In this document: piece by piece, positions 1 to 64,000 of the stretch | How positions within the stretch are numbered: the first letter of the stretch is position 1 | Layout: the number at the start of each line of letters is the position of its first letter | Assembly (NCBI GenBank): GCA_965240325.2 | Contig: OZ251232.1 | Coordinates: 744,001-808,000 of the forward strand | Direction of reading: 5' to 3' | Source: Rebecca billardiae RCC1528 | Taxonomy: Eukaryota; Protista; Haptophyta | DNA length: 64,000 nucleotides | Notes under the pieces: generated by a model | What the model was told of the DNA's origin: nothing | What the model saw: only the letters and a program-made list of their open reading frames with translations | Database searches by the model: none | Program-made: the position numbers and the translations under genes

Positions 1-339
1 GGACAGCAGCGTGGTGCTGAGCGCGGACGGCAGCTTGCACGCGTTCGGGAGCAACGGCTACTCTCAGCTCGGTGCCAAGACACGGCGCACCCGCGTGCCG
101 CATCCGACCCCCGTGCACGTCGTCGCGCACGGCGCCGCGTGAGCGACTGCGCGCTCGGCCACAACCACGCGCTCTTCATGACGGCGGACGGCGACGTGTA
201 CTCGTGCGGCGAGCAGACCGCTGCGCTCGGCCACGGCGTGAGCGCGGACGCCGAGGGCACGGACGTCGCCACGCCCACGCCCGTCGCGCGCAGCGTGCCA
301 CCCGGCGCGGTGCTCGCCACAGGGTGCGCAGTGCGCTGA
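1..339 (+). CDS. RCC1/BLIP-II repeat protein, partial (5' end outside window), apparently frameshifted near 138
   Basis: Frame from nt 2 reads DSSVVLSADGSLHAFGSNGYSQLG...PTPVHVVAHGAA* (TGA 140-142). Frame from 139 continues VSDCALGHNHALFMTADGDVYSCGEQTAALGHG...TPTPV. Both are typical RCC1 repeat units. Confidence 0.75.
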   Translation, partial: GQQRGAERGRQLARVREQRLLSARCQDTAHPRAASDPRARRRARRRVSDCALGHNHALFMTADGDVYSCGEQTAALGHGVSADAEGTDVATPTPVARSVPPGAVLATGCAVR

Positions 340-367
340 GTGGCTGCGCCGCGCACTTCCGCTTGGA

Positions 368-912
368 CCCCCTCCACCACGCTGGTCGCTGCTCCACCCG
401 TGAGGCCGCTGCTCGCCGCCTCACGCCTGGGCACTCTTCCAGTGCGCTTCCATCCTTCTCTTCTCATTCCACATCTGCATGCTGCCGTCCTCAGCGGCCT
501 CCCCCCTCCACCACGCTGGTCGCTGCTCCACCCGTGAGGCCGCTGCTCGCCGCCTCACGCCTGGGCACTCTTCCAGTGCGCTTCCATCCTTCTCTTCTCA
601 TTCCACATCTGCATGCTGCCGTCCTCAGCGGCCTCCCCCCTCCACCACGCTGGTCGCTGCTCCACCCGTGAGGCCGCTGCTCGCCGCCTCACGCCTGGGC
701 ACTCTTCCAGTGCGCTTCCATCCTTCTCTTCTCATTCCACATCTGCATGCTGCCGTCCTCAGCGGCCTCCCCCCTCCACCACGCTGGTCGCTGCTCCACC
801 CGTGAGGCCGCTGCTCGCCGCCTCACGCCTGGGCACTCTTCCAGTGCGCTTCCATCCTTCTCTTGACCCTTTCCATTGCACATCTGCATGGTGCCGTCCT
901 CAGCGGCCTCCT
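368..912. repeat. 134-bp tandem repeat, ~4 copies (last copy diverged)
   Basis: Unit CCCCTCCACCACGCTGGTCGCTGCTCCACCCGTGAGG...CTCAGCGGCCTCC recurs with period 134 (identical ORF starts at 479 and 613). Confidence 0.95.
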
Positions 913-1560
913 CCCGTGTCTCGCCTGCGCCGTGGCCTCCGCGCGCGCGCGGCCCGCTGCTCGTGGCCCCGGGCAGCAGCACCCCCTCGCTGCTGCCCGC
1001 CGCCTCCAGCTCGCCGCCCGCCCCGGACCCCCGGCCGGCTTCTCTTCATCGACTCCTCGCCTGCCGACGACCGCCGCTGCCGCCGCCGACACGGCTCCGC
1101 CCACGTCCGCGTGGGCGCGACTCCGTGCCTGGCCGCTGCCGCCCCGGCCGCCGACAGTCTGCTCGCCGCCCACGCACGGCCCGCGCCGTCGCGTGGCGGC
1201 GCGCACCGCCAGCCACCAGCCGCTCAAGCCCGTGCTCCCTCGGTCGTCCTCCCCTCGGACGGCCGCTGGGGCTCGCCCTCGAGCGGCGGCTGCCAACTCG
1301 GCCCGAGACAGTAGCAAGTCTCGTCCGAGCCTGCAACCGCAGGCTCCGAGTGAGTCCGCCAGCAGGCCTCGGCTCGGCCAGTGCTCACTCTCCGTGCGCT
1401 GCGGCGCCGTGCCGTGCCGCCTGCGCCTGACGGCGTGAAACGCCTCGTCCTGTCGACGTGTCGTACTCGAACTACTCGATCCGGACTAACTCACCGTTAG
1501 TGACTAAGCTCATAGTCATACTCATTCTATGATTTAATAACGACACTGTCAGACTAGTAG

Positions 1561-1739
1561 AGTTTACTAAGAATAAGAGACGCACATTCAGTTTACTAAT
1601 AAGAATAAGCCAGACGCACACATGTCACATCAGCTCAGCCTCAGGTCATAGGCGCGAGATTATTGACGGCCCGCCAACTGTCACGACCGCCGCCATGAAG
1701 CCGTCGCCGATGGTAGCGCCGCCGGAAAAATTCGTTCAG
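1561..1739 (+). mobile_element. Dispersed repeat family A (two adjacent copies); probable DNA-transposon end
   Basis: AGTTTACTAAGAATAAGAGACGCACA at 1561 and a longer copy at 1589-1739 that aligns with 2172-2298. Confidence 0.65.
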
Positions 1740-2054
1740 CCGTCCGCCTGCGAGGCCTGGACGAGGGCTGCGGCCGCCTCGCGTCGCGCCAGCGCCCGTC
1801 GTCCTCGCCCCACCGTCGTCCACAAAACGTCGTCGGCTCGTCGTCCGAACTCGCCGACTGGGCGCCGATGCGACAGCGCGCCGACAGGATGAGGATGAGT
1901 AGTAGGGAATGTAGAGCCCCACTGTCGGTTGGGGAAGGTGTGTATCAAGCGGCATGACTGGGGTAGCTTAATTATCACACAGAAGGTCTGGCCCTCAGGT
2001 GATATGTGCCCCAGACACAGTAGTTATCATAGAACAATAATTCTTATACGCTAC

Positions 2055-2298
2055 TACAGTTTACTAAGAATAACAGAGACGCACACAGCTCAGGCAGGCG
2101 AGATTTAAGACGCCGCCCGCACTCTAAGAGTGTGATGAGTGATGTACCGTGTCTTCGTCCCTAATAATATATACAGTTTACTAATATAATAAGAGACGCA
2201 CACAGCTCAGGCTGAGGCAGGCGAGATTGACGCCCGCCAACTGTCACCGCCCATGAAGCCGTCGCCGATGGTAGCGCCGCCTGAAAAAATCGTTCAGT
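2055..2298 (+). mobile_element. Dispersed repeat family A (copies at 2055 and 2172)
   Basis: TACAGTTTACTAA..AATAA.AGAGACGCACACAGCTCAGG...GGCGAGATT in both copies; the TA|CAG start resembles a Tc1/mariner terminus. Confidence 0.65.
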
Positions 2299-2301
<3 letters not shown>

Positions 2302-2370
<69 letters not shown>

Positions 2371-2394
2371 ACGACGTGGCAGCATCGGACAAGC

Positions 2395-2441
<47 letters not shown>
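2302..2441. repeat. Two (TA)n microsatellites separated by ~28 bp
   Basis: (TA)n at ~2302-2367 and ~2396-2441. Confidence 0.97.
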
Positions 2442-2444
<3 letters not shown>

Positions 2445-2860
2445 TTTATTTGTTTTAACGTGCGTAAGGCTCACGGTGGCAGGTTGCCGCGCCATCCTTC
2501 ATCGCACGCTCTCCGAAGAGAGACCTGGAAACTGGTTTTTATCGCATGACCTCAGATGCAAGAGCACGCCAGTACTCTGCCCGACTCGCCACTCGGCCAC
2601 AGAACAGTATCTGCACAATCAGCCCCGCGGGCGTCCCACCAGTCTGCAGCCGGACCGTACCGGATCCACCGCTTGTCGGGGGGGTGTCCGGGGCGTAGGT
2701 CCGGGTCTGCAGACTGGGCCGTCTGGGCGTCCCACGGCCCGGCCGTTCGTCAATCTCCAATCATCACCGCCGGTTCCGGTGGGACCGATGAATCAAAGGA
2801 ATGATCGATGATATGAATCGATGAATAATTTAATTGCGCGAGCGCGAACTGGAATGGCGC

Positions 2861-4009
2861 ATGGCGGTGGCAACGTCCTATGCGCTCGCCCTTGTTGCTG
2901 TTTGTGGCGGGGCGCCGCCGGGATCTACCGGCACGGCGGTGCCGCTGCTCGTCATCAAGCGCTTTCGCATGGGCTCCTTCCTCATGTACGACCGCATGCA
3001 CCAGCGCTCTGACGTCGACTTCAGATTCGAGATCTTCCACTGCTTTCCCCGGCCAACAACCAACTCGTCGCTGCCAGGAGAAGAGCAACGGCTGCAGAGA
3101 TGGGCCACGGAGAGCGTCTACCTCCGCAGCTTTCTGGATCCATCGCGTAGGCCGTGCTGCGATCCGCGGCCCGAAAAGCGTTGTCAGCTCGAAACGCGCA
3201 CAGCGTGCAGGCGTGAGTGCGCCTACTTTGGTGGCTCCCTCGCCGTGGGCGCGCGTCAGTTCTACGTGGGGCCCGACAACCTGGCGGCGATAGTTCGTGC
3301 CATCCCGCGGTTGCGCTTAGCCCTGCACTCACGCCGGAACATCGTGAAATGGGCATACTCGCACATGTCGGAGCGGGAACGGTATACCACCCCATCGCAG
3401 CGCGGCCAGGCGCCTGTGCCAAAGGACAAGCCCATTCCCTTCCACTCGAAAGGACTCATCAGGATGGCGACGCATCTGCACCACAGCCGCATGCAGAACG
3501 CCGCGATGCTGGAGGACCTGTCACGAGGCACAGAGCTGGGTGTCTACCTTGTCGTCGATTACGAAGACCTGCAGCTCGACGCCGCCGGCGCGGCCACGGC
3601 ACTGCTCACGCTTGCGGGCGCTGACGCGCGCGACAGCGGGATGCGTGCGGTCGCGCACCGCCAATTGCAGCAAGCCCAGACGAAGATGAGCGCGGAGTCG
3701 CTCGAGGCGGTGATATCGAACTTCGACGAGCTGCGGCGAGCCTTCGCCAAAACGAGCGCCTGCCTGCACGACCTCCTTGTGTCGCGCGAGCCGCTGGTCG
3801 CCTACCCGCCGACGTGCGTGAGACTGCGCACAGAGCCGTGCGCTCAGCCCCCGGTGCCTCGCGATGCAGGCTTCAACGCCTCCACACTCGGCACGCTGGG
3901 CAAGCGAACGATGGTGTTCCCCGCGTGCCCCGCGCCGCTGTGGCGCCCGGACCCGTCTCGAGCCATCAGCGTGGCTGCCCCCGGATCATCGTCGTCATAC
4001 CGACAATGA
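2861..4009 (+). CDS. Stf0/NodH-like P-loop sulfotransferase with N-terminal signal/anchor
   Basis: Hydrophobic N-terminus MAVATSYALALVAVCGG; 5'-PSB-like LVIKRFRMGS; 3'-PB-like HSRRNIVKWAYS; VDYEDL; C-terminal SLEAVISNFDEL. Confidence 0.7.
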   Translation: MAVATSYALALVAVCGGAPPGSTGTAVPLLVIKRFRMGSFLMYDRMHQRSDVDFRFEIFHCFPRPTTNSSLPGEEQRLQRWATESVYLRSFLDPSRRPCCDPRPEKRCQLETRTACRRECAYFGGSLAVGARQFYVGPDNLAAIVRAIPRLRLALHSRRNIVKWAYSHMSERERYTTPSQRGQAPVPKDKPIPFHSKGLIRMATHLHHSRMQNAAMLEDLSRGTELGVYLVVDYEDLQLDAAGAATALLTLAGADARDSGMRAVAHRQLQQAQTKMSAESLEAVISNFDELRRAFAKTSACLHDLLVSREPLVAYPPTCVRLRTEPCAQPPVPRDAGFNASTLGTLGKRTMVFPACPAPLWRPDPSRAISVAAPGSSSSYRQ

Positions 4010-4429
4010 CATCTGTCGCCAGTGTCGCGGACGACATGCACCCGTTTCGAGTTGCGACGGACCAGAAGATGTGACTACACGCGCATATCGTCGTCGCGTC
4101 CTCGTCGTCACTATATATATATATAAATATATACAGGGGGGTCCAGATGAAGTTGGGGAGTTCGGAAGGGAAGCCATGGCGGGCGTGAATGGCCGTCCCA
4201 CCGCGATCCAAGGCCCCAGCGCCACGGCCCGGTCACCGCCGGGGCGTGGCGTAGGCCCTTCGGGCAGGTCGGCGTCGCCGTACGAGCGCGTGTGCGTGAG
4301 TGATGACTGCTACGCTACAGCTTATTCCCTTCCGACTTTTCGACGACCACTCTCACGTCCACATCCACGTCATCGTGTGACCGGCGCGCGTGAGACTGCG
4401 CATGAGAAGGATGGCCGATGGCCAGTAGG

Positions 4430-6374
4430 TCAGCCCAGGGGTGCCGCTGTAGTATTTGCAGTCGTCGCCCGCTGCCTTGGCCTCATCATGTAGTTGTACG
4501 CGTCGACGAGTTCCGACGCCGAGGCCGTGTTCGAGTTGCGGATGCCGTGGTGCTGAGATAGTGGATGGGGTCGCCCTGGCCGGTGTGCGCGGCCTTGGTC
4601 TTCCGTCTACGGTCTAGGCGTCTTGCCGAGCAGTTGCGGAAGTAGTCGCCCTTGCCGTTGAGGAAGCAGTCGTCGCGTCCTGGCCGCTGAGGAAGTATAG
4701 TCGGGCCGCTGACCGGCGCCATCCGTGTCCGTGAAGTGCCGCCTGCCGCCGTTACAGCCCCGAACCCCGGAAACTGCAGACTAATTCTATGATTTAAAGA
4801 CACAGGCACGAGGGCGCAGCTCTCCTGATTCGTCTGTCGAAGTACTGAATGGAGTTAATGGAGGATGTCGGAGCGCGTTGGCCGCGGGTGAGGGAGTCGT
4901 CGTAACCGATGCTGATCACACGGTCACTGAGGTAGTAGGCGCCCGGGGATGCCGCTGTTTTGCAGTCGTCGTCGGCCTTGGTCATCATGTAGTTGCCCGT
5001 GTCGTCGTCGTCCGAGGCTGTTCAAGTTGATGCCGTAGTGCAGGTAGTGGATGTGGTCGCCCGGGCCGGTGTGCGCGGCCTAGTGGCCTTGCCGAGTTGA
5101 GGGAGTAGTCGCCCTTGCCGTTGAGGAAGTCGTCGTCCTTGCCGTTGAGGAAGTCGTCGCCCTGGCCGCAGAGGAAGTCGTCGCCCTTGCCGTTGAGGAA
5201 GTCGTCGTCCTGGCCGCTGAGGGTGCCTGCGCTGCCCAACCGGGGCACGGAGCCTCGCACTCGGTGTCATTATAAGACTAATTCTATGATTTAAAGACAC
5301 AGGCACGAGGGCGCAGCTCTCCTGATTCGTCTGTCGAAGTACTGAATGGAGTTAATGGAGGATGTCGGAGCGCGTTGGCCGCGGGTGAGGGAGTCGTCGT
5401 AACCGATGCTGATCACACGGTCACTGAGGTAGTAGGCGCCCGGGGATGCCGCTGTTTTGCAGTCGTCGTCGGCCTTGGTCATCATGTAGTTGCCCGTGTC
5501 GTCGTCGTCCGAGGCTGTTCAAGTTGATGCCGTAGTGCAGGTAGTGGATGTGGTCGCCCGGGCCGGTGTGCGCGGCCTAGTGGCCTTGCCGAGTTGAGGG
5601 AGTAGTCGCCCTTGCCGTTGAGGAAGTCGTCGTCCTTGCCGTTGAGGAAGTCGTCGCCCTGGCCGCAGAGGAAGTCGTCGCCCTTGCCGTTGAGGAAGTC
5701 GTCGTCCTGGCCGCTGAGGGTGCCTGCGCTGCCCAACCGGGCGCGTCTGGCGCGCCAGCGCCGCGCGCGGCTCTACGCCAGCGACTGCGGCGCGGCGGCA
5801 GCCAGGTCACGGGGGGGGTCGCCGAGGGACGCGGTGCGAGCCTGCTTGGCCGGCTTGGCGTCGCTCCCGCCAGCGGAGGAGGGCCCATCCTCCTCCGCCA
5901 ACGTGGACGGCTCGGTCGCCGCGCGCTTGCCGGCTGCCGCGGCGCCGGGGGGCAGGACCAGGCGGTAGTTGGACTCCCCGAGCGCCGGCCTGGCCTGTTG
6001 CACCTCGGGCCCGTCCGACGGCGCGGCCGCGGTTGGTGGCTGGGGTGGCGGGATGGCATCGTCCGAACCCTCCCCCTCGGGCTCCTCCGCCTCCGGGCCG
6101 GCGGGGTCCGCCGCCTGTTGGTCGGCCGGCTGAGGAGCAGGGCGGCGCGCAGCGGCGGGCGGCGCGGGCGGCACAGGCGGCGCGGGCGGCACGCCCCACA
6201 GGTTGTGTGGGACGCGGGCGGCGCCGGCGATGCGGCGGCTCGGCTTGAGCGGCGCGAAGAAGATGGGGTGCTCGGGGTCGATGGGCATGAAACGCAGGCG
6301 GAGGAAGATCAGGTTCACACCGCCGGAGTAGATGTTGGTCTCGGCACGGAGCCTCGCACTCGGTGTCATTATAA
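4430..6374. mobile_element. Tandem array of a ~1.1 kb element with imperfect TIRs: diverged partial copy (~4430-4715), internally deleted copy (4777-5273), full copy (5274-6374)
   Basis: 4777-5240 matches 5274-5737 (period 497). Both copies end in GGCACGGAGCCTCGCACTCGGTGTCATTATA (~5243 and ~6343). Start TTTAAAGACACAGGCACGAGG resembles the reverse complement of the end (TTATAATGACACCGAGTGCGAGG). Confidence 0.65.
5482..6369 (-). pseudogene. Interrupted ORF inside the element: Pro/Ala-rich part, in-frame TAG at 5773-5775, then DDFLNGKG octapeptide repeats
   Basis: ORFs 5773..6369 and 5482..5736 are in the same frame and are separated by one stop codon. Confidence 0.35.
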
Positions 6375-6616
6375 TATTAATTAATATATGCTGAGAAGTA
6401 CTGATGCTAAGCGTCGTACTACTTTATTAGTTTAGCGCAGTAGTGATGAATATGTGACGATATCTGATATCGGTCATATATTAATTATTATTCGGTCGGC
6501 GCAATCATCAGCACGCGCGCGACGCGACCGGAGCCTGAGGACCGGACGAACTGATGCTGCTACTGCGAGGCCAGGGGGCTGCAACATGACGTTTCGCCCG
6601 GCGCCAGCACGGCGGC

Positions 6617-8290
6617 TCACGCCTGCGACGCGCCCTCCACGGCTTGCGCGCGGAGTCTCCTGTTCCGCCGCACCTGGCGCTCGAGCTCGCCCGCGCTGAA
6701 CACCTCGCCCGCGAACCGATGCTGCTCGGCGGCAGCGACGTCGCGCCCGCTGCGAGCGTTGGCGTCTGACGCTGGCCCTGCTCGGCCGCGCGGCGCCGAG
6801 GCGTCGGGCGGGAGCCCGACCACCGTCGGGGCCCACGCGACCACGGGCGCTCCGCCACGCTCGGCGAAGCTCGGCGTCGCGCGCCCCGGGTGCCAGTGCT
6901 CCGCGTGATCCGCGCCCGGCGCGCGCTCGGCCGGCTCGGCGGGCGTGCGTCGCGGCGCCGGCTGGCCCTCGGCGATGCCGTGCAGGCCTGGCGCGGCGGA
7001 CGAGGGCCGGCGGCGCGCGCCGCTCGGCGGCCGCGCGCCGGCGTGGCGATGGCGCGGCTGCATCCGCTCCAGCAGCAGCTCCGCCACCTCCTCCCGCTCC
7101 GCGGGCGGCTCGGCGGGGAGCGCGGTCGACGGGCGGCGCTGCGCCGCGCGCGTGTGCACCTCGCGGAAGAGGCGGCGCGTGCGCCACACCGTCTCTGCCG
7201 ACGGCCGCGGCGCGGCGGCGCTCGACGCGGCGGCGTCGGACTGGCGCGAGCTTCGCCGCATGGAGGACGCCGTCGGCTGGTCGTGCGTCGACGGACGGCG
7301 CACCGGTCTCGCCGCCGAGCCCCGCGCCGCGCCCGCCGACTGCGGCCGCGCGGCCGCGGGCGCGGGTACCTCGCCGAGCTTGACGGAGCGGACGCCGGCG
7401 GCGACGCGCGCGCTCGTGAGGCTCGTGTTGGCGCGCGCCTGCACGCGCTGCTCCTTCTGCACGCGCCACAGTGTCGCCTTGCGCAGCCCGTACGGCTGCT
7501 CCAGCGCGTCCCGCCGCGCCTGCGCCGCCAGCCGCCGCCGCCGATCGTCCGCACCGAGCATCTCATGTGTGAGTGTGCCCATCTGCAGCAGCCCCACGCC
7601 CTCGAACCGCGCCTGCTCCTTGAGCGCGGCGACCCACGTGGGCGGCTTGACGCCGTGGCCGTCGGCGGCGTGCGGGTCGGCGCGCGCCTCGAGCATCGCG
7701 AGCACGCGGTACGCCGTCTCCCTGCTCGGGGGCCCCATCCGCAGCGCCACGTGCAGCGGCCGGTGGCCGGCAGCGTCCGGCAGGTGCAGTCCGTGGGAGG
7801 GCGCGGCCGCGTGGAGGACGGCGTCGAAGGCGGCGCGCGTGCCGTACTTGAGCGCGGCGTGCAGCGGCGTGCCCAGCCGCTCTGACAGCGCCACCGCGTC
7901 CGCCCCCGCCTCCACCAGCGCGGCGACCATCGGCTCGCCGCAGCCGCTCACGATCGCGACATGGAGCGCGCGCATCTCGCCGACCGTCATCACGTTCGGG
8001 TCGACGCCGTCGAGCAGGAGCTCGGCGGCGAGGCGCGTGTCGCCGTTCGAGACCGCGGAGAGGAGCATCCGCTCGCGCACGGGCATGATCGTCCGGTTCG
8101 GCCGCATCCAGCGGTGCGCCACCTCGTGCGCATTCGCCGCGGAGAGCGGTCGGAACTGCGGGTCTTCCGTCACGGCCTCCCAGCCGCAGTCTCGCCGCGG
8201 GGGCGTGGGCGTGCGCGGAGGGGTGTCCGGTGGCGATAGACTCGGCGCGACCCGCGCCGCCGGCGCGGAGCGCGGCCGTTGCCGCTGCAT
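6617..8290 (-). CDS. Ankyrin-repeat protein
   Basis: LLSAVSNGDTRLAAELLLDGVDPN, RALHVAIVSG..MVAALVEAGAD, GTPLHAALKYG, GHRPLHVALRMG...LEARADPHAADGHG. Start placed at ATG 8290. Confidence 0.85.
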   Translation of the reverse strand: MQRQRPRSAPAARVAPSLSPPDTPPRTPTPPRRDCGWEAVTEDPQFRPLSAANAHEVAHRWMRPNRTIMPVRERMLLSAVSNGDTRLAAELLLDGVDPNVMTVGEMRALHVAIVSGCGEPMVAALVEAGADAVALSERLGTPLHAALKYGTRAAFDAVLHAAAPSHGLHLPDAAGHRPLHVALRMGPPSRETAYRVLAMLEARADPHAADGHGVKPPTWVAALKEQARFEGVGLLQMGTLTHEMLGADDRRRRLAAQARRDALEQPYGLRKATLWRVQKEQRVQARANTSLTSARVAAGVRSVKLGEVPAPAAARPQSAGAARGSAARPVRRPSTHDQPTASSMRRSSRQSDAAASSAAAPRPSAETVWRTRRLFREVHTRAAQRRPSTALPAEPPAEREEVAELLLERMQPRHRHAGARPPSGARRRPSSAAPGLHGIAEGQPAPRRTPAEPAERAPGADHAEHWHPGRATPSFAERGGAPVVAWAPTVVGLPPDASAPRGRAGPASDANARSGRDVAAAEQHRFAGEVFSAGELERQVRRNRRLRAQAVEGASQA

Positions 8291-8470
8291 GCTCGTCCAG
8301 CAGCGCGCGCCCCAAGGGGACCGACCCTTCACGCGCCTGTGGCGGCTGCCCCCATCCCGCCCGGGTCGGCTGTTTTTCGTGGCCGCGCTGTTGATGACGT
8401 TTCCACCGCTCGCATCCGGATCGAAACATGAAACGACCGCCGCACCGGCAGGTTCTGTAACGTCACGAGC

Positions 8471-10228
8471 TCACGGCAGGTTGCGAGGGGGCAGCTCCGC
8501 CGACAGCGGGCAGTCGCCTCCACTGGCGCACGCGTGCAGGAAGCGCATGCCTTCGGCGCTCTCGATGTGGTGGAACGCAACGATGTGCTCGCTCAGTAGC
8601 CGCAGCGAGCGCGGGAACGGATGAGACCCAGCGTGGTGGCCAGGCCCAGGCGGAGCAACGCCGTGATCTGCGGCCTCAGCCTGCTGCGCCGCAGGCGCCG
8701 CGGGCACATCAACACGACCGGCCGTGCTGCCAGGCCCCGCCTGCGGCGCGGGCTTTGTGCGGGCTTGTGCTGCTCCTCGGGAGGCCAGCGCGCCGAGCGC
8801 GCGCGCGCGCAGCGCCCGCCCGTCGGCGCCCGCCCCACCCGCGCCAGCAGCTCTGCCCAGCGCGCCCAGCCGAGACAGAGGCCAAGGGTGCTGCGCGGCG
8901 CTCGTCCGGCCGGCGGCCGGCGGGCGCCTTCGGGCCAGCGCGGCGACGGGTGCAGCTGCGCGCCCGCCACGCCGCGCCCCGCGGCCCCGCGCCGCCGCCG
9001 GCCGCGCGGCCGCGACGCCCGCTCCCGCCGCCGCACCCGCCGCTCGCGCCTCGGCGCTCGGCGCGCCCGGCGCGTCCGGCGCGCCCGCGTACGCGGCGCG
9101 CTCGCCGAGCGCGAGCGCGCCCGCCAGGTGCCGCGGCTGCACGCGGAAGTTGTTGTAGATGAAGAGGAGGGTGCCTGGGGCCGTGTACTTGGGCATCATG
9201 TCGCGGAAGAGCCGCCGCGTCACGCACGCGCTCATGCGATCCGCGCCGTGGCCGTGCATCACGTAGTTGCACGCGGCACTGCAGTCGAAGCCGTGGCCGC
9301 GCGCTCGCGTGCGCTGGGCGATCGGCTCCCGCCACGGCGAGTCGACCGCGCAGTACGGCCAGGCGAAGGTGAACTGCGCGTCGGGCACGCAGCGCACGCG
9401 CACGCGCTCGCGCAGCGGGCCGAAGATGCACGTGTTGACCAGGTGGTCGTTGTTGTACAAGGCGCCCCTGTACGGCTTCTTGTACCTGGCTGTCTCTGCT
9501 GGGCAGCGCGAGAGGGCGCTGCCGTCGGCGGACGCGCGCGCCGGCGCGCGCGCCGACGGCGCGGCGCGCAGCGTGTCGCGGAGCGCGTAGCACTCGATGG
9601 TGAGGGCGCGGCACGCGTCGATCACCGACGGCTCGCCGAGCAGCCGCGCGAGCGCGCCGTTCATCAGCATGAACGGCGCGCTCGTCGAGCAGGTGCGCGC
9701 GTGGTTGGCCGCCGCCTTGCGCGGGAAGAGGCCGAGTGGCGCGCTGCCGTTGAGCTGCGCGCGCCACGCGCCCACGAGGCGGCGGAGGAGGCGCGTGTTC
9801 CAGAAGGCGTCGTCGTCGGTGAAGAGGTACACGTCGCGCGCGGGGAAGCGCCGCGTCGCGTCCGCGATCACGTGCTCGAGCTTGTACTGCGCGCCCGCGA
9901 GGCTCGAGCCAAGGCTCTCGTTGCCGCGGCCGCAGCACGGGGCGACGACGGCGCTGCCCGCCGGGCCGCCCGCCGTGGCAGTGCGGCGTCGCTCGGTGGC
10001 GCGGTCTGCCACGGCGTGCGAGTCCACGTACACCGCCAGGTCCTCCACGCCGCGCCCCCACGTCTCGAGCACGGCCATGCCCAGGTCGTCGAAGCGCGCA
10101 TCCGACGAGACGACGGCGATCGCGATGCTGAGCTCGCCGCCGCCGCGCACCTCGCGGACGGTGAGCCAGGCGAGCAGGCACGCGGCTAGGCTACCGCGCA
10201 CGCGCAGCCCGCCGAGCGCCGGGCTCAT
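8471..10228 (-). CDS. Fringe/GT31-like glycosyltransferase (type II membrane); low-complexity ~8620-9110 segment may be intronic
   Basis: N-terminal hydrophobic anchor; IAIAVVSS...AVLETWGR; DxD motif VYLFTDDDAFWN; YNNDHLVNTC; C-terminal IVAFHH. Confidence 0.65.
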   Translation of the reverse strand: MSPALGGLRVRGSLAACLLAWLTVREVRGGGELSIAIAVVSSDARFDDLGMAVLETWGRGVEDLAVYVDSHAVADRATERRRTATAGGPAGSAVVAPCCGRGNESLGSSLAGAQYKLEHVIADATRRFPARDVYLFTDDDAFWNTRLLRRLVGAWRAQLNGSAPLGLFPRKAAANHARTCSTSAPFMLMNGALARLLGEPSVIDACRALTIECYALRDTLRAAPSARAPARASADGSALSRCPAETARYKKPYRGALYNNDHLVNTCIFGPLRERVRVRCVPDAQFTFAWPYCAVDSPWREPIAQRTRARGHGFDCSAACNYVMHGHGADRMSACVTRRLFRDMMPKYTAPGTLLFIYNNFRVQPRHLAGALALGERAAYAGAPDAPGAPSAEARAAGAAAGAGVAAARPAAARGRGARRGGRAAAPVAALARRRPPAAGRTSAAQHPWPLSRLGALGRAAGAGGAGADGRALRARALGALASRGAAQARTKPAPQAGPGSTAGRVDVPAAPAAQQAEAADHGVAPPGPGHHAGSHPFPRSLRLLSEHIVAFHHIESAEGMRFLHACASGGDCPLSAELPPRNLP

Positions 10229-10430
10229 CGGCTCGAGCTGGCACCAGCTCGTGCGCCGCGGCGCGCAAGCGCGACGGCCATGGATATGTCCCAACGCGAG
10301 AGGGAGGACTATCAATACAGTACACTTACAGTATGTACTGTTACATCAGTACAGTAGTTTAGCTACTACGACGTACATACGGTTACATGTATTCTGATTA
10401 CTACTGACTACGAGTGTACGCGGTACTTCA

Positions 10431-11714
10431 CTACTCGACGCGTGCAAACACAGGCCGACGCGGGTCCGACGCGGCAACGTCGTCGCCTCCTTGGCCCGCT
10501 GACACTGCGCCCGCCGCCACCTCGAGCTCGCTGCCGCCGGAGGCTCCGTCCTCGCGCGCGGCCGCCATCACGCTGCGCGCGTGCCGCGCCAGGGCGAGGT
10601 GGAAGCGCGTGGGGTCCACCGGCCCCGCTGCGGGGATGGCGAGCGAGAGCGGGCGCATCACCCAGAGCGGCGCCCAGAGCGCGGCGTCGACAAAGTTGCC
10701 GTGCTTCGCGCCGACGCAGTGCAGCGTGCGGCCGCAGCGCACGCCGTACCCGCAATACTCATCGCTCACATACGAGACGACCGCAGCCGCCCTCGGCGCG
10801 TGCAGCGGCCCGACGCTCATGGCCAGCGCAGGGTCGTGCAGCAGCAGCCCGCGCGGCCGAGGCCCGGCGCGGTCCTGCGCGAGCAGCTCCGCCGCGGCGA
10901 GCGCGGACGGCCCGCCGTACGAGTGCCCGCCGAGGAACACGCGCTCGGGGTCTACGCACGCGGCCACGTCCGCGGGGAGCGCGTCTTGGTGCGCCGCGCC
11001 CGCCGCGAGCTCCTCTGCGCGCCGCGCGAGCTGGGCGCGCGGAGACATGAGTCCGGGCGAGAATGGCAGCGGCGCCCCGGACTGCAGCACCGTGCGGCTC
11101 GCCGTGCCGTCCGTGTGCTCGAGCGCCAGCACCACCGCGCCCTCCGCCGCGATCGCGCGCATCAGGAACGTCGCCATGTCCATGTTGCCGCCGTAGCCGT
11201 GCGAGTACACAAGCAGCGGCAGCGAGCGCGCGGCCTCGCGCGGCGGCGCGGGGGCCTCGGCCTCGCACCCGGACGAGGCACGCGCGAGGTGTGCGAGGAG
11301 GAACGAGAGGCCGAGCTTGTCGAAGGCGACCAGACCCGCCATCCCGTCCGACGTCAGCCGGCCGTCCGTCAGGTAGGGCGCGGGCTCGCCGGGCGCACCG
11401 GACGCGCACGGGTAGAAGAGGCGCGCGCGGCAGCCGGTCGGACCGACGCGCACGGTGCGGAGCCCGACTCGCGCGGATGCCTCGTCTGGGAGGGGCGGCA
11501 CGCGCGGCTGGCCGATCACCGAGAGCGCCGCACCGGCGCGGAACGCGGCGAGCCCGCCCAGGGCGGTGCCCGCGGCGCGGAGCGCAGCCGATCGTGTGAG
11601 CTGCTCGAAGAATGCCTGCTCGGCCACGGCGCCCGCGCGCTCGGCGCACAACAAGGCGGCGAGCGTGAGGGCTGCGAGGAGCGCCGCCGGCTGCGGGCTC
11701 CTCCGCCCGCGCAT
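10431..11714 (-). CDS. Alpha/beta hydrolase, PAF-acetylhydrolase-like
   Basis: RLFYP, PLLVYSHGYGG, VVLALEHTDGTA, nucleophile elbow GHSYGG, LLLHDP, GAKHGNFVD; N-terminal signal-like stretch. Confidence 0.85.
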   Translation of the reverse strand: MRGRRSPQPAALLAALTLAALLCAERAGAVAEQAFFEQLTRSAALRAAGTALGGLAAFRAGAALSVIGQPRVPPLPDEASARVGLRTVRVGPTGCRARLFYPCASGAPGEPAPYLTDGRLTSDGMAGLVAFDKLGLSFLLAHLARASSGCEAEAPAPPREAARSLPLLVYSHGYGGNMDMATFLMRAIAAEGAVVLALEHTDGTASRTVLQSGAPLPFSPGLMSPRAQLARRAEELAAGAAHQDALPADVAACVDPERVFLGGHSYGGPSALAAAELLAQDRAGPRPRGLLLHDPALAMSVGPLHAPRAAAVVSYVSDEYCGYGVRCGRTLHCVGAKHGNFVDAALWAPLWVMRPLSLAIPAAGPVDPTRFHLALARHARSVMAAAREDGASGGSELEVAAGAVSAGQGGDDVAASDPRRPVFARVE

Positions 11715-12490
11715 CCGTCTCCCCACTCTCTCCCGCGGTCGACCCACGGCGATCAACGTCGCCCACGTCGGCGGAGCCGAGTTTAGAGTTTATCTACGAC
11801 TGTCGACTGTACAAAACCTGACGCAACAAAGGCAGGACCGCCTGTCGCAAGCCTGGGCGGCGCGGGGCTCGAGCTGTCGCAAAGCCATATGGCGCTCCTC
11901 TTTTCGCCGCGCGCTTCCACTCGTCATCGCCTCCTCGGCGCCTGGAAGCAGCACGCGGCACGGCACGCGCGTCCCTCGCCGCCGCCCGTGGGACTGAAAA
12001 GCAGCGCAGGCGCTTCCGTGCCGGAGAGAGCGCACGTAGCGCGCGACGCGTTCGACTCAGGGCTTGAGCTGGCTTGCGTGCTGCGCGCGGGGCGGGGGGC
12101 GGGGAAGCAGCAGGAGGCGCGCCAACACCTCCCGTGCGCCGCGGGCTTCCACCGGCGGTGTTTCCCTTGTGGTGGGTGCGGAGGGAGAAGCGCAGCTATC
12201 CGGCAGCCTTCGCTGCCCTCCATCGGATTTGACGTTACACAGGCCCTGTTCACTCCCTGAGAAGCGACACATTGAAGAATCTGCTGTACAGTATGCGAAT
12301 ATTCGCATCAGGCATTCGTCAAGCTAGATAGCACATCTCTCTGCTATGATCATCATAATAATGGTCACGTCAACGAGTCAACAACTCATTCTTTGATTCT
12401 TACGCCGTTTTGAAGACCGTTATGATATGCTGGTGGGTATTACTGTTGCGGATTGCGCATATGAATGAAACCGTCATTTTGTAACTTTGT

Positions 12491-12544
12491 TACAGTTTAC
12501 TAAGAATAAGAGACGCACACAGCTTGCTCAGGCAGGCGAGATTG
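12491..12544 (+). mobile_element. Dispersed repeat family A copy ~150 bp upstream of the giant gene
   Basis: TACAGTTTACTAAGAATAAGAGACGCACACAGCTTGCTCAGGCAGGCGAGATTG. Confidence 0.65.
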
Positions 12545-12690
12545 TAATAACCCAAACTTCCGCGCGACGAATCGGCACGAGGACCAAGGACTGCCACCGG
12601 CGCGGGCGAACAGAACTTGAGCTGCCGCTGGTCAGCACTCGTGCGAAGTTCGTCGTCATCACTCCCCGCGGGTGCGCTGTTTGATCGCCC

Positions 12691-15600
12691 ATGATGACGT
12701 CGCCCCCCCGGCCAGGGCGATTCGGACGGATGAGGCGCAGGCGCGCACCACCTCCGCTGGCACTCACAGTGCTCGGTGCCGTGTGCTTCGGCCCGCAGCA
12801 TGCGCGGCCTGAGCCGTTCCCCCCGCCCAGCCCTCCTCCGTTGCCGCCGCCAAGCCCGCCGCCAAGCCCGCCGCCGCCGCCCTCGCCGCCGCCCTCGCCG
12901 CCGCCCTCGCCACCACCCAGCCCGCCACCCAGCCCGCCGCCCTCGCCGCCGCCCTCGCCGCCGCCCTCGCCGCCGCCCTCGCCGCCGCCCTCGCCGCCGC
13001 CCTCGCCGCCGCCCTCGCCGCCGCCCTCGCCGCCGCCCTCGCCACCTCCGCCCCCGTCGCCACCAAGTCCTCCACCGTCACCACCCAGCCCGCCATCGCC
13101 GCCGTCTCTTCCACCGTCCGCGCCCCCAAGCGCGCCGCCGCGGCCGCCGCCGAAGCCACCACCGAGCCCTCCGAGCCCGCCGCCGAAACCTCCGCCGCCC
13201 TCGCCCCCGCCTTTGCCACCGCCGTCTCCGCCGCCGCCCTCCCCGCCGCCATCGCCGCCGAGCCCTCCACCTCTGCCCCCACCAAGCCCGCCGCCGCCCG
13301 CGCCCCCGCCCTCGCCCCCGCCGCCCTCGCCGCCGCCCTCTCCACCGCCGCCCCCGCCACCGCCAAGTAAGCCGCCATCCCCGCCACCCTCTCCCCCCCC
13401 GCCGCCCTCGCCGCCACCAAGCCCACCTCCGCCGTCACCGCCGCCGAGCCCCCCGCCGAGCCCCCCACCGCCGTCGCCGCCGCCGCCGCCGCCGCCCTCG
13501 CCACCGCCGCCGCTCCCACCGCCGTCTCCACCGCCAAGCCCGCCACCACCGCTTCCCCCGCCATCTCCGCCGCCGCAGCCGCCGCCGCCATCGCCCCCGT
13601 CCCCGCCGCCCAGCCCGCCGCCACCGTTGCCTCCGCCATCCCCGCCTCCGCCGCTGCCGCCGCCCAGCCCACCGCCGCCTAAGCCGCCCCCGAGCCCGCC
13701 GCCCAGCCCACCGCCATCCCCGCCGCCCAGCCCACCGCCGTTCCCGCCCCCCCCGTCCCTGCCACCCAGCCCGCCGTCGCCGCCCCCACCGCCCAGCCCG
13801 CCGCCCCCGCCATCGCCACCGCCGCCGTCTGCGCCGCCGCCGCCGGCTCCGCCACCCAGGCCACCGCCAAGCCCGCCGCCACCGTCGCCGCCGCCGTCGC
13901 CGCCGCCGTCGCCGCCACCATCGCCGCCGCCGTCGCCCCCGCCGTCGCCGCCACCGCCCAGCCCGCCGCCCAGCCCGCCGCCCAGCCCGCCGCCGCCGCC
14001 ACCGCCGAGCCCCCCACCCAGCCCGCCGCCCAGCCCGCCGCCCAGCCCGCCGCCGAGCCCACCGCCGAGCCCGCCGCCGAGCCCGCCGCCGCCGAGCCCG
14101 CCGCCGAGCCCGCCGCCCAGCCCGCCGCCGCCGAGCCCCCCACCGAGCCCGCCGCCGAGCCCGCCGCCACCGATCCCACCTCCGAGCCCGCCGCCGCCGA
14201 GTCCGCCACCATCACCGCCGCCGAGCCCACCTCCGCCAAGCCCTCCACCAAGCCCTCCGCCCAGCCCTCCGCCGCCCTCGCCCCCGCCGAGCCCGCCCCC
14301 TCCGTCCCCGCCGCCCTTGCCTCCGAACCCGCCTGTCTCGCCGCCTTCCCCGCCGCCATCGCCCCCGCCGCCCTCCCCGCCGCCGAGCCCACCGCCGAGC
14401 CCTCCGCCGCCGAGCCCGCCGCCGAGCCCGCCGCCATCGCCGCCGCCATCGCCGCCGCCGTCACCCCCACCCAGCCCACCGCCGAGCCCGCCGCCGCCCT
14501 CGCCACCGCCATCACCGCCACCGTCGCCACCGCCGTCGCCGCCGCCCAGCCCGCCACCGAGCCCACCGCCTCCGCCGTCGCCGCCACCAAGCCCGCCGCC
14601 CAGCCCGCCGCCCTCGCCGCCGCCCTCGCCGCCACCGAGCCCACCGCCGTCGCCGCCGCCGAGCCCGCCACCAAGCCCGCCACCAAGCCCGCCGCCGAGC
14701 CCGCCGCCGAGCCCGCCACCGGGCCCACCGCCGAGCCCACCGCCGTCGCCTCCGCCCTCGCCACCGCCGAGCCCGCCGCCGAGCCCGCCACCGAGCCCGC
14801 CACCGAGCCCGCCGCCAAGCCCACCACCAAGCCCGCCGCCGCCCTCGCCACCGCCATCACCGCCCCCGTCGCCACCACCGTCGCCGCCGCCCAGCCCGCC
14901 ACCGAGCCCACCGCCTCCGCCGTCGCCGCCACCAAGCCCGCCGCCCAGCCCGCCGCCGTCACCGCCGCCATCGCCGCCGCCATCGCCACCGCCCAGCCCA
15001 CCACCGAGCCCACCGCCGCCCTCGCCACCGCCGCCAACTCCGCCGCCGAGCCCGCCGCCCTCGCCGCCACCGCCAAGCCCACCACCGAGCCCACCGCCGA
15101 GCCCACCGCCGAGCCCGCCGCCGTCACCACCGAGCCCTCCGCCCTCGCCGCCGCCGAGTCCACCGCCCGCGCCACCACCCAGCCCACCTCCTCCTAGCCC
15201 GCCGCCGAGCCCGCCACCCTCGCCGCCGCCGCCGAGCCCGCCGCCCTCGCCGCCACCCTCGCCGCCGCCCTCGCCGCCGCCGCCGAGCCCGCCGCCATCG
15301 CCGCCACCGCCAAGCCCACCGCCGAGCCCACCGCCGAGCCCACCGCCGAGCCCACCGCCGTCCCCGCCACCGAGCCCACCGCCTCCGCCGTCGCCGCCAC
15401 CAACCCCGCCGCCTAGCCCGCCGCCGTCACCGCCGCCATCGCCGCCGCCATCGCCCCCGCCCAGCCCACCCCCGAGCCCACCGCCGCCCTCGCCGCCGCC
15501 GCCAACTCCGCCGCCCAGCCCGCCGCCCTCGCCGCCACCGCCAAGCCCACCACCGAACCCACCGCCGAGCCCACCACCGAGCCCGCCGCCGGCACCACCG

Positions 15601-17541
15601 AGCCCACCGCCTTCGCCGCCGCCAAGCCCACCGCCTTCGCCGCCACCCAGCCCACCTCCTCCTAGCCCGCCGCCGAGCCCGCCACCCTCACCGCCGCCGC
15701 CGAGCCCGCCGCCCTCGCCGCCGCCCTCGCCGCCGCCCTCGCCGCCGCCACCGAGCCCGCCGCCCTCGCCGCCACCCAGCCCACCTCCCCCAAGCCCGCC
15801 GCCGAGCCCGCCACCCTCACCGCCGCCGCCGAGCCCGCCGCCCTCGCCGCCGCCCTCGCCGCCGCCCTCGCCGCCGCCACCGAGCCCGCCGCCCTCGCCA
15901 CCTCCGAGCCCGCCGCCGCCGCCTTTGCCGCCGCCGAGCCCTCCGCCAAGCCCGCCACCACCGCCATCGCCGCCGCCATCACCACCGCCGTCACCGCCGC
16001 CGTCACCGCCGCCTCCGAGCCCGCCGCCCTCGCCGCCCCCGAGCCCGCCGCCACCGCCCTCGCCGCCGCCCTCGCCGCCGCCAAGCCCTCCGCCGCCGCC
16101 GTCGCCGCCACCTTCGCCGCCGCCCTCACCGCCGCCCTCGCCACCGCCATCGCCGCCGCCCAGCCCGCCACCGAGCCCGCCGCCCTCGCCGCCGCCATCG
16201 CCACCGCCATCGCCACCGCCCAGCCCGCCACCCTCGCCACCGCCCTCACCGCCGCCACCCTCGCCGCCGCCCTCGCCACCGCCGAGCCCACCGCCACCGC
16301 CATCACCACCGCCGTCACCGCCGCCAACGCCGCCCTTGTCGCCTCCCTCGCCACCACCGAGCCCGCCACCGCCGCCATCGCCGCCGCCATCGCCGCCACC
16401 TTCGCCCCCGCCCTCGCCCCCGCCATCCCCGCCGCCGTCCCCGCCGCCTCCAAGCCCACCGCCTTCGCCACCGCCGAGTCCGCCGCCCTCGCCACCTCCC
16501 AGCCCGCCGCCACCCAGCCCGCCACCCAGCCCGCCACCGTCCCCGCCACCGCCCAGTCCGCCTCCAAGCCCCCCGCCATCCCCGCCACCTTCGCCCCCAC
16601 CGCCGAGCCCGCCACCGTCCCCACCGCCGAGCCCTCCACCGCCAAGCCCACCGCCCTCGCCACCGCCGAGCCCGCCGCCGCCGCCCTCTCCACCGCCGTC
16701 GCCGCCACCGAGCCCGCCACCGCCTCCATTGCCGCCGCCGAGCCCGCCGCCGAGCCCTCCGCCGCCGCCGTCACCACCACCATCGCCACCGCCGAGTCCG
16801 CCGCCGCCGCCCTCGCCTCCGCCCTCTCCGCCACCAAGCCCACCGCCGCTGCCCTTGCCGCCACCCAGCCCGCCACCGTCACCGCCGCCGTCGCCGCCAC
16901 CATCGCCGCCGCCATCGCCCCCACCGAGCCCGCCGCCGCCGTCACCTCCGCCCAGCCCGCCGCCGTCACCACCACCGTCACCGCCGCCGTCACCACCTCC
17001 GTCGCCGCCTCCAAGCCCGCCACCGCCGTCACCGCCGCCGTCACCGCCGCCATCGCCGCCGCCATCGCCGCCGCCAAGCCCACCACCATCGCCGCCACCG
17101 AGCCCGCCACCAAGCCCTCCGCCACCGCCGACGCCGCCGCCGTCGCCGCCGCCGTCGCCACCACCGAGCCCGCCGCCGCCGCCCTCGCCACCGCCCTCGC
17201 CTCCGCCGAGCCCGCCGCCGCCGCCCTCGCCACCGCCCAGCCCGCCACCGTCACCGCCCCCGTCGCCGCCACCATCACCACCGCCGTCGCCACCACCAAG
17301 CCCGCCGCCGCCGTCACCTCCGCCGAGCCCACCGCCGTCACCACCACCTTCACCGCCGCCGTCGCCGCCGCCATCGCCGCCGCCGAGCCCGCCACCGCCA
17401 CCGTCACCGCCGCCGTCACCGCCGCCATCGCCACCGCCATCGCCGCCACCGAGCCCGCCGCCGCCGTCACCTCCGCCCAGCCCGCCGCCGTCACCGCCAC
17501 CGTCACCGCCGCCGTCGCCACCGCCGTCGCCGCCTCCAAGC

Positions 17542-17583
<42 letters not shown>

Positions 17584-17868
17584 CCGCCATCGCCACCGCC
17601 AAGCCCACCACCATCGCCGCCACCGAGCCCGCCACCAAGCCCTCCGCCACCGCCGACGCCGCCGCCGTCGCCGCCGCCGTCGCCGCCACCGAGCCCGCCG
17701 CCGCCGCCATCGCCACCGCCGTCGCCTCCGCCGAGCCCGCCGCCGCCGCCCTCGCCACCGCCCAGCCCGCCACCGTCACCGCCCCCGTCGCCGCCGCCAT
17801 CACCTCCGCCAACACCACCACCGAGCCCGCCGCCGCCGTCACCTCCACCGAGCCCACCCCCGTCACCG

Positions 17869-17904
<36 letters not shown>

Positions 17905-18066
17905 CCGCCGAGCCCGCCACCGCCACCGTCACCGCCGCCGTCACCGCCGCCATCGCCACCGCCATCGCCGCCACCGAGCCCGCCGCCGCCGTCACCTCCG
18001 CCCAGCCCGCCGCCGTCACCGCCACCGTCACCGCCGCCGTCGCCACCGCCGTCGCCGCCTCCAAGC

Positions 18067-18108
<42 letters not shown>

Positions 18109-18447
18109 CCGCCATCGCCACCGCCAAGCCCACCACCATCGCCGCCACCGAGCCCGCCACCAAGCCCTCCGCCACCGCCGACGCCGCCGCCGTCGCCGCC
18201 GCCGTCGCCGCCACCGAGCCCGCCGCCGCCGCCATCGCCACCGCCGTCGCCTCCGCCGAGCCCGCCGCCGCCGCCCTCGCCACCGCCCAGCCCGCCACCG
18301 TCACCGCCCCCGTCGCCGCCGCCATCACCTCCGCCAACACCACCACCGAGCCCGCCGCCGCCGTCACCTCCACCGAGCCCACCCCCGTCACCGCCACCGT
18401 CACCGCCGCCGTCACCACCGCCGTCGCCACCGCCGAGCCCGCCACCG

Positions 18448-18482
<35 letters not shown>

Positions 18483-18819
18483 ACCGCCGTCGCCGCCACC
18501 GAGCCCGCCGCCGCCGTCACCTCCTCCGAGCCCACCACCGTCACCGCCACCGTCACCGCCGCCGTCACCGCCGCCGTCGCCACCGCCGAGCCCGCCGCCA
18601 CCATCGCCGCCGCCGTCGCCGCCGCCAACGCCGCCGCCGTCGCCGCCGCCCAGCCCACCACCATCGCCGCCACCGAGCCCGCCACCAAGCCCTCCGCCAC
18701 CGCCGACGCCTCCGCCATCGCCACCGCCGTCGCCGCCACCGAGCCCGCCGCCGCCGCCAGCGCCACCGCCGTCGCCTCCGCCGAGCCCGCCGCCGCTACC
18801 CTCGCCACCGCCCAGCCCG

Positions 18820-18850
<31 letters not shown>

Positions 18851-18915
18851 GGCCACCGCCGTCGCCGCCACCGAGCCCGCCGCCGCCGTCACCTCCTCCG
18901 AGCCTACCGCCGTCA

Positions 18916-18947
<32 letters not shown>

Positions 18948-21900
18948 CTCGCCACCGCCGAGCCCGCCACCGCCACCGTCACCGCCGCCGTCACCGCCGC
19001 CATCGCCACCGCCGTCGCCGCCGCCCAGCCCGCCACCGTCGCCGCCGCCGCCGTCGCCGCCGCCGTCACCGCCGCCGTCACCTCCGCCAACGCTGCCACC
19101 GTCGCCGCCACCCAGCCCGCCACCATCGCCGCCACCAAGCCCGCCACCGGCTCCCTTGCCCCCGCCCTCACCGCCGCCGACAGTGTCGTTGTCGCCCTCG
19201 CCGCCACCAAGCCCACCGCCGCCGCCGTCGCCCCCGCCGTCGCCACCACCGAGCCCGCCGCCGCCGTCTCCTCCACCCAGCCCACCGCCGTCACCGCCAC
19301 CGTCACCGCCGCCGTCGCCACCGCCAACGCCACCACCAAGCCCGCCACCGCCGTTGCCTCCGCCGTCACCGCCGCCAACGCCGCCACCGTCGCCGCCGCC
19401 CAGCCCACCACCGTCGCCGCCGCCGCCGTCACCGCCGCCGTCGCCCCCGCCGTCGCCACCACCGAGCCCGCCGCCGCCGTCACCTCCGCCCAGCCCGCCG
19501 CCGTCGCCACCGCCGTCACCGCCGCCGTCACCACCGCCAACGCCACCACCAAGCCCGCCGCCCCCGTCACCTCCGCCGTCACCACCGCCAACGCCGCCAC
19601 CGTCGCCACCGCCGAGCCCGCCACCATCGCCGCCACCGCCGTCGCCGCCGCCGTCGCCACCGCCGTCGCCACCACCGAGTCCGCCTCCGCCGTCTCCTCC
19701 ACCCAGCCCACCGCCGTCACCGCCACCGTCACCGCCGCCGTCACCACCGCCAACGCCACCACCAAGCCCGCCGCCGCCGTCGCCGCCGCCCAGCCCACCA
19801 CCATCGCCGCCACCAAGTCCTCCGCCATCGCCATCGCCTCCGCCGTCGCCACCGCCAACGCCACCACCGAGCCCGCCACCGCCGTCGCCACCACCGTCAC
19901 CTCCGCCGACGCTGCCGCCGTTTCCGCCGCCAAGCCCGCCACCATCGCCGCCACCGAGCCCGCCACCGGCTCCCTTGCCCCCGCCCTCACCACCACCGGC
20001 AACGTCTTTGTCGCCCTCGCCGCCACCAAGCCCACCGCCGCCGCCGTCGCCCCCGCCATCGCCACCACCGAGCCCGCCACCGCCGTCTCCTCCACCCAGC
20101 CCACCGCCGTCACCGCCACCGTCACCGCCGCCGTCGCCACCGCCAACGCCACCACCAAGCCCGCCGCCGCCGTCGCCTCCGCCGTCACCGCCGCCAACGC
20201 CGCCACCGTCGCCGCCGCCCAGCCCACCACCATCGCCGCCGCCGCCGTCGCCACCGCCGTCGCCCCCGCCGTCGCCACCACCGAGCCCGCCGCCGCCGTC
20301 ACCTCCGCCCAGCCCACCGCCGTCGCCGCCGCCGTCACCGCCGCCGTCACCACCGCCATCACCACCACCGAGCCCGCCGCCGCCATCACCGCCGCCGTCA
20401 CCGCCGCCTACGCCGCCACCGTCGCCGCCGCCCAGCCCACCACCATCGCCGCCGCCGCCGTCGCCGCCGCCGTCGCCACCGCCATCGCCACCACCGAGCC
20501 CGCCACCGCCGTCGCCTCCGCCCAGCCCACCGCCGTCGCCGCCGCCGTCACCGCCGCCGTCACCACCGCCCTCACCACCGCCGAGTCCGCCGCCACCGTC
20601 ACCGCCGCCGTCACCGCCGCCAACGCTGCCACCGTCGCCGCCGCCCAGCCCGCCACCGTTGCCACCACCGAGCCCACCACCACCGCCTTCGCCGCCGCCA
20701 TCGCCGCCGCCATCGCCGCCACCGTCGCCGCCACCCCTACCGCTTCCACCACCACGCACACTGCCGCTGCCACCACCATCACCGCCGAGCCCGCCGCCAC
20801 TGCCACCGCCGTCGCCGCCGCCGTCGCCGCCGCCATCACCACCACCGAGCCCTCCGCCGCCATCACCACCACCGTCGCCGCCCCCACCTGCGCCGCCACC
20901 TTCACCGCCGCCGAGCCCACCGCCGTCGGCACCGCCGAGCCCTCCACCAAGCCCTCCGCCACCGCCGTCGCCGCCACCGTCGCCTCCGCCGTCGCCACCG
21001 CCGTCGCCGCCGCCGCCGTCACCTCCGCCCAGCCCACCGCCGTCACAACCACCGTCACCGCCGCCGTCACCACCGCCATCACCACCACCGAGCCCGCCAC
21101 CGCCGTCACCGCCGCCGTCACCGCCGCCAACGCCGCCACCGTCGCCGCCGCCCAGCCCACCACCATCGCCGCCGCCGCCGTCGCCGCCGCCGTCGCCACC
21201 GCCGTCGCCACCACCGAGCCCGCCGCCGCCGTCACCTCCGCCCAGTCCGCCGCCGTCGCCACCGCCGGCACCGCCGCCGTCACCACCGCCAACACCACCA
21301 CCGAGCCCGCCGCCGCCGTCACCACCGCCGTCACCGCCGCCGACGCTGCCACCGTCGCCGCCGCCCAGCCCACCACCATCGCCGCCACCGAGCCCGCCAC
21401 CGGCTCCCTTGCCCCCGCCCTCACCACCACCGGCAACGTCTTTGTCGCCCTCGCCGCCACCAAGCCCACCGCCGCCGCCGTCGCCCCCGCCATCGCCACC
21501 ACCGAGCCCGCCACCGCCGTCGCCTCCACCCAGCCCACCGCCGTCACCGCCGCCGTCACCGCCGCCGTCACCACCGCCTACGCCACCACCGAGCCCACCG
21601 CCGCCGTTACCGCCGCCGTCACCGCCGCCAACGCCGCCACCGTCGCCGCCGCCCAGCCCGCCACCGTTGCCACCACCGAGCCCGCCACCGCCCTCACCTC
21701 CGCCCAGCCCACCACCGTCGCCGCCACCACCGTCACCGCCGCCGTCACCACCGCCATCACCACCACCGAGCCCGCCGCCGCCGTCACCACCGCCCTCACC
21801 ACCGCCGAGCCCGTCGCCGCCGTCACCGCCGCCGTCACCTCCGCCAACGACGCCACCGTCGCCGCCACCAAGCCCACCACCATCGCCGCCACCGAGCCCG

Positions 21901-24900
21901 CCGCCACCGCCGTCGCCGCCGCCATCGCCGCCGCCATCGCCGCCACCGTCGCCGCCACCTCTACCGCTTCCACCACCACGCACACTGCCGCTGCCACCAC
22001 CATCACCGCCGAGCCCGCCGCCACTGCCACCGCCGTCGCCGCCGCCGTCGCCGCCGCCATCACCACCACCGAGCCCTCCGCCGCCATCACCACCACCGTC
22101 GCCGCCCCCACCTGCGCCGCCACCTTCACCGCCGCCGAGCCCACCGCCGTCGGCACCGCCGAGCCCTCCACCAAGCCCTCCGCCACCGCCGTCGCCGCCA
22201 CCGTCGCCTCCGCCGTCGCCACCGCCGTCGCCGCCGCCGCCGTCACCTCCGCCCAGCCCACCGCCGTCACAACCACCGTCACCGCCGCCGTCACCACCGC
22301 CATCACCACCACCGAGCCCGCCACCGCCGTCACCGCCGCCGTCACCGCCGCCAACGCCGCCACCGTCGCCGCCGCCCAGCCCACCACCATCGCCGCCGCC
22401 GCCGTCGCCGCCGCCGTCGCCACCGCCGTCGCCACCACCGAGCCCGCCGCCGCCGTCACCTCCGCCCAGTCCGCCGCCGTCGCCACCGCCGGCACCGCCG
22501 CCGTCACCACCGCCAACACCACCACCGAGCCCGCCGCCGCCGTCACCACCGCCGTCACCGCCGCCGACGCTGCCACCGTCGCCGCCGCCCAGCCCACCAC
22601 CATCGCCGCCACCGAGCCCGCCACCGGCTCCCTTGCCCCCGCCCTCACCACCACCGGCAACGTCTTTGTCGCCCTCGCCGCCACCAAGCCCACCGCCGCC
22701 GCCGTCGCCCCCGCCATCGCCACCACCGAGCCCGCCACCGCCGTCGCCTCCACCCAGCCCACCGCCGTCACCGCCGCCGTCACCGCCGCCGTCACCACCG
22801 CCTACGCCACCACCGAGCCCACCGCCGCCGTTACCGCCGCCGTCACCGCCGCCAACGCCGCCACCGTCGCCGCCGCCCAGCCCGCCACCGTTGCCACCAC
22901 CGAGCCCGCCACCGCCCTCACCTCCGCCCAGCCCACCACCGTCGCCGCCACCACCGTCACCGCCGCCGTCACCACCGCCATCACCACCACCGAGCCCGCC
23001 GCCGCCGTCACCACCGCCCTCACCACCGCCGAGCCCGTCGCCGCCGTCACCGCCGCCGTCACCTCCGCCAACGACGCCACCGTCGCCGCCACCAAGCCCA
23101 CCACCATCGCCGCCACCGAGCCCGCCGCCACCGCCGTCGCCGCCGCCATCGCCGCCGCCATCGCCGCCACCGTCGCCGCCACCTCTACCGCTTCCACCAC
23201 CACGCACACTGCCGCTGCCACCACCATCACCGCCCAGCCCACCGCCGTCGCCGCCGCCGTCACCGCCGCCGTCACCACCGCCAACACCACCACCGAGCCC
23301 TCCGCCGCCATCACCACCACCGTCGCCGCCCCCACCTGCGCCGCCACCTTCACCGCCGCCGAGCCCACCGCCGTCGGCACCGCCGAGCCCGCCACCAAGC
23401 CCTCCGCCACCGCCGTCGCCGCCGCCGTCGCCCCCGCCGTCGCCACCACCGAGCCCTCCCCCGCCGTCACCTCCGCCCAGACCACCGCCGTCACCGCCAC
23501 CCTCACCGCCGCCGTCACCGCCGCCGACGCCACCACCGAGCCCGCCACCGCCGTCGCCACCGCCCTCACCACCACCGAGCCCGCCGCCGCCGTCACCGCC
23601 ACCGTCACCTCCGCCAACGCTGCCACCGTCGCCGCCGCCAAGCCCGCCACCATCGCCGCCACCGAGCCCGCCACCGGCTCCCTTGCCCCCGCCCTCACCA
23701 CCACCGGCAACGTCGTTGTCGCCCTCGCCGCCACCAAGCCCACCGCCGCCGCCATCGCCGCCGCCGTCGCCACCACCGAGCCCGCCACCGCCGTCGCCTC
23801 CGCCCAGCCCACCGCCGGCATCACCGCCGCCACCGCCGCCGTCACCACCGCCTACGCCACCACCGAGCCCGCCGCCGCCGTCACCGCCGCCGTCACCGCC
23901 ACCAACGCCGCCACCGTCGCCGCCGCCGTTGGCACCGCCGTCGCCACCACCGAGCCCGCCGCCGCCCTTACCTCCGCCCAGCCCTCCACCGTCGCCGCCA
24001 CCACCGTCACCGCCGCCGTCACCACCGCCATCACCACCACCGAGCCCGCCGCCGCCGTCACCACCGCCCTCACCACCGCCGAGCCCGCCGCCGCCGTCAC
24101 CGCCGCCATCACCTCCGCCAACGACGCCACCGTCGCCGCCACCAAGCCCACCACCATCGCCGCCACCGAGCCCGCCGCCACCGCCGTCGCCGCCGCCATC
24201 GCCGCCGCCATCGCCGCCACCGTCGCCGCCACCTCTACCGCTTCCACCACCACGCACACTGCCGCTGCCACCACCATCACCGCCCAGCCCACCGCCGTCG
24301 CCGCCGCCGTCACCGCCGCCATCACCACCGCCAACACCACCACCGAGCCCTCCGCCGCCATCACCACCACCATCGCCACCCCCACCTGCGCCGCCACCTT
24401 CACCGCCGCCGAGCCCACCGCCGTCGGCACCGCCGAGCCCGCCACCAAGCCCTCCGCCACCGCCGTCGCCGCCGCCGTCGCCTCCGCCGTTGCCACCTCC
24501 GAGCCCGCCGCCGCCGTCACCTCCGCCCAGCCCACCGCCGTCACCGCCACCCTCACCGCCGCCGTCACCACCGCCAACGCCACCACCAAGTCCGCCACCG
24601 CCGTCGCCACCGCCCTCGCCACCACCGAGCCCGCCGCCGCCGTCACCACCGCCGTCACCGCCGCCGACGCTGCCACCGTCGCCGCCGCCAAGCCCGCCAC
24701 CATCGCCGCCACCGAGCCCGCCACCGGCTCCCTTGCCCCCGCCCTCACCACCACCGGCAACGTCGTTGTCGCCCTCGCCGCCACCAAGCCCACCGCCGCC
24801 GCCATCGCCGCCGCCGTCGCCACCACCGAGCCCGCCACCGCCGTCGCCTCCGCCCAGCCCACCGCCGTCACCGCCGCCGTCACCGCCGCCGTCACCACCG

Positions 24901-27900
24901 CCAGCGCCACCACCGAGCCCGCCGCCGCCGTCACCGCCGCCGTCACCGCCACCAACGCCGCCACCGTCGCCGCCGCCGTTGGCACCGCCGTCGCCACCAC
25001 CGAGCCCGCCGCCGCCCTTACCTCCGCCCAGCCCACCACCGTCGCCGCCACCACCGTCACCGCCGCCGTCACCACCGCCATCACCACCACCGAGCCCGCC
25101 GCCGCCGTCACCACCGCCGTCACCACCGCCGAGCCCGCCGCCGCCGTCACCGCCGCCATCACCTCCGCCAACGACGCCACCGTCGCCGCCACCAAGCCCA
25201 CCACCATCGCCGCCACCGAGCCCGCCGCCACCGCCGTCGCCGCCGCCATCGCCGCCGCCATCGCCGCCACCGTCGCCGCCACCTCTACCGCTTCCACCAC
25301 CACGCACACTGCCGCTGCCACCACCATCACCGCCCAGCCCACCGCCGTCGCCGCCGCCGTCACCGCCGCCATCACCACCGCCAACACCACCACCGAGCCC
25401 TCCGCCGCCATCACCACCACCGTCGCCGCCCCCACCTGCGCCGCCACCTTCACCGCCGCCGAGCCCACCGCCGTCGGCACCGCCGAGCCCGCCACCAAGC
25501 CCTCCGCCACCGCCGTCGCCGCCGCCGTCGCCTCCGCCGTTGCCACCTCCGAGCCCGCCGCCGCCGTCACCTCCGCCCAGCCCACCGCCGTCACCGCCAC
25601 CCTCACCGCCGCCGTCACCACCGCCAACGCCACCACCAAGTCCGCCACCGCCGTCGCCACCGCCCTCGCCACCACCGAGCCCGCCGCCGCCGTCACCACC
25701 GCCATCACCGCCGCCGACGCTGCCACCGTCGCCGCCGCCAAGCCCGCCACCATCGCCGCCACCGAGCCCGCCACCGGCTCCCTTGCCCCCGCCCTCACCA
25801 CCACCGGCAACGTCGTTGTCGCCCTCGCCGCCACCAAGCCCACCGCCGCCGCCATCGCCGCCGCCGTCGCCACCACCGAGCCCGCCACCGCCGTCGCCTC
25901 CGCCCAGCCCACCGCCGTCACCGCCGCCGTCACCGCCGCCGTCACCACCGCCAGCGCCACCACCGAGCCCGCCGCCGCCGTCACCGCCGCCGTCACCGCC
26001 ACCAACGCCGCCACCGTCGCCGCCGCCGTTGGCACCGCCGTCGCCACCACCGAGCCCGCCGCCGCCCTTACCTCCGCCCAGCCCACCACCGTCGCCGCCA
26101 CCACCGTCACCGCCGCCGTCACCACCGCCATCACCACCACCGAGCCCGCCGCCGCCGTCACCACCGCCCTCACCACCGCCGAGCCCGCCGCCGCCGTCAC
26201 CGCCGCCGTCACCTCCGCCAACGCTGCCACCATCGCGGCCACCAAGCCCACCACCATCGCCGCCACCGAGCCCGCCGCCACCGCCGTCGCCGCCGCCATC
26301 GCCGCCGCCATCGCCGCCACCGTCGCCGCCACCTCTACCGCTTCCACCACCACGCACACTGCCGCTGCCACCACCATCACCGCCGAGCCCGCCGCCATCG
26401 CCACCGCCGTCACCGCCGCCATCACCACCGCCAACACCACCACCGAGCCCTCCGCCGCCGTCACCACCACCGTCGCCGCCCCCACCTGCGCCGCCACCTT
26501 CACCGCCACCGAGCCCACCGCCGTCACCACCGCCGAGCCCGCCACCAAGCCCTCCGCCACCGCCGTCGCCGCCACCGTCGCCTCCGCCGTCGCCACCTCC
26601 GAGCCCGCCGCCGCCGTCTCCTCCGCCCAGCCCACCGCCGTCGCCGCCGCCGTCACCGCCGCCGTCACCACCGCCATTACCACCACCGAGCCCGCCACCG
26701 CCGTCTCCGCCGCCGTCACCGCCGCCAACGCCACCACCGTCGCCGCCGCCCAGCCCACCACCATCGCCGCCGCCACCGTCGCCGCCGCCGTCGCCACCGC
26801 CCTCACCGCCACCGAGCCCGCCGCCGCCGTCACCGCCGCCATCACCTCCGCCAACGCTGCCACCGTCGCCGCCGCCAAGCCCACCACCGTCGCCGCCACC
26901 GGGCCCGCCGTCACCGCCGTCGCCGCCGCCATCGCCGCCGCCATCGCCGCCACCGTCGCCGCCACCTCTACCGCTGCCACCACCACGCACACTGCCGCTG
27001 CCACCACCGTCACCGCCAAGCCCGCCGCCGTCACCGCCGCCGTCACCGCCGCCGTCACCACCGCCAACACCACCACCGAGCCCTCCGCCGCCATCACCAC
27101 CACCGTCGCCACCCCCACCTGCGCCGCCACCTTCACCGCCGCCGAGCCCACCGCCGTCGCCACCGCCGAGCCCGCCACCAAGCCCTCCGCCACCGCCGTC
27201 GCCGCCGCCGTCGCCCCCGCCGTCGCCACCACCGAGCCCGCCGCCGCCGTCTCCTCCGCCCAGCCCACCGCCGTCGCCTCCGCCGTCGCCGCCGCCGTCA
27301 CCACCGCCAACGCCACCACCGAGCCCGCCACCGCCGTCACCGCCACCGTCACCGCCGCCAACGCCGCCACCGTCGCCGCCGCCCAGCCCACCACCATCGC
27401 CGCTGCAGCCGTCGCCGCCGCCGTCGCCTCCGCCGTCGCCACCACCGAGCCCGCCGCCGCCGTCACCTCCGCCCAGCCCGCCGCCGTCGCCGCCGCCGTC
27501 ATCGCCGCCGTCACCACCGCCCTCACCACCGCCGAGCCCGCCGCCGCCGTCACCGCCGCCGTCACCGCCGCCAACGCCGCCACCGTCGCCGCCGCCCAGC
27601 TCACCACCATCGCCACCACCCAGTCCGCCGCCATCACCGCAGCCACCGCCATTGCCACCGCCGTCTCCGCCACCAAGCCCGCCGCCTCCGCCCTCCCCTC
27701 CGCCCTCACCGCCTCCGAGCCCGCCACCGCCACCGGCACCCCCGCCGTCGCCGCCCCCGTCGGCGCCGCCGAGCCCACCGCCGAGCCCACCGCCCGGTGG
27801 ACCTGCGCCGCCACCATCGCCGCCGCCGTCACCGCCACAAAATCCGCCACTGCCTCCCGCGCCGCCACCGTTGCCACCGCCGAGCCCACCGCCGCCGCCA

Positions 27901-29906
27901 ACGCCGCCACCCTCACCACCGCCAAGTCCACCACCGCTGCCATCGCCGCCACCTTCGCCGCCACCGAGCCTTCCTCCTTCGCCTTCGCCGCCACCGTCGC
28001 CGCCGCCAAGTCCGTCTCTGCCGCCCTCACCACCACCAATGCCACCGCCAAGCCCGCCACCACCACCGTCGCCTCCGCCCATGCCACCACCCTCGCCACC
28101 GCCACTGCCGGCGCCGCCGCCATCGCCGCCGCCATCGCCACCGCCAACGCCATCGCCGCCGCCGTCACCGCCACCAAGTCCGCCACCGCCACCACCATCA
28201 CCACCACCGACCTCGCCGCCGCCACCGCCGCCGTCGCCGCCACCGTCGTCGCCGCCACCGCCACCACCGTCGCCGCCGCCGAGCTCGCCGCCGCCACCAC
28301 CACCGTCACCGCCGCCGTCGTCACCGCCGCCACCGCCCCCCAGCCCACCACCGAGCTCTCCGCCGCCCCCACCACCGTCGCCACCACCGTCGCCGCCGCC
28401 AAGCTCACCGCCGCCACCACCACCGTCGCCGCCACCGAGCTCGCCGCCGCCGCCGCCACCGTCGCCACCACCATCGTCGCCGCCGCCGCCGCCGCCCAGC
28501 CCACCGCCCAGCTCGCCGCCACCGCCACCACCGTCACCGCCGCCGAGCTCGCCGCCGCCACCACCACCGTCGCCGCCTCCATCGCCGCCGCCGAGCCCGC
28601 CGCCGTCGCTGCCACCGTCGCCACCACCGTCCCCACCACCAAGCCCTCCGCCACACCCGCCGCCGCCGCCAGCGCCACCGCCCAGCCCCCCACCGAGCTT
28701 GCCACCACCGCCATTGCCACCACCAAGCCCGCCACCGAGCCCGCCACCACCGCCGTCCCCGCCGCCGAGCCCGCCACCAAGCCCTCCTCCGCCTCCTGCG
28801 CCGCCGCCTAGCCCGCCGCCGAGCCCGCCGCCGCCGCCGTCACCACCGCCACGCCCACCGCCAAGTCCACCACCACCGCCAGTGCCGCCGCCCAGCCCCC
28901 CACCGAGCTTGCCACCACCGCCATCACCACCACCAAGCCCGCCACCGAGCCCGCCCCCACCGCCCTCGCTGCCGCCGAGCCCGCCACCAAGCCCTCCTCC
29001 GCCTCCTGCGCCGCCGCCCAGCCCGCCGCCCAACCTGCCTCCGCCACCATCGCTGCCGCCACCTCCACCGCCACGCCTGCCACCACCGCCACCTCCCCCT
29101 TTCCCACCTCCGAGCTTGCCACCTCAGCCACCACCATCGTTGCCACCGTCTCCGCCACCGCTGCCGCCGCCGAATCCGCCCCCTTCGGCCCCGCCAGGCC
29201 CTCCACCGCGCCCACCGTCCTCGCCTCCCGCGCAGCCGCCCGCACCGCCCGAGCCGCCGGCGCCGCCGCCGGCGCCGCCATCTCCTCCGTCGCCCCCGCC
29301 GGCCCCTTCGTCCCCGCTGCCGCCGCCTACACCCCCGCCCTCGCCGCCGCCGCCAGCACCGCCCCCGTCGCCGCCCTCGCCGCCGCCCGACCTCACCCGG
29401 GAGGACTACGTCGAGCTGAAGCTCAACCTGACCGGCCTGGACGTGGACGCCGTCCTTGAGCAGCTGCTCGAGGCGATCGCTGGAGTGGCAGGGATCGACG
29501 TCGGCCGGCTGTCGATCGAGGACGTGATCCCGCTGCCGAACGGCGGCTCGTGCGTCATCATCAAGGCGACGGCCAACCCGGACGCGGGCGAGACGCTCAC
29601 TGACCTCGCAAGCGTGCTGGGCACGGCCTCCACCTCGCCGCAGCCTTCTGACGGGCTGGAAGGAACGCTGGGCGTCGAGGTTGTGGACGTACGCTGGCAC
29701 ATGCCGCCATCGTCACCGCCCTCGCCGCCCTTAGAGCCCTCGCCGCCGTCGCCGCCGTCACCACCGGCCTCGCCGCCCTCGCCACCCTTGCCGCCGTCGC
29801 CGCCGTCGCCGCCCTCACCGCCGCCCTCGCCGCCCTCGCCGCCCGCGCCGCCCGCGCCGCCGTCACCTCCGCCCTCGCCGCCATCACCACCGCCCTCGCC
29901 ACCTGT

Positions 29907-29942
<36 letters not shown>

Positions 29943-30082
29943 ACCACCGCCCTCGCCGCCGTCGCCACCGTCGCCGCCCACACCGCCGTCACCACCGCCC
30001 TCGCCGCCCTCACCACCGCCCTCGCCGCCCGTGCCGCCCTCGCCGCCCTCGCCGCCGTCACCACCGCCCTCGCCGCCGTCAC

Positions 30083-30113
<31 letters not shown>

Positions 30114-30259
30114 ACCGTCACCACCGCCCTTGCCGCCCTCGCCACCCTCGCCACCGTCGCCGCCGTCACCACCGCCATCGCCGCCATCACCACCGCCCTC
30201 GCCGCCCGTGCCACCCTCGCCGCCCTCGCCGCCATCAGCACCGCCCTCGCCGCCGTCGC

Positions 30260-30290
<31 letters not shown>

Positions 30291-30466
30291 ACCGTCGCCG
30301 CCCTCACCGCCGCCCTCGCCGCCCTCCTCACCGCCCTCGCCGCCTGTGCCGCCCTCGCCGCCCTCACCGCCGTCACCACCGCCCTCGCCGCCGTCACCAC
30401 CGCCGTCGCCGCCCGTGCCGCCCTCGCCGCCCTCGCCGCCCTCAGCACCGCCCTCGCCGCCCTCAC

Positions 30467-30515
<49 letters not shown>

Positions 30516-33349
30516 ACCGCCTTCGCCGCCCTCACCACCGCCCGTGCCGCCGTCGCCGCCCTCGCCGCCGGCACCGCCGGCACCGCCGCCCTCGCCGCCC
30601 TCACCACCGCCCTCGCCGCCGGTGCCGCCCTCGCCGCCCTCGCCACCGTCACCGCCGCCCTCGCCGCCGTCACCACCGCCGTCGCCGCCCGTGCCGCCCT
30701 CGCCACCGTCGCCGCCGTCACCACCGCCCTCGCCGCCGTCACCACCGCCCTTGCCGCCCTTGCCGCCCTCGCCGCCCTCACCGCCGTCATCACCGCCCTC
30801 GCCGCCCTCGCCACCGCCCTCGCCGCCCGTGCCGCCGTCGCCGCCATCGCCGCCGTCACCACCGCCGTCGCCGCCCTCACCACCGCCGTCGCCGCCCGTG
30901 CCGCCCGCGCCACCGTCGCCGCCGTCACCACCGCCCTCGCCGCCGTCACCACCGCCCTTGCCGCCCGCACCGCCCTCGCCGCCCTCACCGCCGTCATCAC
31001 CGCCCTCGCCGCCCTCGCCACCGCCCTCGCCACCTGTGCCGCCGTCGCCGCCGTCGCCGCCCTCACCGCCGCCCTCGCCGCCCTCACCACCGCCCTCACC
31101 GCCTGTGCCGCCCTCGCCGCCATTGCCGCCCTCGCCACCGCCCTCGCCGCCCTCACCACCGCCGTCGCCGCCATCGCCGCCATCGCCACCGCCCTCGCCA
31201 CCTGTGCCGCCGTCGCCACCGTCCCCGCCGTCATCACCGCCCTCGCCGCCGTCACCACCGCCCTTGCCGCCTGTGCCGCCCTCGCCGCCATCGCCGCCCT
31301 CGCCACCGCCCTCGCCGCCGTCACCACCGCCATCGCCGCCTGTGCCGCCGTCACCGCCGTCGCCGCCTTCACCGCCGCCCTCGCCGCCCTCACCACCGCC
31401 CTCGCCGCCTGTGCCGCCCTCGCCGCCATCGCCGCCCTCGCCACCGCCCTCGCCGCCGTCACCACCGCCATCGCCGCCTGTGCCGCCTTCGCCGCCGTCG
31501 CCGCCGTCACCGCCGCCGTCGCCGCCGTCACCGCCGCCCTTGCCGCCCGTGCCGCCGTCGCCGCCCTCACCGCCATCATCACCGCCCTCGCCGCCCTCAC
31601 CACCGCCCTTGCCGCCCGCACCGCCCTCGCCGCCCTCACCGCCGTCATCACCGCCCTCGCCGCCCTCACCACCGCCCTCGCCGCCCGTGCCGCCCTCGCC
31701 ACCGTCGCCGCCGTCACCACCGCCCTCGCCGCCGTCACCACCGCCCTTGCCGCCCGCACCGCCCTCGCCGCCCTCGCCGCCGTCATCACCGCCCTCGCCG
31801 CCCTCGCCACCGCCCTCGCCACCCGTGCCGCCGTCACCGCCGTCGCCGCCTTCACCGCCGCCCTCGCCGCCCTCACCACCGCCCTCGCCGCCTGTGCCGC
31901 CCTCGCCGCCATCGCCGCCCTCGCCACCGCCCTCGCCGCCGTCACCACCGCCATCGCCGCCTGTGCCGCCTTCGCCGCCGTCGCCGCCGTCACCGCCGCC
32001 GTCGCCGCCGTCACCGCCGCCCTTGCCGCCCGTGCCGCCGTCGCCGCCCTCACCGCCATCATCACCGCCCTCGCCGCCCTCACCACCGCCCTCGCCGCCC
32101 GTGCCGCCGTCGCCGCCGTCGCCGCCCTCGCCACCGCCCTCGCCGCCGTCACCACCGCCCTCGCCGCCCGTGCCGCCCTCGCCGCCGTCGCCGCCGTCAC
32201 CACCACCCTCGCCGCCCTCACCACCGCCCTCGCCACCCTCACCTCCGTCGCCGCCCTCGCCGCCGTTACCACCGCCCTCGCCGCCCTCACCACCGCCCTT
32301 GCCGCCCTCGCCGCCGTCGCCGCCCTCTCCGCCCTCGCCACCGCCCTCGCCGCCCTCGCCACCGCCCTCGCCGCCCGTGCCGCCCTCACCGCCATCGCCG
32401 CCGTCACCGCCGCCCTCGCCGCCGTCACCGCCGCCCTCGCCACCCGTGCCGCCCTCGCCGCCCTCGCCGCCCTCACCACCGCCCTCGCCGCCGTCACCGC
32501 CGCCCTTGCCGCCCGTGCCGCCGTCGCCGCCCTCACCGCCATCATCACCGCCCTCGCCGCCCTCACCACCGCCCTCGCCGCCCGTGCCGCCGTCGCCGCT
32601 GTCGCCGCCCTCGCCACCGCCCTCGCCGCCGTCACCACCGCCCTTGCCGCCAGTGCCGCCATTGCCGCCATCGCCACCGTCATCACCGCCCTCGCCGCCC
32701 TCGCCACCGCCCTCGCCACCTGTGCCGCCGTCGCCGCCGTCGCCGCCCTCACCGCCGCCCTCGCCGCCCTCACCACCGCCCTCACCGCCTGTGCCGCCAT
32801 CGCCGCCATCGCCGCCATCGCCACCGCCATCGCCGCCGTCACCACCGCCCTCGCCGCCCTCGCCGCCCGCGCCGCCCGCGCCGCCGTCACCACCGCCCTC
32901 GCCGCCGTCGCCACCGCCCTCACCGCCTGTGCCGCCTTCGCCGCCCTCGCCGCCATCGCCACCGCCCTCGCCGCCGTCACCACCCTTGCCGCCGTCGCCG
33001 CCCTCGCCGCCATCACCACCACCCTCACCGCCATCACCACCGCCATCGCCACCCGTGCCGCCCTCGCCGCCCTCGCCGCTCTCTCCGCCGCCATCGCCGC
33101 CATCGGCTCCGCCCTCGCCGCCCTTGCCGCCATCGCCGCCCTCACCGCCCTCACCACCGCCCTCGCCGCCCTCGCCGCCCGTGCCGCCCTTGCCGCCCTC
33201 GCCTCCGTCACCACCGCCCTCGCCGCCCTCTCCACCGCCCTCGCCGCCCGTGCCGCCCTCGCCGCCCTCGCCGCCGTCACCACCGCCCTCGCCGCCGTCA
33301 CCACCGCCCTCGCCGCCCTTGCCGCCCTCGCCGCCCTCGCCGCCGTCAC

Positions 33350-33402
<53 letters not shown>

Positions 33403-33565
33403 GCGCCACCGCCGTCACCGCCCTCACCACCACCCTCGCCGCCCGTGCCGCCCTCGCCGCCCGTGCCGCCGTCACCGCCGCCCTCGCCGCCCTCACCACC
33501 GCCCTCGCCGCCCGTGCCGCCCTCGCCACCCTCACCGCCATCATCACCGCCCTCGCCACCCTCAC

Positions 33566-33611
<46 letters not shown>

Positions 33612-33705
33612 ACCGCCGCCCTCGCCACCCTCACCGCCGCCCTCGCCGCCCTCGCCCCCGTCGCCGCCGTCGCCTCCCTCACCGCCGCCCTCGCCACCCT
33701 CGCCA

Positions 33706-33738
<33 letters not shown>

Positions 33739-34462
33739 GTGCCGCCGTCACCTCCGCCCTCGCCGCCCTCATCACCGCCCTCGCCGCCTGTGCCACCGTC
33801 GCCTCCCTCGCCGCCTTCACCGCCGCCCTCGCCGCCCTCACCACCGCCCTCGCCGCCCGTGCCGCCCTCGCCGCCCTCTCCGCCGTCACCGCCGCCCTCG
33901 CCACCCTCACCACCGCCCTCGCCGCCCTCGCCGCCGTCGCCGCCCGTGCCGCCGTCACCACCGCCCTCGCCGCCGTCACCACCGCCCTCGCCGCCCGTGC
34001 CGCCGTCGCCACCCTCGCCGCCGTCGCCACCGCCCTCGCCGCCCTCACCACCGCCCTCGCCGCCAGTGCCACCGTCGCCGCCCTCGCCGCCGTCACCGCC
34101 GCCCTCGCCGCCCTCACCACCGCCCTCGCCGCCCGTGCCGCCGTCGCCGCCCTCGCCGCCATCGCCACCGCCCTCGCCGCCCTCACCACCGCCCTCGCCG
34201 CCATCGCCGCCCTCGCCGCCATCGCCGCCGTCATCACCGCCGTCGCCGCCCTCGCCACCGCCCTCGCCGCCAGTGCCACCGTCGCCGCCCTCGCCGCCGT
34301 CGTCACCGCCCTCGCCGCCCTCATCCCCGCCCTCGCCGCCCGTGCCACCGTCGCCTCCCTCGCCGCCTTCACCGCCGCCCTCGCCGCCCTCACCACCGCC
34401 CTCGCCGCCCGTGCCGCCCTCGCCGCCCTCACCGCCATCATCACCGCCGTCGCCACCCTCAC

Positions 34463-34497
<35 letters not shown>

Positions 34498-34993
34498 GTG
34501 CCGCCGTCACCTCCGCCCTCGCCGCCCTCATCACCGCCCTCGCCGCCCGTGCCACCGTCGCCTCCCTCGCCGCCTTCACCGCCGCCCTCGCCGCCCTCAC
34601 CACCGCCCTCGCCGCCCGTGCCGCCGTCGCCGCCCTCGCCGCCGTCATCACCGCCCTCGCCGCCCGTGCCACCGTCGCCTCCCTCGCCGCCTTCACCGCC
34701 GCCCTCGCCGCTCTCACCACCGCCCTCGCCGCCCGTGCCGCCCTCGCCGCCCTCACCGCCATCATCACCGCCGTCGCCACCCTCACCACCGCCCTCGCCG
34801 CCCTCGCCGCCCGCGCCGCCCGTGCCGCCGTCACCTCCGCCCTCGCCGCCCTCATCACCGCCCTCGCCGCCCGTGCCACCGTCGCCTCCCTCGCCGCCTT
34901 CACCGCCGCCCTCGCCGCTCTCACCACCGCCCTCGCCGCCCGTGCCGCCCTCGCCGCCCTCACCGCCATCATCACCGCCGTCGCCACCCTCAC

Positions 34994-35028
<35 letters not shown>

Positions 35029-35838
35029 GTGCCGCCGTCACCTCCGCCCTCGCCGCCCTCATCACCGCCCTCGCCGCCCGTGCCACCGTCGCCACCCTCG
35101 CCGCCGTCACCGCCGCCCTCGCCGCCCTCACCACCGCCCTCGCCGCCCGTGCCGCCGTCGCCACCCTCGCCGCCGTCGCCACCGCCCTCGCCGCCCTCAC
35201 CACCGCCCTCGCCGCCATCGCCGCCATCGCCGCCATCGCCGCCGTCATCACCGCCGTCGCCGCCCTCGCCACCGCCCTCGCCGCCAGTGCCACCGTCGCC
35301 GCCCTCGCCGCCGTCGTCACCGCCCTCGCCGCCCTCACCACCGCCCTCGCCGCCCGTGCCGCCCTCGCCGCCCTCGCCGCCGTCACCGCCGCCCTCGCCG
35401 CCCTCACCACCGCCCTCGCCACCTGTGCCACCGTCGCCGCCGTCGCCGCCGTCACCGCCGCCCTCGCCGCCGTCACCACCGCCCTCGCCGCCTGTGCCGC
35501 CCTCGCCGCCCTCGCCGCCGTCACCACCGCCCTCGCCGCCGTCACCGCCGCCCTCGCCGCCAGTGCCGCCTTCGCCACCGTCGCCGCCATTACCGCCGCC
35601 CTCGCCGCCCTCGCCACCGTCCTCGCCGCCCGTGCCGCCTTCGCCGCCCGTGCCGCCCTCGCCGCCGCCCTCGCCGCCCTCGCCACCGCCCTCGCCGCCC
35701 GTGCCGCCTTCGCCGCCCGTGCCGCCGTCGCCGCCGCCCTCGCCGCCCTCACCACCGCCCTCGCCGCCCGTGCCGCCGTCGCCGCCGTCGCCGCCCTCAC
35801 CGCCGCCCTCGCCGCCCTCACCACCGCCCTCGCCGCCA

Positions 35839-35874
<36 letters not shown>

Positions 35875-36292
35875 CCCTCGCCGCCGTCACCACCGCCCTC
35901 GCCGCCATCGCCCCCATCGCCGCCGTCGCCGCCGTCACCACCGCCCTCGCCGCCCTCACCGCCGCCCTCGCCGCCCGTGCCGCCCTCGCCGCCCTCACCA
36001 CCGCCCTCGCCGCCGTTTCCGCCCTCGCCGCCCTCGCCGCCGTCGCCACCGCCCTCGCCGCCCTCACCACCGCCCTCGCCGCCGTTTCCGCCCTCGCCGC
36101 CGTCGCCGCCGTCACCGCCGCCCTCGCCGCCCTCGCCACCGCCCTCGCCGCCCGTGCCGCCCTCGCCGCCCTCGCCGCCGTCACCGCCGCCCTCGCCGCC
36201 CTCGCCACCGCCCTCGCCGCCCGTGCCGCCCTCGCCGCCCTCGCCGCCCTCGCCACCGCCCTCGCCGCCCTCACCACCGCCCTCGCCGTCCC

Positions 36293-36338
<46 letters not shown>

Positions 36339-39300
36339 ACCACCGCCCTTGCCGCCCTCGCCGCCCTCGCCGCCCCCACCACCACCCTCGCCTTCGCCGC
36401 CGCCCAACTTCGAGCTGTACGACTTTGCTGCCATCTATCTCAACACAACCGGCGGCGTGGATGTCGACATCGACGTCGTTCTCTCCTCAGTCACGGACAC
36501 GCTGGGTGTGGATCCGGAGCGTGTCACTGTGCACGCCGTGGACGAGGTGAGCGCCGACGAGACTCGCGTCATCATCCGCGTGCGCAACGACCCATCGCTT
36601 GGCGACTCGCCAGTGGACGTCGTGGCAGGCCTGTCTCCGAGGCCTGAGCCTACTCCGACACCGCTGGAGACTCTCGCCGACACCCTGGGACTGCCTGTGT
36701 TCGAGCTGCCCAGGGCGTTCGAGCCGCCGTTTCCCCCGCCGTCGCCGCCGTCTCCCGCGCCGCCCCCCTTCCCGCCACCCCAGCCCCCTCCTCCCCTGCC
36801 GCCCCCGTCGCCGCCATCGCCGCCCCCTCAATTCCACATCGAGGAGTACCTTGCGCTCACGCTCAACCTGAGCGCGCCCGAGCTCGACCAGCTGTCGGAC
36901 GGGCTGCTGGAGACGGTGGCCGCCGAGCTGGGCGTCAACGAGTCGCGGCTTTCGTACGAGCTGGTCGACGACGTGGGCGATGGTTCGATCAAGGTCGTGA
37001 TCAAGGTCACCACGGACCCCGAGGCTGGGGAGACACCTGCTGACCCCGTTGGCAGCCTCACGCCGAACAATGGGCCGGGCACGCCCACGTCGCTCGACGA
37101 GCTGTCTGAATGGCTGGGCGTGCCCGTGGTGGCGTCACCGCACAACCACATGCCGCCGTCACCACCGCCTGTCCCGCCATCTCCCCCGCCGCCCCCGTCG
37201 CCGCCCTCGCCGCCGCCCGACCTCACCCGGGAGGACTACGTCGAGCTGAAGCTCAACCTGACCGGCCTGGACGTGGACGTCGTCCTCGAGCAGCTGCTCG
37301 AGACGATCGCTGGAGTGGCAGGGATCGACGTCGGCCGGCTGTCGATCGAGGACGTGATCCCGCTGCCGAACGGCGGCTCGAACGTCATCATCAAGGCGAC
37401 GGCCAACCCGGACGCGGGCGAGACGCTCACTGACCTCTCTCAGCTGCTCAAGCCTCCGGCGCCGGTGCCTCCCGAGCCGGCGCCGCTCGACGCGCTGAGC
37501 GAGGCCCTCGGCTTCACGCTGGTGACCACTCGCAAGCATGTACCTCCGTCACCGCCACCGGCGCCGCCTTCGCCGCCGGCGCCGCCATCGCCGCCGCCGA
37601 GGCTGGGGGAGGAGGAGTACTTGGCGCTGTACCTCAACCTGAGCGCCCTCGAGTTTGTGAGCTCGCCCAACATCACGCTGCTCGACGCGCTGGCCAACGA
37701 GCTGGGCATCGACGAGACTCGGCTGACGTTCGAGGTTGTGGCCGACCAGGGCGACGGCACGACCAAGGTGGTGATCAAGGTCACCACGGACCCCGAGGCT
37801 GGGGAGACACCTGCTGACCCCGTTGGCAGCCTCACGCCGAACAACGGGCCGGGCACGCCCACGTCGCTCGACGAGCTGTCTGAGACGCTGGGCGTGCCGT
37901 TGGCGGCGACACCGCACAACCACGTGCCGCCGTCGCCACCGCCATCGCCGCCGTCATCGCCGCCATCGCCGCCCTCGCCGCCATCGCCGCCTGCCCCGCC
38001 TGCCCCGCCGCCCGACCTGAGCGTCGAGGAGTACGTGGCGCTCACGCTCAACCTGACCGCTGCGCAGCTGGACGAGGCCGCGTTGGACGATCTGCGCGAT
38101 GCCGTCGCCGCCGAGCTGGACGTGGACCCCTCGCGCGTGTCGATCGAGACGGTCGACGAGCAGGGCGACGGCACGACGACGGTCGTGATCAAGGTCACCA
38201 CGGACCCCGAGGCTGGGGAGACACCTGCTGACCCCGTTGGCAGCCTTACGCCGAACAATGGGCCGGGCACGCCCACGTCGCTCGACGAGCTGTCGGAGAC
38301 GCTGGGCGTGCCGGTGGTGTCGACGCCGTACAACCACGTGCCGCCGTCGCCACCGCCATCGCCGCCATCGCCGCCATCGCCGCCATCGCCGCCTTCTCCG
38401 CCGCCCGACTTCAGCACCCAGGAGTACGTGGCGCTCACGCTCAACCTGACCGCTGCGCAGCTGGACGAGGCCGCGTTGGACGATCTGCGCGATGCCGTCG
38501 CCGCCGAGCTGGGCTTGAACACGTCGCGCGTGTCGATCGAGACGGTCGACGAGCAGGGCGACGGCACAACGACGGTCGTGATCAAGGTCACCACTGACCC
38601 CGAGGCTGGGGAGACACCTGCTGACCCCGTTGGCAGCCTCACGCCGAACAATGGGCCGGGCACGCCCACGTCGCTCGACGAGCTGTCGGAGACGCTGGGC
38701 GTGCCGGTGGTGTCGACGCCGTACAACCACGTGCCGCCATCATCTCCACCCGCGCCGCCCTCGCCGCCCGCGCCGCCGCCCTCGCCCGCGCCGCCGCCCA
38801 ACCGGGAGCTCTTCGACTTCATCGCCGTGTACGTCAACTCGACCGAGGCCGCGTTCAGCGAGCTGTCGATCGACTTCATCGCCCACCTGGCGGAGACGCT
38901 CGGGATCGACCCAGACAGACTTGCTGTGCACGTGGTCACCGAGCTGAGCGACACGGTGACACGCGTCGTCATCCGCGTGCGCACCGACCCCACGGCCGGT
39001 GACCCGCCAGTGGACACGGTTGGGACGCTGCTGCAGGGTGCCGGCGCAGGTGGCCCTTCCGCGCTGGAGCAGCTGAGCGCTCGGCTCGGTCTGCCGGTGC
39101 TGGAGGTGCCGACAGCCTTCGAGCCGCCCTCGCCGCCGCCCTCGCCGCCCTCGCCGCCGTCGCCGCCGCCCAACCTGCGCGAGGAGGAGTACGTTGCGCT
39201 CTCGATCAACCTCACGCGCGCAGAGTTTGGCGGGCTGCTCACCGAGGTGATGCTGGAGAACATGGCGGAGCGGCTGGAGATCGACCGCGAGCGCGAGTCG

Positions 39301-39499
39301 ATCGAGGTCGTCTTCGAGGACGTCGGCGGCACCATCGTCGCGGTCGTCAAGATCCGCGTGCGCGTGGGCGAGGACTTTGCGGACCCGGTCGGGCGGCTCA
39401 CGCCGCTCAACGGGCCGGACGCACCGCGCTCGCTCGAGGAGCTCTCCGAGTGGCTGGGCGTGCCCGTGCTCGCCATCTACTCGCACGTGCCGCCGTCGC

Positions 39500-39536
<37 letters not shown>

Positions 39537-41820
39537 CCCGCCGCCCTCGCCGCCCTCGCCCCCGCCCCGTCTGGTGGCTGAGGACTATCTCGCGCTCACT
39601 CTCGCCCTCAGCCCGGAGCAGTTCGAGGCCGCGCAGGAGGAGCTGCTCGGCAGGCTCGCGGGGCAGTTTGGCATCGACCCGTCGCGCCTGTCGATCGAGT
39701 CGACGGCGCCGCGGGCCGACGGCACCGTCAACGTGGTCATCAAGCTCTCCACCAACCTCTTCGCCGGCGAGACGCGCTTCGAGCTGAGCGCGCGGCTGCT
39801 CGCGCTCACGCGCTCGGGCGGGGGCGGCGCTGGCTGCGCCAACGTCACCAGCGGCACAGACGCCCTGCCCGCCGGCACTGGCGTGAACTGCACAAACAGC
39901 ACGCAGCTGCCGCTCACCGATGAGCTCAGCACGCTGCTGGGCGTGCCGGTCAGCGCGGAGCCGTACAGCCACGTGCCGCCCTCGCCGCCGCCCGCGCCGC
40001 CCTTCCCGCCGCCCAACCGCGTGGGCGAGGAGTACGTGGCGCTCGCACTCAACCTGCCGTGGTACGAGGCCGCCGAGGGCATGGGCGCGCTGCTCGCCTC
40101 GCTCGCGAGGTGCTTGGGAGCCTCAGAGAGCCGCTTCTCGCTCGAGATGCTGCAGGAGCTCAGCGCGGGGACGACCAAGGTGGTCGTCAAGCTGACGACA
40201 GACCTCAGCGGGGGCGAGGCGCCTGTGAGGCCTGCCGAGAGGCTCACACCGGACAACGGTCCGGGCACGCCGGCGTCGCTCGAGGACTTGTCTGCGTGCC
40301 TCGGCGTGCCCGTCACCGACGAGCCGTACAACCACTGGCCGCCCTCGCCGCCGCCTTCGCCGCCGCCGCCGCCGCTGGCGCCTGCCCAACCGCCGGCCGC
40401 GCCGCCCGCCCCGCCCCCGCCACAAGCAGACCCAGACCTGCTGGCGGCGCCCGGCGCCGGCACCTTGCCTGGGGGCTTGGGCCAGGGCAGCGAGGTGAGC
40501 ACGGAGGAGGACAGCGTGCTCACGTTCGGTGAGATCATCGAGCGGATCCGCGAGGCGCTGCGCGACCCCGACACGGGCACGGTGACCCTCGCCGGCATGC
40601 TGTCGGGCGTCACGTGCTGCCTCTGCTGCTGCTGGCTGTGGCTCTTTGCGCTCGTCGTGCGGCGCAGGCGCAGGAAGGAGCGCGAGCTGCTCAAGCTCGA
40701 ATCGATCGTCTCGCTCGGGCCGATCGGCGGCATGCGCGTGGACGTGCGCCCGAAGCTCGCATCCAGCGGGCTCGGCGCCCCCCCGATTGTCGCCGCCAAG
40801 CCGCTCAAGGTCCCGCGCCCGATCGTCGACTTCCCGTGGGCGTTCAGGCTCGGGCTGGGGAGGCGCCCGTCGACGGCCGGCGGCCCGTCCGACCTGCGCG
40901 ACGTCGGCCCGGAAGGGATGGAGGGCGGCGTCGCGGTTCAGATGGTCGACCCGCCCGTGCACCCGCTCGGCCAGCCGCGCCGTGGTTCGGCCTTTTTCCC
41001 GAGCACGCGGCTGGCTGGTGGGGCGGGCGTCAAGGAGCCCCTCGTCGGCACAAGCGTCACGGAGCCGCTCGTCGGCGCGGGCGCCGGCGCGGGCGCCGGC
41101 GCGGGCGCGGGCGCGGCACCGCCGGCCGGCCGGCGTGGGCCGCGCTTCCCCTGGAGCCGCGCGGAGCCGCCAGCCAAGCCCCAGCGCCGGCCGAGCTCCG
41201 GCCTCCGAGTGCTGCAACAGCCGGGCGGGGGCAGCACCATCGGGCGCATTGAGAAGCCACCAGCGCCGCCCATGCCCGCGCCGGGCGTGCAGGGCCAGAC
41301 CACGCCTCAGCCCAGGGATCCGTTCCATCGCCGACCACCCCCAGCTCCGCGTTCACCCCCGCCCAAGGCGAGCAAAAGCGCCGCCGCCGCCGCCGACAAG
41401 GGCCCGGCCGCGTTGCCCGCGACGGCCGCAGCCGCCGCCGCGGGCCCGACTGGCTTGCCCGCGACGGGCGGCGGCGGCCTTGCGGTGCCGCTCGCGGCCC
41501 TGCGCTCACCGAGGAGCGCGCGCGGCTCCGAAGCGTCCGTCAGCACGCCGTCGCGTGCCGGGGTCGGTGGCGGCGGCGTGCCGCCTGCAGCGGCCCGTTC
41601 GCCGCGATGGAGCGCGCGCAGATCAGACGCGTCCGCCAGCACGGTGCTGTCACTTTCGCCCGCGGCCGGTGGAGGTGACGCGGCCGCGGGCGGCACGGCG
41701 TCGCCTGCGAATGCGTCACTGCCAGTGCCACCAGCCCGCTCGCCGCGAAGGATGATGCGTCTGTCGCAGTCGAGCCTCGACAGCAGGTCGTCAGCATCGC
41801 CACGCGCGGGCCGACAGTAG
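12691..41820 (+). CDS. Giant (9709 aa) proline-rich extensin/mucin-like type-I membrane glycoprotein with 11 repeated globular modules
   Basis: Single ORF with no stops. Putative signal LALTVLGAVCFG (alternative ATG 12730). SPPP repeats ~12820-29388 and SPP/SPPV repeats ~29701-36405. Modules at ~29389, 36406, 36829, 37219, 37600, 38014, 38407, 38800, 39172, 39568, 40015. TM 40582-40659 followed by RRRRRKER and a Pro/Ser-rich tail. Third codon positions vary freely in the repeats. Confidence 0.9.
17131..18760 (+). repeat. Coding higher-order repeat, period 525 bp (175 aa)
   Basis: Marker PPPPPT (ACG) recurs at 17131, 17656, 18181 and 18706. Confidence 0.85.
20400..27200 (+). repeat. Coding higher-order repeats, periods 1224, 1224, 1050, 1050, 1050, 633 bp (boundaries approximate)
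   Basis: Marker LPLPPPRTLPL (CGCACA) at 20755, 21979, 23203, 24253, 25303, 26353 and 26986. Confidence 0.85.
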
Positions 41821-42112
41821 TAGCATCATCAGCAGCAGTCGTATAATCGATGATGGCTCTGGACTTCGGTTGACCCAGGCTGCCAGTGCCAGAGACGGGC
41901 GCGGCACTCAGTACGACTCACTGAACTGTGAGCTGGCAGCCTTCATCATCATGATATATGACGATGCGATGAAGTCACTAGCTACTCGTGAAAACTGCAC
42001 AGGAGGACCTCATCAATGGATGATGCAATAATGGATGCCTGCTAACTAGATGCTGATGAGTTAATCAGAGCGACGACGATATTGGGCCGCCGCCAACGAA
42101 CAAGCGCGCACT

Positions 42113-42132
42113 TCCTCTCTCTCTCTCTCTCT
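42113..42132. repeat. (CT)n microsatellite
   Basis: Direct observation. Confidence 0.9.
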
Positions 42133-42135
42133 ATA

Positions 42136-42456
42136 TAGTTCAGACTCTATTTTTACTATATGTATTTAACCATTTCAGACTCTGGTCAGAACACGGTCCG
42201 GGAGCGATCCGGATGCACCCGTAGCTATTGAAAATGTGTCACCGGACTGGGTAAGTAGCTATGAAAAATAGAGTGAAGTAGTCACAAACTGAATTTCACA
42301 CCCTGGGCACTTATTGGCCATCCATAGCAACCCTGCTTGGGGCCCTGTGGGAAACTTCGCCTTCGGGCGTTCATTCGGCCGCAGGAATGCGAAGATCATT
42401 TTCGGTACGCCCGGTTTCTATGACCGGACTGGCAGGGGTCAACCGGAGCCAGAGCC
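42136..42456 (+). mobile_element. Diverged relative of MITE family B (inner inverted repeat plus degenerate right TIR)
   Basis: GTTCAGACTCTATTTTTACTATATGT...GAAAAATAGAGTGAA (42138-42277) and TGACCGGACTGGCAGGGGTCAACCGGAGCCAGAGCC (42421-42456) resemble parts of 56524-57058. Confidence 0.6.
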
Positions 42457-43968
42457 TGATCGCGTCTAGTTATTATACTAAGTTATTAGCGACGCGTCGT
42501 GGCTCGCTCGTCATCATCGGGCCATCGGACTGTAGTCGTCAGCACTAAGTTGTGAGTGTCATCGGGTCGTCTGATCATCATGAGTCGTAGCGCAGTGGCG
42601 CGCTATATCAGTCCGCGTCGTCCCCGCCATCAGCGGGAGGCGGGCGAGGCGGCCGCCCACGACGGAGAGCACTGCCAGTGCGGCGCAGGCCTGCTCATGC
42701 ACGGTTATATATGTATACAGTAGTCAGTCGATGAGTGACTCAGTCGTCGGACTGTGTCAGAGTGTAGTGGCCTATATATATATTTATATTGATGCCAGGA
42801 GTCAGTCCTCGCGGAGCTGATGATCGACGATATATTCGCGCGATTATTATTTATGACCGTGGGGCCGCCTACTGCTGGGGCTCGGCCGTCGCACCGCGCG
42901 TCGTCGATGATATCGATGAGGTTCGTCATCATCAACATGACGATGAGTTCATCATCAGACATCGTCATCAGTGACGTCATCGTAGTAACGACTAGTGACG
43001 ATGATGTATAAGTAAGCTAGTCAGACTCTAGCACAGATCGACCGTGCACCGTCGTCTATATATAGTCACTACTGACTAAAAGTCACGAAGTCGCGTCCGA
43101 GAGTATATACTACTTTTCACTGCTGATGCTAATACTACTAGCTTAAGTCCGGACGACGACGCTACAGGCAATCGCGGGCAATAAGGAGCGGTCACGTAGT
43201 AAGAAACTGGGGCTTGCTATCTGCGGACCTGGCCTAGAAACTAAGACTAGCGATTGGCTGGTTCGCTATACGCACTAGTCACACTATAAGAAACCGGGAC
43301 TACGTCGTCGCGGCACTCGCGGCTGACGTGGTCCGCCGAGGCCGCAGTGGGCAGTGCCAGTGGGACGCGGCGGCGCGGCGGCCCGACTACGAGTACAGGC
43401 CAAGACAGTCCCGACTTCTCCTGAGTGACTCCTGGCCAGCGCACCGCGCATCCATGCAACATCGTCATGCCAGATTTGCGCTCCAAAATGGCCCAAAAGT
43501 TTTCTTCGGCCTCGCCGGCCGGGCATAAAGAGTAAAAGACTCAGCGGGGGGGCTCTGGCCCCATGCGCCCCCCGCGCCTGCGCGGCGGGCGGACCTAGCG
43601 CTGAGAAACTGATGAGCCTCCGTAGGCGCTCGGGCTACCGAACGGCTAATAAGAAACCGAGACTAGCCGTGAGATCTCTGACGACTTCTTATTGCCCGCG
43701 ATTGCCTGCTGTATAAATATATGTATATGATCCGCAACACGCGATATGAATATATATAATAATACTAATGACCGCGCGTTCCGCGGTCCTTTTCCGTAGA
43801 ACGAACGTAGTTCGGGGCCCGCGGTGGCGGTGCACCCTCCGTCGCAGTCGTCCCGTACGTAACTAGACTCCATCCAGCGGCGCGCCGCCCAGCGCCGCGC
43901 CGCCGCCGGCCCGGCCGGCCGGCCGGGCGCGGGCGCGTCGGCGGCTGGCGTGCGCCAAGTGTGAGTGA

Positions 43969-43991
43969 GGGGGTGGACCGAAGCCGGAGCC
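43969..43991 (+). mobile_element. Solo TIR of MITE family B
   Basis: GGGGGTGGACCGAAGCCGGAGCC is identical to the right end of 56524-57058. Confidence 0.6.
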
Positions 43992-44131
43992 ACGATGCGG
44001 CAAAATAAATAGAAGCAGTAGCATCAGATATATATGTGCCGGTCTGTCTACAACTGATGCTGCTGATGCCTGCTGCATGAAATGAGCAGTGCAGCCGCTG
44101 TCTCAGTGCAGTCGTCCCCGCCGAGCCAGCG

Positions 44132-45238
44132 TCAGCATATGCACCCGTTCGCCGGGTCGTCGAACATCCACAAGTGATGCGGGAACTCAGCCCGAGCGAG
44201 TTCGCAAAGCTCCTTAAAGTTAGTGAACTTGCTGCAGAGCCCTGGAAGCGAGGTCTTCACAAAGTTTTTGACGACAGCAGTGCCGCCTGCCCCCACCTGC
44301 GCTTTCTTCGTTTTTTGGACGTGCATGCCGCGCAGCATGCCGACGTCAAGGCGAAGGCCGAGCAATGCGGCCACGCCCAAGAAGAGCTTGTCATGCTGGT
44401 AGAGCAGGTCATCATAATTGACCACCTTCGAGCAGCGGCCGCTCATGTGCCGTGCAAGGCAGAAGAGCACCCACGACTTATCCCGGAGGCTCTGAAGATC
44501 GTCCCACTTCTGGCAGTTGCTGCGCTTCTTGCGCTCGGGCGTGGACTCGCGCTTCGGCACCGAGCGGAGCAACGCCCTCGCCACGTCCATGGGAATCCGC
44601 TGCGGCGAAACGTAGTCGAGTACCGTCACGTTGAGCATTGCGTTCAGCCGGAATTGGCGTTGGCTCCGGTTGTGCCCAAAGCGCTTGTGCCACACGGCGG
44701 GGTCCATGCTGCCCTCGGTTCGCAGCTGTGTTGGCGTGACGCCGCTGGCGAGGATCTCGCGCATCTCCTCAAAGAGGACCTCGAGCGCATTATTGCGCGT
44801 CATCCACAAGGGGCAGGTCGAGTGCTTCCGCGCGAAGTCCTTCCACTTCGCCGGCTCCATCAAAATCGGCCACGGGCGCGTCTTGAGCATTGGGAATCGC
44901 CCCTCCTCAATCCGTTTGGTGTAGAAAGTGTCCGCCTCGAGGAGGGCCGCCGTCGCGTTCTTCGCCGGCGAGAACTTCTCGAGCGGTTCAAAACCCAACA
45001 CCGCCACGTCAGCAATCACGCTCATCTTCTGCATGAACGCACTCGAGCCCGAATGCCCGTGGAAGATCAGGATGCCAGACTTGCAGTTGCAGTTGCGCGC
45101 ACGCATCCGGGAGACGAGGGTTGGCAGCGATTCCACCGTGCCATACACGGTGTACGGCGGCTGGCGGGCGTCTCCCCTGAAGACGTCATAGGCGCCGCAA
45201 GTCGAGCCAGCAGTCACCACCAGCATGAGGCACGACAT
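44132..45238 (-). CDS. Stf0/NodH-like sulfotransferase
   Basis: Signal-like MSCLMLVVTAG; 5'-PSB ILIFHGHSGSSAF; GFEPL; 3'-PB LWMTRNNALE; VVNYDDLL; FTNFKELCE. Confidence 0.7.
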   Translation of the reverse strand: MSCLMLVVTAGSTCGAYDVFRGDARQPPYTVYGTVESLPTLVSRMRARNCNCKSGILIFHGHSGSSAFMQKMSVIADVAVLGFEPLEKFSPAKNATAALLEADTFYTKRIEEGRFPMLKTRPWPILMEPAKWKDFARKHSTCPLWMTRNNALEVLFEEMREILASGVTPTQLRTEGSMDPAVWHKRFGHNRSQRQFRLNAMLNVTVLDYVSPQRIPMDVARALLRSVPKRESTPERKKRSNCQKWDDLQSLRDKSWVLFCLARHMSGRCSKVVNYDDLLYQHDKLFLGVAALLGLRLDVGMLRGMHVQKTKKAQVGAGGTAVVKNFVKTSLPGLCSKFTNFKELCELARAEFPHHLWMFDDPANGCIC

Positions 45239-45392
45239 GGCGGGCAGCACAGCGCGCACGGACAGAAGGACCTCCGAGGACCGCCACCCTTGCTCCGCCG
45301 TTGGCCCGTCCGATCGAACTGCAGAGCACCCCGGTAGCTCAGCATGGCTTCCGTCCCGGCCAACCTTGCGTACCGGTGAATTCGCCCGAGCC

Positions 45393-46529
45393 ATGGGCTT
45401 GGGCGCGAACACTTCGGGCGCATGCTGGGTGTTCGCGCTGTATTGGCTTGAATGTGACATCGGGCTGACACCGACTTACCTGCACTTGGAGGCGGCACTC
45501 AGCTGGAACATCGCGCGCACGGCGCGGGCGAACCCGCGAATGCCGCTTTGCGTGCTGACAGGCATGCGCCGGTCGCAGGTGATCTCGATCTTCGAGGGCG
45601 AGCTTGGCAAGCCGCTCGCAACCAAGCTTGCTTCGCGCGTCGCCGTGGTCAACGTCCCTTGCCCGGCGCCACCGGCCGAGCTGGGAGCACGCGATGGCCA
45701 GCATGGCTGCCCAGCGTGCTCCATCGCTCGCCAGGCACTGCCGCCGCCAAGGCCACTGCCACCAGAGGCGAGCAGGCGGGAGCGCAAGGAGCTGGAGCTG
45801 GTCGCAGCCCTGCGCTATGGTCTGCTCTACAAAGTGCGCGCGCTGGCCTACGTGCCCTACCGCATCACCGTCGTGCTCGACGCCGATGCGGCCCTCTGCC
45901 CCAACGCGCGCCGCGCCGTGCTGGGCGAGGCGGAGGCGCTGTCCATCCTCGACCGGTCCGTCGGCTTGCGGTACCACAGGCGCAGCGTGGGCCCGCGGGT
46001 GGGAGCAGGCAGGGCCGGCGTGGCCAACCTCACGTGCGAGGAGGGCTGCGGCCAGGTGATCGACGGCGCGCTCGTGCGCACCTCGATGCGCTGCGCCGGG
46101 CTGTGCGCGGGCCGGGCGGTGGCCCACGAGCACGACGGCTGCGGTGCCAACACCGGCGTGATCGTCGTCCGACGGACCGCGGAGGCGGCTGCCTTCGCGC
46201 GCACGTGGTACGCGCGCTACTACGCTCAGATCACTACGCCACGCAACGGCAGCCTGATCAACCTCTCAGGCGATCAGCGCAGCTTCGGCTCGAACGGCCT
46301 CAAGCAGGGAAGGGGCCCAGCGTTTGCGCGGGCATGCGCCGCAGTCGCCAACCTCCCGCGCAACCTGCACGTGGGGCGCGGGGAAGTGGCGCAGGGACAG
46401 GCCGCGGTGTACGGGCCAGTCATTGCGGTGCACGGCTGCAAGGCGCAGGAGCTGGACAAGGGCTCCTGCCCACTGTACACGGCGTGCTGCTCTCGCAGAG
46501 GCAGGTGTGCTGACATTGACTTTGATTGA
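45393..46529 (+). CDS. GT-A fold glycosyltransferase (nucleotide-diphospho-sugar transferase/GT8-like)
   Basis: KVRALAYVPYRITVVLDADAALC (DxD), ANTGVIVVRR, GDQRSF, VIAVHG. Start codon uncertain. Confidence 0.65.
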   Translation: MGLGANTSGACWVFALYWLECDIGLTPTYLHLEAALSWNIARTARANPRMPLCVLTGMRRSQVISIFEGELGKPLATKLASRVAVVNVPCPAPPAELGARDGQHGCPACSIARQALPPPRPLPPEASRRERKELELVAALRYGLLYKVRALAYVPYRITVVLDADAALCPNARRAVLGEAEALSILDRSVGLRYHRRSVGPRVGAGRAGVANLTCEEGCGQVIDGALVRTSMRCAGLCAGRAVAHEHDGCGANTGVIVVRRTAEAAAFARTWYARYYAQITTPRNGSLINLSGDQRSFGSNGLKQGRGPAFARACAAVANLPRNLHVGRGEVAQGQAAVYGPVIAVHGCKAQELDKGSCPLYTACCSRRGRCADIDFD

Positions 46530-46723
46530 TGGGCAGTGCATCATTATGAGACCATCTAGATGATGAGCGAAGGCCTGCTAAGCCCGACGCTGACGGCGCT
46601 GACGAGCCGCCGGCGGCCGAGGTAATAAGCTAGTCGTCGTAATTATTGACGACGATTATGGCCTGCGCCTGCGGTGCAGGGCGGAGCGCCGGGAGCGCGC
46701 AGCGTTCACGAGCGTCGGCCTCA

Positions 46724-47266
46724 CAGTCCGGTCCGGGTTACCAGTATGGAGCGTTATACATCTTGACTACTTGAGACTTGACACCGTGCAATCGGCGCGC
46801 GGGGTCGCCGCCTCTGATGATCTACAATACAATAGCAGCTCACTAGCCCACCCCAGGCGGTCCCTTGGACGATATTTAATCATATTATTACGGCCAGATG
46901 GATCATCAGCCACACCTCCAATAGGCCTCGCAGACTCTATTTTCTATATAACTAAATACCCAGTCCGGGTATCATTTTCGCATATATATATATGTATGTA
47001 TACAGGTGTCCGGAACGCTCCCGGACTGTGCTGAAATCTGAGTAAGGGACGGGTAATTACATAGTGAAATAGAGTCTGAACCTATTGGGAGGTGGTCGGA
47101 TGCGTGCGACATTTCATCTCGTTGATGATCGAAGTCATCAATCGGGGGTCGGAAGGGACTCTGCTGCATGGACCATGGACATGGTCCGCTTGGTTGACTT
47201 CGGCTCGGGGCCGGCCACTTAATTAACGGAGCTGGGGGGGGTGGACCGGACTCCGGAGCCGGAGCC
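46724..47266 (-). mobile_element. MITE family B, inverted copy with one TIR eroded
   Basis: Reverse complement aligns along 56524-57058; inner inverted repeat ~46910-47095; TIR GGGGGGGGTGGACCGGACTCCGGAGCC. Confidence 0.85.
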
Positions 47267-47641
47267 TCGTCATATATTATTGATGATGATGTCTGGCAAC
47301 GTTATCGTCACTTCACTGACGGTTCATCCACGCGCGTTGGCAGCGTGTCGTCTGAGCTAGACGTCAGAACTACCAGCTTATAATTATTATTACTCGGCGC
47401 GCGCTCAGATTCGGCATAATTCTGCGCGCTGCGCGCGCATCATATGCGTTATTCATATCACTAACTCGTCACTTCTCGTCCGGATCATGCCGCCGGCTCA
47501 GAGTCACAGGAGTCACTACTACTAGTCAGACGATCTGCCGCCGCCGCGCCGGCGGCCGCCGGCCCTACGCGGATCGCGCGCGCCGCCGCCGCCAGCGGCA
47601 GAGGGCGGCCCGGTCTTATTTATGAGCCATCAATAATTATA

Positions 47642-49634
47642 GGTGGGTCCCTGGCGATTTTCCAGCGTTCTTTTAAACATTTACCGGGTTTTCTCGCCGG
47701 ATTTCTTTTCGCGCGGGGCGCGGCTCGGGAAAATCGCCGGGCCGCCGGCCGAGGTCCGATCTGAACGCTCCCGACGATGTCGGAGCGCCTCTCCAGCGCG
47801 ACCGAGCCGCCGTGTGTCGGGTAGACCACAGCCAACACCTATCGCGCGCTCCAGCGCTTTGCGCGTGCTCACGGATGGGATCCGTGGTCACACATCCCCC
47901 GCCTGGCACGTGCCCGCATGTTTGACTCTCGCCCGGCTAGACGCGTACAGACAACTTGAATCGATCGGCGGGTGTTCGACCCGTGCCTTCGAGCAGGGTC
48001 AGTTTTTGCCACATGCGGGTCAGGCGACGGGAGGCATGGGTCAGTATCGTGCACGGGCATGCTCTTGACGCTCCCGCCATCTTGAGCAGCTCAACGCACC
48101 GTGAAGGTGACATTTGGGCTGCGCGCAAGCTGCTCGTGAGAACGCACGACAGCCAGCCCCGGGCTCTCGGGGAGCCATGTAAGCGATTGGCGACTTCCGA
48201 GAGGGCGTGTTTGGTGGGGGTTGGTACCGATCATCGATCAGCAGGCCGTGTTTGGTGGGGGTTGGTACCGATCATCGATCAGCAGGCCTAGGATGGGTGC
48301 ACTGAGGACTTGGGATGCTGAGAAGCCGCCGCGATGTGCGGCGAGCACGCCGACTTGCCATCCGTGTACACGATCCAGCGCCAGGAAGATCAGCAGGGCC
48401 TTTGACAGCGGCAGCAGGCGCTCAGCGATCCTTCCCTATGCCGAGTGTGGGCATAGCCTGCGGTGCTCGAGGGTGGTCGCAGGATATGGGTCCATTCTTG
48501 ACAGAACGCGGTCGCGTTGACAGGCGCGGGTGCCACCCCACGCTGTTGCTCCTGCCATTGGGTGGTCCCACTCGTTCCGCTCGTGGTCTGCGAAGACTCG
48601 TACTCAGCAACTCTACGGCTAGGCGTAGTAGACCCCTCAGACGCATGTCTGATGATTGCCCGGCACGTTCTCGTCGTCATGTTGGGTGTACTTGAGCGAG
48701 CGGAAGCCGCAACGTGATGGCTAGGCCAGCAGCTCAACCATCTGACGTCTCGCCGGCCAACTGGCTGAGTGCTCTCAGCCTAGCAGCAGCGTCGGTGAAC
48801 CTATCGTATTGCTGCCTGGCGAGAAGATGGTAGGAGGCATCGTCGGCGGCATGGGCTGCAGCTGCGGTAGTCGTGGACTGGTGGCGGCCTCACGCGGGTG
48901 GGCATACAGACGACCGGTGACACGCGGAGTACGAGCACGGAAGCCGCCGAGCGCGGCAAGCTCCGGCGGTGGCGTTGGCTGATAGTCCAGCCTCGACGGC
49001 GGAGGGCTCCCGTGTGACGACGGTGGCATGCTCGGTGGCGGGCGATGGTGTGTGCCTCGGCACGCAGCCCGCCACAAACACTGCCACTCGCAGGCAGTCT
49101 GGTTGCGGGCCCGGGTTGCCTGTGTCCGCGTCGCTCGGCGCCTATTCGATGACCCAACAAACGTACCCACATATCGGAACGAATTTGAATATATAGTGAA
49201 CCGCATCCACGGTCAATATAAAGTGGGTAACAATCACACTATATACGGGTAAGTGGCTATATATGAAGTGGGTAATATGCTCGATCTTGCTGTAGTTTGT
49301 TGGAGGTATCAGCGCACAGCATAGAGCCCCACTCTTTGCTTCATAAAATGGTTCGGTCGGGTGTCAACGGTTGCCAATAAGTAATTCCGATCGCATGTCG
49401 CCATCTAGCCACCATAACCATGAAGTAACGCTTCGCACAAAATCTCTATGTGACACTACTGGCGCGGCGCGCGCGCGCTCGGCCGAGCGACGGCACGCGG
49501 AGTAGGTTTTGAGGTCGAAACTTTTGCTCCGCCCCGATGGGACGCATTTATAGCGTCGATTCTGGGTAAGAGACAAAATATAGGACGTCATTCTGAGTGC
49601 GCCAGAATATCGCCCCAGTTGGGAGGGACCCACC
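47642..49634. mobile_element. ~2 kb non-autonomous TIR DNA transposon flanked by TA
   Basis: TA|GGTGGGTCCCT...AGGGACCCACC|TA. The TIR extends imperfectly (GGCGATTTTCCAGCG vs GGCGATATTCTGGCG). Lower GC, no intact transposase, internal 41-bp tandem duplication at 48206-48287. Confidence 0.8.
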
Positions 49635-49749
49635 TATTTATTCAATAAAGCCACGCGGTATTGACGCGCGCGGACCCACTACTCGGCATGCATGAGCAGC
49701 GCGACGACCGCCCGGCGGCGCCACTATCACCATGTAAGCAGCGCTATAT

Positions 49750-51633
49750 TCATACGGTCATCGGCACAACCCCTTCGGGCCCGGGGCCAGGGCTGCCGCC
49801 GTCCGCCGCATGCGCATCGCCACTGCCATCATGATCAGCCATGGCAGCGTCGTGGCCATGACGGTCCGTGTACGGGCTCCCCGGAGCGGAGCGCTCGGCC
49901 ACGTCGCTCGACAGGCCAGCCGCACCGGGCACGGCCGCAGGCGCACGTGCCGATGCCCCTGCCGCGCCAGCAGCCACGCGCACGACGCCCGGGGCGCGCG
50001 GCGGGGTCGTGCTTTGGCCGCGGGGCGCACGCGTGCGCGGCGGCGCCGCTCGCCGCTCCGTGCCGTCCACAGTCGCCCTGCGGTCTGGCTGCTGCGTGCG
50101 CGCAGACGGCGGCGGCATGCCGAAGAGGAAGCCAAGGCGTGGCCAGAGGAAGCCGCGCCACACAGGCTCCGGCGCAGACGCGCTGTCCTCGCCGCTCTCG
50201 CCCTCGCCATGCCCAGCCGCCTCACTGCTGCCTCGGCCGTCCGTGCTGCCGCCTCTGGCACCGCTGCCCTGCGCACCAGCGGGGCCGGCCTCTGGCTGGT
50301 GCGCCAGCGGCTCCTCGGGGCGCGCCGGGTGAGCGCCCGTGCCGTTCAGGGCACGGCGCTCACCTTCGCCAGCGCCCGCCTCGCCCAGGGTCCCCTCGGG
50401 CTGGGCGCCCGGCGGCTCGGCGGGGATTGGCTCTGAGGGCGGCGCGACCGCTGCGCCGCCTTGCGCCATGCCCTCAGCCGCCGCGGGGGCGACAGGGCGC
50501 GCGGCCGCGGCGAGGGGCTCGGCGTGCGGTGCCGGCTGCTGCGCCGCCGCCGCGTCGAGCCTCGCGCGCAGCCCCGCCACCTGCGCGCGCTCCGCCTCGA
50601 GCTGCGCGCCCAGCTCGGCGCGAAACTGCTTGAAGTAGGCGCGCGCCACCACCGCGTCCTCCTCCGCGGCCGCCAGCTGGTCGCTCAGCTCGTCCGCGCG
50701 CGCGTCCGCTGCGGCGGCGGCGGCGGCGGCGGTCGCGGCGGCCTCGCGCGCCTCGGCGAGCGCCGCGGCCGACGACGACTCGTCCGCACCCCGCACGCCC
50801 GACGCCCCCTCCGCCGCGGACGGCGCGTGCGCGCCACCATCACCGCCGCCGTCGCCGTCGGCCGCGGGCGCGTGCGCTCTCGAGCGCAGCAAAGCCTCGA
50901 GCTGCTCGCAGCGGCGCCGCAGCTGCTCGATGGTGCGCTCGAGCTGCTCGATGGCCTCAGCGCCGCCCGCCGCATCTTTGGGCGCGACCTCGCCCGCGCC
51001 GCTCGGCGGCGGTGCCGCGTGCCCGTTCGGCGCGCCGCGCTTGCGCTGCTCGCGCGCGAGGGCGGACACGGCCTCGTCACGCTCCGCCGAGACGCGCTTC
51101 ACGACCGCGCCGAGCGCCGAGGTCATGGCGGCCTTCTCCTCGCGCACGCGCTGCGCCTCGTCCACCGCCGCCTGCAGCGCCGCGTTCAGCCGCCCCTTCT
51201 CGTGGATGAACGCGCCCGTCTGCCGGCGCAGCGCCTCGACGCGAGCCTCGAGGTCCTCGTTGACCGTGCGCAGCTGCACGACGTCTCGCGGGATCTCGGC
51301 TCTGAGGCGCTCGAGCTCGGCGCGGGTGCGCTCGAGCTCGAGCGAGACGGCGGCGCGGGGCGCCTGCGAGCGCTTGTCCACCAGCTCGTGCAGCCGCTCC
51401 AGGTGCGACGGCAGCACCTTGAGGCACAGCTCCTCGAGCCTGCCGCCGAGAGGCGAGTGCGCGCCGCCGTCCGCAGAGGCCGGCGCGTGCGCGGGCGGCG
51501 GCAACAAGGAGTGGAGGTCCTCGAGGAAGAGCTTGGTCGCGGACCGAAGGATCTGCGCGTCCACGTCGATGGCGTCCTCCGCCGGCGCTCGTGCTGCGAG
51601 CACCTCTGCGGGGGGCTCGTGCAACGCCGGCAT
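49750..51633 (-). CDS. Coiled-coil protein of unknown function (3' structure uncertain)
   Basis: Long E/L/R/A-rich heptad segments (LELERTRAELERLRAE..., IEQLERTIEQLRRRCEQLE). Start placed at ATG 51633. Confidence 0.7.
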   Translation of the reverse strand: MPALHEPPAEVLAARAPAEDAIDVDAQILRSATKLFLEDLHSLLPPPAHAPASADGGAHSPLGGRLEELCLKVLPSHLERLHELVDKRSQAPRAAVSLELERTRAELERLRAEIPRDVVQLRTVNEDLEARVEALRRQTGAFIHEKGRLNAALQAAVDEAQRVREEKAAMTSALGAVVKRVSAERDEAVSALAREQRKRGAPNGHAAPPPSGAGEVAPKDAAGGAEAIEQLERTIEQLRRRCEQLEALLRSRAHAPAADGDGGGDGGAHAPSAAEGASGVRGADESSSAAALAEAREAAATAAAAAAAADARADELSDQLAAAEEDAVVARAYFKQFRAELGAQLEAERAQVAGLRARLDAAAAQQPAPHAEPLAAAARPVAPAAAEGMAQGGAAVAPPSEPIPAEPPGAQPEGTLGEAGAGEGERRALNGTGAHPARPEEPLAHQPEAGPAGAQGSGARGGSTDGRGSSEAAGHGEGESGEDSASAPEPVWRGFLWPRLGFLFGMPPPSARTQQPDRRATVDGTERRAAPPRTRAPRGQSTTPPRAPGVVRVAAGAAGASARAPAAVPGAAGLSSDVAERSAPGSPYTDRHGHDAAMADHDGSGDAHAADGGSPGPGPEGVVPMTV

Positions 51634-52010
51634 CCTTTCACGACCGCGCGAATACCCGCTGGCAGGCGCAGCGGACCTTTGCCCAGCGCCCGCACCAAAG
51701 CCGCACCGGCGCAAATGCGCATCCCGAGCCCAACCGGAAAGTTCTCCCGTCCGGCTTTGCACGGGGCAAGCAGGTACCGATCGGGTCCGGTCGCGGAGCC
51801 CGAGCCGATGACGATCACGATGTCGATGTCACTTGTCAGTCAGCACCTCCTAGTCTTGTAAGCAGCCGTCTGCCATTGGCTGAACAAGTGCAAAGCCGGT
51901 CTCGTGACGATCGTCGATCGATCGGAGTCCCCTCAAGTCGCGGTGGACATTTATCGCGGGACGGTCAGATCCCAGACGTCGTCGCTCCTCAGCATTGCTG
52001 ATTGCAGCCG

Positions 52011-55000
52011 TCAGAAGTTCTTATGCATCATGTGCTGCAGCATGGCGTCATTCTTGGCGCGGTCGGCAAAGCGGTCGGCCTTTTTGTTCGGCACGCCCGC
52101 CTTGCCGCGCCCCGCGCCCGCTCGGCTCGGGAGCTGGGCCACGCGCGGGGCCCCGGCCCCGCCGCCCTTCCGCGCGCCGGCGGGTGCGCCGCCCGCTCTG
52201 CTCTCGGGGGCGGAGTTGGCCGGCGGCGCGGCGTGCGCGTGCGCGGGCGAGAGCTGCGGCTGCAAGTGCCGGGCCGAGCTCGCGCGCTCGCCCTGCGGCT
52301 GTGAGCTCGCCTGCTCTCGGCGCGCGCGGCATGGCGCCAGGCGGGGCGTGCGCGCGCGGAACGCGTCAGCACGCCGGCCGTCGCCTCGCTCCGCGCGCGG
52401 CGCGGCGAGCGGTCGCGGTCGCGGTCGCGCGCACGTAAGGCATGCTGGGATCGATGCGCGGCAGCCCCAGTGGCGGTGAGGGCTGCGAGTGCGCCGCGCC
52501 CGCGCCGCTGCCGAGCGGCGCGCCTCCGTTGACCGCCAGGCTGGGCACCCCTGGCGCGTGCTGCGGGTACGGCGCGCTCACGCCCACGCCCATGTAGGCG
52601 GAGCCGCCCGCGCCGCCGTAGGGCGCAGCTCCGCCGCCCATGTACACGGATGGCGGCGAAGGCGCGCCGCCCGGCGGCAGCCCGATCAGAGGCCCGTGCT
52701 GCCCGTGCGGCCCCTGCCCCTGCCACTGCCCCTGCCCCTGCCCCAGCGGCTGCCCCTGCGGCTGCTGCGCATAGAAGCCGCTCCCGCACCCGGGCGCCTG
52801 ACCCGCCTGACCCGCGTGCGGCGCGTATGGCGCGTGCGGCGCGGACGCCTCCCAGCCTCTCGTGTCGACGGGCGGCGGCGCGGGCGGCGGCGCACCACCG
52901 GCAGCAGAGCCCACCCACTGGCCACGGGCCACGAGCGCGCCCGCGCCGCCGCCTCCGCCCGCCGCCGCGGCCAGGCCCAAAAGGCTCTGGTCGCCTGGCC
53001 TGAGGGAGCCGAGCGCGTGCGCCAGCGAGGCCTCCGCCTGGCTCAGGTGCGTCTGCGAGGGGGCGTGCGCGCGGCGCGGAGCAGGGGCGGGGGCGGCGGC
53101 GGCGCGCGCGCGCGCGTTGGCGCCGGTCCGGAGGCACGGTGCGAGGCGAGGGGCACGCGCACGCGCGGCGCGGCGGCGGCGGGCGGAGCGGCGCGCAGGG
53201 CGGCAGGGCGAGCGCGCGCCACGGGCCGGCCTGCGTGCGTCCGGCCTCGGGCCGCCCCGGACGTGCGCCGCGGGCGTACGCGGCCGCCCCGGGCGCGCGC
53301 GCCGCACCTTGAGCTCGAAGCACACGCGCACCCAGTCCGCCACCTCGGCGTGCATGGCGGAGGCGCGCACGAGCGCCCCCAGCAGCCCGTCCACCTCAGC
53401 GCGCAGCGCGCCCGCCTGCCGCGCGACCTCGGCCTGCGCGGCGGCGAAGGCCGCGGCCTGGCGGTCGAGCGAGGTGCGCCACTGCGCGACCGCGTCCTCG
53501 CGCGCGCGCCGCTCGCTCGCCAGCTCGGCGTGCGCCGCTCGCAACCGCTCCGACTCCTCGACGCCCGCCAGCTGCCGCGCGCGCTCGGCCTCGCTCGCGC
53601 CGCGCGCCTCCGCCTTGGCGAGTGCGGCGCTCGCGCCCTCCAGCCTGACCTCCGCCTCGCGCGCGGCGAGGCGCAGCCGCACGTGCTCCTCCTCCAGCGC
53701 GCCGATGCGCTGCTCCGCCGCGGACGCCGCGCCCGACGCCTCGGCGCGCGCCGCCTGCAGCTGCCCCTCGAGCTCGCGCGCGCGCTCGGCCAGCGCGCGG
53801 CCGTGCTCGTGAGCGCCGCTCAGCTCGGCCCGGAGCGCCGCGGCCTCGGCCGAGCCGCGGTCGGCCGCCGAGCGCGCCTCGGCCTCCAGGCCGGCGGCGC
53901 GCTGCGCGGCGCGCTCCCACCCGGCCTCGGCGCGCTGGCGGTACTGCACCTCCTGCGCGACGCGCGCCTCCGCCTCCTCGCGCGCGCGCACCGCCGCCCC
54001 GAGCGAGCCCTGCTGCGCCGCGCGCGCCTCCTCCGCCGCCACCACCTTCGCCTCCAAGTCGCCCAGCGTGCGCTCGATCGCCGCGCGCTGCTGGTCGGCC
54101 TGGCGGCCCGCGACGGACTTGAGCGAGAGCAGCTCGGCCTCGAGGGCCTCGCGCCGGCTGCGCTCGACGAGCAGCAGCTGGCCCAGCTCGGACGGCTCGG
54201 CCGAGCCCTCGGCACCGTCCGCGTTGGCTTGCGAGGGCGAGCGCGCGCCGCGCTCGGCGCGCGCCGCCGCAGGCTGGCCCGGCGCGGCCGCGCCGGCGGC
54301 GGCGCCGGCCGCGGGCGCCGCGGCGTCGGCGAGGCGCACGGCGGCGAGCGCGCTGAGCTTCTCCTGCGTGCCTCGCAGCTGCGCCTCCGCCTCGTCCAGC
54401 GCCGTGCGCAGCATCGCGATGTGCTCGGACTGCTCTCGGATCGTGTCCGCCTGCTGGCCGCCCAGCTGCTGCGCGTGGCTCAGCTCCGTGCCGAGCTCGG
54501 CGGCGCGCACGCGGAGGTCGTCGGTGTCGAGGGCGGCGACGCGGTTGGCCGAGCTCGCGGCCGCGCGCGCGCGCGCCACCGACGCGTCGCCGTCGATCAG
54601 CTTGCGCTGCGCCTCCATCAGCCGGCGCTCGGTCTGCGCCGCCTGCGCCGTCACGCGCTCCAGCTTCTCCTGCAGCTCGGCGGCGGTGGGCTCGCCCGTG
54701 CGCGCGGCGGCGGCGCGGCCCGCGGCCGTCGCGGCGTGGCGCGCGTGCGCGAGCTCGTACTCCGCGCGCGCGAGCGCCGAGGCCAGCGCGTGCGCGCGGC
54801 TCGCGTGGCCGCCCTCGGCGAGGCGCGCGATGAGACGCTCCGCGGCAGACGCCTCGCCGGCCGCCTTTGCGGGCCAGCGAGACATGGCCTCGCGGTCGGC
54901 GGTGGCGAGGAGATCGACAAAGGAGGGGTTCGGCGCGGGCGCGGGAGGCGCCCGAGCGCCCGGCGCCGCGCCGCCGCTGAGCCAGGTCAGCTCCTTCATG

Positions 55001-55020
55001 GGCTGGGCCTGCGCCACCAT
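52011..55020 (-). CDS. Long coiled-coil protein, 3 exons (55020-53308, 53052-52435, 52310-52011)
   Basis: Extended heptads. Introns 53307-53053 (GTGCGG...TCGCAG) and 52434-52311 (GTGCGC...GCTGAC...GAGCAG) join frames to end ...AKNDAMLQHMMHKNF*. Confidence 0.8.
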
Positions 55021-55186
55021 CGCCCTGGGCCGGGGCGGCGGTTACGCTCGCCTCCGATCCGCCCTACAAAATAAAGCAAAAACAACTTCGCTGCTGATGA
55101 GAAAACAAGACAAGGTCGTCATCAAAATGAGCCGCCAGAATATATAATAAAAGTCGCCCGACGACAAACCGCGCGCGCAATCTGCG

Positions 55187-56272
55187 ATGTCGGCCGCCAC
55201 GTGTCGCCGAGCAGGATGGCTGCTCATCGGCCTTGCGGCCCTGGCGCTGGGCAAGCCGACGGAGCAGCTGCCGTCGCGAGTGGTATTCCACTTGCAGGTG
55301 CGCGTGCGCGCGTGCGGCCCCGCCGCAGCCCCAGTCGGCGCCGCCCCTGACGTGCCGGCCGCCCCGCGCACGCGGCGCACGCACGGCGGATGCGATGCAG
55401 GACCCAACAGACGGGCTGTGTCTGAGCCCGCGCGGCTTCGCGGCATGCGACACGACGACGCTGTGGACGGTCGGCATGGTAAAGGGCCGGCAGTCTATCG
55501 TCTCGTTCCTCTACCCTAGCGAGGAGGCGTTCTGCCTCGAGCGCGTGCCGATCGGCAAGTATGATTCGCGCGTGCGCATCGCGTCGTGCAAGGCGAAGGG
55601 CTCGCTGGCGTGGAACATCAAGACGAAGCCGACGGGCGCGATGGTCATGGCGGACACGACCCAGTGCATCGCGCGCCAGAACAACTTCGCCGCGATGCAG
55701 CCGTGCGACTTTGGGTACACGGCTCTCTCGGTGGTGGACGCGGGTGTGCACGACCGCGGCTTCCTTCTCGCCACCAAGGATGGCACGTGCTTCGACGGCG
55801 TGCGCTTCCGGCTGTGCGACCCGAAGGACGCGCGACTGTACTGGGGCGCGGCCGTTCGCTTCGACAACCCGCGCGGAGATGTGCGCGCACGCGCGCGCGG
55901 CGCCTGCGAGCCATGCGCGCGTGCCTCGGCTGAGTGCGCTCTGCGCGGATTCGGCCGCGGGTGCGCTCGCTCGGTGGCTCGCGCGGCGCGCAGGGGTACT
56001 ATTCGCTGTTCAAATTCCACGCGATCCGCGGGGAGCCCGGCCAAAAGTGCCTGGTGAAGGACTCGAGCAAGCGCACCGCTCCGAGTGCGCTTGGCGAGTG
56101 CACGCACTCGGGCGCCAAGCACTGGGCACTCATCGACGGCAAACTGACGCACGCACAGACCAAGAGCTGCGTGAAGCGCGACGAGAAGACGGGCGCGGGC
56201 AAGCTGCAGCCGTGCCGCGATGGCGCCACGTGGATGCAGTGGACCCTCCCTGGCGACGCCATGCGGTACTGA
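55187..56272 (+). CDS. Secreted ricin-B (beta-trefoil) lectin-like protein, 3 exons (55187-55297, 55401-55880, 55994-56272)
   Basis: Signal WLLIGLAALALG; repeated C-L...C-x(5-7)-W subdomains; two phase-0 GTGCGC...CAG introns join the three ORF pieces in frame. Confidence 0.8.
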
Positions 56273-56523
56273 GGGATTGCGCGCGCCGTGTGCGAATGCC
56301 CTGCTGATGATGTTGAGTGCAGAGTGGGTCCCTGCGGTGACGGGCGCCGTCGTCACATGTTACTTACGCCGCCCGTCAAACAAACATGGTCGCGGTGCCG
56401 ATGGCTGCCATGATGAGCTCGGCGCGAGCTGTCTGCGGCCCGGGATATAAGGCGAGCGTGCGACGGGCTGTCCATTCAGCTCATTCGTCGCCACGACGAT
56501 GCCAATATAATCAATATATATAT

Positions 56524-57058
56524 GGCTCCGGCGGGACTCGGGTCCATTACTCCACCGCGCCCCCCCACTGCTCCGTTACGTCTTGCCTCTTGCCGGGCTG
56601 AGTCTTGGCCTGAGCCGAAGTCAACCAAGCGGACCATCACCATGTCCATGTCACAGCAGAGTCCCTTCCGACCCCCGATAGATTGATGACTTCAACGAGA
56701 AATGTAGCGAGTTGCATCCGACCACCTCCCAATAGGTTCGTCAGACTCTATATTTTTACTATATGTAATTACCCGTCCCCCACTCAGATTTCAGCACAAC
56801 CCGGGAGCGTTCCGGACACCTGTATACATATGCGAAAATGGTACCCGGATTGGGTATTTAGTTATAGAAAATAGAGTCCAAACCTATTGGAGGTGTGGCT
56901 GATGATCCATCTGGCTGTAATGTTGTCCAAGGGACCGCCTGGGGTGGTCTAGGAGCGCTATCGCGTAGATCATCAGAGGCGGCGATCCCGCCGATTGCAG
57001 TGTCAAGATGTAACCGGCTCCAGTGACCGGACTGGGGGGGTGGACCGAAGCCGGAGCC
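56524..57058 (+). mobile_element. MITE family B, complete copy (~535 bp)
   Basis: AT|GGCTCCGG...CCGGAGCC|AT termini with imperfect ~30-bp TIRs; inner inverted repeat CCACCTCCCAATAGGTT...AACCTATTGGAGGTGTGG (56722-56898). Confidence 0.85.
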
Positions 57059-57608
57059 ATACATATATATATATGAATAATATGCTGATGCTGATCAGAT
57101 GCGGGTCACGCGAGCACGCAACGGATAGATACGACGCGCGGATATACCGTACGTACCGCGCCGCGTATCACTATATATCTGATAGTTGAGACTGCTGTCT
57201 ATCTGACTCTGAGTAGACAGTATAGCAGCATGCAGTTCACTACTCACTAGCAGCGCAGCGCCTGTGAGGTGAGTAGTCAGCACGACACGTAGTACCGCCG
57301 TTGCCCCCGTATAACTAGTTTGAATCTGTACGTCCGTACTACGCCAGTAGTACGGTCGTACTACTACGCCAGTAGTAGTACGAGTACGATCGACTGCTAC
57401 TCTATCCGCATCATATCAGTACTGCTATGTACCACTACCAGCGCCAGGTAGGCACTGATGATTATTACGCGTTATTACCGAGCAGCGGCTGTACAATCGT
57501 GACTACTGACAGCTAACTACTCCCGTAGGCGATTTAGCTAGTCACGGCTTAGATGGGCGCTGACCAGGGCGGACTGAAGATGGTTCAGCGCGTGCTGAGG
57601 CGGGCTGC

Positions 57609-58388
57609 TCACAGGTCATCGGGGACGTCATGCACGGTCATCTCTTCCTCCAGTGCATCGGCCGTAGTGGCCGATGACGAGGTGGCTGGCGCGGATGACT
57701 CTGAGGACGGCTCCTCCGAGGTCGCTGGGGCGTCAAGCTTGGCGTCAAGGCGCTGCACGTCGATGCGTGCGCGCACATGCTTGCGCTCAGGCTCAAGTGC
57801 CTCGTCTGGCACGTCGACGATGAGCTTTTCCCCCTCGACGAAGGCGCTGATCTTGTCCGCATCTACAACGTTGCGCGGCAGCTTGACGGTGCGCGACATG
57901 CGGCGGTGGCCATCCGCAGACGTCATCGTGAAAGTGAGCAGGGCATGGTCGACAGCCACGTTGAGGTTGTCAGCCGCGACACCTGTGACTGCGAGACGCG
58001 TGCTCTCCGTGCCTTCAGGTCGCTCAATGCTCATCTGGGGCATCTTGGCCTCCGCGTCAGCGAAGACGCGGCTGAGCTCGCTGAGCGATGCGTCGAGCTC
58101 CTGCGCGAGCTCGTCGAAGCCGCGGGCAAAGTTGGTGAAGAACGGGTCGCGCAGCATGGGGCTGAACGGGTCTCGAAGCGCCGCCAACTCGTTGCTGAGC
58201 GAACGCCGCGCCGGCATCAGGCCGCCCATCTCGGCGCGCGGCATGAGCACTCCGGCCATCGGATCGAACACGCGCGCGCGCGGGTAGAAGTAGAAGGACG
58301 AGGCGGACGGGACGATCGCGAGGAAGAATGCAACCGAGAGGATCATCTTCGTCTTGTTCAAGGAGAGGCTAGTCTTGCAGGGCGCCAT
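57609..58388 (-). CDS. Small heat-shock protein (HSP20/alpha-crystallin domain) with signal peptide
   Basis: DPFSPMLRDPFF N-terminal motif; LAVTGVAADNLNVAVD...MSRTVKLPRNVVDADKISAFVEGEKLIVDVP; I-x-V motif RIDV; signal MILSVAFFLAIVPSASS (alternative ATG 58346). Confidence 0.88.
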   Translation of the reverse strand: MAPCKTSLSLNKTKMILSVAFFLAIVPSASSFYFYPRARVFDPMAGVLMPRAEMGGLMPARRSLSNELAALRDPFSPMLRDPFFTNFARGFDELAQELDASLSELSRVFADAEAKMPQMSIERPEGTESTRLAVTGVAADNLNVAVDHALLTFTMTSADGHRRMSRTVKLPRNVVDADKISAFVEGEKLIVDVPDEALEPERKHVRARIDVQRLDAKLDAPATSEEPSSESSAPATSSSATTADALEEEMTVHDVPDDL

Positions 58389-60495
58389 CTTGGTCGTCTC
58401 GGTGGTTGCTGCGGCTGGCGAGGGTTGCGGGGGACGCAGGGGTCGATGGACGGTGTTTGCGTGTGACGTGGAGCTTTTCTGCGCGCCTTTGCGGCGGACG
58501 TGAGTCGTCGCGGGACAAACGGTCCAGACTGCTGTCTAGAGCGTCGCTACACGCAAGGCTACACGTGTACGTAACTTTACGGTTTGGTCGGAACTTCGCT
58601 GTCGCCACGGGGGGGGGCAGGGCGGCGAGGCAGCGCCCGCCCGGCAGCACATCGCCCCCCCCGTGGACGCTGACTCAAGCCGCACCCACCCCAGCGCGGC
58701 GATCCCACGCCAGGGAGGGCGGGCGGGAGGCGGAGGAGCGCCGCTGGCTGTCCGTGAGTGTGCCGGCGCCGCCGCGGCCTGCCGCCCGGGGGCCCCGGGC
58801 CCGGGCGGGGCCGCTGTGCTCAGGCGTCGGCCGGGGCAGGGTGCGCCGGGGGGCAGTCGCGGCGGAAGCGGTCGGCTGCACGACGTGGGCTGCCCTGACC
58901 GGCCCCGAAGGTGCGCCTGTCACGCCGAGGGTCGGCCCTCCTGCAGGTACGCTCACTTTCCGCTTGGTACCCGCGCCGCAAAGGCGAGCTGCTTCCGACT
59001 CACATCTCGTCACCGTGCGGTCACTCCGGCGATGCCGCTGCGAGCGCCGAGCCCGCGTCCGGCCAGGTATACGCCCACCTAGCGGGGAGGGGCACGGGCG
59101 GCGGCGGAGCAGCGACGCGGCAGTCATAACGCGATAACCGCCGCGGACTGCCAAACCCACCACTCCCGTCGCGTCGGCCATCGCCCCATAACCGCGCGCG
59201 CGTCGCGCTCCTTCTGGCGATCCGGTGTTTACGATAGGCGGATGCAGGGGTTGCCTGGGGCCGCCAGTCGCCACGGGGGGGGGCAGGGCGGCGAGGCAGC
59301 GCCCGCCCAAAGAGGCGCAGCGCCAGGCGCCACGCCGGCGTGGCCGGCGTCGGCCGGCGCGGCCGAGGCCAGGCCCGGCCCCGACCCCCAGAGGCGCAGC
59401 GCCCTGCCCACCACCACGCCGCACGCCGCCGGTGTGAGGCCGCGGAGCGGCGGACTGGGTGCCCCCCCCCCCTCCCCCCCAGCGCTCAGCCCCTGCCAGA
59501 GGTCGCCGAGAGCCCGCAGCGACCGGCGGACCACAGGACCACTGGCGTAACCCGCCCGTCGTCGCGCGCCGGCACAGGCCAGGCGAAGCGCTGCAGGTGA
59601 CCCGCAGGCCACGCCGTCCACTTGCCCGACGAAACCGCCCAGCAGCACGCGCGCACCGCCGCCGCCGCCGCCGGCCGGCGAGAGCGCATGCGCCCGAGCC
59701 GTCGCGGAACACACCCGAGCCGACATGAGGCGCAGGTATCGACGTCGGCTTGCCGACAACGTCGTCAACCACGCGCCTGCAGACCGCACGAGCGCCCGTG
59801 AAAGCGCGCCGAAAAGGGGCGTGCGAGGTGACGCGCACGGTGCGCGAATGGTGATGGCCGTGCGGCGCACGAATGACGATCGGTGCGCGCGCACGATGAG
59901 CGGTGCACGCGCGGGCGGATCGGAGCGCGCGCATGATAAACGGCGCATGATACTCGGCGCGCGCGCATGACGGCGCGCGCGCATGATGATCGGCGCTGGT
60001 CGGTGCGCGCGCATGATGATCGTCACGCGATGATCGGCGCGCGCGCATGACCATGCGCGCGCGTGACGAATTCGCCGCAACGGCTCGCGCGAGAGGCACA
60101 AGGCGATTGACGATGAACGCGACCACGTTCGAGCGCTCGAGCGAAGCAGGAGGTGATGAGTGAGGAAGATGGCACAGGAATGGGAGAGGAACGCGTGGCG
60201 CGTGGCGGGAAGGGCCAGGCACGCTCGGCGTGAGGAAAGGAACGCGCGTAGAAACGGAACGGAACGGAAAGCAGCGGTTCGAGCGATAGACAGGAGGTGA
60301 TTGACGACGATGAGCGCGTGCGCGCTCGAGCGACGCAGAAGGTGACGAGCGAGGAAGACCAAGGCCAGGTGAAAGCGCCGCAGGTGGCCAGCGGGCCACG
60401 TCGCTTTTCGCGCCCGAAAACGCCCAGCAGCGCGCGCGCCCCGCTGCAGTGGCAGCCGACCGGCGAGAGCTGCATCCGCCAGAGCCGCCACGCGG

Positions 60496-60830
60496 CGCAG
60501 GTATCAACGCCGGCCCGCCGACAACGTCGTCCCCGACACCCCGGCCACAGACACCACGTACACCCATGTAAGCGCGCCGAAAGGTGCGCGCGAGGATGGC
60601 GCACTCGGCACCCGAATGATGATGATGGTTGCGCGGAGCACGAATGATGATCGGCGCGCGCGGGTATCAACGCCAGCCCGCCGACGACGTCGTCCCCCAC
60701 GCCCCGGCCACAGACACCACGTACGCCCATGTAAGCGCGCCGAAAGGTGTGTGCGATGATGGCACGCTCGGCACCCGGATGATGATGCGATGGTTACGCT
60801 GAGCACGAAGTGATGATCGGCGCGCGCACA
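60496..60830. repeat. 163-bp tandem duplication, with a third diverged copy at ~59730-59892
   Basis: GGTATCAACGCC.GCCCGCCGAC.ACGTCGTCCCC... recurs with period 163. Confidence 0.85.
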
Positions 60831-60862
60831 TGATGATGATCGGCGCGCGCGCATGAGAAGAC

Positions 60863-61444
60863 AGGTGCGAGTGACGCGCGGAGAAGATGCGCGCGGAGAC
60901 GATAGGCGCGGAGGACATAGGCGCAAGTAACGCGCGGAGGAGATAGGCGCAAGTAACGCGCGGAGAAGATAGGCGCAAGTAACGCGCGGAGAAGATATAG
61001 TAGGCGCAAGTAACGCGCGGAGACAGGCGCAAGTAACGCGCGGAGAAGATAGGCGCAAGTAAACGCGCGGAGAAGATATAGTAGGCGCAAGTAACGCGCG
61101 GAGACAGGCGCAAGTAACGCGCGGAGAAGATAGGCGCAAGTAACGCGCGGAGAAGATATAGTAGGCGCAAGTAACGCGCGGAGACAGGCGCAAGTAACGC
61201 GCGGAGAAGTAGATAGTATAGGCGCAAGTAACGCGCGGAGGAGGTATAGGCGCAAGTGACGCGCGGAGACAGGCGCAAGTAACGCGTGGGGAAGTAGATA
61301 TAGTAGGCGCAAGTAACGCGCGGAGAAGTAGATAGGCGCAAGTGACGCGCGGAGACAGGCGCAAGTAACGCGCGGAGAAGTAGATAGTAGGCGCAAGTAA
61401 CGCGCGGAGATGAGATAGGCGCAAGTGACGCGCGGAGAAGATAG
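60863..61444. repeat. Minisatellite: ~19 copies of AGGCGCAAGTAACGCGCGGAGA with 1-12 nt linkers
   Basis: Cores from 60920 to 61418; linkers C, AGAT, AGATATAGT, AGTAGATAGTAT. Confidence 0.95.
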
Positions 61445-61490
61445 GGTGCGCACACGATGATCGGCGCATGATGATCGGCGCGCGCGCGAG

Positions 61491-61570
61491 GGATAGACAG
61501 ATAGACAGATAGACAGATAGACAGATAGACAGATAGACAGATAGATAGACAGATAGATAGACAGATAGAC
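61491..61570. repeat. (GATAGACA)n / (GATA)n microsatellite
   Basis: Direct observation. Confidence 0.95.
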
Positions 61571-63605
61571 GCGCGAGTGAGCGACGGCGAGCTGTAGAGA
61601 AGGGTGAGTCGTGCGGCGGCGAGTGGCGGCGGCGTGCTTGCAGCGCGGCAGCGGCGTGCGGCGAGCGCGAACACGCGGAGCGCGCGCGGCTCCGCTGTTG
61701 CGCCCCGAGGGGCCCGCGCCGAAGAAGCGCGCTCGCTCGAGCGGGGGGCAGATCGAAGGTGATGAAGCGCGCGGTTCCGCTCAAGCGAAGTAGAAGGTGA
61801 TGAGCGACGAGTGTGCCCGACGGACGACAGCGCAACGACACCTCACGCGCCGCCCCGCCGGCCGCCCAACAGATGGCCGAGAACGGGACGCCGAAGTAGC
61901 ATGTGTGCGCTCACTGCCCGCGCCGCCGACATGCGCTCCAGCTCGGACGAAGGGCAGAAGGTGTTGTTGAGCGCGCCCCCGCGAGCGCGCAGCAGCTGGT
62001 GAGGAGCGTGTTGTTGAGTACGCCCCCGCGAGCGCGCAGCAGCTGGTGAGGAGCGTGGAGCGTGCCCGACACACGCCCGCTGGCGCCGCCCCGCCGTGCG
62101 CCCAGCCGCCGGACGCTGCCGATGGACGCAGAAGCAGCATGGATGCGCACGAGTCTCGTCCAGCGCCAAAATGCGCTCGCGCGCGAGCGAGGCAGACAGC
62201 GCCGAGCGCGCCCACGCTCGAGCGAAGCAGGTGGAGATGAGCGAGGAGCGCGCACGACGGACGGCAGCGCACCGGCACCTCACTTACCACCCCGATGTGC
62301 GTCCCCGATGTGCGCCCGGCCACCGGACGCCTCAGAAGGACACCCAGCACAAGCGTGGTCGCGCACGAGCGGATGAGAGAAGCAGAAGGCGCTGAGCGTT
62401 CCCCTCGAGTAAAGCAGTGGGCCATGAGGAGGAGGGAGCACGACGGACGGCAGTGCCCAGCACCTCGCGCTCCGCCTCGCAGTGCGCACGACCGTCGGAT
62501 GCCGCCGCAGAAGGACGCCGAAGCAGCATCGTGAGAGTTCGAGCGTGATGCACGCGCACCACGCCAGGGGGGGACAACGAGGAACGGGGAGCGAAGGAGG
62601 CGGAGGAGCGCCGCTGGCTGTCCGTGAGTGTGCCGGCGCCGCCGCGGCCTGCCGCCCGGGGGCCCCGGGCCCGGGCGGGGCCGCTGTGCTCAGGCGTCGG
62701 CCGGGGCAGGGTGCGCCGGGGGGCAGTCGCGGCGGAAGCGGTCGGCTGCACGACGTGGGCTGCCCTGACCGGCCCCGAAGGTGCGCCTGTCACGCCGAGG
62801 GTCGGCCCTCCTGCAGGTACGCTCACTTTCCGCTTGGTACCCGCGCCGCAAAGGCGAGCTGCTTCCGACTCACATCTCGTCACCGTGCGGTCACTCCGGC
62901 GATGCCGCTGCGAGCGCCGAGCCCGCGTCCGGCCAGGTATACGCCCACCTAGCGGGGAGGGGCACGGGCGGCGGCGGAGCAGCGACGCGGCAGTCATAAC
63001 GCGATAACCGCCGCGGACTGCCAAACCCACCACTCCCGTCGCGTCGGCCATCGCCCCGAAACTTTCGGCACTTTCCTTGGTCAGCCGACAGCGGGTACGA
63101 CCTCAAGCCGCCGCCGCCGGCCCCGGGCGACACTGATGAGAGTCGACACTGAGTCAAGCTGTGCGGCCCTGCGAACTATGAGAACAGTAGAATCCGAGCC
63201 GCAGTCAAGTACATCATGGACGCGAGTCCGATTCGCCGCTCGCGGCCTCTCACTCTCGTCAGCCACTCTGCGGACTCTGCAGCCGCACGGCGTCGTCAGG
63301 GCTGGCCGGCATGGGCGCATGGCACTGACAGCCGGTCACGGCGGCGGGAGATCCTCATCAGCCTGAAGACGTCGATTCGCGGTCCGGGAGGCGGGACTGC
63401 CGGCGCGCAGTCAGCCCAGCGCGGGCCGGCGCCGTGAGCACCGCGCCGCCAGTGGCTTCTGTACTGCCAGAGGCAGGGAAGATGCCGGTGGCCAGGAGTT
63501 CGCCGAGTCGCGGATGAGTAGGCTACTGCCAGTATCGTCAAGAAGTCGTGTGGGACGGTCGCAAGCCGTCCGGCCGTCCCGCGACCCGCCGGCGCGCGTC
63601 GCCGC

Positions 63606-64000
63606 TCACTCCGGCAGCTCGCAGGGATGCTCGTTCGTGAAGCTGCCGTTCAGTGATTGGGCCAGGCTGCACGCGGTCGACGCCCGCGGCGACAGGTCCG
63701 AGGTGCCGTCTTGCTGCGAGCCCGCGAACTCGTCGAGCCGCGGCGTCGCAGCGGTGGGCGTCCAGTTGCTCATCGGCGAGCGCGAATCGAGGTCCATGTC
63801 GTCTGACGTGCCGATGCTCCGGCTGCAGTTGCTGCTCAGCTTGCTGCTGCCGCGCATGCTGCTGCCGCCGGCCGCGCGCTTGCGCGCGCGCATCGCGCGC
63901 GTGAGTGCGCGGTCGAGCTTGGAGAGCTCATGGCCGATGCGCTGGCGGATGCGGGGCCACTCGGCCCACGCGCCCTGGTTGGAGGCCGTCGCCTCCGCCG
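63606..64000 (-). CDS. 3' end of a gene entering from beyond the window; helical segment plus Ser-rich tail
   Basis: Open frame from the window edge: AEATASNQGAWAEWPRIRQRIGHELSKLDRALTRAMRARK...EHPCELPE*. Confidence 0.6.
   Translation of the reverse strand, partial: AEATASNQGAWAEWPRIRQRIGHELSKLDRALTRAMRARKRAAGGSSMRGSSKLSSNCSRSIGTSDDMDLDSRSPMSNWTPTAATPRLDEFAGSQQDGTSDLSPRASTACSLAQSLNGSFTNEHPCELPE

Follow-up and report, generated by a model that had tools for sequence, protein, structure and literature searches.

The locus and its giant reading frame

The window analyzed here, a 64,000-nucleotide stretch of Rebecca billardiae RCC1528 (GCA_965240325.2 OZ251232.1:744001-808000), a very GC-rich alga and probable pavlovophyte haptophyte, harbors an unannotated gene on the plus strand: a 29-kb open reading frame at 12691..41820 that runs from ATG to stop in 9,709 codons and is predicted to encode a protein of 939 kDa. 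The frame is complete from a signal-like peptide through to the tail, its start codon is the first after an in-frame stop, and both of its ends are flanked by DNA of 47% GC (0.47 at 12200-12599 versus 0.69-0.86 from 12600 onward, and again 0.47 at 41900-42199). The features are as follows.

10431-11756, minus strand: upstream neighbor, a hydrolase gene matching PAF-AH_p_II/Abhydrolase_3
12200..12690, plus strand: low-GC (47%) non-coding stretch between the start codon of the giant frame and the divergent hydrolase gene
12691..12804, plus strand: aa 1-38 from the start codon, signal-like, made up of a basic RMRRRR n-region, LALTVLGAVCF as the hydrophobic core, and GPQHA
12808..29388, plus strand: array A (aa 40-5566; 5,527 residues), mostly SPPP by composition and unit counts; about 1.71 micrometres as polyproline-II
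17071..18413, plus strand: higher-order repeat zone within array A, 525-nt period, copies 98.4% identical
20737..27239, plus strand: higher-order repeat zone within array A, 1,224-nt and 1,050-nt periods, copies 97-99.3% identical
29389..29706, plus strand: module 1 (aa 5567-5672), alone between arrays A and B
29707..36405, plus strand: array B (aa 5673-7905; 2,233 residues), SPP/SPPP/VPP with 23/46/69-residue higher-order units; about 0.69 micrometres
36406..40329, plus strand: modules 2-11 with Ser-Pro linkers of 16-38 residues (aa 7906-9213), 25-77% identical to the first module, with a coding GC signature
36406-36714, 36829-37143, 37219-37530, 37600-37917, 38014-38331, plus strand: approximate spans of modules 2-6
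38407-38733, 38800-39114, 39172-39483, 39568-39966, 40015-40329, plus strand: approximate spans of modules 7-11
40330..40587, plus strand: juxtamembrane segment (aa 9214-9299), Pro/Ala-rich, then an acidic stretch with a short amphipathic GEIIERIREAL; GC3 0.91
40588..40659, plus strand: single transmembrane (TM) segment (aa 9300-9323) with five Cys (CCLCCC); Kyte-Doolittle (KD) 2.17
40660..41820, plus strand: basic, positive-inside RRRRRKE stop-transfer, 386-residue low-complexity tail (aa 9324-9709) and stop codon

The first-pass annotation had described a stop-free frame of 29.1 kb and ~9700 aa, and its order of parts was reproduced: signal-like N-terminus, SPPP array A, module 1, SPP/SPPP/VPP array B, modules 2-11, TM segment, RRRRRKE and tail. 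The sizes it gave (~5500 and ~2200 aa for the arrays, 10 modules, a tail of ~385 aa) agree with the 5,527 and 2,233 residues, modules 2-11 and 386 residues found here. Likewise, the mucin-like layout that it proposed is present as a type I arrangement, with repeat arm, globular modules, a single TM and tail in that order, and the membrane anchor is borne out by hydropathy, since the single hydrophobic segment of KD 2.17 precedes RRRRRKE and is the only 19-mer in the entire 9,709-aa protein with a KD above 2. At the other end, LALTVLGAVCF is the best 11-mer of the signal-like region (KD 2.51); the putative signal peptide is called from hydropathy and charge, and its cleavage is predicted. The n-region of this peptide is long. 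We detected neither a Pfam channel domain in the 9,709-aa protein nor a head domain at its distal end. The tail carries seven SP, three RxxS and seven PxxP motifs and two A-x-RSPR repeats. In frame 0 the coding signature of the tail stays strong until about aa 9450 (GC3 0.92), weakens up to about aa 9580 and, by codon-position GC analysis, is absent from the last ~130 residues.

Proline-rich arrays and globular modules

Array A is 74% Pro and 20% Ser and holds 815 exact SPPP units (59% of its residues), 147 SPPPP and 63 SPPPPP, along with LPPP and TPPP. Array B is built of 375 SPP, 153 SPPP and 73 VPP units, a make-up that matches that of the inter-module linkers, and array B looks like a hyper-expanded linker. 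Pro runs are mostly of three residues in array A and of two in array B. In the arm formed by both arrays, Pro accounts for 67-74% of the residues, accompanied by Ser and hardly any Thr; the 7,760 residues include four Lys, no Cys and no Tyr. The label "extensin" given earlier thus holds for the Ser-Pro3-5 repeats but fails in the plant sense, because arrays devoid of Tyr contain no Tyr cross-link motifs (YXY, VYK). At 0.31 nm per residue, the arithmetic behind the previously estimated ~2.4 micrometres was reproduced as a predicted extended length (about 1.7 + 0.7 micrometres for the two arrays).

The ~105-residue module occurs in 11 diverged copies whose alignment shows a conserved N-x-T/S sequon, and modules 2-11 have GC1/GC2/GC3 values of 0.71/0.53/0.88. 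Module 1 is 90% identical to module 4 in DNA, and their first 72 residues differ at three positions; judged from these sequences, module 1 arose by a recent duplication of part of module 4. A structure model built from a 32-sequence alignment (pLDDT 94.5) has a beta-alpha-beta-beta-alpha-beta order of the SEA/membrane-adjacent-domain (MAD) type, a likeness at fold level only. When this model was used for a VIA structure search, 15 of the top 19 matches were extracellular SEA, SEA-like or MAD domains: CELSR1 (Z 9.4), the MAD of PCDH15 and CDH23 (8.3) and MUC16 SEA (8.1, with 99/110 residues aligned, and 7.7), followed by IA-2 (7.5), TMPRSS6 (6.8) and Notch2 HD (6.7), although such matches are of middling strength, Z scores of 8-9.6 lying within or just above the range that VIA calls common. 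The top single match was the intracellular ferredoxin-like domain of Nup54, and Foldseek returned nothing below E 1e-3. Pfam SEA (PF01390) was matched neither by the module region with E allowed up to 1 nor by any individual module with E up to 0.1; the only marginal Pfam match was PF23620 (KIAA0319 C-terminal domain), at 28.7 bits versus a cut-off of 27. Hence the comparison with SEA-bearing mucins drawn in the first-pass annotation stands for the module fold (SEA/MAD Z 8.1-9.4) but not for the sequence.

By profile search of 1.84 billion proteins, the module defines an unnamed rare family with seven proteins at E <=0.001. The matches include P0001 on the metagenomic contig L001 (E 1.5e-48), the Pavlova gyrans fragment P0002 (1.4e-12) and P0003 (7e-11), in which four modules adjoin a TM and are preceded by a Thr/Pro mucin-like stretch. 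The plan of an SPPP array plus tandem modules recurs on the environmental contig L001 (63% GC), where the array is in frame with at least 10 modules. No relatives of the C-terminal part of the giant protein were found in the public protein collections searched.

Known systems and alternative roles

We favor, with moderate confidence, the reading that the giant frame is a real protein-coding gene that needs no introns and encodes a predicted type I membrane glycoprotein, likely a sugar-coated surface fibril or hair. The closest described systems are MST3/Mstax, the TLP-4 glycofibrils and MUC16-type mucins.

The design has more precedent than the first-pass annotation implied: MST3/Mstax, the mastigoneme axial protein of Chlamydomonas reinhardtii (Cre06.g309951; ~8,000-8,572 aa), is a described giant, membrane-anchored, hydroxyproline (Hyp)-rich filament core whose Pro-rich N-terminus, right after the signal peptide, makes a thin filament with a length that fits polyproline-II, and mutants lack mastigonemes (PMC11015965; bioRxiv 10.1101/2024.12.24.630281). 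Both proteins are giants with a Pro-rich chain that begins where the signal peptide ends (N-terminus distal), a membrane anchor at the opposite end, globular domains and a cytosolic part, and in both an extended Hyp-glycan chain, predicted in our case, would set a length in the sub-micrometre to micrometre range. The estimate for the R. billardiae arm fits the 429-residue Pro-rich tip of MST3, which measures 146 nm versus 133 nm predicted (PMC11015965; bioRxiv 10.1101/2024.12.24.630281). By contrast, MST3 comes from a green alga and has P13...P11(XXP)3 stem repeats sheathed by MST1, lectin domains and a PKD2-like multi-pass anchor, whereas the giant protein has SPPP/SPP units, short Pro runs, SEA-like modules and a single TM. 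We found no sequence homology between the two, and neither P13...P11(XXP)3 repeats nor a PKD2-like multi-pass region occurs in the 9,709 residues.

Taken further, this precedent raises the prospect that the rods are a template bound at regular intervals by glycoproteins, scales or knob-like bodies, as MST3 is by MST1, such that the gene would govern both length and spacing in a composite structure at the cell surface. MST3/Mstax works in this way, its Pro repeats being a molecular ruler (PMC11015965; bioRxiv 10.1101/2024.12.24.630281), and both arrays display higher-order periodicity (23/46/69 residues in B; 71, 175, 350 and 408 in A). However, the arrays lack the long P11-P13 runs of MST3, their longest Pro run being eight, and throughout most of array A the periodicity is weak, with 61-67% matches. 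We regard such a ruler as unlikely.

TLP-4 is a free freshwater glycofibril of unknown origin, made of one linear chain of S/T-P-x-x tetrapeptides that rises 12.4 A per repeat, with two glycans on 3,4-dihydroxyproline and a glycan on Ser/Thr (CryoSeek II, PMC11725842). That rise also fits the length estimated here. The longest TLP-4 candidate in databases, a diatom protein of 6,077 aa, has 667 repeats (PMC11725842), fewer than the 815 exact SPPP units in the S/T-P-x-x run of array A. Unlike free TLP-4, the chain of the giant protein is predicted to be membrane anchored. With the transmembrane mucins MUC16 and MUC1 the protein shares a long O-glycosylatable arm, SEA-fold module(s), one TM and a tail bearing candidate sites for phosphorylation, but it is algal, its arm is Pro and Ser with scarcely any Thr, and its modules have no Pfam SEA match. 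This composition points to predicted Hyp-type over GalNAc-type glycosylation, and the resemblance to these mucins is probably convergence.

A flexible brush, or a precursor cut at the SEA-like modules or near the membrane, might instead release glycofibrils, micrometres in length, that serve as mucilage or as a protective coat. In 9/11 modules a G-S or G-T lies at the predicted beta2-beta3 hairpin, where SEA domains self-cleave, and modules 1 and 4 have G-S-x-V-I-I; SEA domains of membrane proteins are reported often to autoproteolyse and then to part under force (PMC10556640). Free TLP-4 fibrils do occur in natural water (PMC11725842). Yet the modules do not belong to the SEA family at the sequence level, and the other seven hairpins place two extra residues between G-[ST] and V-V-I. 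We assign shedding a low probability.

Two further groups bear comparison with the anchored surface hair that we favor. Extensin-like proteins of coccolithophores (EhG42278.1, CAE5912150.1), detected by proteomics in coccolith or coccolith-vesicle fractions (PMC10290126, PMC11685980), are haptophyte proteins that, by their published descriptions, likewise have Ser-Pro3-4 repeats. A layout of rod, beads and TM is not reported for either.

Chlamydomonas GP1 and the sexual agglutinins SAG1/SAD1 combine polyproline-II shafts of the Ser-Pro3 type with globular domains and form surface fibrils, much as envisaged for the giant protein. They belong to the chlorophyte lineage, have a head-and-shaft design and are several times shorter (agglutinins roughly 3,400-3,900 aa). 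They are not known to have Tyr cross-links in their shafts or a SEA-like bead array.

Coding status of the arrays and the proposed surface fibril

Since five of the six frames are nearly stop-free across arrays A and B, an open frame is by itself weak evidence of coding, and frame-specific signals are needed. Amino-acid entropy is lowest in frame +0 (1.14 for array A and 1.20 for array B, versus 1.44-2.70 in the other frames), and at the nucleotide level codon position 3 has an entropy of 1.5-1.6 bits versus 0.27-0.56 for position 2. Ser is spelled with both TCN and AGC, an alternation that on the opposite strand would read as Asp versus Leu, and 697 SPPP units show 87 DNA spellings. All 1,537 Pro-Ser-Pro DNA motifs (1,537/1,537) are in phase 0, and therefore 23.3 kb contain no frame-breaking indel, despite repeats that match at only 61-81%. 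We conclude that arrays A and B are coding, beyond being merely open.

These signals bear on a different gene model, in which the arrays would be, in part or entirely, introns or non-coding satellite DNA separating the exons that encode the signal peptide and modules 1 and 2-11, or in which the gene would be a decaying pseudogene; the real product would then have ~2,000 aa or less. Apart from the stop-free frames, such a model could draw on the facts that introns exist in this organism and that ~55% of D. lutheri genes are multi-exon, and among public gene models and transcripts none spans the giant frame, whose full-length sequence is absent from the public protein collections searched. Against it stand the perfect phase conservation and synonymous-type substitution over the 23.3 kb, the single frame shared by modules 1-11 and the signal peptide, the in-frame array of the L001 relative and the Pro linker (PPFSPPP) retained after the module in the Pavlova gyrans transcript fragment, and we consider it highly unlikely. 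That the true repeat is much shorter and was over-expanded in assembly is extremely improbable. In its favor are the 1,274-nt longest exact repeat (in the 20737..27239 zone) and the 97-99.3% identical units of 525, 1,050 and 1,224 nt at 17.1-18.4 and 20.7-27.2 kb, but units elsewhere have diverged, unique 250-mers make up 80% of array A and 99% of array B, and there are no Ns. A read N50 of 23 kb at about 315x coverage would also count against it if the assembly were the published one of D. lutheri. The copy number and exact length of array A are uncertain in the ~6.5 kb of near-identical higher-order repeat at 20737..27239, the only part whose copy number is exposed to assembly error or polymorphism.

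For the anchored glycoprotein, the biochemistry of Hyp-rich glycoproteins (HRGPs) suggests a route to the cell surface. The signal peptide would lead the chain into the ER, where prolyl 4-hydroxylases would produce Hyp in the SPPP/SPP units, and Golgi transferases would then add O-glycans to Hyp and Ser; ExAD-like GT47 genes, which bear on the Hyp-glycosylation machinery, have been published for other haptophytes. By the same analogy, the glycan coat would keep the chain as an extended rod of polyproline-II type at ~0.31 nm per residue. On the structure model, the ten modules with their N-glycosylation sequons may form a beaded stalk beside the membrane. More speculatively, the stalk modules and module 1, some of which have G-S/T where SEA domains are cleaved, might be force-sensitive or shedding points. 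As there is no distal head domain, we infer that the glycan-coated rod itself does the work. The giant protein thus probably forms a sugar-coated surface hair, a predicted single-molecule fibril of ~1.7 + 0.7 micrometres that would serve the cell or flagellar membrane as a fine hair or as an outer layer of the glycocalyx.

Layout and reading frame of the giant gene

The ORF listing places an ATG-to-stop frame of 9,709 codons at 12691..41820 on the + strand, with a predicted polypeptide mass of 939 kDa. The order of parts that the first-pass annotation had read in the translation was confirmed: the gene is complete from signal-like peptide through stop, with two Ser-Pro rods, one module between them and a single-pass anchor, and the distal end of the protein bears no head domain. 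Upstream of it lie two ORFs on the opposite strand.

Giant gene and its upstream neighbours (window positions unless residues are stated)
6617-8332, - strand: ankyrin-repeat ORF, upstream neighbour of the giant gene
10431-11756, - strand: PAF-acetylhydrolase/alpha-beta-hydrolase-like ORF, divergent from the giant gene
residues 1-38, + strand: signal-like N-terminus with basic RMRRRR and hydrophobic core LALTVLGAVCF (Kyte-Doolittle 2.51)
residues 40-5566, + strand: array A, 74% Pro and 20% Ser, 815 exact SPPP units
residues 5567-5672 (29389-29706), + strand: module 1, globular
residues 5673-7905, + strand: array B, 375 SPP, 153 SPPP and 73 VPP units
residues 7906-9213, + strand: modules 2-11, with Ser-Pro linkers of 16-38 residues between them
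residues 9300-9323 (40588-40659), + strand: transmembrane segment, the sole strongly hydrophobic stretch of the protein (Kyte-Doolittle 2.17)
after the transmembrane segment, + strand: tail beginning RRRRRKE, 386 residues in total

Beside SPPP, array A contains the variants SPPPP, SPPPPP, LPPP and TPPP. The two arrays together comprise 7,760 residues and, at 0.31 nm per residue, compute to 1.71 + 0.69 = 2.41 micrometres, in agreement with the ~2.4 micrometres proposed earlier. Five Cys residues (CCLCCC) occupy the N-terminal half of the transmembrane segment, presumably in the outer leaflet, a position that is unusual for acylation sites.

Since the arrays have 78-84% GC and CCN repeats that leave five of the six frames almost stop-free, openness by itself is no evidence that they are coding. 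Selection on frame +0 is evident from four independent signals. Amino-acid entropy is lowest in this frame (1.14 and 1.20 bits versus 1.44-2.70 in the others), and nucleotide variability is concentrated at codon position 3 (1.5-1.6 bits versus 0.27-0.56 at position 2). Serine is encoded by both TCN and AGC, an alternation that is silent on the + strand. When Pro-Ser-Pro DNA motifs were searched frame-blind, all 1,537 of 1,537 were found in phase 0, and 1,536 of 1,536 spacings were multiples of 3. The 697 SPPP units surveyed have 87 different spellings, and Tandem Repeats Finder reports matches between units of only 61-81%; that phase is constant despite such divergence indicates that 23.3 kb diverged by substitution with no frame-breaking indel kept. 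One frame is common to the signal-like peptide, module 1, modules 2-11 and the transmembrane segment, and the non-repeat parts show the coding pattern GC3 > GC1 > GC2 (0.88/0.71/0.53 in the modules). A reverse-strand Gly-rich protein was weighed as an alternative and rejected: amino-acid entropy is higher there, the AGC/TCN alternation would mean Leu versus Asp, and the modules and transmembrane segment are readable only on the + strand.

GC drops to 47% at 12200-12599 and 41900-42199, directly outside start and stop. The gap from the hydrolase-like ORF to the giant gene is ~930 nt, including a 47%-GC stretch, and since this nearest upstream gene lies on the opposite strand there is no space for an upstream head exon. 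Along the tail, the frame-0 signature stays strong as far as about residue 9450, weakens over the stretch to about 9580 and is lost from the final ~130 residues, so that the extreme C-terminus is less certain and the true C-terminus may differ; over these last ~130 codons (41431-41817), which lack GC3 > GC2, GC is still ~77% up to the stop. In composition the window fits the published Diacronema lutheri genome, which was built from PacBio reads (read N50 23 kb) and has 73.25% GC, with 45% of its genes single-exon (PMC8379373).

Most neighbouring ORFs have no match in Pfam. Among the stretches without a Pfam match is 49692-55147, where GC is 75-81% and long ORFs of up to 884 aa are open on both strands; it may contain another low-complexity or orphan gene.

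Repeat structure and history of the arrays

K-mer diagonal chaining traced three nested higher-order repeats, all in array A.

Higher-order repeats in array A
17071-18413: period 525 nt (175 codons)
20737-23390: period 1,224 nt (408 codons)
~22920-27239: period 1,050 nt (350 codons)

Each period is divisible by 3, identity between copies is 97-99.3%, and the longest exact repeat extends over 1,274 nt. Such near-identity indicates recent unequal exchange, and 20737-27239 together with 17071-18413 is a likely site of length polymorphism. Copy number, whether of the assembly or of the strain, is in real doubt only within these zones. Outside them the arrays have diverged, 80% of the 250-mers of array A and 99% of those of array B being unique.

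Module 1 (29389-29706) and module 4 (37219-37530) share 90% DNA identity, with three differences in the first 72 residues; their N-terminal two-thirds are near-identical and the C-terminal third has diverged. This kinship marks module 1 as a recent, partial copy of module 4. The inter-module linkers share their SPP/SPPP/APP units with array B. Because of these shared units and the kinship of modules 1 and 4, array B looks like a linker that grew from ~25 to 2,233 residues once the copy of module 4 sat distally. Array A is a separate array of the SPPP type.

Fold and relatives of the module

The 11 modules are 25-77% identical to the first and carry a near-invariant Asn in an N-x-T/S sequon. 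AlphaFold modelling from these 11 sequences gave a pLDDT of 74.5, and a 32-sequence alignment of the family gave a pLDDT of 94.5 and a pTM of 0.86, with the predicted order beta-alpha-beta-beta-alpha(-beta). In an exhaustive VIA search, 15 of the 19 top rows were extracellular SEA, SEA-like or membrane-adjacent domains (MADs): CELSR1 (Z 9.4), PCDH15 MAD12 and CDH23 MAD28 (both 8.3), MUC16 SEA (8.1 over 99 aligned residues, and 7.7), dystroglycan (8.0), IA-2 (7.5), TMPRSS6 (6.8), Notch2 HD (6.7) and Trop2 (6.6). The top row was an intracellular ferredoxin-like domain, that of Nup54 (Z 9.6), and a Foldseek search of the PDB with both module models returned nothing at E < 1e-3. We therefore read the predicted module as a SEA/MAD-type ferredoxin-like sandwich at the level of fold, homology being no part of the claim. 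A G-S or G-T lies in the predicted beta2-beta3 hairpin of 9 of the 11 modules, and the motif G-S-x-V-I-I is found there only in modules 1 and 4. The position of the G-S/G-T in the model coincides with that of SEA self-cleavage, which makes it a candidate cleavage motif, although suggestive only.

At the level of sequence, Pfam gave no SEA match for the modules. A match to the KIAA0319 C-terminal domain was marginal (28.7 bits versus a cut-off of 27); this and other marginal matches, DUF4853 among them, were not accepted as family membership. A profile search of PDB sequences returned chance-level matches only (PCNA and Nup54). HMMER over 1.84 billion representative proteins found only seven proteins at E <= 0.001.

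One of these proteins, P0001, is encoded on metagenome contig L001 (JGI metagenome sample 3300038657), whose 63% GC indicates another organism. L001:1-3183 starts within an SPPP array, cut off by the 5' end, whose frame continues into at least 10 modules arranged in tandem with no Pro linkers between them. A single frameshift within module 4 of the contig (~nt 1198-1217) is either a sequencing error or the mark of a decaying copy. The closest named relative is P0002, a Pavlova gyrans MMETSP1466 transcript fragment, in which the module end runs on into PPFSPPP. P0003, a JGI metagenome protein of 1,463 residues from a protist, has Ephrin_rec_like Cys-rich repeats, a Thr/Pro mucin-like stretch, four modules adjoining a transmembrane segment and a tail; its predicted layout shows the module used membrane-adjacent in a Thr-type mucin setting. 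Judged by these relatives, the module is an unnamed and rare extracellular unit in marine protists that tends to adjoin the membrane, and the rod-then-beads plan is conserved outside the Rebecca billardiae genome.

Word-index protein searches found no relatives for region 7906-9709 (the C-terminal 1,804 aa) or for the juxtamembrane-transmembrane-tail part; a single weak match (E 1.7e-4 over 1% of the query) was disregarded. Two metagenome scans, one with a module from the window and one with a module from L001, gave no match, and the exact full-length sequence is absent from a 15-billion-protein collection.

Known rod proteins and a candidate surface hair

The giant gene falls among rod proteins of the hydroxyproline-rich glycoprotein (HRGP) type and mucin-like membrane glycoproteins, with clear precedents since 2024; our literature search found no paper describing a protein of this layout. 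The first-pass annotation had called it an extensin-mucin hybrid, and this interpretation stands in part. Transmembrane mucins are alike in layout and in module fold, and they differ in arm chemistry and sequence family. Plant extensins share the Ser-Pro3-5 repeats, but their defining Tyr cross-link motifs are absent here, with 0 Tyr in the 7,760 array residues, so that plant-extensin identity was not borne out.

The closest mechanistic precedent is MST3/Mstax of the Chlamydomonas mastigoneme, a protein of about 8,000-8,572 residues. Its Pro-rich N-terminus, directly behind the signal peptide, forms the thin distal filament, in which 429 residues measure 146 nm against 133 nm predicted; it also has a Hyp-glycan stem of 660-800 nm and a PKD2-like anchor with a cytosolic region, and mutants lack mastigonemes. 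It differs in its P11-P13 repeats, whereas Pro runs in the giant protein are at most 8, and in its lectin domains and multi-pass anchor, neither of which the giant protein has. TLP-4 is a free glycofibril made of one S/T-P-x-x tetrapeptide chain that glycans keep extended, at 12.4 A per repeat. Array A by itself contains 815 exact SPPP units, against the 667 repeats of the longest database candidate cited for TLP-4 (6,077 residues). In coccolithophores, Ser-Pro3-4 proteins have been detected by proteomics, and an ExAD-like GT47 is present in haptophytes.

Following HRGP biochemistry and the MST3 and TLP-4 structures, we propose that the protein would enter the ER, undergo prolyl hydroxylation and O-glycosylation of Hyp and Ser, and become a glycan-stiffened extended rod. 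Its layout suggests a fibril made of one molecule, up to ~2.4 micrometres long, that would stand out from the plasma or flagellar membrane on a ten-bead N-glycosylated stalk and serve as a fine hair or outer glycocalyx layer. In pavlovophytes, the longer flagellum carries fine, non-tubular hairs. More speculatively, the SEA-like modules might act as force-sensitive or shedding points, and SP, RxxS and PxxP motifs in the tail might serve regulation or anchoring. We hold it rather improbable that the protein is a self-contained surface hair of one molecule that has break points built in: its lone SEA-like module between the rods and its ten-bead stalk would self-cleave or unfold when loaded, and the cell could thereby sense pull or release TLP-4-like fibrils, 1.7 micrometres long and coated with glycans. 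If true, this would give the free glycofibrils of natural waters, and the fine non-tubular hairs seen in haptophytes, a genetic source.

At 9,709 residues the protein would be one of the longest known rod proteins of the hydroxyproline type, being longer than MST3 and exceeding in tetrapeptide units the longest published TLP-4-like candidate, and it comes from haptophytes, a lineage where such proteins are scarcely described. The arm, SEA-fold beads, transmembrane segment and tail together make up a mucin-like plan, realised here with plant/algal-type Ser-Pro chemistry, probably by convergence. That the protein and relatives of its C-terminal part are missing from the public collections searched suggests that there is a class of giant surface genes that repeat masking conceals. 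On its sequence, the giant gene is a striking and testable candidate for a surface hair of micrometre scale encoded by one gene. It would offer a concrete, complete gene for probing what the fine hairs of algal surfaces and the free glycofibrils of the environment consist of, and a natural case of a monodisperse, micrometre-long glycopolymer.

Follow-up and report, generated by a model that had tools for sequence, protein, structure and literature searches.

The SEA domains known so far belong mainly to animal mucins, receptors and proteases; there is also a divergent intracellular member in Nup54 and a convergent bacterial look-alike. Pei and Grishin reportedly counted the ferredoxin-like domain of Nup54 among the divergent SEA domains in 2017, and a convergent origin has been proposed for the bacterial SEAL domain. 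Ser-Pro3/4 polyproline-II rods combined with globular domains occur in plant and green-algal extensins, in the wall proteins of Chlamydomonas and Volvox and in agglutinins. MUC16 (CA125) has about 56 SEA domains (PMC4456727). SEA domains bear N-glycans and unfold under force, and those that cut themselves carry the motif G|S[V/I]VV (PMC13643018). The loop that is cleaved in the SEA domains of MUC1, Notch and GPR126 is the β2-β3 hairpin (PMC6954182), and a relaxed, Gly-rich loop or an added Gly abolishes cleavage of SEA and SEAL domains (PMC10327162).

The locus described here, in the very GC-rich genome of the haptophyte Rebecca billardiae RCC1528, encodes a 9,709-residue membrane-anchored proline filament with eleven SEA-like modules of about 108 residues. 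The window (the whole 64,000-nucleotide stretch of DNA that was analysed) contains a complete example, from signal peptide through cytosolic tail. The product, whose topology would be that of a type I membrane protein, consists in order of a signal peptide, rod 1, module 1, rod 2, modules 2-11, one transmembrane helix and a tail. Its features, in window coordinates, are as follows.

12691..41820, + strand: whole gene; a single frame free of stops over 9,709 codons and then closed by its stop codon, predicted type I membrane protein
12691..12819, + strand: signal-peptide-like N-terminus; Arg-rich n-region, hydrophobic LALTVLGAVCF, then QHA preceding the rod
12820..29388, + strand: rod 1; (SPPP)n with higher-order repeats, 5,523 aa in all (Pro 74%, Ser 20%)
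29389..29709, + strand: module 1; type A, alone between the rods, GS at 29545-29550 (G53-S54)
29716..36405, + strand: rod 2; 2,230 aa, about 97 copies of a 69-nt (23-aa) period containing SPP, SPPP and V
36406..36723, + strand: module 2; type B, turn SADET, without Gly
36829..37152, + strand: module 3; canonical type C, G52-S53 at nt 36982-36987
37219..37542, + strand: module 4; type A, GS at 37375-37380
37600..37926, + strand: module 5; type C, turn GDGTT
38014..38340, + strand: module 6; type C, turn GDGTT, forming a 393-nt tandem unit with module 7
38407..38733, + strand: module 7; type C, 94% identical to module 6
38800..39123, + strand: module 8; type B, turn SDTVT
39172..39489, + strand: module 9; positional match to the third-from-last module of genes C36 (81%) and C3 (59%) and the second-from-last of C21 (79%)
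39568..39975, + strand: module 10; insert of about 28 aa with three sequons and two Cys, matches the second-from-last module of C36 and C3
40015..40338, + strand: module 11; matches the last module of the C36, C21 and C3 genes (64-67%)
40426..40800, + strand: juxtamembrane and anchor cassette; 35-42% identity to the C3, C36 and C21 genes
40588-40659, + strand: predicted single transmembrane helix, inside the anchor cassette; six Cys, with RRRRRK directly after
40660..41817, + strand: predicted cytosolic tail; about 385 aa of low complexity, with three RSPR...S-x-AS motifs near the C-terminus

Rod 1 has a base period of 12 nt and would measure about 1.7 micrometres if wholly polyproline-II. Rod 2 (68% Pro, 27% Ser) would reach about 0.7 micrometres if extended, and Pro-rich linkers of 13-35 residues separate modules 2-11. 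As read from the sequence, the signal peptide, rods, helix and RRRRRK would give the modules an extracellular setting, with an extended, heavily glycosylatable region alongside and a transmembrane anchor near. No Pfam domain was found in the cytosolic tail. A scan of the neighbouring genes returned only an ankyrin-repeat frame.

This layout resembles that of MUC16, in which many SEA-fold beads and glycosylatable linkers likewise occupy the stretch from a very long extended glycoprotein domain to a single transmembrane helix. The two differ in having no detectable sequence relationship and in their extended part, which here is extensin-type (SPPP)n polyproline, whereas that of MUC16 is a Ser/Thr-rich mucin domain. 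The haptophyte host, a filament without a head domain and one bead set between two rods are further differences. The Ser-Pro(3-4) repeats of hydroxyproline-rich glycoproteins are present in the rods. However, extensins and their like are secreted wall proteins, whereas the protein encoded here is membrane-anchored, far longer, from a haptophyte and equipped with SEA-like globular domains.

An earlier note on this DNA had counted eleven copies of the module between 29389 and 40338, with an N-glycosylation sequon at a shared position in most of them. A scan for low-proline segments returned exactly eleven modules of about 106-136 aa with the same start and end, and N-x-S/T was found at module position 13 in 9 of the 11, the exceptions being module 10 (LALS) and module 11 (NLP). 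The modules, most of which may be N-glycosylated, align over 108 columns with 37-94% identity to module 6. In a genome search, a profile built from the eleven scored every copy at E 1e-33 to 1e-48, and the repeats are therefore not a product of chance. The first 73 codons of module 4 are near-identical to those of module 1; since the two share a near-identical tract of about 248 bp, they derive from one (recent) copy event rather than two.

The note had also read a β-α-β-β-α-β order and a SEA/ferredoxin-like fold from the letters, and both readings agree with structure prediction. AlphaFold2 modelled module 3 with high confidence (pLDDT 94.9, pTM 0.86) as E4-12, H16-34, E41-50, E53-62, H89-96 and a short β4, and module 1 with the same element order (pLDDT 79.4). 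In an exhaustive structural alignment against 48,161 representative PDB chains, the best neighbours were SEA-type extracellular domains and the ferredoxin-like domain of Nup54. Ranks 1-23 were all SEA-type (Z 6.8-10.1), with no RRM, ACT or other ferredoxin-like family among them, the first unrelated fold being PheRS at Z 6.7; a best Z of 7-8 is common for any small α/β model. Nup54 led (Z 10.1, 94 aligned residues, rmsd 3.0), followed by the membrane-adjacent domains (MAD) of CELSR1 (Z 9.6) and of PCDH15 and CDH23 (both Z 8.5), a dystrophin-glycoprotein complex chain (Z 7.9), MUC16 SEA5 and the SEA domain 1ivz (Z 7.4; MUC16 SEA domains Z 7.3-7.5), IA-2 (Z 7.2) and the Notch2 HD (Z 7.0), with IA-2/phogrin and EpCAM as further SEA-type neighbours. 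At 12-19% identity, such fold similarity does not distinguish homology from convergence. A Foldseek check gave nothing at E <= 0.001, its best rows being Nup54, which also recurred in a profile search of PDB sequences, weakly and without significance of its own (E 0.12-0.41). The top entry of that profile search, a tandem PCNA construct, was set aside as noise made up of three stretches of 6.6 bits each. A protein-atlas search pointed to a SEA (PF01390) cluster at a score of 0.79, which is a lead only. Topology and nearest solved structures thus both place the modules within the SEA-type fold in the wide sense, and the models support a ferredoxin-like arrangement of β1-α1-β2-β3-α2-β4 for all eleven.

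Each of these neighbours resembles the modules in some respects only. Nup54 is the best structural match and the only recurrent, if weak, PDB sequence match, but it is an intracellular nuclear-pore protein, present in single copy and without a glycosylation context. PCDH15 MAD12, CDH23 MAD28, CELSR1, the Notch HD and IA-2/phogrin share with the modules a SEA-like fold just outside the membrane (Z 7-9.6), in adhesion or receptor proteins of giant size. Those domains are present once each and have specific partners or furin sites, whereas the modules here form arrays ranging from 7 to over 100 copies, with no furin-type site in the loop. MUC1-type SEA domains (PF01390) share the order of strands and helices and, with most copies, a β2-β3 hairpin in which a hydroxyl residue comes after a Gly; they are set apart by the lack of a Pfam match, of G|S[V/I]VV and of a conserved nucleophile in the modules.

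In Pfam searches, PF01390 was absent for single modules at E <= 10 and for 28 family members at E <= 1, and single modules matched no family, giving only scattered sub-threshold scores. The ten-module array did score for DUF7036 (PF23041, 36.1 bits) and KIAA0319_C (PF23620, 29.3 bits) at a cut-off of 27, whereas single modules reached only 16-17 bits against these two. Three other arrays of the family, taken as controls, lacked both and scored high for the unrelated RHH_3, Glucokinase, Ribosomal_S24e and others. Because those arrays score equally high for unrelated families, the array-level scores are probably artefacts of score summing, and both names, at first a lead, were given less weight. 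Searched with the module profile, 1.84 billion cluster representatives yielded 13 proteins at E <= 0.001. Of these, P0001 and P0002 alone clearly belong to the family, and P0003 and P0012 align just over β1-α1-β2 (hhalign probability 63%). No relatives were found on metagenome contigs in a narrow-alignment search, and transcript evidence for the family consists of one 85-aa Pavlova gyrans fragment, at most about 53% identical to any copy. By these searches, the domain is unnamed and lineage-restricted.

Within the genome, the family comprises at least 316 modules in eight giant frames, with 7 to over 100 copies per array, and every module recovered by the genome search lies in an intact frame. 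Four genes, C3, C36 and C21 among them, have the last modules and the anchor cassette in common, and the order of the membrane-proximal modules is kept across these paralogues. dN/dS between corresponding modules is high (0.27-0.98), so either constraint is weak or dS is lowered by the extreme GC3.

The note had further proposed that selected modules cut themselves, citing GGSCVII, GGSNVII and GSIKVVI in modules 1, 4 and 3. These residues are as it gave them, with G-T in six modules and no Gly at the predicted hairpin in modules 2 and 8. Its placement of GS in the hairpin turn applies to module 3, the only copy with G|S exactly at a two-residue turn, but not to modules 1 and 4, where GS lies one residue off. 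In the predicted models, the turn of module 3 and of the consensus type is D-G, two residues long, whereas module 1 has a four-residue loop, L-P-N-G, before G53-S54 at the start of β3, as would module 4; in the profile alignment, the Ser of both falls one column past the consensus position. G-S-[VI]-V-V occurs neither in the 9,709-aa protein nor in any of the 316 modules: module 3 reads G-S-I-K-V at the turn, and modules 1 and 4 read G-S-C/N-V-I. A looser motif, G-S followed by three aliphatic residues, occurs in nine modules, always in helix α1 and never in the hairpin. The turn Gly is kept in 83% of the 316 modules, and the residue after it is T in 37%, L in 23%, S in 9%, G in 9% and A in 8%, with L, G, A, D, E and V together making up about 52%; by class, 29 modules have G-S, 99 G-T, 135 G-other and 53 no Gly. 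A hydroxyl or thiol nucleophile at this position is thus not conserved across the family. The first modules of three paralogous genes, the counterparts of module 1, have GDGAS, GDGAS and DDGAA at the turn, and relatives in other organisms have G-G, G-V or G-R.

That modules 1, 3 and 4, or all those with a G-S/T hairpin, undergo self-cleavage of the MUC1 SEA kind through an N-to-O acyl shift, leaving non-covalent halves that act as force-release points and shed the proline arm, is on these grounds unlikely. G-S or G-T does stand at or beside the β2-β3 turn in 9 of the 11 modules, in the hairpin that forms the cleavage loop of SEA, Notch and GPR126 (PMC6954182). Module 3 combines a tight turn with Ser as the first residue of β3 and an in-register I-x-V-x-I, and a cut at the module 1 position would free rod 1. 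However, selective self-cleavage does not agree with the absence of G|S[V/I]VV throughout, with the off-register GS of modules 1 and 4 behind a Gly-containing loop, when loop relaxation abolishes cleavage (PMC10327162), or with a nucleophile that varies in same-position paralogues, in the family and in foreign relatives. A similarly predicted site in MUC16 turned out to be uncleaved (PMC4456727). The division between cleavable GS and uncleavable GT modules is poorly founded, as Thr can reportedly replace Ser in MUC1 according to Levitin et al. in 2005. D-G and N-G are ordinary formers of hairpin turns, and the conserved Asp/Gly-Gly at β2-β3 is best read from the models as a two-residue turn with a structural rather than a catalytic role; most likely, the modules are not cut in vivo. 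Hydroxyl nucleophiles are able in principle to drive an N-to-O acyl shift. Because G-T or G-S occupies a tight two-residue turn in 7 of the 11 modules, we regard module cleavage as unsupported rather than excluded. There is a slim chance that self-cleavage does take place at the tight Asp-Gly-Thr/Ser hairpin of canonical modules, as a non-canonical site. The stalk would then consist of SEA-like links held together non-covalently, which would part singly under load and shed micrometre-long proline filaments. If true, this would be a second, independent SEA-type autoproteolysis outside animals, with a different motif.

The fold may also have arisen by convergence, as a ferredoxin-like haptophyte invention without shared ancestry with metazoan SEA, an origin compatible with the functional readings and one that we consider possible but not the likelier case. 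The modules have no significant sequence link to Pfam SEA or any other family, the profile search retrieved only its 13 proteins, and β-α-β-β-α-β is among the commonest small folds; yet all 23 best structural matches are SEA-type, the Nup54 sequence matches are weak but concordant, and the context is SEA-like (extracellular, beside a heavily glycosylatable rod, near the membrane). It is rather doubtful that the modules bind one another side by side, a partner membrane protein or scale or coat material, and so organise a surface layer. Several top neighbours are membrane-adjacent domains of PCDH15, CDH23 and CELSR1, and cadherin MAD12 associates with LHFPL5. The long β3-α2 loop (D-P-x-A-G-E ... 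L-T-P-x-N-G-P-G-T-P), modelled with high confidence, is among the best conserved parts, and the constant order of membrane-proximal modules in the four genes would suit this role too. Nevertheless, no partner, pocket or interface was identified, and the majority of copies arose by recent tandem duplication and show high dN/dS, a pattern that fits spacers better than it does specific binders. Finally, C-rich low-complexity DNA opens other frames too (one on the minus strand runs to 5,501 aa), and, with dN/dS high, the frame could be a low-complexity assembly artefact or a decaying pseudogene. We consider this highly improbable, because the non-repetitive 5.4-kb 3' part (modules, anchor and tail; 72% GC) would be stop-free by chance at P about 8e-13, the signal peptide, single transmembrane helix and positive-inside signal are coherent, the cassette order is the same in four paralogues, all modules in the genome lie in intact frames and the family is transcribed in a relative.

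We therefore favour, as the probable reading, a mucin-like surface filament whose SEA-like beads do not cleave and whose design comes closest to that of MUC16. Each module would be a folded bead, in most cases open to N-glycosylation, of a giant surface glycoprotein of type I. The signal peptide would be followed by a free, headless polyproline filament made up of about 5,500 residues of (SPPP)n, which the single bead of module 1 would link to the 2,230-residue second rod, and ten beads would connect rod 2 to the transmembrane helix and a disordered cytosolic tail. By analogy with the SEA array of MUC16, the beads may have a mechanical role as stiff, protease-resistant spacers, whose unfolding under load would spare the membrane anchor.

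A SEA-type fold is thus placed between a huge glycosylatable filament and the membrane, and eight giant haptophyte genes together hold at least 316 copies of it, with almost no relatives among the database clusters searched. Either the juxtamembrane SEA fold far predates animals, or the design of filament plus folded beads plus anchor arose twice. In addition, the locus may offer a clue to the molecules that make up the fine coat on the surface or flagella of pavlovophyte cells.

The eleven copies that the earlier note had placed at 29389-40338 were recovered by a low-proline scan as eleven segments of 106-136 residues with identical outer limits. They align over 108 columns, with 37-94% identity to module 6, and a profile built from them scored each copy at E 1e-33 to 1e-48. 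All lie in a single frame at 12691-41820 (+), 9,709 codons without a stop, whose product is 61% Pro and 19% Ser.

Parts of the gene product, from N- to C-terminus
N-terminus: Arg-rich then hydrophobic, signal-peptide-like as read from the sequence
Rod 1: 5,523 aa, (SPPP)n
Module 1: between rod 1 and rod 2
Rod 2: 2,230 aa, 23-aa period
Modules 2-11: joined by Pro-rich linkers of 13-35 aa
Juxtamembrane segment: C-terminal to module 11
40588-40659 (+), TM helix: the only one in the protein; Cys-rich, then RRRRRK
Tail: ~385 aa, low complexity, C-terminal end

Judged from sequence, the order is that of a type I membrane protein whose filament would be free and headless. Since polyproline II geometry gives 0.31 nm per residue, rod 1 would span ~1.7 and rod 2 ~0.7 micrometres in that form. 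Over rod 1, open frames longer than 5,500 aa also occur in other phases, at 12528-29033 (-) and 12776-29419 (+); they are artefacts, left open because C-rich, low-complexity sequence cannot give rise to stop codons. Six Cys of the TM helix (CC, then CCC) stand immediately before the RRRRRK stop-transfer signal and are possible palmitoylation sites. A Pfam search of the tail returned no domain; its end (~41400-41817) carries the motif R-S-P-R ... R-x-S-x-(A/S)-S three times, which looks like repeated basophilic kinase sites. Upstream of the gene, an open frame at 6617-8332 (-) has ankyrin repeats (Ank_2, E 3e-11), and none of the ten neighbouring frames tested against Pfam matched except this one.

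The fold proposed for the modules, SEA/ferredoxin-like with the order beta-alpha-beta-beta-alpha-beta, was borne out by the models. AlphaFold2 with 28 family members predicted module 3 at pLDDT 94.9 and pTM 0.86: E4-12, H16-34, E41-50 and E53-62 come first, and a long ordered loop then leads to H89-96 and a short final strand; module 1 was predicted with the same order of elements at pLDDT 79.4. Foldseek gave weak rows with Nup54 first, and the module model was then aligned exhaustively with 48,161 representative chains.

Matches in the exhaustive structural alignment
Nup54 ferredoxin-like domain: Z 10.1 (94 residues, rmsd 3.0)
CELSR1 membrane-adjacent domain: Z 9.6
PCDH15 and CDH23 MAD: Z 8.5
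Dystrophin-glycoprotein complex chain: Z 7.9
MUC16 SEA5, 1ivz SEA domain: Z 7.4
IA-2: Z 7.2
Notch2 HD: Z 7.0

Ranks 1-23 were all SEA-type, and an unrelated ferredoxin-like protein first appeared at Z 6.7. We accept a SEA-like fold for the modules as modelled. Membership of the Pfam SEA family is not accepted, because no single module matched PF01390, or any other Pfam family. For DUF7036 and for the KIAA0319 C-terminal domain, the ten-module array as a whole did rise above the Pfam cut-off. These matches were downgraded to probable artefacts of score summing in view of an hmmscan of three other arrays of the family (L034, L039 and L046, on contigs 37, 36 and 16), which scored as high over the whole sequence, far beyond the cut-offs, for Glucokinase (56 bits), Ribosomal_S24e (55), RHH_3 (52) and others, with no single stretch passing. 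As unrelated families score equally high on such controls, summed whole-sequence scores on repeat arrays cannot be trusted.

A search of the genome (72 Mb, 41 contigs; the window is 744001-808000 of contig 15) found at least 316 near-full modules, which lie in eight giant frames, six of 21,132, 14,737, 11,362, 9,711, 7,955 and 3,216 aa and two shorter ones of 4,859 aa with six modules and 2,984 aa with one. Three paralogous giant genes, on contigs 36, 21 and 3 (C36, C21 and C3), resemble the present gene at both ends: the best matches of their last modules are modules 9, 10 and 11, the closest copies of module 1 are their first modules, and a juxtamembrane and TM cassette is common to all four at 35-42% identity.

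Last modules and anchor in the four genes
39172-40800 (window): this gene
C36:566574-569927 (L052): C36 gene
C21:866807-870154 (L053): C21 gene
Contig 21, 868307-868654: anchor downstream of the C21 array
C3:2126755-2130075 (L051): C3 gene

The matching end modules and the common cassette argue that the four paralogues keep one frame, from first module to last modules to anchor, while the middle grows by tandem duplication; the array middles have expanded independently to 7, 11, 45 and 93 modules. In the 21,132-aa frame (contig 37:42001-86500), at least 109 modules form strict two- and four-module super-repeats, in which the turn Gly is mostly followed by Leu or Gly.

Outside this genome, a profile search of 1.84 billion cluster representatives yielded no more than 13 proteins, including one metagenome fragment with four modules and a Pavlova gyrans transcript fragment of 85 aa, at most ~53% identical to any copy here. 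The nearest cluster in the protein atlas consists of haptophyte fragments, and a scan of metagenome contigs for related loci found none. Taken with a very high GC content, a known trait of Pavlovales (PMC8379373), these relatives are consistent with a pavlovophyte. Two distant metagenome relatives, P0003 and P0012, have the layout of type I membrane proteins, with Cys repeats like those of ephrin receptors and four modules between a Thr-rich mucin stretch and the TM helix; beta1-alpha1-beta2 alone aligns with the family. Their hairpin loop has R-R-R-L-L-G, then one of S, G and N, then A-V-Q-V; nothing in this genome comes as near to the animal SEA site, yet this loop too is variable.

In SEA domains the beta2-beta3 loop is the site of self-cleavage in MUC1 and of the furin cut in Notch and GPR126 (PMC6954182). 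Cleavage is defined by the motif G|S[V/I]VV and needs strain at Gly-Ser (PMC13643018); an extra Gly that relaxes the loop abolishes cleavage (PMC10327162). The hairpin residues had been read correctly as GGSCVII in module 1, GGSNVII in module 4 and GSIKVVI in module 3, and the remaining eight modules have G-T (six) or lack the Gly (two). The placement of GS at the hairpin turn stands exactly for module 3, where the predicted turn is D51-G52 and S53 starts beta3. It fails by one residue for modules 1 and 4, where GS is modelled as G53-S54, within the start of beta3 and behind a four-residue loop, L-P-N-G; the profile alignment likewise sets their Ser one column late. Moreover, these two GS count as one event because both lie in a common tract of ~248 bp (29360-29607 and 37190-37437), which takes in the linker end and 73 codons from the module start. 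Its two copies show five differences and break off sharply, and the last third of the two modules is unrelated in sequence; it looks like recent gene conversion or a partial copy over 7.8 kb.

The proposal that selected modules self-cleave found no support in these comparisons. G|S[V/I]VV has zero matches in the whole protein and the 316 genome modules, and the matches of a looser motif all fall in helix alpha1. The turn Gly is retained in 83% of the 316 and is followed by T (37%), L (23%), S (9%), G (9%) or A (8%). At the turn, the C36, C21 and C3 genes have GDGAS, GDGAS and DDGAA in their first modules, and relatives from other organisms have G-G, G-V or G-R. D-G and N-G are common two-residue hairpin turns, and beta-branched Thr is favoured at a strand start; the simplest account is a plain turn of this kind, with Thr favoured by the strand that follows. 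In principle, a Thr or Ser that follows a tight turn at Gly might be able to attack, and Levitin et al. in 2005 reportedly found the MUC1 Ser replaceable by Thr or Cys. Nevertheless, self-cleavage is without positive support here, a similar prediction for MUC16 failed in experiment (PMC4456727), and we consider it very unlikely.

Convergence rather than homology as the source of the SEA likeness is a more serious alternative, though still the less probable one: beside the structural ranking, a PDB sequence profile search also reached Nup54, weakly (E 0.12-0.41). A SEA cluster in the protein atlas (score 0.79) is a lead only. That the gene is dead is scarcely credible. The chance of no stop in its 5.4-kb non-repetitive 3' part is P ~8e-13; corresponding modules give dN/dS of 0.27-0.98, which means either fast evolution or a dS lowered by extreme GC3.

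As the earlier note had it, most copies share a sequon at one place, N-x-S/T at module position 13 in 9 of the 11. In the predicted structure of module 3, Asn13 ends beta1 and the position-15 Ser/Thr stands immediately ahead of helix alpha1. The latter is general in the family; Asn13 occurs in only 88 of 316 copies, which makes the sequon a trait of this gene and some paralogues rather than of the family at large. In module 10, a ~28-residue insert in the beta3-alpha2 loop (~39800-39920) contains two Cys and supplies three N-glycosylation sequons; this is the only copy whose missing position-13 sequon is offset in this way.

On balance, and with moderate confidence, we favour a reading in which the modules stay uncleaved and serve as SEA-like beads in a surface filament of mucin-like type. 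Among known designs MUC16 comes closest, with ~56 SEA domains (PMC4456727). SEA domains bear N-glycans and unfold under force, and this unfolding is believed to protect the membrane (PMC13643018); by analogy, we infer that the modules may play a mechanical role of this kind. Binding of a partner by the modules seems to us unlikely. The window supplies a complete gene of the module family, with both ends present.
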